From Dimorphilus gyrociliatus (lineage: Eukaryota > Animalia > Annelida): a stretch of DNA of 58,044 nt. The notes under the pieces were generated by a model. The model worked only from the letters and a program-made list of their open reading frames with translations. It was not told where the DNA came from and searched no databases. A program made the position numbers and the translations under genes. Below are positions 1 through 58,044 of this stretch, one piece after another (within the stretch, counting starts at the first letter, position 1; the number at the start of each line of letters is the position of its first letter). The stretch is from the NCBI GenBank assembly GCA_904063045.1, contig CAJFCJ010000080.1, forward strand, positions 1 to 58,044. Direction: 5' to 3'.

Positions 1-541
1 TATAGAAATACTACTATTTTGTATGAATTATAATGGTGGAACTTTTGAAAGACTTTTATTTTGTAGAGTTAACTTTAGCACTTTAAAAAGAAATGTGTCA
101 AAGTTGTTTTTCTTAACTATTATCAGATGTTAATGGGACAGATGTGTTATGTGGCAACATGTGCTGACTATATAGCCTTTGTTTAGGGATTATGTTTTTG
201 TGACATATGCAATCTTTTGATAAATTGAACCCAAGCTTTGGGAAATGTATAAAAGAAAATACATTTCACCAATTTGGCAGTTCAGTTCTTAACTGTTAAC
301 TGATTGTTTAAACTTATTTGTTTAGAACTAGAACTCATTTACTCAATAGATATTCTTTAAATGAAATACTGGTATTTTGTTGAATTATTTCTACCGAAAT
401 TACATTTATTAAGACTATTTGTGGATGAACTTGAAAAGTTCTATTTGTTTGAGTACTTTGGTGCATTGATAAATGATTGGAAAGGACGAGTACTGCTCTG
501 AAGAAGCAGAAATTCCTACAATTATAATACAACAAAGTACA
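1..541 (+). mobile_element. 3' portion of a Gypsy LTR (family A), cut by the window start
   Basis: Colinear similarity to the LTR at 26154-26868; ends in the shared terminus CAACAAAGTACA. Confidence 0.85.
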
Positions 542-1112
542 AATCCTTTGACCAAGTAAATCTAAGCTTTGGTAAAAATCTTTTGTATAGTAAAAAATGG
601 TAGAATTTGACTAGAATTAGTTTTTCAATTGAGTAAATATTTTACTTTTCCTTCCATTGATTGTTAACAATGGAAAAGGCAAGTAATAAGTTATTGATGA
701 CAGATATAAGATATGTTGATTTTTTCTCCAATGTGTTGAGCATGTTTTGTATCATATTTCCAAAATAAAAATTTATGGCTCTTGAAATTGTATAATGATT
801 TTTCATAAATCATTCTGGTCAGGTAATAATGCAACAGTAGATATTATCCCTTTGTATTTATTAATGAATAAATACTGAACTTGCATGCAAAACTTTAAGT
901 CTATAGATAGGAATATATCAAGTATTAAAATCTTTATTTCCTTCTTGTGTTTTTGGTTAGGATTTTTGAGTTGTGTTAGTTGTAATGAATCGACACTGAT
1001 AAATCAAGTATAATTTTTTTATCTTTGTATGTGCCCAAACTCTTTTTCCATGCATTCCCAAAACTCTTGCCATCACCCTTAATTTCCCAATATCCTTCTA
1101 TTTTATAACTAT

Positions 1113-1370
1113 TGTACTGCTCTTGCTTGGCAAAATCTATGCGCTTGAAAGTTATAACAATACTGGTTCTACTCGAACCTTTAAACAAATGTTTAAATTA
1201 AAACGGTTTATTCGCAATAATAATACTTAAGCAAGTAACAATATGAGAGTTCAATAGCAGAGTTAGGTTAGGACTTGGGGTTAGGGTTAGGCCACACCCT
1301 AGGCAAGTTAATTAAATTATAACTTGACCAAACCTTTATTGGTAATTAAAGATGAGCCTTCAAGCTGACT
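1113..1370 (-). mobile_element. Internally deleted LTR (family B) with a telomere-like filler at the deletion junction
   Basis: Minus strand matches two non-adjacent parts of the LTRs at 27307-27848 and 41578-42199 and ends in GCAGTACA at 1113. The parts are joined by the tract at 1262-1291. Confidence 0.75.
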
Positions 1371-2469
1371 AATGAAACCTCTCTTTGGCCAATGTTATAG
1401 CATTTTCTTGCATAGATTTTTAAGATGTACATGTATAAGTTGCATAAAATAATAGAGTTCAAGCATGTTAAATATAACCAATGTTGTACACATGTACTAT
1501 GATATCTCAATTATATTCTGTAATTAATTGATGACTATTTTCTATAAAACTTTAAACAAACTACTTTAAAGGGGACAACCAATTTTGACTGTTTATTGAA
1601 AGTTGGTCTTGCAAAATTTACTGTGTCCAATTTTTCCTGCCATTTCCTTTATGGTTTCTCTCTATATTCTGATGTTTAACTTGTTAACTGAAGCAATTCA
1701 TTATTATTAAATATTAATAATTAAGAATGCTGTATGTTTTGAGAGTGTTTTCTGATCTTAAGTGAATGCTTTTTATCTCAACCCAAAAATACCATATATT
1801 CTACTTGCTGTGTTTAAATCAATACAAGAGAACAAAGAAAAGAAACACTCATTGATTAATATTCCATATGTATTCCTGTTGAAAGAATGTTTTTTATATT
1901 TCTGACATTTTAGAAATAAGGAACAAAAAATGAACTGAGGAAGCCCTATGAATTTTTCATAAATTGAATGAAGACATATTCAATCGAAAGATTGATTATT
2001 AATCTTTCTAAACAAAATTTTGAACTTTTATATTAATAATTCATAGAAATATTTCCTATATAACCACATAATGTTTTCTTATACATCTCAAATACGCTTT
2101 AGATTTTCCAAAAAAATAATGAATATTTTAATTTTTCAATTAATAACAATATTTCTTTTGACAATAAGAAATAATGATTGTGCAAGTAAAAATTATGATT
2201 TTTATATTTATTCATATTTCTCCTTATCTTTTATTAATATACAGTTTGCGATTTCTTTCATCAAGAAGATAAACAGTTAGCAACAAGCACATATGTTGTT
2301 ATTTATAATATAGATGATAGAGGAGTAGACTATTGTAAAAAGTTATGCTATTATCTTGAACTTTGCAAGTATGTTTATAGAAAGAGAGAGAGGGAGAGTA
2401 AAATCTACACATTTTTTCCACTTTAGGAGTTTCTATGTTGATAAACAGGATAACAACAAATGTTATCTT

Positions 2470-3023
2470 TCAACTGACCATGCAGGATTAGGAGGAAGTC
2501 AGTTACCTCAAGTCATTGGTTATGATTATTATGAAAAACCAGATGTTTGTGGTAATTAAAAAGTGTTAGATTTTTTTGTAAAATAAAAGTATAAATAATT
2601 TCTTTTTCAGATACTCCACAATTTGGAGACACAAGTAAATAACTAAATGCAATAAAAGCAAAGTACATAAATATATTAATAACATTTCTTTGTTTTTGTC
2701 TGTCTCCTTCCCCTTTAAAGTTACCTATAAAAGTTATCCTGATCAGCTTGGCGGATTTACTTATCATACAGTTTTTAATACAGGTGAAGCTGACTGCAAA
2801 AAACTTTGTAGCATGCTCAGTGATTGCAAGTTAGTTATAAAATATAATAAATGTCTTATAATTTTATCATTTCTTTTTTACAGTACAATTAGTATTGTAA
2901 CTTCAAATCAGATATGTCACATTTTCAAAGCAACCTTTGATGAACTTACAGATCGTCGTCAATCAGTAGGGGATACTACATTTTCAAAAATTGGTGTAAC
3001 AATTGAACCTTCATTGGATCCAG
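2470..3023 (+). CDS. Multi-exon fragment of a PAN/Apple-domain protein (gene ends not defined)
   Basis: C-x3-C-x5-C...C-x-I pattern (DCKKLCSMLSDC...ICHIFK). In-frame 54-nt GT-AG intron at 2830-2883, donor at 3024, further small exons upstream. Confidence 0.45.
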
Positions 3024-3152
3024 GTAAAGAATGTTTGTTTATTTTCAAACCCAAATCAATTAAATAGTTATCTTCATTTAATCATTTAACATATAACAAC
3101 ATGCCACAACATTAAAACTGCATGTATTCCACTTACAAAAAGTGTCAAAAAA

Positions 3153-3217
3153 TTTAGGGTTTGGAAAAGGTTTTTTTTGACTAAATCAAAAAAGAGAAAC
3201 AGAATTCTCAAACTTCA
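3153..3217 (-). repeat. 5'-truncated terminal fragment of the hammerhead-bearing repeat (pLTR family X)
   Basis: Reverse complement matches 7201-7260 and 11012-11073 (TGAAGT.TGAGAATT.TGTTTCTCTTTTTTGATTTAGTCAAAAAAA.CCTT) and ends in CCCTAA. Confidence 0.8.
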
Positions 3218-3670
3218 GGGTTAGGTCTTGGGGTTAGGGTTTTAACGCCCTAGAGTAGCACTCTCACTTTCTCCATGAGTGATACCCTTGGAAGGTTGCG
3301 TTCCACATTGAAGAATAACTATTCTGAATGACGGCAGGTTAATCTCTTAAGAACTGGGACCCTGAATTGTCAATTAGACGTGATACAAGGACCATTCCTC
3401 CGATTACGGGTTAGGGTTATTGTAATGTTGAACTAGATACTAAGATCTAAGTTCTGATGAAAGTTGAATAACTTCCACCAAAGTTTCAAGAGATTCCACA
3501 ATGGTATGGAATGCAAGAGTAAGAACACTCTGTACAAGTAAGACTATCTACAACTGATTGATGAAAAATGTTCAGTTTATGTTTTAATTTTTTGATGGTT
3601 ACTAAGAATAGTTGACCTACCATGGTTTTGTCTTCCCCTTTAGCAAAGACTCATCAGGGTCATTTCAGAA
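3218..3670 (-). mobile_element. PLE-type pseudo-LTR: hammerhead followed by a tail ending CCCTAACCCCAAGACCTAACCC
   Basis: Hammerhead motif at 3614-3661 and telomere-like tail at 3218-3240 on the same strand. Confidence 0.6.
3614..3661 (-). ncRNA. Type I hammerhead ribozyme, degenerate (GAAA to AAAA)
   Basis: GACC-CTGATGA-GTCTT(loop)AAGAC-AAAAC-CATG-GTA-GGTC. Stems I, II and III are intact; G12 is lost by a CpG-type change. Confidence 0.8.
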
Positions 3671-4525
3671 GATAGCTTCACTTACACTACTTTGAAGGGG
3701 AGGTGAGGACCAATTCTGCAATTGTATCCTGCCTTGCATTCTATTTTAGTTGGATGATTGTGTTTTAGAGGATACATGTTTGTAATTTTAATTTTGGAAC
3801 AGATTTTTTTCTTTGTACAATGTTTGAGTTATGTAGAGTGTATAAAGTAAATTCATATTTGTCTGATAAGTCTCATTTCAACAAGGAAGAAATGGCTTTG
3901 TTTAATGAATTAATTTTGAATGGATATGGTTTTTACTTGACAAAGAAACAAAAATTACTTCAAAGAAACACTATTGTACTTTTCTTTGAACATATAAATT
4001 ATAGAAATGTATAACTCACTCTGGTTTTCTTACACATTGTGTTCTGAAAATTTCTTCCTAATGCAGCCTGTAGAAGGTTTTTGGGTTATTTTTGTCTTTG
4101 TTTTGTTGTTTCTTGAGGCTGATTTCTTTTTATGATGGTATTTTTTTTCAACTGATGATATGTGGCTTGTTGTTACCCTTTTATAGGTGGTGGTTATGCA
4201 ATTGACATATATCAAGATATTGCATTTTTTCTTGAAGGTCATGTTTTACTGTGTAAGTCCTTCCTGGGATATGTCTGTTGACCATCTGTTGCTTCTATAT
4301 GGTAAAGTAAATACAAGGGATTTATGATGGACCTACAAATTTAATGAAGTACAATAAATGTATTTTTTTTGGTCTAAACAAACACAACATCAAAATGGAC
4401 TAATATAATGTATGTTTTCTAAAATTGCTTTTTTCTTCTTAGGCTTGATAAAATTATTCATTTGAAATATAAACATGCAAAGAATTAATAATTTTTATGG
4501 TTGAAAGTAACACTTCTGATTAATT

Positions 4526-5587
4526 TTACTGTTGATTTGAAGCTTGGAGAATTGGTCTGTTTAATTTCTTTTTTCTTCCAGTTCTACTTTGTTGTTGTTG
4601 AAAGACTTCTTTACACTTGACCATAATTTCATTGGTAATCAAGTGTTGAACAATATTTCTCAAAGAAGATATCTTTCCAGGCAGAACAGTACCATGAAAA
4701 GGATCTCCTCTTATGATGGTATTAATATCAATAATTTTTGTAAACATGTTGTTCAAGTTTTCAGATTGTGAGGCTGGTTGTTGATGCAGATCACTTTTTT
4801 TTATGTTATATTGCATAAATAATAAGCATTCATTAGTAACTCCAGTGCTTTTATACAAAGCTTTAAAATTATCATCAGCATCATTAATGGTGTTAAAGGG
4901 AATGTGAAGTGCTGTTATATGACTTTTTATTTTCCATTTGGATATAATTTCTTTACAATTTTGAAAGGTTAAGCCAGAAATGTTTATAATGAGAACAGTT
5001 CCAAAAAAGCTGATGTTTCTTTTAACATCTTCTACCTGAATTAAATCTAAGTCACCCAAACTTTCATCACTTAAAAGAAGTAAATTAATTTTGTTGGGAA
5101 ATCCTACAGCTGGTTGTTGTATTTTCATAAGATTGGTAATTTCTTCCTTTCCAAGATTCACTCCAATTTCTGTAAAAGATCTTACCATTTCATTAATATT
5201 TGAATTGTGTTTTCTATTAATTTTCATGTTATTGTTATATTTTAGAATATCATCAGTTTCATTAAGTTGTTGTAAAATCAATTCTACCAATTGTTCCTTG
5301 TTGATACTATTTGATATGCCTTCTTCATTAAGCCACAATTTTTCATTGCAAAATTTTTTAAACTTTAACATTTTTTCTACAACATCTTTCTCATATTGAC
5401 TTGGATCAAAAGTTGGTGGGTGAATTTTATTGTCTCTTTTAAACCTTTGAAGATGATTATAAAATGTTCCAAAATTGAAAAATTGTTCAAAAGAACATTG
5501 CAGGAAATGTTCCATTTCAATTGTTTCATTGATGATTATTTGGTCATTTTCTACTCTTTGAACTTGATTTGGTTGCATGTTTGCCAT
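4526..5587 (-). CDS. 353-aa protein with a C-terminal SGNH/GDSL-hydrolase-like domain
   Basis: Intact ORF. LLLSDESL, IINISGLTF, ALHIPFNTI and DPFH occur in SGNH block I/II/III/V order. A 3' splice acceptor (TTCTTGTATTTAG) lies just upstream of the ATG. Confidence 0.65.
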   Translation of the reverse strand: MANMQPNQVQRVENDQIIINETIEMEHFLQCSFEQFFNFGTFYNHLQRFKRDNKIHPPTFDPSQYEKDVVEKMLKFKKFCNEKLWLNEEGISNSINKEQLVELILQQLNETDDILKYNNNMKINRKHNSNINEMVRSFTEIGVNLGKEEITNLMKIQQPAVGFPNKINLLLLSDESLGDLDLIQVEDVKRNISFFGTVLIINISGLTFQNCKEIISKWKIKSHITALHIPFNTINDADDNFKALYKSTGVTNECLLFMQYNIKKSDLHQQPASQSENLNNMFTKIIDINTIIRGDPFHGTVLPGKISSLRNIVQHLITNEIMVKCKEVFQQQQSRTGRKKKLNRPILQASNQQ

Positions 5588-5754
5588 TTTGGAAGATCTA
5601 AATACAAGAAATTTTTATTGTAAAAGTTTTTGCAATTTTGTAACATAATACAAAAAATAATTTTAAATGAAGAAAGATAGACTACATGAACATAGGCTAC
5701 ACTGAACAGAATTAATCATTCTAAACTAAATCCTTCTAAAAATGTATTCAAAGC

Positions 5755-6603
5755 TTAAATTTTCTTCTTAATCCTACGTCCAGTTCTAATTATTTTCTCC
5801 ACAGCAGTTGTTGGTTGTAAATCATCTGTTTTATCATCCATCTTTCTTTTTGTGGTAAACTTTCTTGTTATTGTATCAAATTTAGGTCTTTTCTCTGGTA
5901 GAGAAGAAGGAGTAGTAGAGTTAGATGTATTATCAGACACATTTTTTCTTTTGTAAAAATGTTTGATTGTAGGTGGTACAGCTTTATTCATTGAATCTTG
6001 GTATTTTTGTGGTGTTTCCTTATCTGATGAACTCTTTTTATCAAATAAAGATGATATATTGTGTTTTTCCTGTTTAAAGTAAACATTGTTATTAATTAAT
6101 TTGAAATAACTACTGACATTGTTTGTAAAAGCAAATATCAGGGGAATATTTTTATATACCAAATAATTTTTTCCAAAATTTCTATAAGTTATTGCTATTT
6201 TTTTTAATAAGGGTCCAATATCATTTCTATATGGAATAACAAATGGTACTCTTGTAAAAACTTGACAACTGGTGTATCTGGCTAAACCAAAGGGATAATA
6301 AAGAATATGTTTCATATTCAAGTGATAAACATATCTATTAATTTCAACAGTTGATATATCTTTTTCAATTTGTTCATAGGGAAATATTGTTATGTTTAAT
6401 TGATTTTCTGCAAAATGTTGATGTTGTATAAAGTTTTCAACAAGCTCATCATTTTTTAATTCTAAATATTTTCTTAATAGAAGGTGTCTTAGTGTTTGGA
6501 ATATGTTGACTTTGGTATATTGTTCTTGTAAGTGGAAATACATATTTTTATTACTACATATTCTTATCTTTTTTTGACATGTTTGTAGAAATTTCTCACA
6601 CAT
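5755..6603 (-). CDS. 282-aa hypothetical protein with a basic, low-complexity C-terminus
   Basis: Long intact intronless ORF, co-oriented with the SGNH-like ORF. No family recognised. Confidence 0.55.
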   Translation of the reverse strand: MCEKFLQTCQKKIRICSNKNMYFHLQEQYTKVNIFQTLRHLLLRKYLELKNDELVENFIQHQHFAENQLNITIFPYEQIEKDISTVEINRYVYHLNMKHILYYPFGLARYTSCQVFTRVPFVIPYRNDIGPLLKKIAITYRNFGKNYLVYKNIPLIFAFTNNVSSYFKLINNNVYFKQEKHNISSLFDKKSSSDKETPQKYQDSMNKAVPPTIKHFYKRKNVSDNTSNSTTPSSLPEKRPKFDTITRKFTTKRKMDDKTDDLQPTTAVEKIIRTGRRIKKKI

Positions 6604-7272
6604 ACATTTAGTTTGCTTATCTGTGCTTTAAAAGTTTACAAATTTTATGTTCCCACATATCTGTTAGCATTATATGGTTTTATTTAAGCTTGATTAGCTT
6701 GTAGCATGTTCCCACAGGCTTTTCCATGTGCCTTATATATATAGCAAATATTTTTTCACAGTGATCATTTATAATTTGGAGATTAGGGAGTCAACATCAC
6801 ATTAAAAGTATCCAGTTAAATAAACATCTTCTACAATTGCTTTCAAAATATACATCCTTCAATAATAAAAATGGTATGTACATGATTCATAATACTGTAT
6901 TATTTTAAGTAGCACTTTTATTATGGTTTATATTGAATAAAAACTGAAGAAGAACCTTCCCTATTGGAAATCTTCAACCTCTCTATAGGTGTAGGTTATT
7001 AGACCCTGATGAGTCCTTGGTTTTGAACATAGAGAGGAGGACGAAACTGTGGTAGGTCGAGTAGGTAGGAAATTATCAAAATTTCAGAAAAAAAATTTTT
7101 TGAAAATTTTTTGAAAAAGTTTTTTATATTGGAAATTGTTTTAAATGTCGATTTTGGTGTGTTTTTTCTTTGACTGCTTCCCAAAAACAATTGGGACTCT
7201 TGAAGTGTGAGAATTTTGTTTCTCTTTTTTGATTTAGTCAAAAAAAACCTTTCTAACCCTAACCCTAACCCT
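6578..7272 (+). repeat. About 700-bp direct repeat (pLTR family X), copy 1, with hammerhead and CCCTAA tail
   Basis: Colinear with 10391-11101; contains the hammerhead at 7002-7058; ends in three CCCTAA-type units at 7253-7272. Confidence 0.85.
7002..7058 (+). ncRNA. Type I hammerhead ribozyme, intact core
   Basis: GACC-CTGATGA-GTCCT(loop)AGGAC-GAAAC-TGTG-GTA-GGTC. Loop II TAGAGAGG can pair with upstream CCTCTCTA (6978-6985). Confidence 0.92.
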
Positions 7273-7274
7273 GG

Positions 7275-7760
7275 GTTAAACTAACTCTGTTATTAATAAT
7301 CATAAAGCTTTCAAAGTTGGTACATACACTAATATTAATGCTCCGATCCTAAATCCTTTTACAGAATTCAATTATCTTGTATGGTTCAAAAGTTATGGCG
7401 CTGCTAAATTCTGTTGCTATTTCTTCTCCATAGGTCTATATAAAATATTCGTTAGGGTTGATAAAAGTTAGTTAATATGTACAATAGAGCTTTGAAATTC
7501 AGTTCATATAGTAATATTGGTACGCCGATTTCAAATCCGTTTACAGAATTCAATTATCTCTTTTGGTTCAAAAGTTATGGCAACTTTATTTTTTCGTCGA
7601 TACTTTGTATTTAGGCCTTAAAAAATATTTGTCATCTGAAAACTAACTTTCTTATTAGTTAGCTTAGAGCTTTGAAACTTGGTATATAGACTAATTTTGG
7701 TATGCCGATCTCAAATCTGCTTACAGAATCCAAATATCAGTACTGTTTTTGAGCTATTTG
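7275..7760 (+). repeat. Degenerate tandem array of about 190-bp units
   Basis: Recurrent TTTACAGAATTCAATTATCT...GGTTCAAAAGTTATGG and AGAGCTTTGAAA motifs at about 190-bp spacing. Confidence 0.7.
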
Positions 7761-8032
7761 CAATTAAAGTGTTTTACATTTTGCTGTTATAATTATTTTT
7801 ATTGTTATGATGTAGTTGTATTAAAAAGGTAATTGTTTAAAATGACTGTTTGTATTTGTATTTTTTTTGTGAATTTTATTTTCTATATTTGAGTTTCAGT
7901 GTGTTTTTTAATAATTACATGATTCTTTTTTAAATCCTACAGTGTAAAATGGACAATACACTGAACAGATGTGATTTTAAAATATATCTTAATCTTTTGA
8001 ATAAGTTTTAAAAAATTTTTCTTCCTTTACAG

Positions 8033-9424
8033 ATTTCTATAGGTGGGTCAACTCCACTGAGAGAGAAATGTATGAAAAACTTGTCATTCAATATTCAAGA
8101 GCCAACTTAATTCATCAACTGAAATATATTTTCAAGGTGCTAAAAAACAGTATGAGCAATGACTATTGTAAAACTTTTAGACCAGGATTGTACAAACAAT
8201 TTCTAAACATGCAATTAGTTGGAGATGAAAAAGTAACTGATGATAAGGAGATGGTTAATGATTTTGAAGAAATGGTACAAGATTTTGAACAAAAGTTTGA
8301 AAATTCCATTAAAAAGAGGTATAAAAAAAGAATAGACTTAAAAGATTATATCTTTCTTGAGCCTCTCTTAAAGTCATGTGAAAGTTGGTTAGAAGTAAAT
8401 AAAATATTGATGTTTTTAAAAGGCAAAATATTTGGCAATGAATCCTGTATAGAAGTTGAGGACTTGTTTAAAAATATACAAGAAATATATCATAAACAAC
8501 CAGAAGAACCACAGCAAGAATTAGAACAGCCAGAGGAAGTTCAAGAAGAAAAAAAAGAAGAAAGAGAACAAGTTGTTAAGCAAAATGAAAATGAATTAGA
8601 ACAACCAGAGGAACAACAGCAACAACAAGAAGCAGCAAGAATCAGAACAAGAGGAACAACCAGAAGAACAATTAAAACCAGAAGAGGAAGAAGAGCAAGA
8701 AGAAGTGTTATACTTTGAAACAAATCATCAGAATGAGCAAGAGGAAGAAATGGAGGTTGAGGAAAATGATATTGATGAAGCTGAATCAGAAAAAATTAAC
8801 ACTAGCAATGAATTATATATTAAACTCAAAGATCACAATGAAGAGTTATTCTTGCTGAGAAATTGCTGCTATCTTACTAAAATAAATTACAGAATGATAA
8901 ATGAAGAAAACCAAAAAGAACAGAAAAATTTTTTAAAATATCTCATTCCAACAATAAGGCAGAATTGTAAGATTATTTTTATTACAAATAATTTCTTTCA
9001 TTTAACTAAGACAGAATTTAATAATATTCTGAAAAATCTTGACATAGAAAATGTTCAATTTGTTGTAATTAGAAAAATATGCTTCAAAAGAATTGAAAAT
9101 GTTTTATGTGATTGGGGGATTAAAAACAAAGTAATAGTATTCCTTTGTAAAAAATACCCCAAAAGTGCTGGATTCATTCCTTGTCAATTTCTTAAGAAAA
9201 TTGAAAACAATTCAAATAAAGTTTTCTTACAAAAGAACTTTCTACCACCAAGAGTTGAAAGTACACTTAGGATTGCAAAATTCCAGTTTATAGACTTCAT
9301 ATTCAAAGATTATAAAAAAGAACAAACTTGTTTATTGAAATTAATGAAGCAATTTTTGAAACAATTATACAGACAACAACTTCATCTTTTTTTTTTATTT
9401 TATGTTTTTAATTCTAGATTATAG
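8033..9424 (+). pseudogene. One roughly 450-aa gene (helical N-terminus, E/Q-rich linker, SGNH-like domain) split by a frameshift near 8630-8640
   Basis: The E/Q-rich reading of ORF 8068-8718 continues in the frame of ORF 8705-9424 from about 8633. The C-terminal IRKICFKRIENVLCDWGIKNKV aligns with ISGLTFQNCKEIISKWKIKSHI of the 4526-5587 protein. Splice acceptor ends at 8032. Confidence 0.6.
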
Positions 9425-9639
9425 ATTATATCACTTTTTTTCTTTTTAATAAAAACAATTTTTTAAAACAAAAATTACTTTGCATTCAATTAAATTTACA
9501 ATTTTGATTCATTGGAATTTAATATAGGCTCATTCTATCAATAATTTTGCTTCAAATTTGATCAAAAATGGTGCAGTAGTTGCTGAGATATGGATTCCTA
9601 TGAATGTTATATATAAACTCTGTTTTGACAATTAAAATA

Positions 9640-10370
9640 TTCGTCATCCAAAAACTAAATTTGTTATTAATTACGATAGAGTTTTGAAATTTTGTACTTA
9701 TACTAATATTAGTATCCTAATCTCACATCTTTTTACATTAATATTTTTTAAATGAGAAATACTTAATAAATGTACCAAATGTCTTTCGAATTGTCCATAT
9801 TTTTTGTGACAATAATTTTATTTCAAATTTAATCAAAAATTGGTGCAGTAGTTGCTAAGATATGATTTTCTTTGAATGTTGTATTTAAACAGGGTTATTA
9901 GTGTATATAAAAAAATATTCGTCAGAAAAAAATTAAACTTGTTAATAGTTAAGATAGAGCTCTAAAATTTTGTACATAATTTAATATTATTATACCAATT
10001 CCAATTCTTTTTACAGAATTGAGTTATCTCTTATGGTTCCAGAGTTATGGCTCCATCAAATTATTTCTCATATATAAACCTATACAAAATATTTGTCATG
10101 GCTGCACTAACTCTGTTGTTAATTAAGATGTATATTTGTAATTCTGTACATAGATTAACATCACTACGCCTATCATAAATCTTTTTACAAAGTTCAATCA
10201 TCTCTTAAGGTTCCAGAGTTTTGGCACCATTAAAATTTACATGTTCTTTCTTTCATAAAAGCCTTTTTTAACATATTTGTCAGGGTAGCACTAACTCTGT
10301 TGTTAATTAAGATAGAGATTTTAGATTCAGTATATAGACTAATACCATAATGCTAATATCAAATTACTAC
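9640..10370 (+). repeat. Degenerate tandem array of about 190-bp units, same family as 7275-7760
   Basis: Repeated AAATATT.GTCA...CTAACTCTGTTGTTAATTAAGAT and GGTTCCAGAGTT.TGG motifs. Confidence 0.7.
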
Positions 10371-10390
10371 AAACTCTTATCTCTATTTAG

Positions 10391-11101
10391 CATGTTTGTA
10401 GAACTTTCTCACACACATAGGTTTAATTTGATTATTTGTGCTTTTAAACTTTACTAACTAACTTTATGTTCTCACATTGGCATTATATAATTTTATCTAT
10501 AGTTGATATGTTTGTGGCATGTTCCCACAGGCTTCTCCATATATTATATATACAATGTAGGCATTTTTTCACCGGATTCATTTGTAGTTTGAAGATTAAG
10601 GAGTCAACACCACATTAAAAGAAGATAGTTAAATGTACCACTTCTCCAATTCCTTTCAAAATATACATCTTTCAATGAAAGAATGGTATGTATATATTTC
10701 ATTAAACAGTATCATTGTAAATAGCACTTTTGATATGATATATATTGAAAAAACCTGAAGAAGAGAATTCCCTATTGGAAATCTTCAACCCCTCTGTAGG
10801 TGTAGGTTACTAGACCCTGATGAGTCCTTGGTAATGAATATAGAGAGGAGGACGAAACCGTGGTAGGTCGTGTAGGTAGGAAATAATAAAAAATTTCAGA
10901 AAAAAATTTTTTGAAAATTTTTTGAAAAAATCTTTTCTTTTGGAAATTGTTTTAAATGTCAATTTTGGTGTATTTTTTCTTTGACTGCTTCCCAAAAACA
11001 ATTGGGACTCTTGAAGTGTGAGAATTCTGTTTCTCTTTTTTGATTTAGTCAAAAAAAACCTTTTGCAAACCCTAACCTAACCTAACCCTAACCTAACCCT
11101 A
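10391..11101 (+). repeat. About 700-bp direct repeat (pLTR family X), copy 2, with hammerhead and CCCTAA tail
   Basis: Colinear with 6578-7272; hammerhead at 10813-10869; CCTAA/CCCTAA tract at 11068-11101. Confidence 0.85.
10813..10869 (+). ncRNA. Type I hammerhead ribozyme, intact core
   Basis: GACC-CTGATGA-GTCCT(loop)AGGAC-GAAAC-CGTG-GTA-GGTC. Confidence 0.92.
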
Positions 11102-11102
11102 G

Positions 11103-13049
11103 CCCAAAAGTAAACAAAAGTACAAGGGCTTTCAGGATCAAGAACTGGTCTCTAACTTACTTAAATCAAACCCTAACATCATTATAAAACCTGCTGATAA
11201 GGGTAGGAGAATTGTAATCATGGATAAAGAAGATTATGTATATGAGGCTCTTACACAACTTATGGATAGTACAACTTATAAAATAGTAGATCAAAAAATA
11301 AGCTCTACTAAATGGGCTAGAATCAATGAAATCCTACAGGAACTGGTCAAGAGAAAGATTATAAATAAGGCTACAGCAGCTTTGATAGCACCAGAGAACA
11401 ATGATGGGGAAAGAATTTTCTACCTACTTCCTAAGATACACAAACAGATGGGGGACTGGAGAATTCCAAACAAGATCCCTAAGGGAAGACCAGTAGTAAG
11501 CTATACAGGCTCTGACTTATATAAAATATCCAAATTTATTGACTACTACTTAGTCAGAATGGCCAAGAGCACTAACAGTTTTTTAAAAAACACCCAACAC
11601 TGTATCTCTAAATTTAAAAATATTGGCAACTGGCATAATAGAAAAATTTACACTGCAGATGTGGAGGCATTGTACCCCAGCATTAACCCTACATGGGGCT
11701 TAGCAGCAGTTAAAGAATATATGCAATCACACCCAGATATTGAGAGACCAGATGACTTGATATTGGAATTACTTTGGATCTGTCTTACAAACAATGATTT
11801 CCTCTTTGGAGACCATAGGTTCCTCCAGATTAAGGGTACTGCTATGGGAGCCCCATTCAGCCCTGCTTATGCCAACATAGTCCTACATACATGGGAACAT
11901 GGTATAGTTACTAAACAAGATCACAATGTAGAATACTATGGTAGATATATTGATGACATCATTGTTATAACAAAACCAGGAAAATGTATCACAGAACTTA
12001 TACTGGAACTGGAGAATAAAAATACAGATATTAAGCTAACATGGTCAAAAGACCCTAAAGCTGTTACTTTCTTGGATTTGGACTTACAAATTCAGGAAAA
12101 TAAACTGGTATGGCAGACTCACTTCAAAGAAACTGACTCTAGAATAATGTTACATACTAAATCCAACCACCCTAAACACACCTTCAAAGGGATTCTCATG
12201 AGCCAGCTCACAAGATATAAGAGAAACTGTAGTAACCCTGATGTAGCTATCAGGCAATTCAAAGAGCTTATAAATCTTAACAGAGATAATGGTTATACAA
12301 TATCTATGATGAGGAACACAATAAAAAAATGGAAAACAAAAGACAATGAAAATAATATCCAGAGCTATGAGATACAGAAATGTAATAGCATGAAATGTGA
12401 TACTTGTCTTAGATTAGGCTCTGATAATATGGTTTATGACTTATACAAAATTAATTATTGGGAACTTAAAGGTAACATCACCTGTTCCACCAAGGGATGT
12501 GTATATCTCCTACAATGCTCTACATGCTCTCTGGTCTATGTAGGCTTAACAACTGACTCCACTAAAAGTAGATGGGGAACCCATAACCTGGCTTTCAAGA
12601 GTAAACTAGATAGACCTTTATATAAACATATGCTGGAACATGGTATCAAGAAAATGAACATTTTTATTGCTTCAATAGCTCCAAAGGAGCTCAAAGATCA
12701 CCAACAGCAAATATGGCTAATGAGAAGAGAAACATATATAATTAATTATCTTGACACCAGAACCCCATATGGACTCAACAAACATCAGGGTTTCACAACT
12801 AAGGAGATGGTACCACTACTAATACCACAACATAATAAAGCTCAGGAAATAGCAAAAAAAGTTAGAGATGCAATTCACAATATGACCTTGGATAGCTCAC
12901 ATTTGAAACTATATAAGTCCATCACAGCTTTTAGAATTCCCACTACAACCAGAGCCCTGATAATCAACAAAAAGGTGGATGATATTATGGAGTCATATAT
13001 ACAGACACTATGTCAAAATAAGGCATGGAGCCTTCCCACTAACAGATGA
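11103..13049 (+). CDS. PLE reverse transcriptase + GIY-YIG endonuclease (open from 11103; first ATG at 11220)
   Basis: IIIKPADKG, YLLPKIHK, GRPVVS, ADVEALYPSI, QIKGTAMGAPFSP, RYIDD and FLDL motifs. Cys linker C-x4-C-x2-C...C, VYLLQCSTCSLVYVG, RWGTH, H-x3-H, RRE and GLN. Confidence 0.95.
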   Translation, partial: PKSKQKYKGFQDQELVSNLLKSNPNIIIKPADKGRRIVIMDKEDYVYEALTQLMDSTTYKIVDQKISSTKWARINEILQELVKRKIINKATAALIAPENNDGERIFYLLPKIHKQMGDWRIPNKIPKGRPVVSYTGSDLYKISKFIDYYLVRMAKSTNSFLKNTQHCISKFKNIGNWHNRKIYTADVEALYPSINPTWGLAAVKEYMQSHPDIERPDDLILELLWICLTNNDFLFGDHRFLQIKGTAMGAPFSPAYANIVLHTWEHGIVTKQDHNVEYYGRYIDDIIVITKPGKCITELILELENKNTDIKLTWSKDPKAVTFLDLDLQIQENKLVWQTHFKETDSRIMLHTKSNHPKHTFKGILMSQLTRYKRNCSNPDVAIRQFKELINLNRDNGYTISMMRNTIKKWKTKDNENNIQSYEIQKCNSMKCDTCLRLGSDNMVYDLYKINYWELKGNITCSTKGCVYLLQCSTCSLVYVGLTTDSTKSRWGTHNLAFKSKLDRPLYKHMLEHGIKKMNIFIASIAPKELKDHQQQIWLMRRETYIINYLDTRTPYGLNKHQGFTTKEMVPLLIPQHNKAQEIAKKVRDAIHNMTLDSSHLKLYKSITAFRIPTTTRALIINKKVDDIMESYIQTLCQNKAWSLPTNR

Positions 13050-13413
13050 CACAACAATAATCAACCAATAACTCAGTTCTGGCACTTGGAACCCTAAGAG
13101 CCCTGATAGCCCTGGGAGCCCTAAGGCCAAAATAATAGTTGGTAACAATCCTACTTATATTTGGGTGATATGGAAGCCACAATAACTTTAGTACCTTGGA
13201 TAGCCCTGAAAAACAACAACAGTGTTGAGAAAAAAGAAAAGTGTAAATAGATGGCACTAGTGCAAGGGTGGCCATCTATTGTAATATCAATTAACTACAC
13301 ATGTGTGTGTGTTTTTTATGTATATGCATATATATGGTGTTGGTTTGTATGTACTTAGTAAATTTTTTATGTTTGGTAAAAGGGTATATAAACTCAATTT
13401 TGTTCAAAAATGC

Positions 13414-13454
13414 ATAACCTGATGAAGCCTAGATAATAGGCGAAATATTGTTAT
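13414..13454 (+). ncRNA. Minimal type I hammerhead ribozyme (PLE-type, palindromic stem III region)
   Basis: ATAAC-CTGATGA-A-GCCTA-GATAA-TAGGC-GAAA-TATT-GTTAT. Confidence 0.88.
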
Positions 13455-13515
13455 ATTTCTTTTAATACAGTTTATTCAAAATTTTACTATGAGTCTTGGT
13501 GTTTCCTCTTTCTAA

Positions 13516-13813
13516 CCTGACCAGGGAGAGCCCTGCCTAACATACAATTTTATTTGGAGAAAACACTACCTATTTGGAGAAAACACTACTTATACTTAAT
13601 GCTAACCATATACTAAAACTGGGAGTACAGAGAGCCTTGATACTATATACAAGGGCTCTTACTCATCATTAATATTTCTAAGACCTGACCAGGGGGAACC
13701 CTGCCTAACATACAATTCCATTGGAAAATATTTCCTGGTACTTGGACCTTGAGACTAACCATATCCTAAACCAGGAGTACAGAGAGCCTTGATACTATAC
13801 ACAAGGGCTCTTA
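13516..13813 (+). repeat. Two tandem 168-bp structured units in the PLE 3' UTR
   Basis: Units start at 13516 and 13684. Each has hairpins CAGGG-N4-CCCTG and GAGCCTTG-N10-CAAGGGCTC. Confidence 0.8.
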
Positions 13814-14289
13814 TGTTAATAGTTCTGTGAGTGGCCTAACCCCAACCAAAACAAAACCTAACCCTAACCTAACCCTAACCCAGATACAAATTAGTGAAAC
13901 TTTACAACTAACCCTAACCTAAGATAATGGAACCAACACTTAACTCAGCAGAGAAGAAGGTACAGACTGGACAGACATGGGACCTGTTCTGAACAATTGT
14001 TAAATAATAAAGAATGGGGTAATTTGTGGGGAGACACCTCTCTATGAGAGAACAGATGGTTGACAGTTGGCAGTGAACAAAAGTTCCCCAACAAAAGGTC
14101 CCTTCTGGTTTCCCAATCAACACAAAGACAACCCATTGACAATCATACATGAGCAGTCTAATGTAACCATAACCTCTACCTTCAACCATCTCTCAGTGTA
14201 TTCCTTACATACAGGAACAAGTGTGTCTGATATATATAAGGGGTTGAAAGTTTAACATGGGTCCACAGACCGTATGCTACATAGTACCC

Positions 14290-14940
14290 TAAGGATATAT
14301 ATATCAAAGAGTTAGTTTTGATCCAAAAAAATCAGTGATGTGACAAAAATGTCCCAAATCTGGGCCGTTTAGGAGTTTCGTTATGCGTCATCCTAGACGT
14401 TTCAATTTTGTTGGAGGTGATAGAGCTCGAAAAGAGCTTTTCACTGATATGCTACACGACCATGTAGCTCTTACAGTTCAGGAGTGGCTGAGCTTCGAAA
14501 ATCGAAAATTTTCCGAGTTCGGGTAGAAAAATAAAAATATTTTTTTCTATCTTTCCGACGTAGGGGCAAGCTTGGATTCAAGTTTGAAAGCAATCCGACG
14601 ATTTTGAAAAATTGGCCTTCACTGAGGCTCTGGACTTGTAAAGATTTCGCGAAAATCATTAATTTTATAAGTTCATTGTCATGTTAATTACCTGTAAAAA
14701 CGTTACATTCGCCTGGGTACTTAGAAAGATTTTGGAAAAAATATTTTCCGAAAATATTCTAAGTCCAGCCTAACACAGTGTTAGGTTTTGGACTTAGAAA
14801 AATTTCGACTGAAAAAAGTCGATAAATTTTTCAAAAATATTCTAAGTCCAAATTGGAGGTGAAATCACCCCTTATCTTAGATTCAGTTATATTTCATGGT
14901 GCGGTAATGAATAGGGCTCTGGACCGCCCCATGCAAATAG
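14290..14940. repeat. CpG-rich, DNA-transposon-like segment with an internal palindrome cassette
   Basis: Visibly higher CpG content than the flanks; alternating TTCTAAGTCC/GGACTTAGAA units at 14718-14849. No ORF recognised. Confidence 0.4.
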
Positions 14941-14949
14941 GATTGGCCA

Positions 14950-15300
14950 TATATGTACAGAGGAAGGAACATAGAATTGAATCTAGGTCTTCTTCTGTTA
15001 CATTTTATGAAAAGTGACTTACCTGATTGTTATACCTGCGATTTTTGAAAGGTTACCCTCTAATTACTATAGAACGTAGGGTCGAGATACTGGTAATAGA
15101 GTCTAAGGCTGCCAGTCAGCCATCCTCACCTACCACCGTTAACTTCAAAGCTCCATAGCTCCGCAACCGCTGGGCCGATTTCGTTCAAATTTTGCACAGT
15201 TGCTCAGTTCAATTAGATCTAGCACTGTGTAAAATTTCATAACGATCGGAGCAAGTTGAAATTTCAACTTTCATCAGTGGTCGACTTGCTTTACTGACCA
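14950..15300 (+). repeat. Left arm of an approximately 350-bp diverged inverted repeat
   Basis: Colinear with the reverse complement of 16683-17036; both inner ends stop at GACTTGCTTTACTGACCA. Confidence 0.8.
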
Positions 15301-15364
15301 CCAAATAGGTGATTTGTTGCGAGATAAAGTGTGGGATCAAACCAGTACCTATCCTAAGGTATAG

Positions 15365-15694
15365 TAAGCCTCTCAGAGATCAGTCTGGTGGCAATCTAAC
15401 CAGCCACTTTTCCCCTCTCACTTGATAAAGGAGGAATACCTCCGAAATATTGTGAGTTTTAATCTGGTGACATTTTGTTAGTTGCTAAATACAGGTTCTC
15501 TTCACCCTTGTGGAGAATTTGTAAGTGGTTTTGTTGGAGATACAGTTACAGCTTAGGCTGGGGAATTGCTACTCAAGATAGCAACTCCTCAATAGCTACA
15601 CCAACCCTTAGCCAAAGCTTGGTTATAAGTGTGTGTGCACTTTTGGGATTGCCAGTCTGTACTGATTGTGCTAATCCCTAACCCCAAGACCTAA
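15365..15694 (+). mobile_element. Solo PLE pseudo-LTR (family Y) with degenerate hammerhead and CCCTAACCCCAAGACCTAA tail
   Basis: Colinear with the reverse complement of 43673-44005. Hammerhead 15417-15456 has core TTGATAA instead of CTGANGA, with intact stems. Confidence 0.8.
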
Positions 15695-15815
15695 TACAAC
15701 AAAGTACAAATACTTGCATAATTCATTTCATTAAATTTTTCAAAATTTTATTGTATTTCAGTGCACAAAAGAAATCAAGCCATCATTAGTATGAAATGTT
15801 ATCTCAGCCTCATTG

Positions 15816-16110
15816 CTAACAATGGCTCTGACATTCCTCACGTTTAGGACAAGAGATTTTCTGACAAGCAGAAAAGCATTGATATCTCTGTAAAAAATAG
15901 ATTGATTTTAATGTTGTTAATAATATATGTTACTCTTTTCAATACCGGTAGTCCTATTCTCTTATTTAATGTTTGATGAAGTGCATTAATTAATTCTTCT
16001 CTTTCCATTTGATTCAAAATGGATCTCAAACTGTTTTCAGACATTGGCAGTGAAAAAGTCTGGAGAGAAAGACAAACAACCAAGCAAACAATTAGAAGTT
16101 TTTTCTCCAT
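15816..16110 (-). CDS. 82-aa secreted prepropeptide with a Cys-rich mature peptide (exons 16110-15934 and 15887-15816)
   Basis: Signal-like MEKKLLIVCLVVCLSLQTFS and a 46-nt GT-AG intron (15933-15888) give ...KRIGLPVLKRR-YQCFSACQKISCPKREECQSHC-stop. TATA-like element near 16180-16187; AATAAA at 15752-15747. Confidence 0.7.
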
Positions 16111-16508
16111 TTTATCAGAATGCAAAACTGTTTCCCTCAGAAAGAAAAGCAATATAAAAATGTCATTTTCTCTCCTGCTCTTATAAAGACCAGCTCAAAA
16201 CTGGTTTAAAACAAGTTCTATTGTAAATATATTGAAAGAATATTGAAATTATTAAAAAGTTCATGAAAGCATTATATTTTGAACTAACCTTAAAGTATTA
16301 TAATCCTAACCTTCATCAATTTACAATAATAGATGTCAGAGTCTGAAAAAACAGAATGCACATTCAATAGATGAACAATGTTGAACTAATATTGCACTAT
16401 GCTTGTATTTTAATTTTTGGCCTACGCCTTTTGTGTCAAGGTTTTTCAATCTATGACTTACTGACAAGCTGAAATTGCACTCACACTGGATATAGGTTTA
16501 GTTAATAA

Positions 16509-16660
16509 GGATCCCACAGAAAATGTCCCCAAATGCATGGCTTAACCCTAACCCTATCCTAGCCCTTATCTTTCCCTGACCTCTTTTTTTACCTGTAACC
16601 CTTATATGGAACCTCCCTAACTACAAATCAATAGTTATTTTACTTCAAAGTATTGCTGAC
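16509..16660. mobile_element. Partial MULE-type MITE, same family as 33116-33319
   Basis: GGATCCCACAGAAAATGTCCCCAAATGCATGG matches the reverse complement of the 33.3-kb terminus. Confidence 0.55.
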
Positions 16661-16682
16661 TACTTTTCGTTTGCCTTGATAA

Positions 16683-17036
16683 TGGTCAGTAAAGCAAGTC
16701 ACCCATTAAAAATAGTCATATTTTCAAACTGCTCTGATTTGTTTGAAATTTTGCACAGAGTTAGGTATAGAACACACCAATCACTGTATATAATTTGAGC
16801 TAAATCGGCCCAGGCGTTTAGGACCTATGGTCGTTTGAAATAAATGTAGGTCACAACCAGTTGTCATGTGTTTGTGACTGCCACCAACTTTATCTGATAT
16901 TAATCCTTACATTTTACACCAATTAGAGGGTAACTTATCAAGTAAACACAGGTATATAAATCAATTTGCTACCTCTCAATACATGTAACACAGGAAGACC
17001 TAGATTCAATTCTATATTCCTTCCTATGTACATAAA
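16683..17036 (-). repeat. Right arm of the approximately 350-bp inverted repeat
   Basis: See 14950-15300. Confidence 0.8.
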
Positions 17037-17046
17037 TACATACATT

Positions 17047-17300
17047 TGGAACTAGAAACTCGTTTTTACTCAATACATATTCTTTGGGCGAAATACTGGT
17101 ATTTTGTTGATTCATTTCCTAACCTAACCCTAAACAAGCAAGTTTAAACAACCAGCTGACAGTTAGAGAACTGAACTGTCTACTGTTGAATTTGTAGGGT
17201 TTATATACTTTTCCAATAGTTAACAGTTCACAGATAAAACTATGCACACAAACAAATGTAATAATTTGGATAAAGGAAAAGTTCAAATATACTTCCATAT
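17047..17300. mobile_element. Two LTR (family A/C/E) fragments in opposite orientation, joined by CCTAACCTAACCCTAA
   Basis: 17047-17117 matches the LTR R/U5 region forward. 17134-17300 matches the adjacent upstream LTR region in reverse (compare 30150-30320). Confidence 0.75.
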
Positions 17301-17307
17301 TTATTAC

Positions 17308-17913
17308 TGTACAACTTTCGTTCTATTCTATTCTTATTCTATACTACTATTATACATAACTTACTACAAACTGATGCAAGGAAATATAATAACATGTGGC
17401 TTAACACAGACCTTCTTGGTCATACTTAAGGTTCATCCTAAGTACCACTTAAGTTTTGGCCACATTATGATTGATGAGCTTGTCTAAGGTTTTGGCCAAA
17501 CTATGATTAATTAACTTTCTCAAGTGGGGAACTTTGTAACATATTGTTCTAAGGACAAACATGAACTAGGTGAGTTCACAGCTGTAAACTGTTGATTGGA
17601 TGCTAGACAATAATCTTCAAGTATATAACTCCTCACTGCTTTACTCCAATCAGCTAACCTCAACATGGGAGGATCAACTGGAACCAATGCCCACTGAGAT
17701 CTTTCTACTTCCTCAACATTGGACACTAGCTTGGTAATTTGTCAACCTACTGTTACCCACTACTTACTCTGCTATTGAACTTTCATATTGTTACTTGCTT
17801 AAGTATTATTTTCAATAAAGCACTTGAATTGAAACACTTTGTTTAAAGGTTTGAGTAGAACCAGTACTGTTATAAGTTACAAACACATAAATTGGCAAGA
17901 CCAAAGCAGTACA
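17308..17913 (+). mobile_element. 5' LTR (family B), TGTACA...AGTACA
   Basis: TG...CA termini, followed by a PBS and gag. Homologous to 27307-27848 and 41578-42199. Confidence 0.9.
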
Positions 17914-17917
17914 AATT

Positions 17918-17936
17918 TGGCACAGTTGACAGGATT
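17918..17936 (+). promoter_or_regulatory. Primer-binding site, tRNA-Ser-like
   Basis: TGGCACAGTTGACAGGATT, 4 nt after the LTR. The other copy reads TGGTGCAGTCGACAGGATT. Both resemble the TGGCGCAGTCG..AGGAT tRNA-Ser PBS of 17.6/297-type elements. Confidence 0.75.
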
Positions 17937-17977
17937 TTCTAATTTGGTTTATTTATACTTTTGGAAGAAAAGGAAAT

Positions 17978-19599
17978 ATGGTAGAAGGAGGTAATGGAAA
18001 TACCACTGGAGCAGTCACAGACACTAATCCTTCTACCCCAGCAACTCCAACAATCACAATTCAACCAGCAGGGATTTCAGAAAGGCAGCAGAGACTAATT
18101 GAGGACTATGATAGATTGGTATATGAAATGAAAAGAAATAATATTACAATTCCTCCAGGCTCTGAAAATGTAACACCTCACCCAGTACAAAATCCCAATG
18201 TAGATATTACAACCCTAATTCAAACATTGAGAGCTGCTTGGGACTGCCCTCAAAGAGCTATCCTCAGGTTATATGATGGTAGCAAGGAATGTTCAAAATT
18301 CAAGGAAAACTTTTATCAAGCATGCAATGCTTAAGGTTGGGTTGGTGAACATAGTATGAAAGCAAATCTTTTAGATTACTTAACTGGCCCAGCAGTTGGT
18401 CAACACTCTGCATCCAAGATGTCAAACATTGGCAGAATTATATGATGCTGCTAAATAAGCAGAAATTTCATTAAAGTTAAACCAGAGAAAATCAATCACA
18501 ATGGTGTCTAAGTTGGAAACAAAGGAACAAAAAAAGACCAAAGTGATTAACAAAGATGCTTCAACAGAAACCCCAAGTTTTTGGAATAGACAGCATCCAC
18601 CTGACTACAGGAAGGCTGCTAAAGAAAAGTGGCAAAGCCAGAAATTCCAAAAGTATGCACCCCCTATGAATAGGTATTATAAGAAAAATCAACAAGCCAA
18701 GTTGATCCTGAAGGAGGAACCTAAGCTACAAAAATTGGAAACACTGGAAAATGACAGTTCATCAGAAAATGATGAAGTACAAGATATTCTCTGTTTTTCT
18801 GATAGTTAAGAATCTATATGTCAGTTTTTACAAAGTAAACAAACTGAGAGAAATTCTTCAACTTTTATTGGACAATTTGAAACTAAAACTGGCTTCAAAT
18901 TTGATGCCTTAATAGACTCTGGTAGTGACAGGTCTTTTATTTCAAAAACAGTATTAAAACAAATTCAAGGGAAAGCATCCTTTCCAGAGCCAACTGTGAA
19001 AAATGCTAGAGATGCTTCAGGCAACAGCATTGAGATATATGGCGAAATTATTTTAAAACTACACATCAATGGGAAAATTATTAAGCAAAGCTTCCTAATC
19101 AACAAAACCATAACACAAAAGTGTATTATAGGTTGTGATTTTCTACAACAGACTGGAGCAACTCTTGACTTTTACAAAGGACAGATTATACTGCAGTCAA
19201 TTACAGAAAAGAATTATCCACTTGAAACTCAACATTTATCCTTCAAAGGACTTCACCCAGTTCCTTCCATCACAAAGAAAAGTGAAAGTCAAATACATAG
19301 TCTTCAGACAAATATTGAACAGGAAAATTCAGAGCTGGAACTAAAAGTCACAAAAACTCTGGAAAATATCAAGATACTATTGCAGAAGACAGATTTGACA
19401 TTGGCAATCCAGATGCTCCACCCCTGGAAATTACTTTACAACCAGGTTCAACCCCATATAGACAAAAGCCTTATAGAATGCCTCCTCAAAAACAAGAAGA
19501 GTGCAAGCAACAAATAGCTGAATTAGTAAAAAGCAAAGTTATTCAACCAAGCAAGAGTAACTGGGCTTCACCAATTGTTTTTGTAAGAAAGAAGGAAGG
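17978..19599 (+). pseudogene. gag: Defective gag-protease-(start of RT) of Gypsy family B
   Basis: ORFs 17978-18334, 18501-18809 and 18996-19517; FDALIDSGS protease motif; PYRMP...SNWASPIVFVRKKEG RT start; stops and frameshifts. Confidence 0.85.
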
Positions 19600-20087
19600 T
19601 GTGCACTTAGAAGTAGCTCACGCCCAGACTATTTTAGGATAAAAGGCAATTGGGACAATTATTTATTACAAATTGTAAACATTCAATTATATAAGTTGTT
19701 AAAATAATAGAATCATCTATTAAATGGGATTAATGGTTTAAATATGACGAACTTAGAATGGTGAAGGTTGCACAGCTGTTATTTACCACAGGAAAAACAA
19801 CAATTAAAACAATAGAATTGACTATTAGAAGGGCTTAACCATTCAAATATGACGAACTTAGAATGGTGAAGGTCGCACAGCTGTTGTTTACTACAAGAAA
19901 ACAACAACAAATGTTTGCAAACCTGTTAAGGAAATTATTGAAAAGGTTTAGCAGCTGTTTTATCAAATGCTTAATTATGGACTGGCATATGTTCATTATT
20001 TCTTTAAGAATTCTTGTTACATTTGAAAGATGAAAGTGATATCCCTATCACTTCCATCTCAGCTATTGTTTAGTAAATATATATTTA
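19600..20087 (+). repeat. Repeat D copy 1 (starts TGTGCACTTAG; internal repeat of about 103 bp; followed by a CCCTAA tract)
   Basis: Direct repeat of 21645-21938; same first 11 nt as the LTR at 26154. Confidence 0.8.
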
Positions 20088-20105
20088 CCTAACCCTAACC
20101 CTAAC

Positions 20106-21644
20106 AAATCTTCTATAATATCCACAAAATGCTACAAAACTTAATAAAGTATTTGCAAACATTGGTAATTCAGCATCCTTTATCTTTTGAATCTTTTCTG
20201 GATCAGTTTCAATGCCATTTTGTGTAATTCTATGACCAAGAAATTGTACTGATTCTTGTAGAAATGCACATTTGCTTAATTTAATTCTGAAATCTTTTTC
20301 CTTGATTCTTTCCATTAACTTTTCAAGAGCAATGAAATGTTCTTCCAAAGTTTTTGTAAAAACAATGATGTCATCCATATAATTAATACAAAAGTTTTCT
20401 AATCCATTTATGACAAAATTTGCCATAATATAACTAAAGTGTGAAGGTGCATTTGCCAAAACCAAAAGGCATTCGATTAAATTCAAATAGACCAAATGGT
20501 GTAATAAAAGCTGTTTTCTCTTTATCTTCTTCTTTGATGGGAATGTGGTGAAATGCACTTGTTAAATCCAAGATGGAAAAGTATTTATGTCCTCCTCCAA
20601 GTTTGTCAAATAAATCTTCTTGGTGTGGGATTGGATAACAATTCTTTTTTGAATGCTTGTTGAGTTTTCTGTAATCTACACACATTCTCAATGTTCCTTC
20701 TTTCTTTTTAACAAAGACAATAGGTGAAGCCCATTGGCTTTTACTTGCTCTAATCAATCCATTTTCCAATAGTCCATTCAGTTGCTCTCTACATTCCTGC
20801 TGCTTGTTTGGTGGCAATCTGTATGGTCTTTGTTTAAAAGGTTTTACTTCATCCAACAATTCAATTGCCATAGGTGGAACATCAGGTGAGCCAATATCAG
20901 TTTGATTTGTAGCAATAATATCTTCATAATTCTTAATGATTTCTTTTAATTCTTCCCTGCTCTTTTCAATGTTACCTTCAGACACACTGGAATAATTGTT
21001 AATTTCCATAGTGTTTATTGCAAAACTGTCTCCACTATGATTTGACAAAAGTTCACAATCTATAACTCTGTTAAAGTCCAATTCTTCCAACTCTTCTATG
21101 TCAGGAAGTGGTGGGGATTCTTCATCTTTTTTAACTTCAATAATTATTCCATCGTCCAACTCAATGTGCTGGGATTTCATTTCTGTTGCTGTATCTTCCT
21201 CAGATGTAGTACCAGTCTCCTCTTCTGAATCCACAGAATCTGATATGTCAGGCTGGTCATCATGTTTTTGCAAATATTGTCCAATCAGTCCAACAGTTAG
21301 TTTGTTAGGTTTTCCTTGGTTTCTTTTATTTGTCTGATTGTTTTGTCTTTTTTGTAGAAAAGTTTTAACAGGCTCTCCTTTTCTTATAAAAAATGGTAGT
21401 GAAACTTGTTTAGTTGCAAAGTTAATTAATGCACCAGATTCTCTTAGGAAGTCACATCTCAGAATTATTGCCATATCCAATTTTTCCATTATAATGAAGT
21501 CTTGTTCCATTATTTGTCCAGCAAATTGTATATTAAGTTTTGCTTTACCTTTAGTTTTCAGGGCATTTCCATCAGCCAAAGTTATTATTGGTAATGCAGT
21601 GGTTTCTTTTGTTGCACATTTTTGATCCAATAATTTAATTTCTT
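20106..21644 (-). pseudogene. pol: Inverted Gypsy protease-linker-RT segment
   Basis: ADGNALKTKG, CDFL, PFKQRPYRLP, WASPIVFVKKK, LRMCVDYRKLN, LDLTSAFHHI, FGLFEFNRMPFG, then a frameshift to YMDDII, FLGHRI and GYYRRFV. Confidence 0.92.
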
Positions 21645-21938
21645 TGTGCACTTAGAAGTAGCTCACACCCAGACTATTTTAGGATAAAAGAATCATCTAT
21701 TAAATGGGATTAATGGTTTAAATATGATGAACTTAGAATGGTGAAGGTTGCACAGCTGTTATTTACCACAGGAAAAACAACAACAATAAAAAACAATAGA
21801 ATTGACTATTAGAAGGGCTTAACCATTCAAATATGATGAACTTAGAATGGTGAAGGTTGCACAGCTGTTGTTTACTACAGGAAAACAACAACAAATGTTT
21901 GCAAACCTGTTAAGGAAATTATTGAAAAGTTTAGCAGC
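21645..21938 (+). repeat. Repeat D copy 2 (internal deletion; followed by CCCTAA tract 21938-21963)
   Basis: Direct repeat of 19600-19957. Confidence 0.8.
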
Positions 21939-21963
21939 TAACCCTAACCTAACCCTAACCCTA

Positions 21964-23686
21964 TAAGAAATTTTTCCTTTATACTGATCACCAAAATTTG
22001 GTTCAAACATTTGTACAAAACAAATTAAATTCAAGTACTGTTAAATGGGTTATGGCACTTATGGATATGGATTTTGAAATAATTTACATACCAGGAAGAA
22101 CTAACAGAGCAGACTGGATATCAAGGATTGGAGAAACTAATGAAGTAATTGATTTTTGAAATTTACTCAAGGAAAGGTTAAATGAAGAAAAACAAAATGG
22201 CAATACAGTTCCCCAATTAGCAGAAAGAAAGGATATGCTTAAATGCTTTTATATTGACACTGAAAATTTAGAAGAATTGGATGACTGTTTGGATGATAAT
22301 TTAGATGATGACTTTGATGAAGAATTAAAAGAATATCAAGCTCAAATAATGAAACTAAAAGTTGCACCAGTTGAAATAAACTTTTATAAAGAACAACTAC
22401 TAGACATTCCATTAATGAAAGCAGTAGATAAATTGGAAGGAGAAAATATTGAAGATGAATCATTAAATGAATATAAAAATTATATTGAAGGTATGTTTGT
22501 AAAAGATGACCTAATATGGTATCTAAATGGCTGTCAACCACTACTTGTAATTCCTCTATCAACTTTAAGTAACCTACTTGGACAAATTCATCAACATCAA
22601 CTATTTGAACACTATGGTGTTGATATAACTATTCATACTTTGGAACAAGCATTCTGGCATCCTAAGCTAAAGAAAACAATTAAAGATCACATAAGGAATT
22701 GTGAATTTTGCGAACAATTAAGGGCACCAGGTAACAAACATTTATTGGTTGAAACACCACACCCAACTCTACCTATGCAAAGAATTGCTATGGATATCAT
22801 GGGACCTCTGACTGGACATGATTCTTACAAGTATATACTTGTCATTATTGACCACATGTCAAGATTTACCAATCTTTTTCCTCTAAAAACTCAAACAGCT
22901 GAGGAAATTTCCAAGCATTTGTTTTTCAATTATTTTCCAATATTTGGTATTCCAGAAGAAATTCTCACAGACCAAGGACGAAATTTTCTTGGAGAAATCT
23001 TTACAGAAATGGTAACATCATTGGGAATAAGAAAAATTAAAACAACAGCATTTCATAGTCAAAGTAATGGAATGGTAGAAAGAAAGAATTTGGAAATTCG
23101 TAGAGCACTGCATAAACATGTAGTTCTGGAACAATTGACAGATTGGACAAGACAATTACCAATAATTCAAACATGCCTAAACCAAATTCCAGTTGGAAGT
23201 ACTGGTAAAACTCCACATGAAATATTGTTTGGATTAAAGAATAGAAATGTTTTAGATTTATTGATGGAAGTTCCAAGGTTAGAACCTACAACAAAATTCT
23301 TATTTGATAGAAAACATGAATTAGAAGAAATCAGAGCCACAGCACTTTGTAAATCTGTCTTGAAAAAGAAGGAATATAGAGATAGAGTTAACAAAGCTAT
23401 CACAAAAAAACCACCAACTTACAAAATTGGTGATTGGGTACACATAAGAAATGAACACATTGGTCAAGGAATGAACAGAATAAATACAACCAAATGGAGT
23501 GGACCATACCTTGTAAATGCTGCTGATACTACAAAATGTTTATATGAATTAGAAATATTGGCAGACAAAAGAAAATTCTATCACGCAAGCAGATTAAGAC
23601 TAGCTAACAAACAAGCCATAACAGTAAATACAATTAAAGCAGAAAGGCAAAAATGGTCTGGAAGAACACTTCCTATTAGAAGATCT
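21964..23686 (+). CDS. pol: Gypsy RNase H C-terminus and integrase (ORF 22235-24013 continues into env)
   Basis: LYTDH...KWVMAL...FEIIYIPGRTNRADWISR; H-x6-H...C-x2-C zinc finger; MDIMGP, TDQGRNF, NGMVERKN (DDE); WSGPY. Confidence 0.92.
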
Positions 23687-26139
23687 ATAATTTACACTTT
23701 GTTAGCAATCTGTTGTTTAAACATGGTTCAAGCAAATGTTTCCATAACAAGGGCAAACATAACTGTAAGAATGAGACCATCAGTACAGTATTGCCATGGA
23801 CAACAAGTACACCAATCATTTGATTTGGCAGATGAACCAATATGTACTTTTGAAACCAAACAAATGACAAAAATTGTTGCTAGTATTTATGAAATTAAAG
23901 CTGACAATTTAGCAATTCAAGCAGTTAAGTGTATGGTGAAGAGAAGAATCAACTTTTATACATATTACTTCTTTGGAGCAAAAAAGCACAGAATTGAAAA
24001 ACACTTACCTTAACTGAAAAACAATGTAGACAAATGCTTGAGTATAAGAAAACTCTTAATGGACAAAAACTTCTTCAGAAAGGAAAACTTTGGGTGTTCG
24101 ATGAAAACAAAGGACCATATTACAAATGGCCCAGAACAACAGTTGTTGAAGAATTCACAACAATATTACAAATTGGCAAAGCTTATTGGCAGCCCAACCA
24201 AGACAAAATAACTACAAATCTGGAATATATGGAAGACTGTTCTATAAAACACAAATTCTGTAGAACACTGGATTCAATTATTATATTTAATCCAAAGAAA
24301 GGACAACACCTTCTTGGCCATACCTCACCTTGGAAGGTTGTCACAAAAAATATAGAATGTGTTAAACTAGGAGGATACTTTTCATGTCCAAATTATGCAA
24401 TTATGGACCTTCCATATGAAGACAGATACATAAGAGGATTTGGAGGACCAGGAACAAGAGTATTAGTTCCACAAAAAGCATCCGATTTATTAAGAACTGA
24501 TTTCCAAGAGTCAATCTATGCAAATAGGAAAATACTACTGAACAGAAAATTTCAAGTCATTTCTAATATTGAGACAATGAGACTGGAAAATTACACAGGA
24601 AAAAAGAAATCAGTTTTGAGAAAGGCAAATGAAACCGATAAACAGAATATTGTAACTTTCAATGATTGGTATAGAGAAGGTGATAGAAATTATCACATGT
24701 TGTTAAAAACCCAATCAACATCAGTAGTGCAAACATATATTTTGAATGATATTATTTCACCAGATATTTGGGATATAGATAACAATTACATTCTGACAAT
24801 GCTGAATAGTTCCAAATTAAAATCTACAGTAGGAATTGGACTGAGAGATTTTGAATTAAAACACAAAGAAATCACCTTCAATCCATTGCCAAAACTAAAT
24901 GTATGGTATGAAAGTCCAACAGGTAATCAATTTCAAACAATGAAAGCAAATGGAAAATTCACACTATTGCAACGTACTTCCAATGTTGCTAAATGTGATT
25001 TAGATGAATACACAATGAAAAAAGAACCAAAATTCCACAAACTGGACATTGAAGATGCAGTTAGAACATCTGCCTTACTCAATAATATTGACAAAAACTT
25101 TCAAAATCTACAAACTGTATTCAAACAAGTATCTCAACTTTTATGCAAAGAATTTATTATGAGAAATAAGATGGTGGCATTGCTTACACCTTTGGCACCT
25201 CAACTTCCAACAATACTGGATCCAACACAAGGCACTCACAGCACCTGGCTGGGTGACCTAACAACACTTAACACATGTACAAAGCTAAAATCAGTTCAAG
25301 TAGTTTGTGATATTGAAATTATAACAAAAAATGGATTATGTTCAAAACAATTCCTCATCAAATATAAGGATCTTTTGTTCTCAATTGATCCAATTCTACA
25401 CCATGCCTACCACATAACTAAAGAGGATATAAGATATGGAGCATGTGACCAAACACAGTATCTTTTTAAAATAAAAAAGAACCCTCTGGATGCTGAAAGG
25501 AATCAAGATGCAATATCTTCTGGAAAGAAAACTTTCATCTATTATACAAGAAATGGTTGTAAATTTCAAACAGCTGCTGCCAGATCAATCAGAATGAAAA
25601 TTAGCAATGAAATTGAAGAACCAAAACTAGAAGTTGCAAGGCTCACAGATCTATTACAGTTAGGTATAAAAGACCATGTTGGTAAGAAACACCAACAATT
25701 CCAACAAGTCCTTGACTACATACAAGACACATGAACAAGGCATAACAAGCATATCAATTTTGCTAATGAACTTGGTATTGACTCAAGCATGTCAACACAA
25801 GAACATTTATTTTCATCATGGTTAAAAACTCCAACTAAAATGCTGATCAACATTGCCTTTCCAACAATAATTGTTATTGTAATCTCATTCATTCTATGGC
25901 TTGGATATAAAAGAAGATGTAGCAAAGTTACCAGGAAAACACTTTGGAAATACTTAGAAAGAAGAAAACCTCAACCCACAGCTCCAGAAATCCAACAGGA
26001 GGAACTACAGGTCCCAACCTACTCAACTTTAGAAATTGATCAGGAAGCAATACCTCTTCAAAACTATCCAACATTTAAAAGAGATGGTAACACAGTGATT
26101 GTCACCAGTCCCAGACCTTTCATGGAAGCAAGGTCTTAA
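23687..26139 (+). pseudogene. env: Envelope-like glycoprotein fused in frame to integrase; frameshift near 24000 and stop at 25732-25734
   Basis: Signal-like IIYTLLAICCLNMVQA, Cys-rich ectodomain, gB-like LLC...LAPQ...WLGDLTTLNTC segment, TM LINIAFPTIIVIVISFILWLGY and cytoplasmic tail; directly precedes the PPT and LTR. Confidence 0.85.
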
Positions 26140-26153
26140 AAGGGTGGGATATC

Positions 26154-26868
26154 TGTGCACTTAGATATATTGACATATTGGTATTTAGACTTTAGGTTTA
26201 GAGGAATTCTAGAATAACTTCTATTTCATAGAAATTATAAAGGTGGAACTTTAGAAAGGCTTTTATTTCATAGACAACTGTATTTCATAGGAAATAGATC
26301 ATTTGCCCATAGTAGATGGAGCCACTATGAAGTTAACAAAGGAACAAAGAACATGGAAAAGATGCATGTCAAAGTTGTGACATCTTGGGTAATGCCAGAT
26401 GTTGATGAGGCAGACTTAATCTGCAGTGGCAAATGTTGGCTATGTCATGCTTGCCTTATCATTATGATCTAGGTGTAATAGTCTTTGCTCTCTTTGTTTC
26501 TTGTGGATTATGAGACTGTTGTGTATTACCTTTTTAATCGTTTGAACAATTGAACCCAAGCTTTGGTAAATGTATAAAAGGAAATACATTTCCCCAGCTT
26601 GGCAGTTCAGTTCTTTAACCGTTAGCTGGTTGTTTAAGCTTACTTGTTTAGAACTAGAAACTCATTTACTCAATACATATTCTTTGAATGATAAAGTGGT
26701 AATTTGTTGATTAATTTCTACCTAAGTTACATTTATTGAGATTATATGTGGACGAACTTAAAAGGTTCTATTTAGACCAGTACTTTGGTGAGTTGATCAA
26801 TGATTGAAGAAGATAAATACTGTTCAGGAGAAGCAGAAATTCCTACAATTACAATACAACAAAGTACA
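26154..26868 (+). mobile_element. 3' LTR (family A), preceded by PPT AAAAGGGTGGGA (26138-26149)
   Basis: TGTGCAC...AAAGTACA termini; homologous to 1-541. Confidence 0.9.
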
Positions 26869-27009
26869 TAAACTTTGTTCAAAAATATTCAGGAAATGTG
26901 TTCTGACTTTCTAAGTAAACTCTTTCCAAAGATAACTAGGTTTCTTGTGGGTAGGGTTTCACTTGGGTACAGTTTCATCCGTATAACTAAAGATATTTAT
27001 TCTAACAAT

Positions 27010-27230
27010 GAAAGAATATAGGTTTTTGCAACTGAACATCAGTTAAAGCTGCTGTCAAAGGCAAAAATATGGTATGTGGATGGTACTTTTAAAATTGCAA
27101 AAGATTGCTTTTTTTCAAATGTTTTCAATAGATGGATTTCTAAAGAGAAATGGAGAGTTGAAGCAAGTACCATTGCTGTTTTCATTTTTAACTTCAAAAA
27201 AGAAAAGAGCTTATAAATTACTTTTCAAGG
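27010..27230 (+). pseudogene. MULE (Mutator-like) transposase fragment
   Basis: Translates, with one frameshift, as VFATEHQLKLLSKAKIWYVDGTFKIAK...QMFSI...VPLLFSFLTSKKKRAYKLLF, the typical W-x2-DGTF and VPL.F motifs. Confidence 0.8.
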
Positions 27231-27306
27231 TAAGTTTTGTTTACAAATACATAAATGAATGATAATTTGTGTATTTAGGCTGCAAATGAGCTAACTGGTG
27301 ACATAT

Positions 27307-27848
27307 TGTACAACTTTCATTCTATTTTATTGTTATATTATTATCTATAACTTACTTAAAATCTACTTGAGGGAATACAATAACATGTGGCCTAACACAG
27401 ACATTGGTTTGTCATACTTAAGGTTCATCCTTAAGTACCAATTAAGCTTTGGCCAAGTTATAATTGAATTAGCTTGCCTAGGGTGTGGCCAAGATACCAT
27501 TTAATTAGTTTAGCCAAGGTGTGGTCAAGTAATAATTCAATTAGCCTTCCTAAATGTTGAACCTTGTAACATCCTCTTACTAAAGATAAATGTAAACTAG
27601 ACAGTTTGACAGTTGCGAAGTGATGATTGGACACTAGAGAATAGTCTTCAAGTATATAACTCCTCACTGCTTCACTCCAATCAGCTAACCTCAACCTGAG
27701 AGGATCAACTGGAACCAACGCCCACTGGGATCTTTGTACTTCCTCAACATTGGACACTAGTTTGGTAATTTGGCAACCTACTGTTACCCACTACTTACTC
27801 TGCTATTGAACTTTCATATTGTTACTTGCTTAAGTATTATTTTCAATA
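27307..27848 (+). mobile_element. Solo LTR (family B), 3'-truncated, inserted in the MULE remnant
   Basis: Starts TGTACAACTTTC; colinear with 41578-42199 (reverse). Confidence 0.85.
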
Positions 27849-28030
27849 AACCACTTTATCTCTATTGCTTAAATAAATCAGTTTACTTGCAATTACATAG
27901 TCTTTGTTTTTCTAGATATTGATTATCTTATTAATCAAGCCAATTCTTTCCTAACCCTACTTTTTTTCTAAAAACATCACAACCTTCTATATATTATATA
28001 AAGTGCTTTTTTCTACTTATTCAAGATGTT

Positions 28031-28119
28031 TTCTATGTCTTTTGTGGACGTTTTCTGTCTCTTTTGTGGACATTTTCTGTTATGGACATTTTCTGTTGTG
28101 GACGTTTTCTGTCTAAACC
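28031..28119. repeat. MULE-type terminal repeat with tandem TGTGGAC.TTTTCTGT units
   Basis: Four short tandem units ending in GTCTAAACC, downstream of the transposase fragment. Confidence 0.55.
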
Positions 28120-28129
28120 ATTATCTATA

Positions 28130-28650
28130 GTTCATAAGTGTACATAGAGAATGATTGGAAATGGAGACATAGTAAAATATGTCAATATCTAGGTATTCTC
28201 AGCAGTTCATCATGCCTACTCTCATCTGTTAGCCTAGTACTATTGACACTAGAGAAAAAAGCTGCTGTAAAACAATACAAAAAAATCCTTTTCCTAAGCT
28301 ACAAAACAATAATGATTATATTAGCTCTTTCCTTCCTGTCAGTTGTATTGTTAGCAGCTTTTCCTAATTTTTACTTTGAGGTTTGAACTAAAATTTCTTT
28401 TACCAAAAATACTTGTCTATATTGTAAAATGTGTTATGATTACTCATCAAGATATCCATTGTGCTTTTCTCTTCATTTAACAAATCAGAGGAAAGATAGA
28501 TAGATCTATTCTTTTTTGGTTTTCTCAATATTGCCAATATTACTTATATGTATTGTTATCTATTTCTATGTGGACATATTAAAAGAAGTCTCAAAGTCAA
28601 GTAGAATTATATCAAGAAAGCAACTACTTACAAGATCTGCAATCTTGTAT
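28130..28650 (+). pseudogene. Fragment of a GRL101/LGR-type 7TM receptor (TM3-TM5)
   Basis: WKWRHSKICQYLGILSSSSCLLSSVSLVLLTLEK, then YPLCFSLH and a further hydrophobic helix; contains stops. Confidence 0.55.
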
Positions 28651-29928
28651 TTTTACTTTTAGGATTAGAGGGTTTGCTGACAATGTTTTGGGGTGTTTCA
28701 CCCCTTCATCAGGATTAATCCAAACCCTCATTTAAGGTTGAAATCTAAAAAATTTAAAGGAAAGTGCCTAACAACCTCTTCCATTTCAATCAACTTCAAA
28801 TCATTCAAGTCCAAAGATGCGCCATTGTTTCAATCAATTTCAACAGAATCCACCTCCAAAGAGAACTAGGTTCTTGAAAGACACTCTTGATTTGCAACTG
28901 TGGAGAAGGTCAGCCTTCTAATTGATTCAGAATGTGAATATTGCGCCCTGGTGAATCTGTGCTTCTCTTTACTATTAAGATACCAATAAACATCTCCAAT
29001 TTCAAGGCAATTATTGGTTTGATCACTTTCAGAGGGTTGTCCTCCCCCAGGTTAGTCCAATGTTTTGTGATTGAAATTTTTTTTTTTGTTTTTTTAAAAA
29101 CAATTTTTTTTAATTAGGCAATTGGAAGGTTTACAGTAATAATTTGAGATAAAAATTTCAAAATTTTGAACCAAAGCATATATTGGAGGTGTAAATGTGA
29201 AAAAATTTGATGTCTTTTTTTACATTTGGACCTATAACTGAATTCCCAAGCCCACAATTTTTTTTCTTTTTTGAATATAGCCTTATGACATCTGACTAAA
29301 GAACATATCAAAAAATAAAAAAAATTGTGGGCTTGGAATTTGAGATATTTAGCTTTGAAGTTTTGGTTGGATTTGTTTATATACTAATATTGCATTAATT
29401 GGTTATTAATTAATAGAGATTGATGAAAATATTTATTGTTGTCAATGTTTTTGAAAAATTAACATTAATAATAATAATACTGAACACAATAGCATATACT
29501 GATGTATAGATAAATGCAATGAATACTGTATTAGGTTTTGCACATGTACAATGATATGCAATAATTCTGTTTAAATACATACAATATAAATTCCATCAAC
29601 ATGCTAATGTTTTTTATATTGAAATTGCTGTTGTTGATGTAGATATAGTAGTTAACCTGTAGTAATCATTCAGATGCCAGGATAGTTGCTATTCGAATTT
29701 AACATGCTGATCCAAATATCAACAAACTTGTAATGAATGAAGCACTATTTGATATCTAAAACAAAACAAAACTGCTAACTATTTAATTATACCTACCTAT
29801 TGTAAGTTGATTTAAAATAGGGTTGTAATGGTTATCATTATACATTAGACAGTATATTGGAGAAATAGTATTACCATCATTAACTTTTGTCATTTCAACA
29901 ATTACATATTTATGAAAATGTTTACTAT

Positions 29929-30861
29929 TGTACTTTGTTGTATTGTAATTGTACGAATTTCTAATTCTTCTAAATCAAAGTCTTCCTCTCCAATCATTTA
30001 CCAGTTTGCCAAAGTACTAATCCAAATAGAACCTTCCAAGTTCATCCACAAGTAATCTCAATAAATGAAACTTTTACTGAAAATTTACCAACAAAACACC
30101 AGTATTTCATTCAAAGAATATTTTATTGAGTAAATGAGTTTCTAGTTCTAAATAAGCAAGTTTAAGCAACCAGCTGACGATTAGAGAACTGAACAGTCTA
30201 CTGTTGAATTCATAGGGTTTGTATACTTTTCCAATAGTTGACAGTTCACAGATCACAAATATGCACACAAAGAAATGTAACAATTTGGGTAAAGGAAAAG
30301 TTCAAATATACTTCCATATTTGTTACTTTTTCTTTATCTTGGAGACCTGCTGCTCCCTATTTTTAGTAGGTTGGAAAGTTGCATAAGATGTAAGAATTTT
30401 GGTTGGAGTTGGATTAATTCCAAAACACAAAAATAGACAAAGGTCAACTTTACTGCTACCACAAATGATTAATAATAATTGTTTGTGTAAATGAGTAATA
30501 GGGTAAAACTAAATATACTTAATCAGACAAAACAGTATTGTGCATACAATATTGTTGAAAGTGACAATAATCTATATACTCCAAATGTAAGTAAAATAGC
30601 ACAACTAATGTTCATTGAATATTATGTGTATAATAATTAGGCCTAATATTTCAGTTGTAAATGTATTTTACAACTGACTTTAAAATTATGGAAATAATAG
30701 TGTATGCTGTAGTTTAGGCATGTTAAATACAGTACAATGCTCCTTCAATATTGCATTCCATTTCTGAATGGAATGTAACAATTTTGGGTGTATTGTGTCA
30801 ATGTGTGGGCTTGGTTGTAAGCTTATGTGTACAGTATATGCTAGTAGCCTAAATGTGTACA
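29929..30861 (-). mobile_element. 3' LTR (family C), preceded by PPT TAAAGGAGGGGGA (30878-30866)
   Basis: TGTACACA...CAACAAAGTACA termini; follows the env stop codon at 30876. Confidence 0.85.
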
Positions 30862-30875
30862 AACATCCCCCTCCT

Positions 30876-32652
30876 TTAAGACCTTGCTTCCACAAAAGGT
30901 CTTGGGCTTGAAACAATCAATGTATCTCCATTGGGTGTGAATGTAGGATAGGTTTGTAATGGTATTTCTTCTGGGTCAGCTGTTGAAACTGTTGGCAACT
31001 TCTCTTTTTTAGACAAAAATTTTGCTAAGTTATTGAAGTGTACTCGTTTCCAGTTTTTCTTCCACATAAACCAAATGAGGATTCCAATTCCTATGATTAT
31101 TCTTATTGGAAGAAGAATATTGATGATTGTTTTGTAGGTGTTCTAGCCCATGATGAAAACAGATGCTCAGTTTTAGATAAAGCAGCATCAATACCTACAT
31201 CATTGGCAAAACTAATGTGTTCTTGATGTTTTGTCAAAGTATCCTGAATGTATTCTAAAACTTGTTGAACTTGTTGTTGCTTCTGACCAACATCCTCTTT
31301 TATACCAAGTTGTAATAATTCAGTAAGTCTAGCAACCTCTAGTTTTGGTTCTTCAATTTCGTTGTTGATTTTCATTCTGATTGATTTTGCTGCAGCTGTT
31401 TTGAATCTGCATCCTTTCTTTGTGTAATAGATAAATGTTTTCCTTGCAGATTGCATTGCATGTTGATTCTGTTCTGCATCTAGTGGGTTTTTTTTAATTT
31501 TGAAGAGATGTTGAGTTTGATCACATTCTCCATATCTTATATCTTCTTTTGTTATATGATAAGCATGATGAAGAATTGGATCTACTGAGAATAAAAGATC
31601 TTTATATTTGATGAGAAATTCTTTTGAGCACAACCCATTTTTGGTAATAATTGTGGTGTCACAAACTACTTGAACTGATTTTAATTCTGTACAAGCATTC
31701 AAAGTTGTTCGATCACCAAGCCATGTACTATGTGTTCCATGTTTAGATCCAAGAATTGTTGGTAGTTGAGGTGCCAATGGTGTAAGTAATGCTACCATCT
31801 TGTTTCTCATAATAAATTCTCTGCATTTTTTTAAAAGTTGTGATACTTGTTTGAAAACTGTTTGTAAGTTTTGGAAATTCTTATCAATGTTGTTTAATAA
31901 AGCAGATGTTCTTATAGCATTTGCTATGTCAATTGTGTGAAATTTTGGCATTTTTATTCTTTCTGATAGTTTTCTCCTCCATTCATTCTTCATTGGTGTT
32001 CTTTGCAAAAGTGTAAATTTCCCATTTATTTTATGTGTTTGAAATTGTTTATCTCTTGGACTTTGATACCAGGTTTCCAGTTTTGGTAGGGGATTTAAAC
32101 TAACTTTCTTTGTCTTGAGTTCAAAATCATTAGCTTTTGCTGGTCTAGCAGGTTCCAGTTTAGTTGTTTTTAACATTTTCAGTATGTATTTGTTGTTAAT
32201 ATCCCATCTGTCAGGTGAAATTATTTTGCTTACATGCCAGGTCCTAACCAATGGTGTTACATGATTTTTAATCAGCATATGATAAGTCATGTCACCATCT
32301 CTATACCAATCATTATAGGTTAGTATATTTTGTATTTCTGTTTCATTAGCTTTTCTTACAGTTGATTTCTTTCCTTCATAGTTCTGCAATTTCTTTGTTT
32401 GAAATAATTTTATATTTTGTATCCTCCATTATTCTGTTATCAGCATAATTTAAAGTTGTAAGATCAGTTCTTAATAAATTATATTCCTTTTGGGATACTA
32501 AAATTTTGGTTCCAGGGCCACCATATCCTCTAATGTATCTATCTTGATAAGGTAAATCCATTATTGTGTAGTTGGGACATGAAAAGTATCCTCCTAGTTT
32601 AATACATTCCACATTGTAGGATACTGCTTTCCATGGTGATACATGACCTTTG
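30876..32652 (-). pseudogene. env: Second env paralogue (C), 5'-truncated and frameshifted
   Basis: ORFs 32376-32657, 31103-32389 and 30876-31067 align end to end with env A (SPWK..., IRTSALLNNIDKNFQNLQ, SPRPFVEARS). Confidence 0.88.
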
Positions 32653-32654
32653 AC

Positions 32655-32976
32655 CATTTCAACCCAAGCTTTGATAAATGTATGAAAGGAGATGTATTTC
32701 TACAGCTTGTCAGTCTCTAATCTGTAAACATAGACTAAACTGTATTTTTAGATTGGAAACTCATGTTACTTAATACATATTCTATGGGCAAACTCTGTTG
32801 GTATTTTAATACATTTGTATTATTTAAAACTAAATTCACTCTAAAGGTTAATATTTTATGGACATATTTGATGTTCTATTTAGACCAGTACTTTTACAAA
32901 TTAGTAAATGATTGGAAAGGACAATTACTGTTGTGAAGAGCCTGAAATTCCCACAATTACAATGCAACAAAGTACA
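32655..32976 (+). mobile_element. LTR 3' fragment abutting env C in opposite orientation
   Basis: Matches the R/U5 of the A/C/E LTRs and ends in CAACAAAGTACA. Confidence 0.75.
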
Positions 32977-33115
32977 TAACTAGTAGTTGTAGGATTTCTC
33001 CTGAATGCTTTCAAGAAGATATTAGAGCCTTTAACTTATGCTTTAAATTTAAAGTCTACAGACTCTAAACTATTTCTTGAATTTTACAAAAAAAGAAATA
33101 AGAGAATATAGTAAG

Positions 33116-33319
33116 GGAACAGACAGAAAACATCCCAAAGTGAGGTTTTTGAAAGCAACATTTCAGATTGAAAAATGGTTAGAAGGAGTAAAGCAGCTAT
33201 TGATTTATAGTTAGGGGGCTTCTGTCTAACCTTTAGGAGTAGTCAAAAAGGTTAGAGAGAGACAAAGACCAGGTTAGAGTTAGGTAACCATGCATTTAGG
33301 CTTGTTTTCTGTTGTATCC
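33116..33319. mobile_element. MULE-type MITE with 9-bp TSD
   Basis: Imperfect TIRs GG..ACAGAAAACA; flanks TATAGTAAG / TATAGTTAG. Confidence 0.7.
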
Positions 33320-33439
33320 TATAGTTAGTGCTCAACTCCATGATTATATTATGTTTCAATCCTAAAGAACAATGAGATAAGTCAGAATATTCCCTTAAGC
33401 TAAACTTTAATGTTAGCTTATGGTTGACCTTAAGATTTT

Positions 33440-33610
33440 GTCATTATAAAAGATTTATCAGGAATTCGTGCACAAGTTACAAAGCCATTAAGGGAAGTAT
33501 TAAAAGTTGATTAGAAAAGTGAAAAACTACATGGACAAGAGATGCAGAAGAAGGTCATCAAACAATGACAGATTGGACTACTTAACTACCAATAATACAA
33601 TATTTTAGAA
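33440..33610 (+). pseudogene. Degraded Gypsy pol fragments (RT end joined to an integrase piece)
   Basis: YKRFIRN..QVTKPLREVLK, WTRDAEE, then TDWTT.LPIIQ, similar to the integrase at 23140-23170. Confidence 0.45.
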
Positions 33611-34238
33611 CAGAATACATTTTTTCTTTTATTTCATATCCTTCATTTACACTTTATAGATAACATCAAAGTAGGTCATACTTTGTAATGAGAAACTGTC
33701 TGTAGTTTACAAGTTTTTCAAAGATTGCTGACTCTAATACAGTTGATAATAAATATCCTGGTGGCATTACACTTATGACGAGTCCTGGATATTGGTCTTT
33801 GTTACTAATTTAATCTTTTTTTAGAAATCTATTGTGTGAAGAGTTCAGAATGTGGAATGAAAATGTTTACATTAAACAATGATAGATATGATCAATTGAT
33901 GGACTTGTCTATAGCAAATTTTGTAGATCTTCCATTAGTTATATATTATATCTGGTACTGCTCCTGTTTCGCCAATTTATGCCCTGGTACTTTGTGCTAT
34001 TGCTGATTTTTTCTCCTTGAAATATAAAGCAGCTTCTGATAGAGATTGCTAGAAAGAGGACAAACCACTCAACAACAAAGGGAGGAGAATGGTATAACAA
34101 TTGTTTTCTAATCAATGTCCTATCAGTGAAGAATAATTCTATATCTGCAACACTTAAAAAATGAAAGTTATGAATGAATCATTTATTATTTAAGTATATA
34201 AGGAGTAACTATTTGAATATTTCATTTAAATAATAAAA

Positions 34239-37236
34239 ATGACCTACAGAGGAAGAATAATATTTTTTTTACCAATAATTTTCTTTAAAGGTTTGTGTTT
34301 GTTACAAAAAACAATTAGACAAGTTGAGGATGAAGATTTATTTATAATAATATTAACAAGCAATCTCTTTTTTACAGTTACATTAAGTTGCTTGAATGGT
34401 TGGACAGAGTTTAATGAATTTTGCTATTTGTTGTCACATGATGAGACTCATTGGCTTGCAGCAGAAGATGCTTGTAACGAGTTTGGTGGAAATTTAATGA
34501 GTATCCTAAATAAAGAGGAAAATGACTTTACTAATAGACTTTTAAGAGTTAGAGATTGTTGAAATTTAAGTATTATGAATGAAATCACTGATTTTTTCCA
34601 GAATGAAAATCAGTATGGAAAAAAATTCTATATTGGACTTAACAAATTGCACAAAAGAGATTATGAGTTGCTATTAAATAAATAGGGCAAAAATTCCCAA
34701 TTAAATTATTACTTTTAACAAACAGGTGGTCTGATGGTTCACCTCTAAATTATACAAGATATACAAGTAGCCCTTTTCATTTTTGTGGTGCATTTGTAAA
34801 ACACAGTCAGAATAAAAAACAATTTTTTAACAAAATAACAAATAGCATTTTCAGAGTCCTACTGGTCTCTAACAAATTGTGGAGAAAAGGAAAAATACAT
34901 TTGTAAAGTAAAGAAAGGAGTTACACCTTCTCCTAAACCAACTTCAGTAACTCCAGTTCCCACAGGCCATTGTCCCTTAGGCTGGTTAGAATCCTTAAAA
35001 AAATGCTTCAAAATATACTTCTTGGATGAAATAAATGGGCTATCATTCATTGAAGTAAGAAATAGGTGTATGTCTTTGAATGTAATGTCTAATCTGGCAA
35101 CAATCAATAGTCAGGAGGAAAATTCTTTTATTGTCTCAAAAACGATTAATACACAATATGGAAATGGGTTATGGTTCGGCTTGCTCAGAGATGATAAACA
35201 TTCACCTTGGCTCTGGACTGACAATTCTCCAAAAACAGTAAATGACTACAATAATTTTTATACAAGATACCCAAAAGAAGTATGTATTTAAAACTAGTAG
35301 CTGTTTTAATAATAATTTTAACACTCTATAGAACAATGCTTACCTGTCTACTCATGCAGATGCTTTTAGATCAGGGAAATGGATGGCAGATACCTATTCC
35401 ACAAATAAGAAGGGCTATGTGTGTAGTATGAGCAAACGTATGTATATACGATTTATCTGGGAAGGAGGGGACAAATCTCCCTTAAAAGTAAAATTATAGG
35501 ACTATGTTTTCCTGGGGTATTTTTAGAGTTGGGAGGATAGAAATCACATATTTCTTAAGTTTAATAAATCATCTCTATTCAGGTAACATTGATTTCATAT
35601 CCACAACTCCACTAAAGAAAACAATATGTCAGAAAGGAGAATTTCTTGGAGATGGTTGTTATAGGACACAAAATGAAAAGAAAACCTGGAAAGAGGCTTT
35701 AAATTCTTGCAAAAATCAAATATAATATTTCATTTTGTTTTTGTATTGAAATTCAAATTGAATCTTTCTTTAAACAGAAAATGAATATGGCTTCTATTCA
35801 TTCTCCTGAATTGAATGAAGGATTGTGTTATCATGTGATGAATACAGAAAACTACTATTGGATTGGAATGAATAGGTTTAATGATACAGATGCATTTAAA
35901 TGGAGTGATCATTCTACAGTTGTTTTTACAAAGTGGATGGAATTTCCCAAAAATGATAAGAATTGTGCTGCTATTTCATCAAAAGGGTTATGGCATGGAT
36001 TTCCTTGTAATACACAGTTGGAAAGTATTTGTAAAATACTGTATGGCTCTGCACTTACAACTCCTTCACAAGTTAGCGGACTATGTCCAAGTCCAACTAA
36101 AGGAGAGTGGATCAGTCATGGTAGCTATTGCTACATATTTTCAAAAGATACAGCATTCACAGCTCAAGAAGCACTACAGAAATGTATTAGAAAAAGTTCT
36201 GCTAATGCCAGACTGGTTAGTATTCAAGATTTTTCAGAACAAGTTTGGCTAACTTTTATGCTGAGGAGGATAGAACAGCACAGTACTCACTGGATAGGTC
36301 TGACTCGTCAATCACCTGATCATTCATTCACCTGGATGGATGACAGTCCTGTCACTTTTGAATATTGGAAAAAATATGACACTAGTGCTGGAAATTGTGT
36401 TGTCCTTTCTGTTCAAGATAGTGAAAAAGCAACTGGTTTCTGGAGTAAAAGATTATGCTCAAATTCAAACAAACTTCCACCAAAATACATATGTAAAGTT
36501 CCAAAAATTCCATTGCCAAGTACTCCTGCCCCAGTTAAAGGAAAATGTCCTCCACAACTTTCGAATAATGATGTTTGGGAATTATTTGGAAATAAATGCT
36601 TTCTATTTCGAAGAGGCCAATTTGCAGATTATCAACAAGCAGCACAAGTTTGTAGTAGAGTAAATGGAACCTTAGCAGAGATTAGATCATTTGACGAAAA
36701 TTTCTTTATGGAAGAATATGCCAAAAAGCATTTCCCTTCTTTTATGAAAGGTTTATGGATTGGTTTAAGCAAAACAAATACTAGTAATTACATTTGGCAA
36801 AATGGACATAAACTAGATTATGAATATTGGTATAATTTGGATGACAAGAAGGGAAACTGTGTTTCATTGAATACATCTCTAAATGGTCACTGGACAAGTC
36901 ATAGTTGCTATAGAAACTACCTTCCCTTTGTATGCCAAGCAGATATGATCAAAGGTATATATATATATCCTCTTTATTTATTTTGATTGAAAAAACACAC
37001 AATTCTTTTCCTATTTATCTATAAAAACAGATTCTTCTGGTAGGACAATTGGTGCAAAGGTAGGACTTGGTCTAGGTATAGCAATTGCACTTTGCGTTCT
37101 TATTGGAATATTTGGTGGTGCAATTTATAAATGGCAAAGTTCCAGAGAACCACCAACGAAAACATTTCACAATAGAGGAAGCAGTTTTGCTAGTACAAAT
37201 GAAGTGTCCAAATATTTCAAGGAAACAACTGCATAG
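34239..37236 (+). CDS. Multi-exon C-type lectin membrane receptor (about five CTLDs, TM, short tail; mannose-receptor-like)
   Basis: Signal exon, GT-AG introns (for example 34291-34377), repeated CY...W..A...C...L.SI...E...WIGL...W..G..C motifs, TM VGLGLGIAIALCVLIGIFGGAIY, stop at 37234-37236. Confidence 0.88.
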
Positions 37237-37572
37237 AATAATATAAAAAAAGATGTATATTATCACTATTTTACAATACTCTTAATTTTATAAGCATTTT
37301 TTTATATTTGTTTTTTGACCTAAACCATTTTCTTCTATTAGTTTAGAGCTAAAGGTATGTGATATGTCATGTGATGGATGATAAGTTATGAAATGAACCT
37401 TAAGTATGACCAAGAAGGTCTGTGTTAGGCCACATGTTATTGTATTTCCTTGCATCAGTTTGTAGTAAGTTATGTATAATAGTAGTATAGAATAAGAATA
37501 GAATAGAACGAAAGTTGTACAACTTCCCCCTTCTTTGTGAAGATGAGTCTCTTCAACTTGGTTTGAGTAGGA

Positions 37573-39850
37573 TCACAGGAGGTGGCTCCTGTTTCTCAGA
37601 TTAGCAATTTCCAGCTCTGGTTCAGACAGTTGATTATTGATCTTTAACTGCATTGATTTTGCAGATACAGTGTGAAATTGGCATCCTTTTTCAGAATAAT
37701 AAACATACATTTTGTCTTTCATTGTTTGAGTTCTTACAGGGCTCAGAGGGCTATGAGTTGTTTTGTAGAAAAGCTTCTTTGTTTTGCAGTCATTATAGGT
37801 AATTTGTTCCAAATTAACTTGCTGTAGAACATGAGTAACAGGTTCTACCTGAAAGAGAAGGTTATTCATTGCAACAATTAAGAATTGGGAACATTTGTTA
37901 TCCTTCTGTATTATTGCTAAGTCACAAACTACTTCTGTGGAAGCTATTGGTGAGCATTGCTTAACTATTGCTAGTTCTCCCATTTGACTACTGTGCATAC
38001 CCAACTGGTCTGTCAATACAGTGGTCAGCTGAGGGTCCAGGTTTGCAAGTAATGCAATCATTCTACTTCGTTGTATCAATTGATTGCATAGTAGTCCTGA
38101 TAATTGCTCAGTGAACTGTTTCAAATTCTTAAAATTAGAGTCAATTCCCTGTAGCAAAGCAGATGTTTGGGCAGCTTCTCTTATTTGAAGTGGGAATTTA
38201 TAGTGGGACTTTTTTTACTCCTCTTAGTCTTGCTTCTTTCTTCATCTGTTTTTTTGCAATTCTCATTTGTAAAGCATAGTAGCTTCCTTCCTGACTGAGT
38301 GTAAACTCCCTTGCCCTTGGTCCTCTGTACCATACACCTATTGTAGGTAATATTTTCCTTTTAATTCTTTTCTCACTATACACAAACTTTGAAATTGTCA
38401 CTGACTGTCTTGCTGCCCTTGTCCAGTTTACTGCTTTTAACATTTCTTCAATATAGTAGTTATCTAACTCCCAATGTGATGGACTAATAGGTTGCTGCAA
38501 GTGATAGGTCACAATTTCTCTCAATTTACCCTTAGCTCTCATTAATTTATACTTTGTGTTAGTTTCTCTATACCATTCATTAAGGCTGGGTAAAAGATTG
38601 CTACATTTATATAATGTGAGTTGTTCTTTTACTTTATTGGGATAGTTTAATAATCATTTTTCTTCAATTTCTCCAATCCTATGATAGTGTAATGCTTGGT
38701 ATAGGTGTTCACTGGCTGTTTCCAATATCAGATTCCTTTCTTCTAATGGCACTAGTACTTTGGTTCCAGGGCCACCAATACCATCAATGAATTTGTCATG
38801 GTAAGGGATGTCTAGAATAGAATACCCTGGGCAAGAATAGTGACCAGCAAATTTTATACAGCTAACTTGGTTACCAATTTTCTTCCATGGTGATTGTTGT
38901 CCAATAGTATAATTGTTTTTAAGGTTTCTTAAGACAATAATAGCTTCTTCTGTTTCACAGTATGACTGCCCTGGAAGACAGTCTTCCAGGTAGTCAAGAT
39001 TGGTAGTAATTTTCATATTTGGAGGCTGCCAATATGCTTTTCCAAACTGAATGATGGTGGTATATTCTAGGACTTCTGTAGTTGTTGGCCATGAATATGC
39101 TTCTGGGAATTTATCTCTGTGGATCCAAGTGTTGCTTTTAACAGTTAAGGCTTTTCCTTGGAAAGATTTTTTGTCTTTAACCATCTGTCTGCAATGTTCA
39201 GGTGTTAGTTTGATAATTGAATCAACAATTCTCCTCTTCTTTGCTCCAAAGAAATAATATGTGTAAAAGTTAGTTGTAAGATACACTTTACATTTTACTG
39301 CCCTTGTTTCAATTTCATGTAACTTCAATTCATAGATGTCAGCTGTTATTGTTTTTGTTTGCTGAGCTTCTATGCTACAAACAGGTTCCTCTGCTAGATC
39401 AAATGCCTGAGTAGGTAGTTGATTAGAACAGAAATATAAGGGTGGCTTAAATGTTAAAGTTATGTTTGCACTTGTAACAGCAGCACCTTGGTACAATGAT
39501 TTTGGGACAGTGCTTGGACTACTGCAGTTGAAAATCATTGTAAGTATCAACCATAATGGTAACAATGACATTGGTTTCCTGCTAGTTTGTCTTATATTGG
39601 TTCTTGTTTCATCATCAGAAGTTTCTTGTTTTGATTCAACTGCTACAGTTATTCCATCTTCCAATTCTATGGATTGGGTCTTCATTTCCATTTCTTCAGG
39701 GCTACTTCCAGTCTCATCTGTTACTGAATCTATAGTAATAATTGACTCACTATCTGAAATATTTGTAATTTCAGTCTCTTCTTTGGATGAATCAAAAAGA
39801 ATGATTGACTCATTGTCAGGACTAGTCAGGATACTTATTTCTTCTTGCAT
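37573..39850 (-). pseudogene. env: Third env paralogue (B) with an acidic leader; fragmented and lacking the TM anchor
   Basis: YTYYFFGAKK, YSWP, SPWKK, GHYSCPGY and LLCNQ...LANLDPQ...MGELAIVKQC align with env A/C; ends just before the PPT. Confidence 0.85.
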
Positions 39851-39889
39851 TGAATTTACAGCATAACTATCAGATTCTCAACATAGACT

Positions 39890-41513
39890 ACCTTCCTTCT
39901 TTCTTACAAAAACAATTGGTAAAGCCCAGTTACTCTTGCTTGGTTAAATAACTTTGCTTTTTACTAATTCAACTATTTGTTGCTTGCACTCTTCTTGTTT
40001 TTGAGGAGGCATTCTATATGGCTTTTGTCTATATGGGGTTGAACCTGGTTGCAAAGTAATTTCCAGGGCTGGAACATCCAGATTTTCAATGTCAAATCTG
40101 TCATCTGCAATAGTATCTTGATATTTTTCCAGAATTTTTGTGACTTTTAGTTCCAGCTCTGAATTTTCCTGTTCAACATTTGTCTGAAGAGTATGTATTT
40201 GACTCTCAGTTTTCTTTGTGCTGGAAGGAACTGGGTGAAGTCCTTTAAAGGATAAATGTTGAGTTCCAAGTGGATAATTCTTTTCTATAATTGACTGCAG
40301 TATAATCTGTCTTTTGTAAAAGTCAAGAGTTGCTCCAGTCTGTTGCAGAAAATTACAACCAATAATACACTTTTGTGTTATGGTTTTGTTCATTAGGAAG
40401 CTTTGCTTAATAATTTTTCCATTGATGTGTAGTTTTAAGATAATTTCGCCATATATTTCAATGCTGTTGCCTGAAGCATCTCTAGCATTTTTCACAGTTG
40501 GCTCTGGAAAGGATGCTTTTCCTTGAATTTGTTTTAATACTGTTTTTGAAATAAAAGACCTGTCACTACCAGAGTTTATTAAGGCATCAAATTTGAAGCC
40601 AGTATTAGTTTCAAATTGTCCAATAAAAGTTGAAGAATTTCTCTCAGTTTGTTTACTTTGTAAAAACTGACATATAGATTCTTCACTATCAGAAAAACAG
40701 AGAATATCTTGTACTTCATCATTTTCTGATGAACTGTCATTTTCCAGTGTTTCCAATTTTTGTAGCTTAGGTTCCTCCTTCAGGATCAACTTGGCTTGTT
40801 GATTTTTCTTATAATACCTATTCATAGGGGGTGCATACTTTTGGAATTTCTGGCTTTGCCACTTTTCTTTAGCAGCCTTCCTGTAGTCAGGTGGATGCTG
40901 TCTATTCCAAAAACTTGGGGTTTCTGTTGAAGCATCTTTGTTAATCACTTTGGTCTTTTTTTGTTCCTTTGTTTCCAACTTAGACACCATTGTGATTGAT
41001 TTTCTCTGGTTTAACTTTAATGAAATTTCTGCTTATTTAGCAGCATCATATAATTCTGCCAATGTTTGACATCTTGGATGCAGAGTGTTGACCAACTGCT
41101 GGGCCAGTTAAGTAATCTAAAAGATTTGCTTTCATACTATGTTCACCAACCCAACCTTAAGCATTGCATGCTTGATAAAAGTTTTCCTTGAATTTTGAAC
41201 ATTCCTTGCTACCATCATATAACCTGAGGATAGCTCTTTGAGGGCAGTCCCAAGCAGCTCTCAATGTTTGAATTAGGGTTGTAATATCCACATTGGGATT
41301 TTGTACTGGGTGAGGTGTTACATTTTCAGAGCCTGGAGGAATTGTAATATTATTTCTTTTCATTTCATATACCAATCTATCATAGTCCTCAATTAGTCTC
41401 TGTTGTCTTTCTGACATCCCTGCTGGTTGAATTGTGATTGTTGGAGTTGTTGGGTTAGAAGGATTAGAGTCTGTGACTGCTCCAGTGGTATTTCCATTAC
41501 CTCCTTCTGCCAT
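39890..41513 (-). pseudogene. gag: gag-protease-(RT stub), family B copy 2
   Basis: ORFs 41157-41513 and 39944-40990; protease motif reads LINSGS (catalytic Asp lost); same gag stop as the 18.3-kb copy. Confidence 0.85.
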
Positions 41514-42199
41514 ATTTCCTTTTCTTCCAAAAGTTTAAATAAACCAAATTAGAAAATCCTGTCGACTGCACCAAATTTGTACTGCTTTGGTCTTGCCAAT
41601 TTATGCATTTGCAACTTATAACAGTACTGGTTCTACTTGAACGTTTAAACAAAGTCTTTAAATTAAAGTGGTTTATTGAAAATAATACTTAAGCAAGTAA
41701 CAATATGAAAGTTCAATAGCAGAGTAAGTAGTGGGTAACAGTAGGTTGCCAAGTTGCCAAACTAGTGTCCAATGTTGAGGAAGTAGAAAGATTCCAGGTG
41801 ATCCTCCCAGGTTGAGGTTAGCCAATTGGAGTGAAGCAGTGAGGAGTTATATACTTGAAGACTATTCTCTAGTGTCCAATCACCACTTCACGACTGTCAA
41901 ACTGTCTAGTTTACATTTATCTTTAGTAACAGGATGTTACAAGGTTCAACATTTAGTAGGGCTAATTCAATTATTACTTGACCACACCTTGGCTAAACTA
42001 ATTAAATGGTATCTTGGTCACACCCTAGGCAAGCTAATTTAATTATAACTTGGCCAAAGCTTAATTGGTACTTAAGGATGAACCTTAAGTATGAAAAACC
42101 AATGTCTGTGTTAGGCCACATGTTATTGTATTCCCTTGCGTAGGTTTTAAGTAAGTTATAGATAATAGTATAAGAATAAAATAGAACGAAAGTTGTACA

Positions 42200-42672
42200 A
42201 CATCTTGAAATCCTAGGCTAGCACTCCTCAGGTGTGGTTTGCACTTCCTTCCCATCTCCTCCATAGCTTCACAGCCTTTGTTCCAAACAGTATTTTTGAA
42301 GTCATTCCATACTGGGGTGTCCTCACCATCAATTGGAGGATCTTCCTTAGGTATACTATTCTCAGTTTGACTCACTTTAGCAAAGGGGTTTACCCTGTAA
42401 GTAAAGGGACCCACATCTTTGTGTTTCACTAGTCTATGGAGAAAGGATGCTAACCCCTCCTTCCAATTCCTAGTGAGCCACTGTTTATTGGTGGATTTGT
42501 TACTGACACAAATGTATTTAAGACCCTTATTAAGGATCTTGATGACTGGATCAGGAACAATCCAATCTGAATAGTTTAAAACCAAACTATCTACATTACT
42601 ACCAGAATAACTAACATTGTTAACTAACAAATGAACTGACTTATTTACAAGGTTTTCAATAGATTGTGCCAA
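42200..42672 (-). CDS. N-terminal region of PLE ORF2 (RT), truncated by LTR insertion
   Basis: VLNYSD...PDPVIKILNKGLKYI resembles the PLE N-terminal L.KGL.F motif; GFQD also occurs at the start of the 11103 ORF. Confidence 0.7.
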
Positions 42673-42677
42673 GTTAT

Positions 42678-43655
42678 CTATTTTGGCAGAGGTTTTCCCC
42701 TTTCCTGATCTTTTAAATTCCTCCTGCCTGTCTTTTTAGAGTTGCCTGAGGAGGACTCTGAGAGAGATCTGACAGGTCTGCTGGTTGCTGCTTGTGACCT
42801 GGTCTGGATTTGCACTTTTTCCACTGCAGGGGTGGTATCCCCTTGATTTGTGGGTGGGGTGCTGTTTCCATTTCCAAGTCCAGCTACTGCACTCTTAAGC
42901 AGATCCATCATCTCTCCCTTAAATTTATTAAGTTCCTCTCCCAAGCTCTCTTTGACAATTTTCTGAACATCTACCACTGTCTGAGGAGGAGGTGTTGGAG
43001 TGGGTTGGGGGTTTGGTTGATTTGTGGAGGAAGAAACAGGAATGGTATGTTTACCTTTCCTTTTCTTGGCTTTTTTCTTCTTAGCCTTTCCACCCTCTTT
43101 TTTCTCCTCCTCTCCCCCTCCCTCCTGACTGCTCACTCTTCTCCTTTTCCTGGTAACTGGTATCTCAACATATGGAAGATTGAGCTCCTTTAGAATTTCC
43201 TTCCAAGTGTCTACCTGGAATCTATTCCTGAACCTCATCTTACAATATTTGAGAGCCAGTTCTATCAGGGTTTGTAACTCTCCCTCTATTGAGGATGAGA
43301 GAGCTTTCACAGAGTTGTGGGCAGTCTCACCTCTGACTTTGTACTCCTGCAGGAGCTGCTCCTTTATTGTATTGGCAAACTCTTTACCCTGTTGGACAAG
43401 AATTTCCTGTCTTTCCTTGGGTAAGGGCCCACCTGCAGGGTGGATGTCCTTGAGGAATCCATCAACCTTCCTTTGGAAGGGGTTTTCATTGGCCATACAT
43501 TTAGGATGATGTTTCATCCTGTATAGACCATATATGGAGTTAACCAGTTGTTTGTTTACTCCATTTAACTTGCCTTTATAGGTTTTGCTAGTGTTGCCAC
43601 TAGTACTTGGTTGGTTTTGGTTGGAGGCAGGGTTAGCATCACCACCCTCTGCCAT
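42678..43655 (-). CDS. PLE ORF1-like protein, 325 aa (helical core, Lys/Arg-rich and Pro-rich segments)
   Basis: Intact ORF between the pLTR and ORF2 (5-nt gap); acceptor CTGTAG 2 nt before the ATG. Confidence 0.7.
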   Translation of the reverse strand: MAEGGDANPASNQNQPSTSGNTSKTYKGKLNGVNKQLVNSIYGLYRMKHHPKCMANENPFQRKVDGFLKDIHPAGGPLPKERQEILVQQGKEFANTIKEQLLQEYKVRGETAHNSVKALSSSIEGELQTLIELALKYCKMRFRNRFQVDTWKEILKELNLPYVEIPVTRKRRRVSSQEGGGEEEKKEGGKAKKKKAKKRKGKHTIPVSSSTNQPNPQPTPTPPPQTVVDVQKIVKESLGEELNKFKGEMMDLLKSAVAGLGNGNSTPPTNQGDTTPAVEKVQIQTRSQAATSRPVRSLSESSSGNSKKTGRRNLKDQERGKPLPK

Positions 43656-43913
43656 GCCTACAGGTTCAGGCTGGGTTAGGTCTTGGGGTTAGGGATTAGC
43701 ACCACCAGTAAAGGCTGGTAATCCCCTTTCTTGTGCACACACTCTATAGGCAGTATAAGGCCAAGGGTTAGTGTGGCTATTAGGAACTACTATCTTAAGT
43801 AGCAGTTCCTAGCCTAAGCTATTCACTGTATCTCCAACAACACCAGATACAAATTCTCAACAAATGTGAAGAGAGCCTGTATCACAATTAACTATCTACT
43901 CACTAGTAAAACA

Positions 43914-43953
43914 CTCACTATATTTCGGAGGTATTCCTCCTTCTTCAGGTGAG
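43914..43953 (-). ncRNA. Minimal type I hammerhead ribozyme, intact core
   Basis: CTCAC-CTGAAGA-A-GGAGG-AATA-CCTCC-GAAA-TATA-GTGAG. Confidence 0.88.
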
Positions 43954-44004
43954 TTTAGGAAAAATGATATTAGTTTGCCACCAGACTGATCTTCTGGAAG
44001 GCCT

Positions 44005-44755
44005 GCAAACTTGAATATTTCACTGAATTAATTTATAAATTGATCAACTTTAATTGAAATTAATTTAATTGAATGACAAATATGCTTTTGCCATCAATTT
44101 TAGATTTTATTCATAAATTAGTAGTATTGTATACACAATCCTACTATACATAACATATATATTCATCAGATATCTTCCCTTCTTATATACTCATGCTAAA
44201 ATTATTTAAAACCAATTATTACTATTAGAGTAGTAACTAAAAACAGTCAAATATATAATCCTTGTGTTTTCTTGATTGTTGGACTTGTCCTATTAAAATT
44301 GTTACATCTTATGCAACTCTTCAACCTTCAAAATTCAACTATTATTTGGAAGAAGAAAACAATAAGAACATGACCATATTTAGAACTTTTCTTTGTCTTA
44401 AAATGTTACTTTTGTTTTTGTGAACATTGAAATTGGTCAACTATCAACTCTTAAAAGAGTATATAAACCCTACGAAATTAACAGTTGATAGTTCAGTTCT
44501 CTAACTGATAGCTAGTTGTTTAAACTTGCTTATTTAGAACTAGAAACTCATTTTTACTCAATACATATTCTTTGGACAAAATACTGGTATTTTGTTGATT
44601 AATTTCTACTGAAATTACATTTATTAAACTACTTGTGGATGAACTTGAAAGGTTCTATTTGGACCAGTACTTTGGTAAATTGGTAAATGATTGGAAAGGA
44701 CCAAATCAGTGGTGATGAACCAGAAATTCCTACAATTACTATACAACAAAGTACA
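44005..44755 (+). mobile_element. 5'-truncated LTR (family E)
   Basis: Colinear with 51650-52602; ends in CAACAAAGTACA. Confidence 0.8.
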
Positions 44756-45441
44756 GTAATAATATAAACAATCCTGTTCATCTTCACCATTAGGGCAATC
44801 ATTAACATTATCACAGACAGCAGAGACACTGATACAAAATTTATGTACATTACATTGGTACGTGAATTGGGGGCACTGGTAAAATGTACTTGAATTAATG
44901 TGATACTGGAATAGATGAAAGCCTATAAGTGCAAGAAAATATATTTGTCTGAAAATGAACACTCATAGATTAGTAAGAATGCCTATGCTTATAAACATCT
45001 GTGAAAACAATTGGAAAATATTTTGCAGAAACCAAATTATCATCCAATGTCTGTTGTAACCCCTACAAAACTCTAATTTATCCCAACTCCTTGTTCCCTA
45101 AAAATTCTGAAACAAACCATCTTCAATACTGTTATTCTAACTCTGCAATTTTCATGACCAGTTTTCCCATTCCCTTTAATCAGTATTTTCTTGCATAGGC
45201 GTTTTATTACAATTCCTTTCTTAACATTAATAGAGCAATCGTTTTCATTCGATATGCACAACAACGAATTGTTTTTAATCAATAACTCTTCATGCCATGT
45301 CTTTGGCTTATTTAGAAAGTAATTATTCTCTATGGTTAATTTTGGGAAAAAAGGATTTATAGCTAACAAAAACCACACTTTTGAAGGCATGCTGCATAAC
45401 TGTTTGTCACACACCAACCTGATAGTTCTCTTAGAGAACAT
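44756..45441 (-). pseudogene. LDLa-containing receptor fragment interrupted by LTR E
   Basis: CPQFTYQCNVHKFCISVSAVCDNVNDCPNGEDEQDC is an LDLa repeat; the reading runs into LTR sequence at 44755. Confidence 0.55.
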
Positions 45442-46190
45442 TTGTTCTCAACCCTACTTAGAAGTGCTTCAACCCGTGTTGTCCCAATCATCCCACACAC
45501 TCTAAGGAGTATGGGTAATCAATTTTAGAGAAGCTTATTATATTATAAAACTAAGACACTTCAACAGTTGCAGGTAGCAGTAATGCTGAGTATTCATAAG
45601 AGCGTCTCTTCCAAAACTGTTTGTAATGGTATCTTGCATACTATTCTAATAGTCCTATAACTACTGGACAAACATAAAAGTAAATAGAACCAATGGTAAA
45701 AGTACAATTCTAGTAAAGTTTAACTAACAAACAAACAAACAAATTCATACTTGGTATCATCTGACAAATGAAATACTTGACACTTTTTGTTGAGCAAGGA
45801 ACATTTGAGTACTGTATCTCTGGAGCAATTTTCTGTCTGTTAATCCATCTTTCCGCAATAAAAATGCATTTGAAGCAAAAATTTTCCCTTTTTCTGATAG
45901 TACTCTCAGGTGTAATGTTATATATAAGCTCTCTTTGAAAATATTCCGATTCCTATTCAAAACAGAAAATTATTCATTTTTCTTTGAACAAGAGGTAGAG
46001 TAATGGCGAATTATGTTAATGGAAAGGAAAATGTGCATAAATGCATAGTCTCTATAACCAAATAATGAATCCAGCAGGGTTATCATTGTGTAATGTACCA
46101 ACATTTCTGTATAATTGATCAAACAATTCAATAGGACGATTGGTAGGTGTCAATTCATTTACTACTGGTAGTTGTTTACTTTTCAAACTA

Positions 46191-48602
46191 TTAAAACTTT
46201 AAGGTTGAAAAAAAACAAGACAAACCTGAAATTATTTCAATTGGAAAATATTGATATTTCTCTATATATAATCTTGAAAAATACTGCATAATTTCAATTC
46301 TGTACTGCAATAAATCATCCCATGTTGTTAAATTCCTTTTGTTGCAATACTCATTAACAGCCCTTGGGGATTTCAAATTTCCATTGCCAAAGATAGAATA
46401 GCATACATCACCAATAATTATTGCATCATCTTCTGTGCAATCTGAACATTTACATGAAAGATTTTTGAAAACAATGGTTTTTATTGAAGTAAAAAAACCT
46501 TGAATATTCTCATTTGAACATTTAATTGCAAACATACTTTCAACATTATTTTGTATGAATCTATTTTTTGAACAGAAAATGAATTGTAATAAAAAGAGAA
46601 TTTTTATTTGACAGAAAACATCTGCAAAATTGTGCTTTTACCCTAAACCTAATCCAACCCTTGTTCTTTGACCAACTCCTTCTTGATTACTAATAGCTCT
46701 CACATAGGACAAACAAACAACCCTCTAACCAGTTTTCAACTCAAAATCTCGATTGAGCGTGTTTTCTGTCAACCCCTACATATTGAAAATACTAGTTTAG
46801 TAACTCACACAACAAATTCTGTTCTACACTGCGTCAACAGAGAATAACTCTTTCTACATTGTAAACCAGTCATTCTCATGTCTACTGGTCTTTTCATTGG
46901 TATAAGTGTACCATGAGGAAATCCAAAATGTTGACAAATAAGTTGAACTTGAAAACTTTTCATAGATATCGATGAAATTTGAAGCCAAATTTCATGAAAT
47001 CTCATTTCTAAATCTTTAATAATGACATCATTTGTGTCCATTTTTGGACTTTTTGCATAAACAATTTCATCTTTATTGGTAACAAATCGAAAATCTTGAA
47101 CGTCTATAATTGGAAGAGAAAATTAGGGAAAAGAAATAAATTATAGAGGAGAGGGAGATGATGATAGATGAACAGAGTTAAGTTGTAGATAGAAGAAGCT
47201 CTTTCTATTCTAATAGTAAAGACTGATTAGTGAAAATAGAAACTAGTACCAAAAACATTAAAGTATCTAGATATGTATTTTGGTGATAATTACCATGCAA
47301 TACCTCATTGTATGTACAAATAAATGTCAAATTGAAATATTTTATTCCAGTTGCATAAAAATTAACTGCAAAACAATCAAAAACATCATTGTTTTCTCAA
47401 GTTTTGCAGTATAATTTTACTGATTTTGAGGAAAATGTTGCATAAGCACAAAATGGATAAGTAGAATTTTGGCAATTAAATCTTTCTTCTTTCAAACAAT
47501 CAGTGTTGTTCTTTATTTCATTAATTGAGATTTTATTATAAATGACATGTTTAGTGTATTTTGAACATGTATAATCAAGAATTATTTGCCATTCAATACT
47601 TTTAGCATTTAAAGAGTATGCTAAAATATTCAAGTGAGCTGAAACATATGATATCTGTTCAATTTTCTCAGTGTCTTTTCTTTTCATATAGGCAACAAAG
47701 TCAAATTGTTTAAAAAGATCTAAAGTAAAATTTAAATAGAGAAACTCTGTTGTTTTAATTTAAACAAACTTTTATTTTCTAAAAAGTAGTCAACAATTTC
47801 ACATTTTATTACAGTTTTATTTCTTCTTTTTCCAATAGGCATAATCTTGTAGCGTGGAGACATACTATCAATATATAACTTTTCATCATTTAGCAAAATT
47901 TCTCCATTTAACAACAACACACTCCATTCACAAAAGTTTTTTTTAAAACTTTTCATAATTCTATAATTGATTTTGTCTCTTCTAAAAACTGGGGTGAAAT
48001 TAGTTTGATTTGCAACAGCAAATATATCTAGAGAGGGCAAATGATTAATTATTAATTTATTAAATATCAAATCAAGTAAATTCAACTCAACAATCTCCTA
48101 TTTTCAAGCATTTAATGCATAAGAATGTTTTTGGAATTTTGACATTTAACTGCTCAAAATCCTTCAGAATATATTTTCCATTATAGTTTACATATGCTTT
48201 TTCATCTGGTGTGTTGTTGGACAAATTTAAAATTAATGGTTTAGTGACTGTGCAGTACAGGTTTTTTTTTAGGACAAAGAGAAAGTGTATATCCAAACTA
48301 AGGGTTACAATTCTCTGCTATCCTTTAAAGCTGTGCATATTATGAATTTTCTTACCATGTTTGTCATCCAAACAAGTTGCCATTTCAGAATACAAGTCAT
48401 TGTAGCCATTTATTTGACATAGATATGTTAAATTATAGTTACTGCAGCCATCTAAGAGTATTGGATAATACTTTTGTGATTGATTATGAAAAATTAATGC
48501 TATGTTTATATGAAAAAAGTCTATTTCCTTTAAAACTTTTAGTGTTATTTGAAATGAGAGACAGAAGCCTACAAGTGTAGACAATGAGTAGGCCAAAAAC
48601 AT
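46191..48602 (-). CDS. Probable multi-exon extracellular protein with diverged CTLD-like and SRCR-like modules (structure unresolved)
   Basis: Series of co-oriented Cys-containing ORFs; signal-like MFLAYSLSTLVGFCLS, VQLICQHFGF, IGDVCYSIFG...VNEYC. Confidence 0.4.
46608..46776. mobile_element. MULE-type MITE
   Basis: TIR core TTGACAGAAAACA / TGTTTTCTGTCAA; interior similar to 33116-33319; no TSD seen. Confidence 0.6.
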
Positions 48603-48879
48603 TGAGTTTTACTGAATGCTCAAAATACAAATGCTAAAAGAGAGGGAAAGAGAGAGGCAGAGGCAGATAGATAGATGATAAGCAGAAAGATGATACATTT
48701 AATTAAAACGAGATTTCAAAGAAAAGCAGTATTTTCATTGTTCATTTTTTTCAGTAAAATCAAGTGATACATCTGGATCTTCCCATTGAAAATTTAATGA
48801 GATAACACCACATCATTTAACAGCAAACAATGATTTGGTGAATTTCTTCTTCTGAATCCTCATTCAACAGCAGAAATCA

Positions 48880-49200
48880 TTCAATATTAAAATGGTATGT
48901 TCATTTTCCATTGCATAGTATCATAATAAGTAGAACTTTTAATATGGTATATTTTTAATAAAATCTGAAGAAGAGAAATCTTCAATCTCTCTGTAGGTGT
49001 AGGTTAGTAGACCCTGATGAGCCCTTGGTATTGAACACAGAGAGGAGGGCAAAAATATGTATAAATTCAAATTTTTTGTGTTTCTGATGGAAAATGTTGA
49101 TTTTTGTGTATCATTTCTGCTTCCTAAAAATGATTGGATTCTTAAAGTGTGAGAATTCTGTTTCTCTTGCTTTGACAAAGTCATACAAAAAATCCTAACC
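48880..49200 (+). repeat. Diverged copy of pLTR family X with a degenerate hammerhead (49010-49054)
   Basis: GACC-CTGATGA-GCCCT(loop)AGGGC-AAAA; flanks match 6880-7260; ends in AATCCTAACC. Confidence 0.75.
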
Positions 49201-49379
49201 AATTGATATGCCAATCTGTGATAGAACAGTGGGGTTTATATACTATGAAATTTGCCTCTAATAATCAATCATCACCTTGCAATTGTGAACTATCTACTTC
49301 ATATTTATATTATGTTACAAGGTCCAATATTATATATCAGTCAATTAATCAATCAATTTCAAAGATATAAGTTTTCAGA

Positions 49380-50829
49380 TAAGTTATCTGCAATGAATGT
49401 TTAAAAGTATATAAAGATACGTGTGTGTTTAAAAACTTGTTTAAAAGACTTGAGCAAAAAGAAATTTTCTATGGGCTGTGGAACATCAAGTGTTGAACCT
49501 TGCAAACATGTATACTGTTTGCAATGTTGCCAACTATTGTCTGGAGATGAGCATAATATAGCTTGTAATCTATGTGGAGAAAAATACAAATTAACTGAAG
49601 ATCAAGTCTTGAATGTTAAATTTAGTATTGGCGATGAAACTCTTGAGAAAATATCATTTATTGATAAATTGTGTAAAGATCATAATGCCAATTCATCAAC
49701 TATTGTAACATTTGACATTCAATTTACAAGTCAAAATTTTCTTACTTTATGTGAAAAGTTAAAAAATACTTCAGTCCTATTGTCTGGTATAACATTTAAA
49801 CTTTGCCAAATAGATGAGAATTCTTGGAGAATAATTGGAAAATCATTGAAAAAATTTTCTTCAATAGAGAAGCTAGATTTTAGTAATAATGTTGGACAGG
49901 CAAGTGGATTAACAATTATTTTGAATAGTCTTATTCCATCAAATACTTTAAAATATTTGAATTTATCAAATTGTCAGTATAGTGAAAATGAATGGGTAGA
50001 TATTGGAAATATATTGCAAAAATTTTCTGAATTGGAGATTGTAGATTTGAGTCAAAATAAAGGAATTGGTAATAGGGGAGTTTATAGTATTTATCAATTC
50101 TTAGCAAGATCATCAACAACTTTAAGAGCCTTAAGTTTAAGTCAATGTAACATTGTAATTGTTAGCCAATGGTTGTTCATTATCACACTACTAGGGCAAT
50201 TACAGTGTTTAGAAGAAATTAATTTGAGTGGTAATTTTTTAACACGTGAAATACTGAAATCAATATGTCAAGGACTAAAATTATCTTCAAACAGTTTAAC
50301 AACACTCACTTTTGCACATTGTGGTTTTTCTTCCGAGGCATGTAAAGAGTTGGGAAATTTTCTAATGAATTTATCAAAAGTACAACAGGTCACTTTAAGT
50401 GGTAATAATGAAATGGGAGATGAATTAGCATCAATCTGCAATGGGCTTGCTCAATCGTCAAATACAATTAAAAGGTTAGCTTTTGCTGATTGTAATCTAA
50501 CTAAAGAGCAGTGTAATTACATTTCATATCTTTTGAAAAAATGCCATAAAATTGAATTCATTAATTTGTCTTTCAATACAAAAATGGGTGATGGAGTTAA
50601 GAGTATTTGTGATGGATTAGAAGTATCAAACAATACTCTACAAGCAGTTTCATGTTATGGATGTTACTTGACCGACAGTCAAATAAGAAATCTCATCTTT
50701 TTATTGGCAGTTTGTCCTGATTTGATGAAACTGGATGTAAGAAATAGTGGTGATATCAATGATCCATCAGTAATCTTAACAACAATTCTAGCCAAGAGGC
50801 AGCTATTCAATAATTTGAATAAGAATTAA
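49380..50829 (+). CDS. RING-finger + ribonuclease-inhibitor-like LRR protein (5' exon structure uncertain)
   Basis: ICNEC (upstream frame)...PCKHVYCLQC...CNLC RING pattern, followed by roughly 28/29-aa L..LDLS.N / L.LS.C repeats in ORF 49423-50829. Confidence 0.75.
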
Positions 50830-51493
50830 TAACAAATTGACATCCATTGATTTATTAAATTTAATCCAAAACTTGTTGAGAATGTACCAGTCAATTTAAA
50901 TTACATAATATGGAAATACAATCTATTAGTTAAAGATTAATTAGAATTCTTAGTGAACAATTTTTCGACAGGTTTTCTTAAAGAGGAAGAAGAAAGATTT
51001 CATTTAACAGAAGAGACAAGGCAAAGATAATTTGTGTTTTGATAGATAAATTTGTTGTAAATACTTACTAGATATGAATACAGGAAGTGAAAATATGAAA
51101 AAATAAAAGACAGAAATTTAAGGAGTACCATCTATCCTCCACCACTCTTCAGTCCTTTTCTCTCTCTTTCTCTTTCTCTATGATAAACTTTTATATGCAC
51201 TTGTTGATCAAAATATGACTTGTTTTTAAATTCAACCCATGTGAATAAAGATTTTACAGATGAAATTAAATGACGTTTTCCATGACAGCCAATTAAAAGA
51301 TAAAAGAAAGTATATCTTTATCAAAATTTTATCAATCAATTACAAAGATAACTTAATCTTCAGATTATCCTTTTTAATCTATCAAAGTGTAGGCAATGAC
51401 TCTGCCAATTTAACAATGCGTGTGAAAATGTCAATGATAAATTCTATGTTGAATGTTTGCAAAAGATGAAAATTGGATAATGCACTCTAAGTT

Positions 51494-52602
51494 TGTACAC
51501 ATACATTCGTCAGCTATATTCTACAATAGAGAAGTAGTATTGAACCATATTGTACTATGCAGATAGCACTGATAAGGATAAGCAGTAGTGACCTAGTTTC
51601 GCATAGGGCAGTGCATACACATTATGCAGTAATAAAACCTATTGAATTATATAAAGAATATTTGCTATTTGCAACGTAGCATTAATATTACAATTTATTA
51701 ATCCATAAATTTATGATTTCGAACTAAAACTAGTTCAATTAATTATCAATTATGCTTAAATTCTAAGTTTAGATTATATTCACTATTCAACAGTATTGTA
51801 TACACAATACTGTTCTTTTTAACATGCATTAATCAGATATACTTCCTCCTTATATGCTGATGCTAAATTTACTAACTCAATCAATTGAATATCATTATTA
51901 AGGTAGAATATAAAAACGGGTTCAAATATACAATCTACATGTTTTCTTGATTGTTGGACTTGTCCTACTAAAATTGTTACATCTTATGCAACTCTCCAAC
52001 CTTCGAAATTCAACTATTATTTAGAAGAGGAAAACAATAAAAACATGACCATATTTAGAACTTTTTCTTTGTCTTCAAATGTTACTTTTGTTTTTGTCAA
52101 CATTGAAATTTGTGAAACTATCAACCCTTAAAAGAGTATATAAACCCTACGAAATTAACAGTTGATAGTTCAGTTTTCTAACCGTCAGCTAGTTGTTTAA
52201 ACTAGCTTGTTTAGAACTAGAAGCTCATTTTACTCAATACATATTCTTTGGACGAAATACTGGTGTTTTGTTAATCAATTTCTACCGAAATTGCCTTTGT
52301 TAGACTATTTGTGGACGAACTTTAAAGGTTCTATTTGGACCAGTACTTTGGCAAGTTGGTAAATGATTTGAAAGGACGATTACAGTTGTGACNGCTCATT
52401 TTACTCAATACATATTCTTTGGACGAAATACTGGTGTTTTGTTAATCAATTTCTACCGAAATTGCCTTTGTTAGACTATTTGTGGACGAACTTTAAAGGT
52501 TCTATTTGGACCAGTACTTTGGCAAGTTGGTAAATGATTGGAAAGGACGATTACAGTTGTGACGAACCAGAAATTCCTACAATTACAATACAACAAAGTA
52601 CA
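51494..52602 (+). mobile_element. Solo LTR (family E) with an internal 171-bp tandem duplication (52223-52564)
   Basis: TGTACAC...AAAGTACA termini; no TSD seen. Confidence 0.8.
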
Positions 52603-52699
52603 CTGTTGTTAAATAAAATGGTTTGGTAGACTGAAAATAGTGAGGATTTTTATACTTGATCCAATTATCAATTTACAGTCATTGAACTGTCTAGTTGTC

Positions 52700-52990
52700 T
52701 ATGTCAATAATTTTGGTCATTTGTTTAGTTTCAAAGGTACATACTGCTTTATCTGCTAAATCAAAAGATTGGTTTACTTGTAGTCCTTGACAAAACTCTA
52801 CTGACAGTAGCATTCTTACAGTTATGTTTGATTTTTTATGGATACACTTGCTTGGACCAAGTTTAAACAGCATATTGCTAGCAGTGTATAAATTATTGAT
52901 CCTCTGATAGGTAGTGTTCCACCATTTGTTTGTTGTTTCCTTACTGTCACTGTGTTAACTGTTATAGGTTTATTCTTTTTTTAGGTTCTA
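52700..52990 (-). pseudogene. env: Fragment of the integrase-env junction
   Basis: TLPIRGSIIYTLLAICCLNLVQASVSI...SNITVRM...QSFDLADKAVCTFETKQMTKI matches 23670-23880. Confidence 0.8.
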
Positions 52991-53204
52991 GAACTCGGGT
53001 ACATTTGCACCCAGGTATGTTCACACCCAACCCCAAAAATGCTATTTTTCTTTCCTTTCTTTGAAGTATGGTTAGGGTTTAGGGTTACAGAGTGGTTTGT
53101 TTTTAGTTCAGTATGCCATGTTGTAAATATATGCCTAGCTAATAATTTACTTTTCCATTTGCTGGCATTTGCAACCTGAGATATTGGAAAAAGAAAATTT
53201 AGAG

Positions 53205-53310
53205 TTTTTTTTTACTTAAGCAAGTAACAATATGAGAATTCAATAGCTGAGTAGATAGCTTGTAATAGCAGGTTGTCAAATTACCAAACTGTCTTCCAAT
53301 GTTGAGGAGT
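53205..53310 (-). mobile_element. LTR family B fragment
   Basis: TACTTAAGCAAGTAACAATATGAGA.TTCAATAGC matches 41685-41780. Confidence 0.65.
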
Positions 53311-54157
53311 AGAGGGCTGGCTCCAGTGAAGGTTGTTTCCAGAGGATCCTTTTAAGTGCTTAGTTCCAGATAGGAATAAATAGGATGCTATAAGATTCAA
53401 CATTTAAGGACATTTAATGTGTTAAATATTTATTGGAGATATTGCTAACTGATAATGACAAATTACAGAGGACAAAGTGTACAAAAACAGATATACTTTA
53501 ACTAATTCAATCTAAAAGATTATCTAGACTGAATATAGATTGTTAAAGAGAGCAGAGAGCAGCCATGTAAGTGAACATCATAAATCTTTCTCATATTCGA
53601 TGTCAAATGTATGGAAAGTGAGACTCTTTAAATAATTTCTGTTTCACATTTTATTTATTACTTTTCAAATAGGGAAATATTGCACTCAATGCAAAGAAAT
53701 AAACAATAAAGAAGTTATTATACAACTGAATAGATACAATTTCAAAAATCTCAGCAGAGCATGAATTGAATGAAAGTAGTGTGATGCAAACAATCATGAA
53801 ACCATCACAAATTGCACATCAAGAAAAAAAAAACAAGAAATTAAAAAAATCAATGTTTTTCCTTGTCTTTTTTACATTCGTAGATTATTAATAAAATAAT
53901 TTTTACAAATATGAATGAATCAATATTTATATTTATTTTTCATCTCTAGCAAATTTAAGCCTATCAGATGACGCACATCTAGCTAAATGACATTTGATTA
54001 ATAATTTTCTAAGAAATACTCCAAGTGAAGTAATATCTTGGTTTTGATTGTCCATATTCTTCACAACACTATTGCATATTGATAAATAATATTTCCATTT
54101 TTGTGAGTCTAAAATCTAAAATTTAAAAATTTTATTATTCATCAGTACTACACTTTT

Positions 54158-54358
54158 GGGTCTGGGAGAAAATGGCCCATTATTTGGTGTTTAACCCTAA
54201 CCCAACAGTTAACAACACCCTTTCCACTTTATGCTTCCTAACCTTCAGGTCAGCCCTACATGAACTGAAAAATATGAAAATGCAAATTTTCCTAACCCTA
54301 GAAATGTTTAAAAACTTACCCTAAACTCCAGCCAACTGGGCCGTTTTCTCCCAACCCC
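54158..54358. mobile_element. MULE-type MITE with 22-bp TIRs and 9-bp TSD
   Basis: GGGTCTGGGAGAAAATGGCCCA / TGGGCCGTTTTCTCCCAACCCC; flanks TACACTTTT / TACACTTTC. Confidence 0.8.
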
Positions 54359-54382
54359 TACACTTTCTATCTAAACTGATAA

Positions 54383-57300
54383 TTAATTGTAAAAATTTAC
54401 TTCAACAGATACACATTGCAATCCAATTTTTCCATCAAGAGATATATTCCTCTGATGTAAAAAGTCAATTGCTATTGTTACAGATTTCAAACACTTGAAA
54501 TAATTTAAATTTTGGAATAAATCTTTCTCAAAGGTTAATTTCTTAATTTGAGTACTATGAGTAATACATGACAGAAAATGTTGATTATGTTTTCCTAATA
54601 GCTCAGCAGCTATAAGAAATATAAAATTATATTGCATCTGTACTTGAAATTTTTTTGAAAGGTTTTTTTTACCTAATTCCATGATCTCTTTAGAAATTTC
54701 ATGCCTAAGTTGAGTTTCCTTTTCCTGTTTTCTTAACTTTTTATGTAGCATTAAAGCTTTCCATTCATTGATGGATAAACAAAATGGAATTATAAAGAAT
54801 ATTAAAAAAATCTTGATAGATATTAACAAACAATTAACAAAGTATCCAAAATTAATTAAAGAGAATCTTGTAACTAAAACTAACAGCAAAGCAAATTATT
54901 TGAAATCAGAAAACTACTTTACTTCTATTACCAGTTATTGTAAATGGAATCCAATATATTGCATTTAAAAGTATACCAATTAAAACTGGTATTGAAAGTT
55001 TTAGCCTACTCGAGTTTGAAATATCTGTTTTAAATTTGAAATATGAATTGATAATTTTGTGAAAAATGCAAATATAAATTGAAAATGTAGATATATTTTC
55101 AATGAACAATATTATTCCGTAATTCAAATAAACAAAATACCAATCATTTGTATTGTAATTGTTAAGAATATTATTCATACAAATTGCAGATTTTGAGTAG
55201 AAATTCTTTGAAGAAAGAAAGTGGAATTCAGACATTCAACTCGATCAAAATTTTAATTAATTTTAATTATTGGATAAAATAAAACTGGTAGCATTGAGCA
55301 GGTAATTGAAAATATGTAATTCAGTAGCTGTATATATATAGAATTGATCTAGTTTTTAATATTTTTTTCATTGGCATAAAAACAATAAAAAAATGATCCA
55401 AGCCAACTATCAATGTATTTCCGCATATAAACAAAATTGAAAATGTCATAAATAGGCCTATAGCTGAACATAATAGGCTTTTTCTCCAAATATTGTAATG
55501 TTTAAAAAATTGATTTTAAAAAATAAAATTTTTATAAACAAGAACTGAAAGGCAAATTGCAAAAAGAACACTTTGAAATGAGGAACAATTATTGAAAATT
55601 TGTGAAATTCTTTTAAAATTCAAAATTCGAAATATTAATAGAAAAACGTTTTGTATTGCGCAAAAAATTGCCAAAAATAAAAAAAATCTTGATAGAACTC
55701 TGCTACCGAAGAGATGTTTACATGAAAAACTGCTGGAACTGTTTGGCAGACATTTTACTTTTCTCGTGTTGGACACAGCTTTAAAAAAACAACAAAGAAC
55801 GTAATGTTTACTTGAAATTGCTTTTAAATTTGAAAAATTTTCAAATATCAATACGATATGCTTCCATTTTAAATTTATGTCGTTTATGAATAATTGACTG
55901 ACATTACTCAAGGTTCTTAACACTTCCGTGTGAATTGAATGAATATTTGAATTTGATAGTTTGTAAAAACTGGAGTTTGTAAAGATTTTTAAACATTACC
56001 ATGGTTACAATTGATATATCGGAAGAAGATAAGTCAAGATATATCAAATGGGGAAACAATGAGGAAAAGGAAAACTCTTTTAGATCTTTTAATGGATTTT
56101 TGGATAAATCTAAATATTGCATTAAAATTCCTTTATTTAAATTATCCATTTTCTTTATGTAATTATTTTGTAATGTTAAATTAACTAAATTTGGAAGATA
56201 GAAACTTTTATTAAATTTCAATTCAACTTTCAAATTTGTAATTGACATTTTTAAAATATTGACAGAGAACAATTTTGATTTGAATGAATACTAGTTATTT
56301 ATAGATATAATTTTAAAATATCTATCAAAATTTAATAGTTCAAGGTTAAATGATTGAAAATTTGAATTCAAGTTATTTGAACAATTGATAGTTGCTATTG
56401 AATTGTTACAAATACAGTATGAAGGGCAGTTGGTAAGTTTTGGGCAAAAATTTTCATCATTTTTACTTCTACAATCTAAAATACCATTTCACACTTTTTT
56501 TGTTATTATATACTTATTTTCATGTTTGCATTTGAAATATCCAGCTGGGAAATAATTATCTATAACAGAGAAGGCATTTAAGTGAGAGAAAACAGAGATT
56601 TCAATACCATATCCATCTTCATCATCTCCATACCAACAATGATTTTCTCCATCACAAATTTGCTCAATTGAAATACAGTAAGTAAAATATTTACATTGAT
56701 ACTCCCCTGGGAAGCATTTTGACCTTTTACAATTTTCAAGGTCATTAAATGGGGGGAAAAGTTTATTCTTTAAATTTTTACCACTATCATATGTCAAGTG
56801 ACATTTATAAGAATAAAAATATTTCATATTTTCTAATCTATAATTTTCTTCAAAAAGACTTTGTTCAAAGTTAAAAAAAATGAGATATTTGTTTTGAATT
56901 TCTTGAATTTTTCTTACCTTATGATATTTTTGTAGAAATTATTGCAAATATATAAAGAAGAAAAGTAGTCTGATTCATTTAATTTATTTTCACCACTTTC
57001 TGGTGTTCTGTTCAAAAATTATCTCTCTAGATCTAGCTTTACAACTTTAAAATATTTTCTTACTGTAGACTGTAAATTAGAAAGAAACATTTATCAAATA
57101 CTGTAAGGAATCTATTGATGGAAAAGTTGCGTTTTTCTTATCTTTTAAATTCTTAAAGCACATGAACATGTTTTGAATGTCGGTTTCGTTATAACTTCTT
57201 TTTTTATAATTAGAAAAGAAAAATTCATTTTTTAAATATTCATTAAAATTTGCATAAAAAATTTTACTTGATGTTATGTAAGCAATTGTAAATTATAATT

Positions 57301-57913
57301 GACGCTTTTCGCTTCATTTTCGACGCCATTTTGCCATTTTGTGTAGAATATTCTGTTGAAATTCTATGAAAGCCTAATTAGTGTTACGGTTAGGATAAAT
57401 GCTTAGAAATAATATCTTTACAAGAATTTGACATAATCCATTGTTTGCAGACAATTGATAATTTCATCTCTGTTTCGTAATCAACTTAAAAAAATATGCA
57501 AATATAAAAGCCAGATTTTTTTGCTTACCCAGAATGATTGAATTTTAAAATGCAATTTTTAAGTTGAATTTCAAGAAATCTTCTAAACTCTAAAAGATGT
57601 TTTCGGTAGCCTTTAATGAAATATTCTCTGAAACTGAATTGGATTTTAATTGAAAGATTTTTTTTGAATGTTTCAAATATTTCAACCTGTATTTCGAATT
57701 CATTGATTTTCCATCACACTCATTAAGATCATCTACAAAATAACACCTGTCCTTACATAAATGATAATATTGGTGTGACAATTTCAATTGTTCATTTAAA
57801 AATATTGAACAGTCAATTGGCAAATGTTTCAAATTCAAAACTTGCTGACATTTATTGTATTTGCAAATAAGATAGCTTCTTCTATGATTGTTTATTAAAT
57901 ATTTAAAATACAA
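54383..57913 (-). CDS. Multi-exon GRL101/RXFP-like GPCR (LDLa repeats, LRRs, 7TM)
   Basis: LDLa (CFPGEYQCKYFTYCISIEQICDGENHCWYGDDE), LRRs (LQYLDLSKNPL, LIYLDLSSSDI), CKHLFGS.V...FL..LAI..N, ILLNAIYWIPF and TM7 segments in the expected order. Confidence 0.75.
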
Positions 57914-58044
57914 TAACTGATGATAGAAAGTATTCAGTACTCATTCTTCTCATTTGACTCATTTTCTATGGAGAAGATCAAGGAAGAAGAGAGAGAATTT
58001 TTTAAGTTTATTAATTTTCTTTAAATTTAAACTACCGCAAAACA

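Follow-up and report, generated by a model that had tools for sequence, protein, structure and literature searches.

The window, that is, the whole 58,044-nt stretch of Dimorphilus gyrociliatus DNA that was analysed, carries a chain of non-coding units (X, Y and Z), a unit or satellite S and one Penelope-like element (PLE), bordered by short telomere-like tracts, and also LTR retrotransposons of the gypsy family (here G1) and of the Dingle family that are interrupted by similar tracts. The chain is contig-internal and runs in two opposed orientations, with no proven chromosome end there. Its features are:

3141-3153, plus strand: short tract TTTAGGGTTTGG, a 'primer end' common to five paralogous blocks
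3154-3217, minus strand: 3'-terminal 64 nt of unit Y, 5'-truncated
3218-3240, plus strand: T3, GGG plus the 19-mer tail of unit Z
3241-3407, minus strand: 3' fragment of unit Z, 5'-truncated, then a tract (3406-3418), then S
6550-7252, plus strand: 3' region of a Y unit, with a hammerhead-like motif (6986-7049); a C-strand tract (7253-7275) comes next
10363-11077, plus strand: 3' region of a second Y unit, with a hammerhead-like motif (10791-10863)
11068-11101, minus strand: T11, tail or cap past the Y 3' end, adjoining the PLE 5' end
11102-13856, plus strand: PLE, with a reverse transcriptase (RT) and GIY-YIG ORF at 11220-13049
13835-13856: constant tail of the PLE, reading TTTTGTTTTGGTTGGGGTTAGG on the G strand
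13857-15694, plus strand: unit X, 1,838 bp, no long ORF
13857-13882: constant C-strand tract at the 5' end of X
15676-15694: 19-mer tail at the 3' end of X
43676-43694, plus strand: second X tail (19-mer), with X body at 43695-44002

Telomere-like tracts were found at all seven positions named in the original prediction (1262-1291, 3218-3240, 11068-11101, 15671-15694, 17118-17133, 20088-20105 and 21938-21963), and comparison with other genomic copies showed that homology to a repeat family stops at each of them. Sequences matching (TTAGGG)2 with at most one mismatch numbered 16 in the window (0.21 expected), and the first 22 kb held 12 of the 18 tracts of at least 11 nt. Comparable tracts that had not been named lie at 3141-3153, 3406-3418, 7253-7275, 13835-13856, 13857-13882 and 43676-43694. 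The tract at 16546-16556 is the interior of a dispersed 135-bp repeat. Genome-wide, the 13-mer GGTTAGGGTTAGG occurred 1,617 times (2 in the control) and was concentrated toward contig ends, the interiors being nearly free of it (large contigs with matches listed: C1, C3, C4 and C5). The seven named tracts split into two classes: class A comprises 3218-3240, 11068-11101 and 15671-15694, together with at least six of the tracts not named before, and class B comprises 1262-1291, 17118-17133, 20088-20105 and 21938-21963.

Class A tracts are 3' tails of retro-units, constant and templated; the preceding 5'-truncated unit may or may not bear a short cap. The non-canonical 19-mer TTAGG[T/A]CTTGGGGTTAGGG was counted 66 times in the genome and not once in the control. 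It is irregular and common to unit X, a diverged X-like family and unit Z, and is therefore templated rather than made by telomerase. Its A-variant precedes X-type bodies on contigs C23 and C63. Six copies of unit X are full-length (96-99% identity), and at least 25 further copies all begin at the tail and break off at differing positions (5' truncations at 57, 83, 109, 148 and up to 1467 nt). Past the truncation, approximately 10 of 14 truncated copies continue into a tract and then into the 3' end of Y, X or the PLE, with differing tracts at differing truncation points. The upstream flank of the X tail at 43676 belongs to family K and is shared with C59.

Unit Y ends at an identical base in more than 45 genomic copies, after which the length of the tract differs among copies; the piece at 3154-3217 is an inverted repeat of 7201-7252 and 11012-11075 (96-97%). 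The motif in the second Y unit matched Rfam Hammerhead_3 at 29.5 bits (E=0.012), under the gathering score, and no hammerhead-like motif was detected in unit X. The tail of T3 with its Z body was present at five or more other loci, each with a different 5' truncation point. On C3 and C14, S begins at the same start after telomere tracts, and it is probably a retro-unit family with a telomere-complementary 3' tail of its own. The PLE ORF (Pfam matches RVT_1 and GIY-YIG) is the only RT seen in the chain and keeps its endonuclease domain. Its Atlas neighbours are endonuclease-positive (EN+) PLEs of animals, relatives of 70% identity sit in tandem arrays, and C5 carries the same PLE tail and 3' end.

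The five paralogous blocks share the same ...TTTAGGGTTTGG and then differ in the pieces of Y or Z that come next: 64 nt of Y, 18 nt of Y, Z from an internal point, or 16 nt of Z followed by a tract and Y. Retro-units also adjoin true terminal TTAGGG arrays at the start of C27 and the end of C51 (in one example, 21 nt of Y and then a 416-nt terminal array), as well as arrays on C23 beside a scaffold gap, one of which is directly adjoined by a short piece of the PLE 3' end.

Class B tracts lie inside LTR retrotransposons of which other copies are free of them. The features concerned are:

1090-1508, minus strand: solo LTR of gypsy G1, carrying the patch 1263-1291
1263-1291, plus strand: T1, 26-29-nt telomere-like filler in place of ~286 bp of LTR
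17044-17118, plus strand: inverted Dingle LTR segment of 70 nt that normally lies past the breakpoint
17118-17133, minus strand: T7, native ...CTTGTTTAG then GGTTAGGTTAGG, with a 4-nt in-register overlap
17130-17308, minus strand: Dingle LTR segment A, first 178 nt, cut at TTTAG
17308-19599, plus strand: gypsy G1, 5' portion with LTR, gag and protease; it breaks off at 19599 and is fused there to the 5' end of repeat W
19600-20087, plus strand: repeat W', with the constant 5' end TGTGCAC..., cut by T6 at an internal position
20088-20105, minus strand: T6, on the sense-strand 3' end of the Dingle RT fragment
20106-21645, minus strand: Dingle fragment P, in inverted orientation with respect to the other parts of the element; it corresponds to positions 8125-9943 of the C60 copy
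21645-21939, plus strand: second copy of repeat W, cut by T5 at a different internal position
21938-21963, minus strand: T5, on the antisense-strand 3' end of the Dingle remainder, with a 2-nt overlap (TA)
21962-26160, plus strand: Dingle fragment R (C60-copy position 10311 onward: RNase H, integrase, env)

These tracts appear to mark three local events. The G1 solo LTR was aligned to three other copies in the window; more than 40 genomic LTR copies match 1110-1263 and 1290-1490 with ~286 bp between the two, which points to a 286-bp deletion at T1. The filler contains the A-variant of the 19-mer, a form of the retro-unit tail, and is not purely a product of telomerase. The T1 junction recurs at 99-100% identity on C254, C53 (three times) and C70, giving six near-identical copies; that of T3 is likewise found on other contigs. 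At T7, the event would be an inversion of the 70 bp that border the breakpoint; more than 30 canonical Dingle LTRs carry this segment directly after segment A on the same strand (base-level comparison with C70; the inversion was also recovered by the automatic flank test). The junction occurs once in the assembly. The third event would be the splitting of a Dingle element with loss of 368 bp (element coordinates) between fragments P and R. More than 35 Dingle copies continue where the window switches to repeats at T6, and in both pieces the tract sits on whichever 3' end a single break would uncover. P and R have diverged from other copies to a similar degree, and the two pieces could derive from different copies. 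No constant unit 3' end was found past T1, T5, T6 or T7.

Approximately eight dispersed copies of W share the same 5' end and carry no telomere tracts, and those on C71 and C84 extend past the end point seen in the window. Both T5 and T6 run into this same repeat, which a simple break model does not predict.

Microhomology, which had been expected as a general feature, was weak, at 0-4 nt, and not significantly above chance overall: the in-register overlap averaged 1.5 nt, compared with 1.33 nt at random sites (P=0.30; 12 junctions judged against other copies), and measured 2, 2, 2-4 and 4 nt at the four LTR-element junctions. One of the two examples given for it, CTTGTTTAG followed by GGTTAG, was correct. 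The other, AGATTTGTT followed by AGGG, agrees with those Dingle copies that read ...GATTTGTTAAAG, whereas others read ...GATTCATC. The placement of the tracts at transposon breakpoints was borne out insofar as all seven lie at family boundaries, but the three class A sites are constant retro-unit 3' tails and not arbitrary breakpoints. Nor is every tract a fresh extension of a broken end, because several are constant, inherited unit parts. Some tracts are not independent events, since they were inherited inside composite units or segmental duplications. That tracts might be constant parts of element consensi thus holds for several of them and fails for T1, T5, T6 and T7, which canonical copies lack.

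We propose, with a probability of about 0.6, that two processes left these tracts: chain building, which would account for most of them, and local break repair at 1262, 17118, 20088 and 21938. That 3' ends served as primers, which enzyme acted (telomerase, the PLE RT, or the PLE endonuclease through a nick) and in what order the events took place are matters of our reading of the architecture, the copy comparisons and the distribution of the tracts. In chain building, X, Y, Z, probably S, and the PLE would each carry a templated telomere-complementary 3' tail, and the tailed RNA would be copied onto a DNA 3' end finishing in TTAGGG-type repeats, so that the G-rich strand reads older sequence, tract and then an antisense unit beginning at its own tail. 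Early stops of copying would give 5' truncation, the new 3' end would gain a few more repeats or the tail of the next unit, and repeated rounds would build head-to-tail chains. Subtelomere-type blocks would later have been duplicated and inverted into contig-internal positions. Sites 3218, 11068 and 15671 would have arisen in this way. The proposal is supported by the constant 3' tails with variable 5' truncation, the chaining of truncated X copies into other units, the single primer end shared by paralogs, the units adjoining terminal arrays, the clustering of the 13-mer near contig ends and the match to Athena/Terminons discussed below.

In local break repair, a double-strand break within an LTR retrotransposon would expose 3' ends. 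Onto 2-4 nt already in register, these would gain telomere-like sequence of 12-29 nt, and the extended ends would be rejoined to DNA of the same element. The outcomes would be the 286-bp deletion, the inversion of the adjoining 70 bp and the split Dingle with 368 bp lost and one piece inverted. This is supported by the 286 bp that canonical LTRs have where T1 has filler, by the 70 nt distal to T7 that sit inverted directly past the tract, by the Dingle ends at T5/T6 that lie 368 bp apart with tracts on break-exposed 3' ends, and by the lack of a constant unit 3' end after T1, T5, T6 or T7. The two interpretations offered originally thus each explain a share: layered former chromosome ends, if read as telomere-primed addition of tailed retro-units, suit the majority of the window's tracts, three of the seven named sites among them, and RNA-templated break patching suits the other four, as local repair with telomere-like filler.

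Since the chain's only RT keeps an endonuclease, priming may instead have taken place at an enzyme-made nick in a telomere-like tract. In the manner of TRAS and SART of silkworm, the PLE GIY-YIG enzyme would then nick TTAGGG-like tracts anywhere, and tailed RNAs would anneal and be copied in, with no free end or break needed at chain junctions. We consider this unlikely, although the ORF resembles those of ordinary EN+ animal PLEs, which prefer microsatellite targets (PMC8557442), the chains are contig-internal in both orientations and tracts border every unit on both sides. The static architecture could fit nick priming and free-end priming alike. However, nicking leaves T1, T5, T6 and T7 unexplained, as other copies of these LTR elements lack a target tract, and erosion followed by re-extension accounts no less well for the paralogs that share one end and carry units truncated at 18 and 64 nt with no remainder downstream. 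It is quite unlikely that all seven sites are layered former chromosome ends, with terminal deletions into Dingle and gypsy healed by telomerase, gypsy and W captured, and no interstitial repair. Published Terminon arrays do capture host genes between units (PMC6431247), T5, T6 and T7 read TTAGGG on the same strand as the chain at 7253-15694, and W comes after both T5 and T6. A healed terminal deletion should have lost its distal side, and T1 and T7 count against it for that reason: the same LTR resumes 286 bp further in the same orientation at T1, and at T7 the tract is followed, in inverted orientation, by the distal 70 nt of that very LTR, whose end coincides with the breakpoint. Moreover, W is not a tailed unit; it has two different internal starts and no tracts elsewhere.

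Passive spread of the tracts as constant transposon parts, by transposition and segmental duplication and unrelated to ends or breaks, is very improbable, and the evidence at most sites already contradicts it. Constancy across copies does hold for the 19-mer tail, the X 5' tract, the K-X junction and the tract of the 135-bp repeat, and T1 is present in six near-identical copies; against this stand the varying tract length past the Y end, the differing tracts of truncated X copies, the canonical LTR and Dingle copies without T1, T5, T6 and T7, and the units adjoining real terminal arrays. Only a minimal probability was assigned to the single-copy junctions at 17118, 20088 and 21938 being chimeras of a repeat-rich PacBio assembly. 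Each occurs once in an assembly made from early PacBio reads with haplotype merging and scaffolding (PMC7854359), and the Logan contigs listed end at or before these tracts, none being shown to bridge them, in tables unable to show bridging at repeats. Yet a telomere-like tract of 16-26 nt placed precisely at the joint is not something a misjoin would make, and neither is an exact inverted copy of the 70 nt beside it; the comparable junctions T1 and T3 also recur on independent contigs.

Class B tracts resemble the interstitial telomeric sequences of mammals, which are inserted at sites of double-strand-break repair and include TERC-ITS (Nergadze et al. 2007, PMC2246262; PMC8537989; PMC7215372). 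Both consist of a short telomere-like insert where 'empty' copies are continuous, flanking DNA is frequently lost, and extra non-telomeric letters betray an RNA template. Here, however, the 'empty' state is deduced from paralogous transposon copies instead of orthologues, the extra letters of T1 match the tail of a retro-unit family and not telomerase RNA, and two of the three events include inversion of adjoining DNA. Morrish et al. reportedly described endonuclease-independent L1 insertion at breaks and dysfunctional telomeres. There too, the RT is primed by a free 3' end of DNA, whether at a break or at an uncapped end, as is presumed here, and short, truncated insertions go along with deletions at the target. 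The elements belong to another class, and at T1 only the tail (~19-29 nt) was copied.

The TRAS/SART elements of Bombyx are telomere-repeat-specific non-LTR retrotransposons that lie in fixed orientation in telomeric repeats and bring their own endonuclease; they have an RT of the LINE class, an AP-type endonuclease and poly(A) rather than telomere-complementary tails. Accumulation of retroelements in telomeric repeats in a fixed orientation and a self-encoded endonuclease are common to both systems, target cleavage by the PLE endonuclease being putative here, whereas the RT class differs and the tails in the window are telomere-complementary. The architecture of class A matches what has been described (PMC6431247, PMC8557442) for Athena/Terminons, the endonuclease-deficient Penelope-like elements of bdelloid rotifers (Gladyshev & Arkhipova 2007; Arkhipova et al. 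2017; reviewed in PMC6431247), although the repeats here are TTAGGG and the PLE is endonuclease-positive. Differences concern the host (an annelid), the telomere unit (TTAGGG, compared with TGTGGG in rotifers), the C-terminal GIY-YIG endonuclease kept by the chain's only RT, tails that are non-canonical yet conserved (the 19-mer and the PLE tail), and the position of the hammerhead-like motif, which in Y lies ~200 nt upstream of the tail and not immediately beside it, with none detected in X. In both systems, units end at the 3' side in short telomeric repeats in reverse complement, a hammerhead-like motif lies in the 3' region (here of unit Y), short telomeric stretches truncate copies at the 5' end, units form head-to-tail or interspersed arrays that have caught other DNA between them, and attachment is beside true terminal arrays.

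Telomere-like tracts were found at all seven coordinates named in the original prediction, and comparison with other genomic copies placed each of them at a point where repeat-family homology stops. Comparable tracts that had gone unlisted were located at 3141-3153, 3406-3418, 7253-7275, 13835-13882 and 43676-43694. We explain these sites by two processes (joint probability about 0.6): chain junctions between retro-units with telomere-complementary 3' tails, and repair scars within LTR retrotransposons. Layered former chromosome ends and the patching of breaks had been offered as alternative readings; both were retained, each at different sites, with a layered chain at the unit junctions and break patching at the LTR scars. 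The features referred to are as follows.

Tracts and repeat units (forward-strand coordinates)
1263-1291: tract T1, in the LTR (1090-1508) of a gypsy family, G1
3218-3240: tract T3, with unit Z to its right
11068-11101: tract T11
11102-13856: Penelope-like element (PLE)
13857-15694: unit X, sense + strand, body behind a 19-mer tail
15671-15694: tract in the X tail
17118-17133: tract T7, in an LTR of the gypsy element Dingle
19600-20087 and 21645-21939: dispersed repeat W
20088-20105: tract T6
21938-21963: tract T5

The assembly comprises 77.9 Mb in 349 contigs; contig C80 has 79,947 bases, the first 58,044 forming the window. Pairs of telomere units, one mismatch allowed, occurred 16 times in the window (0.21 expected), and the 13-mer GGTTAGGGTTAGG occurred 1,617 times genome-wide, compared with 2 occurrences of the reversed control. 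On the large contigs with matches listed, the 13-mer clustered near the ends, at 9-13 and 48-50 kb on C3 and at 68-482 kb and 4.42-4.47 Mb (of 4.55 Mb) on C5, and contig interiors were almost devoid of it among the matches listed (two on C1, one on C4). One source of telomere-like words is unrelated to breaks: the tract at 16546-16556 is internal to a dispersed repeat of ~135 bp with more than 35 copies. This repeat (window 16508-16645) is also carried by large contigs, and TAGGGTTAGGG is a constant internal part of it.

TTAGGG was taken as the telomere unit from the perfect or near-perfect arrays that terminate C27 at its start and C51 at its end, and from further arrays adjoining scaffold gaps on C5, C22, C23 and C59. 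On the last four contigs the arrays stand directly beside runs of N, and at C23:753000-762000 two of them face each other across a gap; scaffolding apparently fused telomere-ended contigs, and some 'interstitial' arrays may be scaffolding artefacts. Irregular alternation of TTAGG and TTAGGG was considered as a discriminator between telomerase and reverse transcriptase (RT) products and was rejected, because the true terminal arrays of the assembly have the same irregularity. The last 4,573 bases of C53 (104705-109277) were 99.98% identical to window positions 1-4573, so the left edge of the window is no chromosome end. The end of C53 and the start of C80 are probably an overlap or haplotype copies, and C254 ends within the same block.

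An irregular 19-mer, TTAGG[T/A]CTTGGGGTTAGGG, was common to four tracts and was found 66 times in the genome and 0 times in the control; on the G-rich strand it is followed at most loci by a constant body. For unit X, six full-length copies (96-99% identity) and at least 25 truncated copies were recovered, the latter all starting at the tail and stopping at 174, 214, 284, 380 and further points up to 1467 nt. Where the 3' end is fixed and 5' truncation is graded in this way, the pattern is the hallmark of reverse transcription that takes a DNA 3' end as its primer. About 10 of the 14 distinct truncated X copies at the loci examined run into a tract, behind which stands a 3' end belonging to Y, X or the PLE. 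A diverged X-like family begins with the 19-mer as well, and so does unit Z, which has at least five other copies, each truncated at a different point. Common to the X, X-like and Z bodies, the 19-mer was thus inherited from unit templates and is not a telomerase product. The 3' end of unit Y falls at one base in more than 45 copies and then gives way to tracts of differing lengths; CCCTAA-type tracts, constant or variable, follow the 3' ends of Y, X, Z and the PLE.

Five paralogous blocks holding sites 1262 and 3218 have their sequence in common up to TTTAGGGTTTGG and then diverge, and the downstream remainder of the cut units is absent from these five blocks.

Contents of the paralogous blocks 3' of TTTAGGGTTTGG
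(i) 64 nt of Y, then Z
(ii) 18 nt of Y, a tract, another unit, a tract, then a long Y
(iii) Z from an internal point
(iv) 16 nt of Z, a tract, then Y

The sites 3218-3240, 11068-11101 and 15671-15694 are assigned to such chain junctions. Real ends follow the same order of parts: toward the contig end, the G-rich strand of C27 has the X tail with 38 nt of X, then four telomere units, one Y unit, a tract of 52 nt, a 21-nt piece of Y and a terminal array of 416 nt. Retro-units adjoin the terminal arrays of C27 (start) and C51 (end), as well as arrays on C23; the window's own chain is internal to contig C80.

A tail-only 19-mer on C26 was considered as a break patch and was rejected: its upstream flank belongs to family K, a sequence found ahead of the X tail in composites, and because of this flank the locus was read as a truncated composite. 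At C40:83801-84718 and C42:31834-32752, two X-like 19-mer tails face each other ~900 bp apart with identical upstream flanks; these inverted head-to-head pairs are reminiscent of inverted structures reported for PLE insertions.

The open reading frame at 11220-13049 matched RVT_1 (29.4 bits, cut-off 29.6) and, C-terminal to the RT, GIY-YIG (28.3 bits) in Pfam, and its nearest Atlas clusters were animal PLEs with HTH_animal, RVT_1 and GIY-YIG. From these domain matches and neighbours, its predicted product is a Penelope-like RT. Fusion of the endonuclease to the RT is the canonical layout of EN+ PLEs. The PLE (11102-13856) has its own constant tail, which recurs on C5, and a short piece of its 3' end adjoins an array on C23. 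Relatives of the reading frame, with ~70% DNA identity, form tandem arrays on C162, C254, C107 and C41 at a spacing of ~4.1-5.3 kb. Unit Y contains two hammerhead-like matches to Hammerhead_3, of 29.5 bits at 10791-10863 and of 22.4 bits at 6986-7049, both below the gathering score of 48.5 and ~200 nt upstream of the tail; at gathering thresholds Rfam gave no match in the window, and relaxed searches gave no hammerhead in X or the 3' region of the PLE. Two reading frames inside or beside Y units, 4526-6603 (- strand) and 8068-9424 (+ strand), had no Pfam match at E<=0.01.

A core, TTGGGGTTAGG, in which a TTGGGG variant unit stands beside a canonical unit, is common to the PLE tail (13835-13856), the X/Z tail (15676-15687) and the filler of T1 (1275-1291). 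The T1 filler with its next four bases (GGTTAGG, then CCAC) is also similar to the way the PLE 3' end begins (GGTTAGG, then CCACTCAC).

In the proposed mechanism for the chains, a telomere-complementary RNA tail would pair with a TTAGGG-type DNA 3' end and would then be copied, and early stops in copying would be capped by more repeats or by the next unit. By analogy with TRAS and SART, the primer could instead be a nick made by the enzyme inside a telomere-like tract, not a free end. Nick priming is conceivable because the PLE RT here retains its endonuclease domain, and we regard it as unlikely. Priming on a free DNA 3' end is the reading followed here for the chain junctions.

The remaining sites lie in LTR retrotransposons. 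The genome paper, on a compact 73.8-Mb PacBio assembly, names Dingle, a gypsy element whose env is herpesvirus gB-like, as the main transposon and mentions neither Penelope-like elements nor telomeres (PMC7854359); within the window, the gypsy element at 20.1-26.2 kb matches the Dingle layout in part, with a long reading frame after the integrase. T1 lies within a solo LTR of a gypsy element: a telomere-like filler of 26-29 nt here takes the place of ~286 bp present in more than 40 other copies. Both flanks belong to one LTR in the same orientation, with a 2-nt overlap at each of the two joints. The junction is present in six near-identical block copies and therefore predates the block duplication. 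At 17118-17133 a Dingle LTR is cut after a native TTTAG and 12 letters are added; right after them come, inverted and ending at the breakpoint, 70 nt that normally lie downstream in more than 30 other LTRs. The inserts are missing from 'empty' copies (more than 40 LTR copies for T1, more than 30 for T7), these being paralogues, not orthologues. In an automatic flank test of 98 tracts in 329 kb, both flanks belonged convincingly to one element only at T1, its paralogues and T7. At 17305-17308 the outer end of the G1 LTR adjoins the first base of the Dingle LTR, two LTR termini standing head to head.

Tracts T6 and T5 lie on two Dingle pieces that end at 9943 and 10311 (coordinates of the C60 copy), with 368 bp missing between them and the left piece inverted. 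T6 is at the 3' end of the sense strand and T5 at the 3' end of the antisense strand, positions that would correspond to the two 3' ends exposed by a single break. The two pieces are similarly diverged from other copies and so may derive from one source copy, which this similarity allows and does not prove. Repeat W follows both tracts, entered at two different internal positions, and is tract-free elsewhere; at this locus each W 5' end adjoins a gypsy fragment. An origin of T5 and T6 from W as a tailed retro-unit was rejected, since W copies elsewhere lack tracts and extend beyond both end points. W (19699-19956, 21684-21939) begins TGTGCAC, has an internal tandem duplication of ~105 nt and might represent the solo LTR of an additional family. 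Among the Logan contigs listed for T5, T6 and T7, none bridges a tract and the repeat at 21935-21966 is skipped, which speaks neither for nor against the junctions; these three single-copy junctions are therefore taken from the assembly alone.

Microhomology, also claimed at the breakpoints, was borne out weakly at best. In-register overlaps at the four scar sites, measured against other copies, were 2, 2, 2-4 and 4 nt. Overlaps of 4 nt occurred at 2-3 of 12 junctions, depending on the paralogue chosen as native, and were somewhat commoner than the 2% expected per site; the mean over the 12 junctions (1.5 nt) was not significantly above that at random positions (1.33 nt, P=0.30). The T6 overlap is copy-dependent: there is none against the C60 and C35 Dingle copies, and other copies read ...TTTGTTAAAG, so that up to 4 nt may be native.

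The scars suggest that the same machinery as in the chains, or telomerase, occasionally acts at internal breaks. Within the T1 filler lies the 19-mer's A-variant, found elsewhere, on C23 and C63, at the head of X-type bodies; a retro-unit tail variant in the filler argues for a non-telomerase template, and with a unit-specific tail in this one scar the template becomes identifiable by sequence alone. A broader proposal, which we consider doubtful, is that tailed RNAs of the PLE-associated units, copied by their RT, are used both at chromosome ends and as patches on ordinary germline double-strand breaks, leaving tail signatures specific to a unit, the 19-mer among them, and promoting local inversions. 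If true, this would be a retroelement-templated route of break repair, distinct from telomerase-made interstitial repeats. Telomere-attaching PLEs are the closest relatives of telomerase, and a Terminon-like chain here would offer a compact genome for studying how such an RT chooses DNA 3' ends.

For the scars, the closest precedent is, by analogy, the insertion of telomeric repeats during mammalian break repair, in which flanking DNA is lost in half of the events, in-register overlaps measure 1-5 nt, and additional letters copied from telomerase RNA give away the template (PMC2246262). Unlike those inserts, the T1 scar has extra letters that point to a retro-unit tail, not to telomerase RNA. 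For the chains, the mechanism proposed here is the same as the published Athena/Terminon model, in which copies are cut short at the 5' end by brief telomeric stretches and lie in head-to-tail or interspersed arrays with other, captured genes in between (PMC6431247, PMC8557442). Shared with these elements are the reverse-complement telomeric repeats at the 3' end, the tract-truncated head-to-tail arrays and, for units on other contigs, the location at or near termini. One difference is the endonuclease, which the RT proteins of Athena and Terminons lack and which is fused, as GIY-YIG, to the PLE RT here; some Terminons have separate GIY-YIG-like reading frames, and, as far as PMC8557442 and PMC6431247 go, telomere-attaching PLEs are well described only in endonuclease-deficient lineages. 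A Terminon-like chain in a TTAGGG animal, with an endonuclease-bearing RT and with units whose non-canonical tails are conserved, would broaden the host range and the layout known for such elements. Systems of this kind are known; new are the host and the variant, which combines TTAGGG repeats, a PLE with an endonuclease, non-canonical tails that are conserved, and a repair scar bearing such a tail.

Follow-up and report, generated by a model that had tools for sequence, protein, structure and literature searches.

The window analysed is a stretch of 58,044 nucleotides from the annelid Dimorphilus gyrociliatus. All but one of the features listed here lie between positions 3150 and 15700:

3150..3217, minus strand: 64-nt stub, an extreme 5'-truncated copy of the pLTR-A/pLTR-B family
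3218..3240, minus strand: reverse-telomeric tail of the minus-strand unit, CCCTAACCCCAAGACCTAACCC
3218..3747, minus strand: part of the 3' UTR of the minus-strand unit, high-copy (X1 DNA word depth 9,000-23,000)
3614..3661, minus strand: type-ii minimal hammerhead, GACC-CUGAUGAG-helix II-CAAAAC-CAUG-GUA/GGUC, cleavage at the slash
4526..5587, minus strand: ORF353, a free-standing accessory ORF whose C-terminal half is a PLE-associated alpha/beta domain
5755..6603, minus strand: ORF282, 5'-truncated end of a PLE polyprotein, with the C-terminal half of its GIY-YIG domain in eroded form
6322..6761, plus strand: two GT..AG introns (6322-6379 and 6528-6761) of an RNA antisense to ORF282 that runs into pLTR-A
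6550..7275, plus strand: unit pLTR-A, with a type-ii hammerhead (7002-7058), the 64-nt 3' block and the tail TAACCCTAACCCTAACCCT
7280..7772, plus strand: about three diverged tandem repeats of ~180 nt, related to those at 9539-10344
8068..9424, plus strand: accessory gene in two overlapping frames (ORF216, 8068-8718; ORF239, 8705-9424; frame 2 open from ~8600)
9539..10344, plus strand: diverged tandem repeats, 174-278 nt spacing, upstream of pLTR-B
10363..11107, plus strand: unit pLTR-B, with a type-ii hammerhead (10813-10869), the 64-nt block and a 38-nt CCCTAA/CCTAA tail
11103..13049, plus strand: 5'-truncated ORF of a putative canonical EN+ PLE, with RT, CX4CxxC linker and intact GIY-YIG with CCHH
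13414..13454, plus strand: type-i minimal hammerhead of the RT-EN unit, AUAAC-CUGAUGA-AGCCU..AGGC-GAAA-UAU-U/GUUAU, cleavage at the slash
13835..13880, plus strand: tail of the RT-EN unit, CCTAACCCCAACCAAAACAAAACCTAACCCTAACCTAACCCTAACCC
13881..15697, plus strand: unit E, next in the chain, non-coding, tail CCCTAACCCCAAGACCTAA
43953-43915, minus strand: type-i hammerhead of a sister family, CUCAC-CUGAAGA-AGGAGG..CCUCC-GAAA-UAU-A/GUGAG, cleavage at the slash

The window contains 16 CCCTAA-type 12-mers where 0.15 would be expected, and tails of this kind are found at 7257-7275 (+), 11070-11107 (+), 13835-13880 (+) and 3240-3218 (-). The CCCTAACCCCAAGACCTAACCC tail of the minus-strand unit also terminates units at 43694-43673 (-) and 15676-15697 (+), and is abutted by the stub, which consists of the conserved 64-nt 3' block and a short CCAAACCCTAAA tail and is 97% identical to 11012-11075 and 92-96% identical to 7201-7262. 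Unit E is 95-98% identical to L002:12929-15338, and its type-i hammerhead, near 15420-15450, has decayed. Its first base is the same at two loci, behind two different tails, the one in L002 being from a different PLE. A final tail had been placed at 13908-13922 in an earlier, sequence-only reading of the region; that position lies inside the 5' end of unit E, the tail of the RT-EN unit being at 13835-13880. Unit sizes in the region correspond to fragments of 0.07-3.8 kb, and D. gyrociliatus contigs match the repeats at 75-99% identity.

An intact hammerhead core, CTGATGAG...CGAAAC, is present in both pLTRs at 7006-7047 and 10817-10858 (two matches against 0.05 expected), with sub-threshold matches to Rfam Hammerhead_3 at both sites and cleavage positions between 7054/7055 in pLTR-A and 10865/10866 in pLTR-B. 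The minus-strand hammerhead had been located exactly at 3661-3614, but because it reads CAAAAC and not CGAAAC its catalytic G12 has been lost (G->A at 3629). Its helix III (ACCAUGGU) is palindromic, and paralogous genomic copies of the repeat retain the intact CGAAAC, with a loose end at 3643. In the type-ii alignment 86% of cells are paired, and four pairs show compensatory changes compared with 1.4 in shuffles. The hammerhead proposed for the RT unit itself was confirmed at 13414-13454; it shares one architecture with that of the sister family at 43953-43915 (-), and helices I and II covary between the two with compensatory changes.

The RT ORF (11220-13049) matched RVT_1 and GIY-YIG in Pfam. 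Its frame opens immediately where the pLTR-B tail stops, and from nt 11097 it can be aligned with P0002 (46% identity, beginning at residue 96 of P0002); ~95 N-terminal residues and the entire ORF1 are absent from this copy. It differs in lineage from the ORF-bearing units: its hammerhead is of the other type and its 3' UTR is unrelated. Lineage 1 comprises the minus-strand unit (6603->3218), the unit 8068->11107, pLTR-A and the stub (3217->3150), with a type-ii minimal hammerhead ~250-420 nt ahead of the tail in the 3' UTR. Lineage 2 comprises 11103->13880, fragments at 43.7 kb and unit E, and has a type-i hammerhead and the same kind of tail as lineage 1; in its full copies a separate ORF1 precedes RT-EN (ORF325 and L003 ORF1). 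Judged by its motifs, lineage 2 appears to be a canonical EN+ PLE whose endonuclease is of the Neptune/Nematis type; assignment of this endonuclease-positive enzyme to Athena is not supported.

ORF282 contains YYPFGLARYT...VPFVIPY followed by a basic Ser/Thr-rich tail. It is 29% identical to residues 1161-1271 of the RT polyprotein of Logan contig L004 (E 3e-15) and, when compared with a profile built from canonical PLE EN C-termini, scored 13.0 bits, a value reached by none of 2000 shuffles. By homology it is the C-terminal half, now eroded, of a Penelope GIY-YIG endonuclease.

An exhaustive phmmer search matched ORF353 to P0122 and P0123, and its leave-one-out profile score was 45.5 bits (0/2000 shuffles as high). 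The accessory gene on the plus strand has the layout of P0123, an N-terminal part followed by an acidic linker and the alpha/beta domain, with a single frame break within the linker that is identical across contigs of three runs. ORF239 scored 27.2 bits in the leave-one-out test (0/2000 shuffles) and matched P0123 with an E-value of 1.4e-4, while no significant relative was found for ORF216 alone. Across the family, leave-one-out scores range from 25 to 146 bits, again with 0/2000 shuffles as high, and the family includes residues 379-551 of the L004 RT polyprotein. In L004 the domain is both fused inside the Penelope RT polyprotein and present in free-standing ORFs; in the window it is free-standing only. 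A profile test found it absent from canonical PLE proteins, and its only relatives adjoin, or sit within, PLE RT ORFs. The two accessory ORFs are accordingly paralogous and PLE-associated, the link between ORF353 and ORF216/239 being detectable only via the profile.

An SGNH-like character of these ORFs, as had been proposed, is not demonstrated: they form one domain family, but no SGNH assignment was obtained, Pfam, PDB profile and hhalign searches of the accessory domain being negative. SGNH/GDSL esterase ORFs are known in Terminons, bdelloid LTR elements and CR1-like LINEs (PMC5408684, PMC6431247), and the present domain is likewise an alpha/beta accessory domain on a retroelement. It differs in the absence of a statistical match and in the unconserved nucleophile Ser and catalytic His (SDES in ORF353, TNNF in ORF239). 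In two relatives, P0123 and P0122, the first strand is followed by GDSS/ADSS and GKH-L-T lies close to the end, an SGNH-like order.

Copy number was assessed from X1 DNA word depth, which is unitig-derived and a rough guide only; single-copy neighbours have a depth of ~300. In the minus-strand unit depth is ~23,000 at the 3' end and declines to ~1,000 over ORF353 (~2-4 times the single-copy level) and ~600 over ORF282, with a fall at ~3740, and contigs diverge at 3685-3747. At pLTR-A only 6940-7339 is high-copy (4,700-16,800), and ORF216/239 is close to single-copy. Overall, the 3' ends reach ~30-70 times the single-copy level and the ORFs 1-4 times, a gradient expected from 3'-anchored truncation.

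Because ORF282 is a PLE endonuclease remnant and the accessory domain is RT-fused in L004, the units resemble copies, truncated at the 5' end, of a multi-ORF lineage that bears an RT. The region 3150-15700 is thus probably a composite of at least six PLE copies from two D. gyrociliatus lineages, 3'-anchored with variable 5' truncation, and its units appear, with similar likelihood, to be joined at short reverse-telomeric (CCCTAA-like) tails. The proposed chain of hammerhead units with reverse-telomeric tails adjoining a GIY-YIG PLE is in agreement with the units, tails and RVT_1 + GIY-YIG ORF found here. Lineage 1 is best read as a multi-ORF PLE with an eroded GIY-YIG endonuclease and an alpha/beta domain that has not been described before. 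Its copies in the window have likely lost the RT through 5' truncation, ORF282 being the remaining end of the polyprotein; no full-length RT-bearing lineage-1 copy was retrieved from D. gyrociliatus, and the RT fusion was seen only in L004, whose 3' UTR carries a type-ii hammerhead too. ORF353 and ORF216/239 would then, in our judgement quite probably, be lineage 1's own accessory genes rather than captured cargo.

The sequence-only reading had instead described RT-less cargo modules, framed by hammerhead pLTRs, that the GIY-YIG PLE next to them would mobilise in trans. Such mobilisation of host genes between pLTRs is published for Adineta vaga Penelope (PMC3846280), and the likeness is evident: a non-RT gene, ORF216/239, lies between pLTR-A and pLTR-B in direct orientation, and an open RT-EN ORF adjoins. 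The pLTR pair is real, with 84% identity over 732 nt (6550-7270 versus 10363-11082), and its coordinates were essentially right except that both starts had been set 28 nt too far in. It does not, however, behave as a single framing pair, since the two are 16% diverged and high-copy only in the last ~330 nt. The flanked gene is single-copy. In contrast to the A. vaga case, it comes from a PLE-associated domain family, the two pLTRs are old as well as diverged, and no target-site duplication was identified. The neighbouring RT belongs to the other lineage and is itself 5'-truncated at the junction. Together with the endonuclease homology of ORF282 and the RT fusion in L004, this makes cargo transport in trans unlikely as an account of the ORFs. 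Short hammerhead and tail pieces without RT are high-copy, which makes it likely that short units are to some extent mobilised in trans.

Still less probable is an origin of the ORFs from host genes, whole or as remnants, that were trapped by independent PLE insertions on either side within a TE island. The D. gyrociliatus genome is known to contain TE islands (PMC7854359), capture of host genes between neighbouring elements, including Terminon arrays, is noted in a review (PMC6431247), and the single-copy ORF216/239 has no relatives beyond its small family. Against this stand the ~2-4 near-identical copies of ORF353 and an 81% identical fragment in D. gyrociliatus contig L001, the exclusive location of the family's relatives beside or within PLE RT ORFs, and again the homology of ORF282 to PLE endonuclease.

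The claimed resemblance to Terminon/Athena biology outside rotifers is apparent. In the sections of PMC6431247 and PMC8557442 that treat the EN-deficient elements of bdelloids (Arkhipova et al. 2017), Athena copies carry a hammerhead and a short reverse-complement telomeric 3' repeat, are 5'-truncated at short telomeric stretches in head-to-tail chains, and contain ORFs beyond RT. The tails, chains, 5' truncation, accessory ORFs and lineage 1's loss of a working endonuclease are similar here. The host, however, is an annelid with TTAGGG-type repeats, and the accessory domain is not demonstrably a GDSL esterase. An Athena-like geometry is not supported by the cleavage site, which lies ~200-390 nt upstream of the tail in the region's units and, in those sections, immediately beside it in Athena; the fragments are likewise small compared with the giant 20-40 kb elements described there. 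Lineage 2 is fully EN+, and the eroded GIY-YIG of lineage 1, still fused to RT, indicates that lineage 1 descends from EN+ elements; membership of the Dimorphilus units in Athena/Terminons is not supported. The region shares with Neptune/Nematis-type C-terminal EN+ PLEs (PMC8557442) the RT, CX2-5CxxC linker and GIY-YIG with internal CCHH, as well as a pLTR-region intron, arrangement in tandem and head to head, and a minimal hammerhead located in the 3'/pLTR region. It departs from them in the separate ORF1 upstream of RT-EN and in the 3' reverse-telomeric tail, a feature in the literature for EN- clades only (PMC8557442).

Whereas anatomy, homologies, copy-number gradient and junctions can be read directly, we infer the priming step and the identity of the target-nicking enzyme. 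The RT may begin cDNA synthesis on a (CCCUAA)n-like RNA 3' end paired to a G-rich TTAGGG-like 3' end, which could be provided by a telomeric overhang, by a break or by a nick within an existing tail. Priming at tails would bring new copies in behind older ones and form head-to-tail chains, with 5' truncations from incomplete reverse transcription. The window has no terminal telomere array, and priming at telomeres is therefore not demonstrated by it. A possible but less favoured alternative, which touches the integration step only and is compatible with the truncated-PLE anatomy, dispenses with telomere-like priming: the GIY-YIG endonuclease would target telomere-like repeats, so that existing tails draw insertions, or the RT would switch templates at common tails in one integration. 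The lineage 2 endonuclease is intact, EN+ PLEs favour microsatellite targets and typically insert in tandem or inverted (PMC8557442), the tails are short, imperfect and partly sequence-fixed within families, and the window is not a chromosome end.

The ~180-nt repeats on both sides of ORF216/239 are not accounted for by the truncated-PLE model; TRF gives those at 7280-7772 no score because the copies are only ~70% alike. The first 53 nt of pLTR-A, a piece common to pLTR-B, are antisense to the initial codons of ORF282, which points to a more complicated history with either a shared head-to-head junction or retrotransposed read-through RNA. No long ORF was found in the spliced plus-strand RNA antisense to ORF282; its intron joints (6322-6379 and 6528-6761) have consensus splice sites, are absent from the deep DNA run X1 and are present in runs X2 and X3.

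The region between about 3150 and 15700 can be explained as a chain of truncated copies from two lineages of Penelope-like elements (PLEs). The first would carry an eroded endonuclease (EN), an alpha/beta accessory domain and a type-ii hammerhead, the second an intact endonuclease of Neptune/Nematis type, a separate ORF1 in full copies and a type-i hammerhead, and both would terminate in reverse-telomeric tails. The features described in the sequence-only reading are all present, with coordinates that are the same or differ by no more than about 30 nt, and the minus-strand hammerhead and its tail lie exactly as it had them.

Features of the chain
3661-3614, minus strand, hammerhead of the minus-strand unit (6603 to 3218)
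3240-3218, minus strand, reverse-telomeric tail
4526-5587, minus strand, ORF353
5755-6603, minus strand, ORF282
6550-7275, plus strand, unit pLTR-A
8068-8718, plus strand, ORF216
8705-9424, plus strand, ORF239
10363-11107, plus strand, unit pLTR-B
11103-13049, plus strand, reverse transcriptase-endonuclease (RT-EN) frame
13414-13454, plus strand, type-i hammerhead of the RT unit
13835-13880, plus strand, tail of the RT unit
13881-15697, unit E, 1.8 kb, non-coding

Across 732 nt, the direct repeats at 6550-7270 and 10363-11082 share 84% identity, and the window contains 16 CCCTAA-type 12-mers where 0.15 would be expected. The plus-strand units are arranged head-to-tail, a head-to-head junction lies at about 6550-6603, and truncation points were found at 11097 and 6603, which is the tandem and inverted pLTR arrangement with 5'-truncated copies typical of PLEs. 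The repeats of about 180 nt were not detected by TRF. Because the RT frame begins at 11103, immediately 3' of the pLTR-B tail, and its similarity to the closest relative, protein P0002, begins at residue 96 of the latter, the RT copy lacks its 5' end and has been joined to the tail of another unit. The 3' UTR of this copy has no relation to pLTR-A and pLTR-B, and a match to these or to the minus-strand 3' end was rejected, as only the hammerhead core and the tail are common. Unit E, which follows the RT unit tail, is 95-98% identical to L002:12929-15351 from another D. gyrociliatus contig, where it holds a secondary insertion of about 640 nt; its first base is the same in both places, behind tails of different PLEs. 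On the 3' side of the minus-strand tail, the pLTR-A/B family is represented by just its final 64 nt with a short tail, and the identical string CCCTAACCCCAAGACCTAA terminates three units of different families. The junctions of the RT unit, unit E and the 64-nt stub thus repeat one pattern, in which a tail is succeeded by the next unit's 5' end, either defined or truncated.

The reverse transcriptases of PLEs are the closest relatives of telomerase. Integration into such a chain would most likely proceed by pairing of the RNA tail with a TTAGGG-like 3' end and priming there. Alternatively, the endonuclease may target existing tails, or template switching may occur at tails, and telomere-like priming may coexist with both. 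At the other end of the pLTR units, the first 53 nt of pLTR-A (6550-6602) and pLTR-B (10363-10415) are 87% identical and antisense to the first codons of ORF282, so the two share a head-to-head junction, which may have arisen by retrotransposition of a read-through RNA or by duplication of DNA.

Two hammerhead architectures, type i and type ii, are found in the window. An intact core CTGATGAG-N-CGAAAC occurs in both pLTRs, at 7006-7047 and 10817-10858 (two matches versus 0.05 by chance). Rfam reported no hammerhead in the window at gathering thresholds and scored both pLTR motifs below threshold, as type III; the poor scores are explained by the motifs being type I minimal forms, with a helix III of 2 bp or without a loop. 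The type-ii pattern, GACC-CUGAUGAG-UCC..GGA-CGAAAC-YGUG-GUA|GGUC, was found in both pLTR units, in the minus-strand unit, in an incomplete copy at about 49.0 kb and, on the Logan contig L004, in the RT element's 3' UTR. In the alignment of these copies 86% of cells are paired and four pairs show compensatory changes, compared with 1.4 in shuffles, and slid controls gave far lower values than the true register. Helix III of type ii consists of 2 bp and a self-complementary 4-nt closing loop (ACCAUGGU, ACCGUGGU), a form that by its sequence corresponds to the dimer-prone minimal hammerhead described for PLEs. In the minus-strand copy an A replaces the catalytic G12 at 3629, whereas CGAAAC is kept in a paralogous contig from the deep DNA run X1.

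The type-i pattern, N5-CUGAHGA-stem-GAAA-UAU-H|N5', is present in the RT unit and in a second PLE family further along the window, which comprises a pLTR, an ORF of 325 residues and an RT N-terminus.

Features of the second family
42193-44002, minus strand, pLTR, ORF325 and RT N-terminus
43953-43915, minus strand, type-i hammerhead of the upstream pLTR
43694-43673, minus strand, tail of the upstream pLTR
43655-42678, minus strand, ORF325, beginning 18 nt after that tail
42729-42193, minus strand, RT N-terminus, overlapping ORF325

Helix I reads AUAAC/GUUAU in the RT unit versus CUCAC/GUGAG in the second family, and helix II GCCU/AGGC versus GGAGG/CCUCC. These compensatory changes in both helices show that the RT unit has a hammerhead of its own, as the sequence-only reading had proposed. 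Intact cores, covariation and the type-i motifs together identify minimal hammerheads in the 3' and pLTR regions, with cores whose start precedes the tails by 251-254 or 416-418 nt. The cleavage site of the hammerhead at 43953-43915 lies just before GUGAGU, a consensus splice donor.

The presence of a GIY-YIG PLE adjoining the chain was confirmed by Pfam, which identified RVT_1 and GIY-YIG domains in the ORF at 11220-13049, the latter at residues 425-510. The window RT has 1987 relatives with a DUF8422/RVT_1/HTH_animal/GIY-YIG architecture, the best of them 46% identical over 98% of the query, and the N-terminal motif KPADKG marks it as a PLE-type RT. The motifs CNSMKCDTC, VYLLQCSTC..YVG, H..H, RRETYI and PYGLN can be read in the RT-EN frame. 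With a C-terminal GIY-YIG, an internal CCHH and an upstream CX2-5CxxC linker, the protein is assigned by its motifs to the Neptune/Nematis type. In the second family, ORF325 is homologous (z = 18) to a 269-residue ORF1 upstream of the RT in the Logan contig L003, and the RT N-terminus is 61% identical to the gene model DgyrCDS14716. A separate conserved ORF1 seems unusual for EN+ PLEs.

None of the four non-RT ORFs of the chain had a match in Pfam. Word-indexed homology searching drew a blank for ORF282, and for ORF353 its sole match was a gene model that is chimeric; nothing useful came from the ESM Atlas for either ORF353 or ORF239. When ORF353 was used as query in an exhaustive phmmer search, two Logan proteins emerged, P0122 and P0123. 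In the contigs L004 and L005 the latter adjoins an ORF of 1327 residues with a PLE RT that is 33-36% identical to P0002 and the window RT. An ORF353-type domain occupies residues 379-551 of this polyprotein, upstream of the RT, and ORF282 is 29% identical to residues 1161-1271, downstream of it (E 3e-15). In L004 (Logan ERR14224706, 8326 nt, AT-rich) the order is thus alpha/beta domain, RT and eroded EN, and the polyprotein stands head-to-head with two free-standing alpha/beta ORFs, P0123 and an ORF of 225 residues. The same arrangement is common to L004, L005 and L006, which represent three runs.

Neither BLASTP nor Smith-Waterman, applied directly, detected any similarity between ORF353 and ORF239 or between ORF282 and ORF216, and the paralogy of ORF353 and ORF239 is visible only via P0123 and profiles. 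Leave-one-out profiles united six members into one alpha/beta family (ORF353, ORF239, P0123, P0122, the 225-residue neighbour ORF and the polyprotein segment), with scores of 25-146 bits that none of 2000 shuffles equalled. A profile test showed the domain to be absent from canonical PLE proteins. This defines a new PLE accessory protein domain, which occurs both fused to the RT and free-standing. ORF282 scored 13.0 bits against a profile of canonical PLE endonuclease C-termini (0 of 2000 shuffles), and the alignment shows the YIG, catalytic Glu/Asn and PYGLN positions to be eroded in ORF282 and L004 alike. A low-recognition ESM Atlas assignment of ORF282 to the RFC1 C-terminal region was rejected in favor of this tested homology to an EN remnant. 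ORF216 and ORF239 can be read as a single putative gene that is laid out as in P0123 and whose frame is broken within an acidic linker; contigs from three runs have this frame break in identical form. Against both the EN C-terminal and the alpha/beta profiles, roughly half of the shuffles, or more, reached the score of ORF216, and its comparison with the P0123 N-terminus gave a z-score of 2.2.

The proposal that ORF353 and the ORF216/239 gene are SGNH-like was not confirmed, as no significant match was obtained with Pfam, a PDB profile search or hhalign. Pfam gave nothing at E ≤ 1-10 for any member of the family, the family profile had no match among PDB sequences at E ≤ 10, and hhalign returned a probability of 0.09 against E. 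coli TesA. An alignment of the family (A5) was inspected for the catalytic Ser (block I GDS), Gly, Asn and Asp-x-x-His (block V). Block I reads SDES in ORF353, TNNF in ORF239 and TDET and CDES in others, with GDSS/ADSS solely in P0123/P0122, and no His is positionally conserved across the family. In P0123 and P0122, GDSS/ADSS past strand 1 and GKH-L-T near the end follow an SGNH-like order, but the family as a whole does not conserve these residues, and neither window ORF has them. The alternating strand/helix pattern is compatible with an SGNH fold, yet unspecific. AlphaFold models made from the single sequences of ORF353 and ORF239 were unusable (pLDDT 34 and 42); Foldseek found nothing at E < 0.03 with them, and the Rossmann-like and integrase-core chains that appeared at E ≥ 0.03 were disregarded. 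An active esterase is unlikely in the two window copies.

Copy number was estimated as word depth in X1, the unitig depth being a rough measure only.

Depth in X1
ORF216/239 and the 5' half of pLTR-A, about 300
ORF282, about 600-900
ORF353, about 1,000-1,300
3140-3739, about 9,000-23,000
6940-7339, about 4,700-16,800

This gradient is that expected of 3'-anchored, 5'-truncating retrotransposition, which speaks for ORF282 and ORF353 being parts of one element with the hammerhead and tail end. Joints removing 6322-6379 and 6528-6761 were found in X2 and X3, two runs of uncertain type, and not in X1, and on the plus strand both introns are bounded by consensus GT..AG sites. These joints suggest a non-coding transcript of that strand that is spliced, is antisense to ORF282 and runs into pLTR-A. 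Bidirectional transcription of PLEs is a published idea (PMC3846280), which such a putative RNA would fit.

Reviews assign reverse-telomeric tails beside hammerheads to two EN- clades, Athena and Coprina, and giant multi-ORF Terminons to bdelloid rotifers (PMC8557442, PMC6431247); in the literature searched, such tails were not described for any EN+ PLE. The proposed analogy with Terminons holds in part. The system works like Athena and Terminons in several respects, but the sole RT in the region is EN+ rather than EN-deficient, the tails are present with hammerhead cores at a distance of 251-254 or 416-418 nt instead of beside them, and in place of a giant co-oriented multi-ORF unit with an RT the window holds RT-less units of at most 3.8 kb on opposite strands. 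A multi-ORF unit with an RT does exist in L004. The first lineage is also set apart from Athena and Terminons by its EN status, since it retains an eroded, fused GIY-YIG. In this region of an annelid genome, both EN+ and EN-eroded PLEs have hammerhead-plus-CCCTAA ends and are chained onto one another's tails, which would make the published boundary between intrachromosomal EN+ and telomeric EN- elements less sharp and would offer a possible intermediate stage between them.

Tentatively, and at slightly less than an even chance, these results can be joined into one reading. D. gyrociliatus and at least one or two other organisms of the Logan assemblies would host a PLE lineage that descends from EN+ (Neptune-type) ancestors, in which the GIY-YIG decayed and a new, possibly SGNH-derived alpha/beta domain was gained, in fusion with the RT and also in additional ORFs. 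Alongside still-EN+ two-ORF relatives, it would integrate by a hammerhead-associated reverse-telomeric RNA tail paired to TTAGGG-type 3' ends. If true, telomere-primed retroelements of the Terminon kind would have arisen independently, by convergence, outside rotifers, and EN+ PLEs with telomeric tails would be on record for the first time.

The genome paper gives PLEs as 0.44% of the D. gyrociliatus genome without further description (PMC7854359). Dozens of repeat pieces with 75-99% identity are common to the window and contigs of GCA_904063045.1, and a terminal (TTAGGG)n array is absent from the window. ORF353 matches a portion of the gene model DgyrCDS14481 (F5/8 type C domain; L001:10001-11705, CAJFCJ010000043.1), the last 75 residues of which are 67% identical to it. 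By this match and the common repeats, the DNA comes from D. gyrociliatus or from a strain very close to it. The model is probably a chimera with a TE fragment, which corrects it as containing a piece of a lineage-1 element. The window itself is a TE island that also contains Dingle-type gypsy pieces, a C-type lectin gene and a leucine-rich-repeat gene, the latter two probably host genes.

35781-36986, plus strand, ORF of 401 residues with three C-type lectin domains
49423-50829, plus strand, leucine-rich-repeat ORF of 468 residues

The gypsy-type pieces (protease, RT and integrase) lie at 18996-25734, with a long ORF after the integrase, and match the known Dingle family with a herpesvirus gB-like env (PMC7854359). 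A SINE-like repeat family of about 640 nt, with copies 70-96% identical to one another, is also present.

1107-1490, minus strand, SINE-like copy
17305-17918, plus strand, SINE-like copy
27303-27858, plus strand, SINE-like copy
41573-42206, minus strand, SINE-like copy
53213-53376, minus strand, SINE-like copy

The same repeat is inserted into unit E of L002, and the copy at 1107-1490 adjoins a CCCTAA-type tail at 1291-1263.
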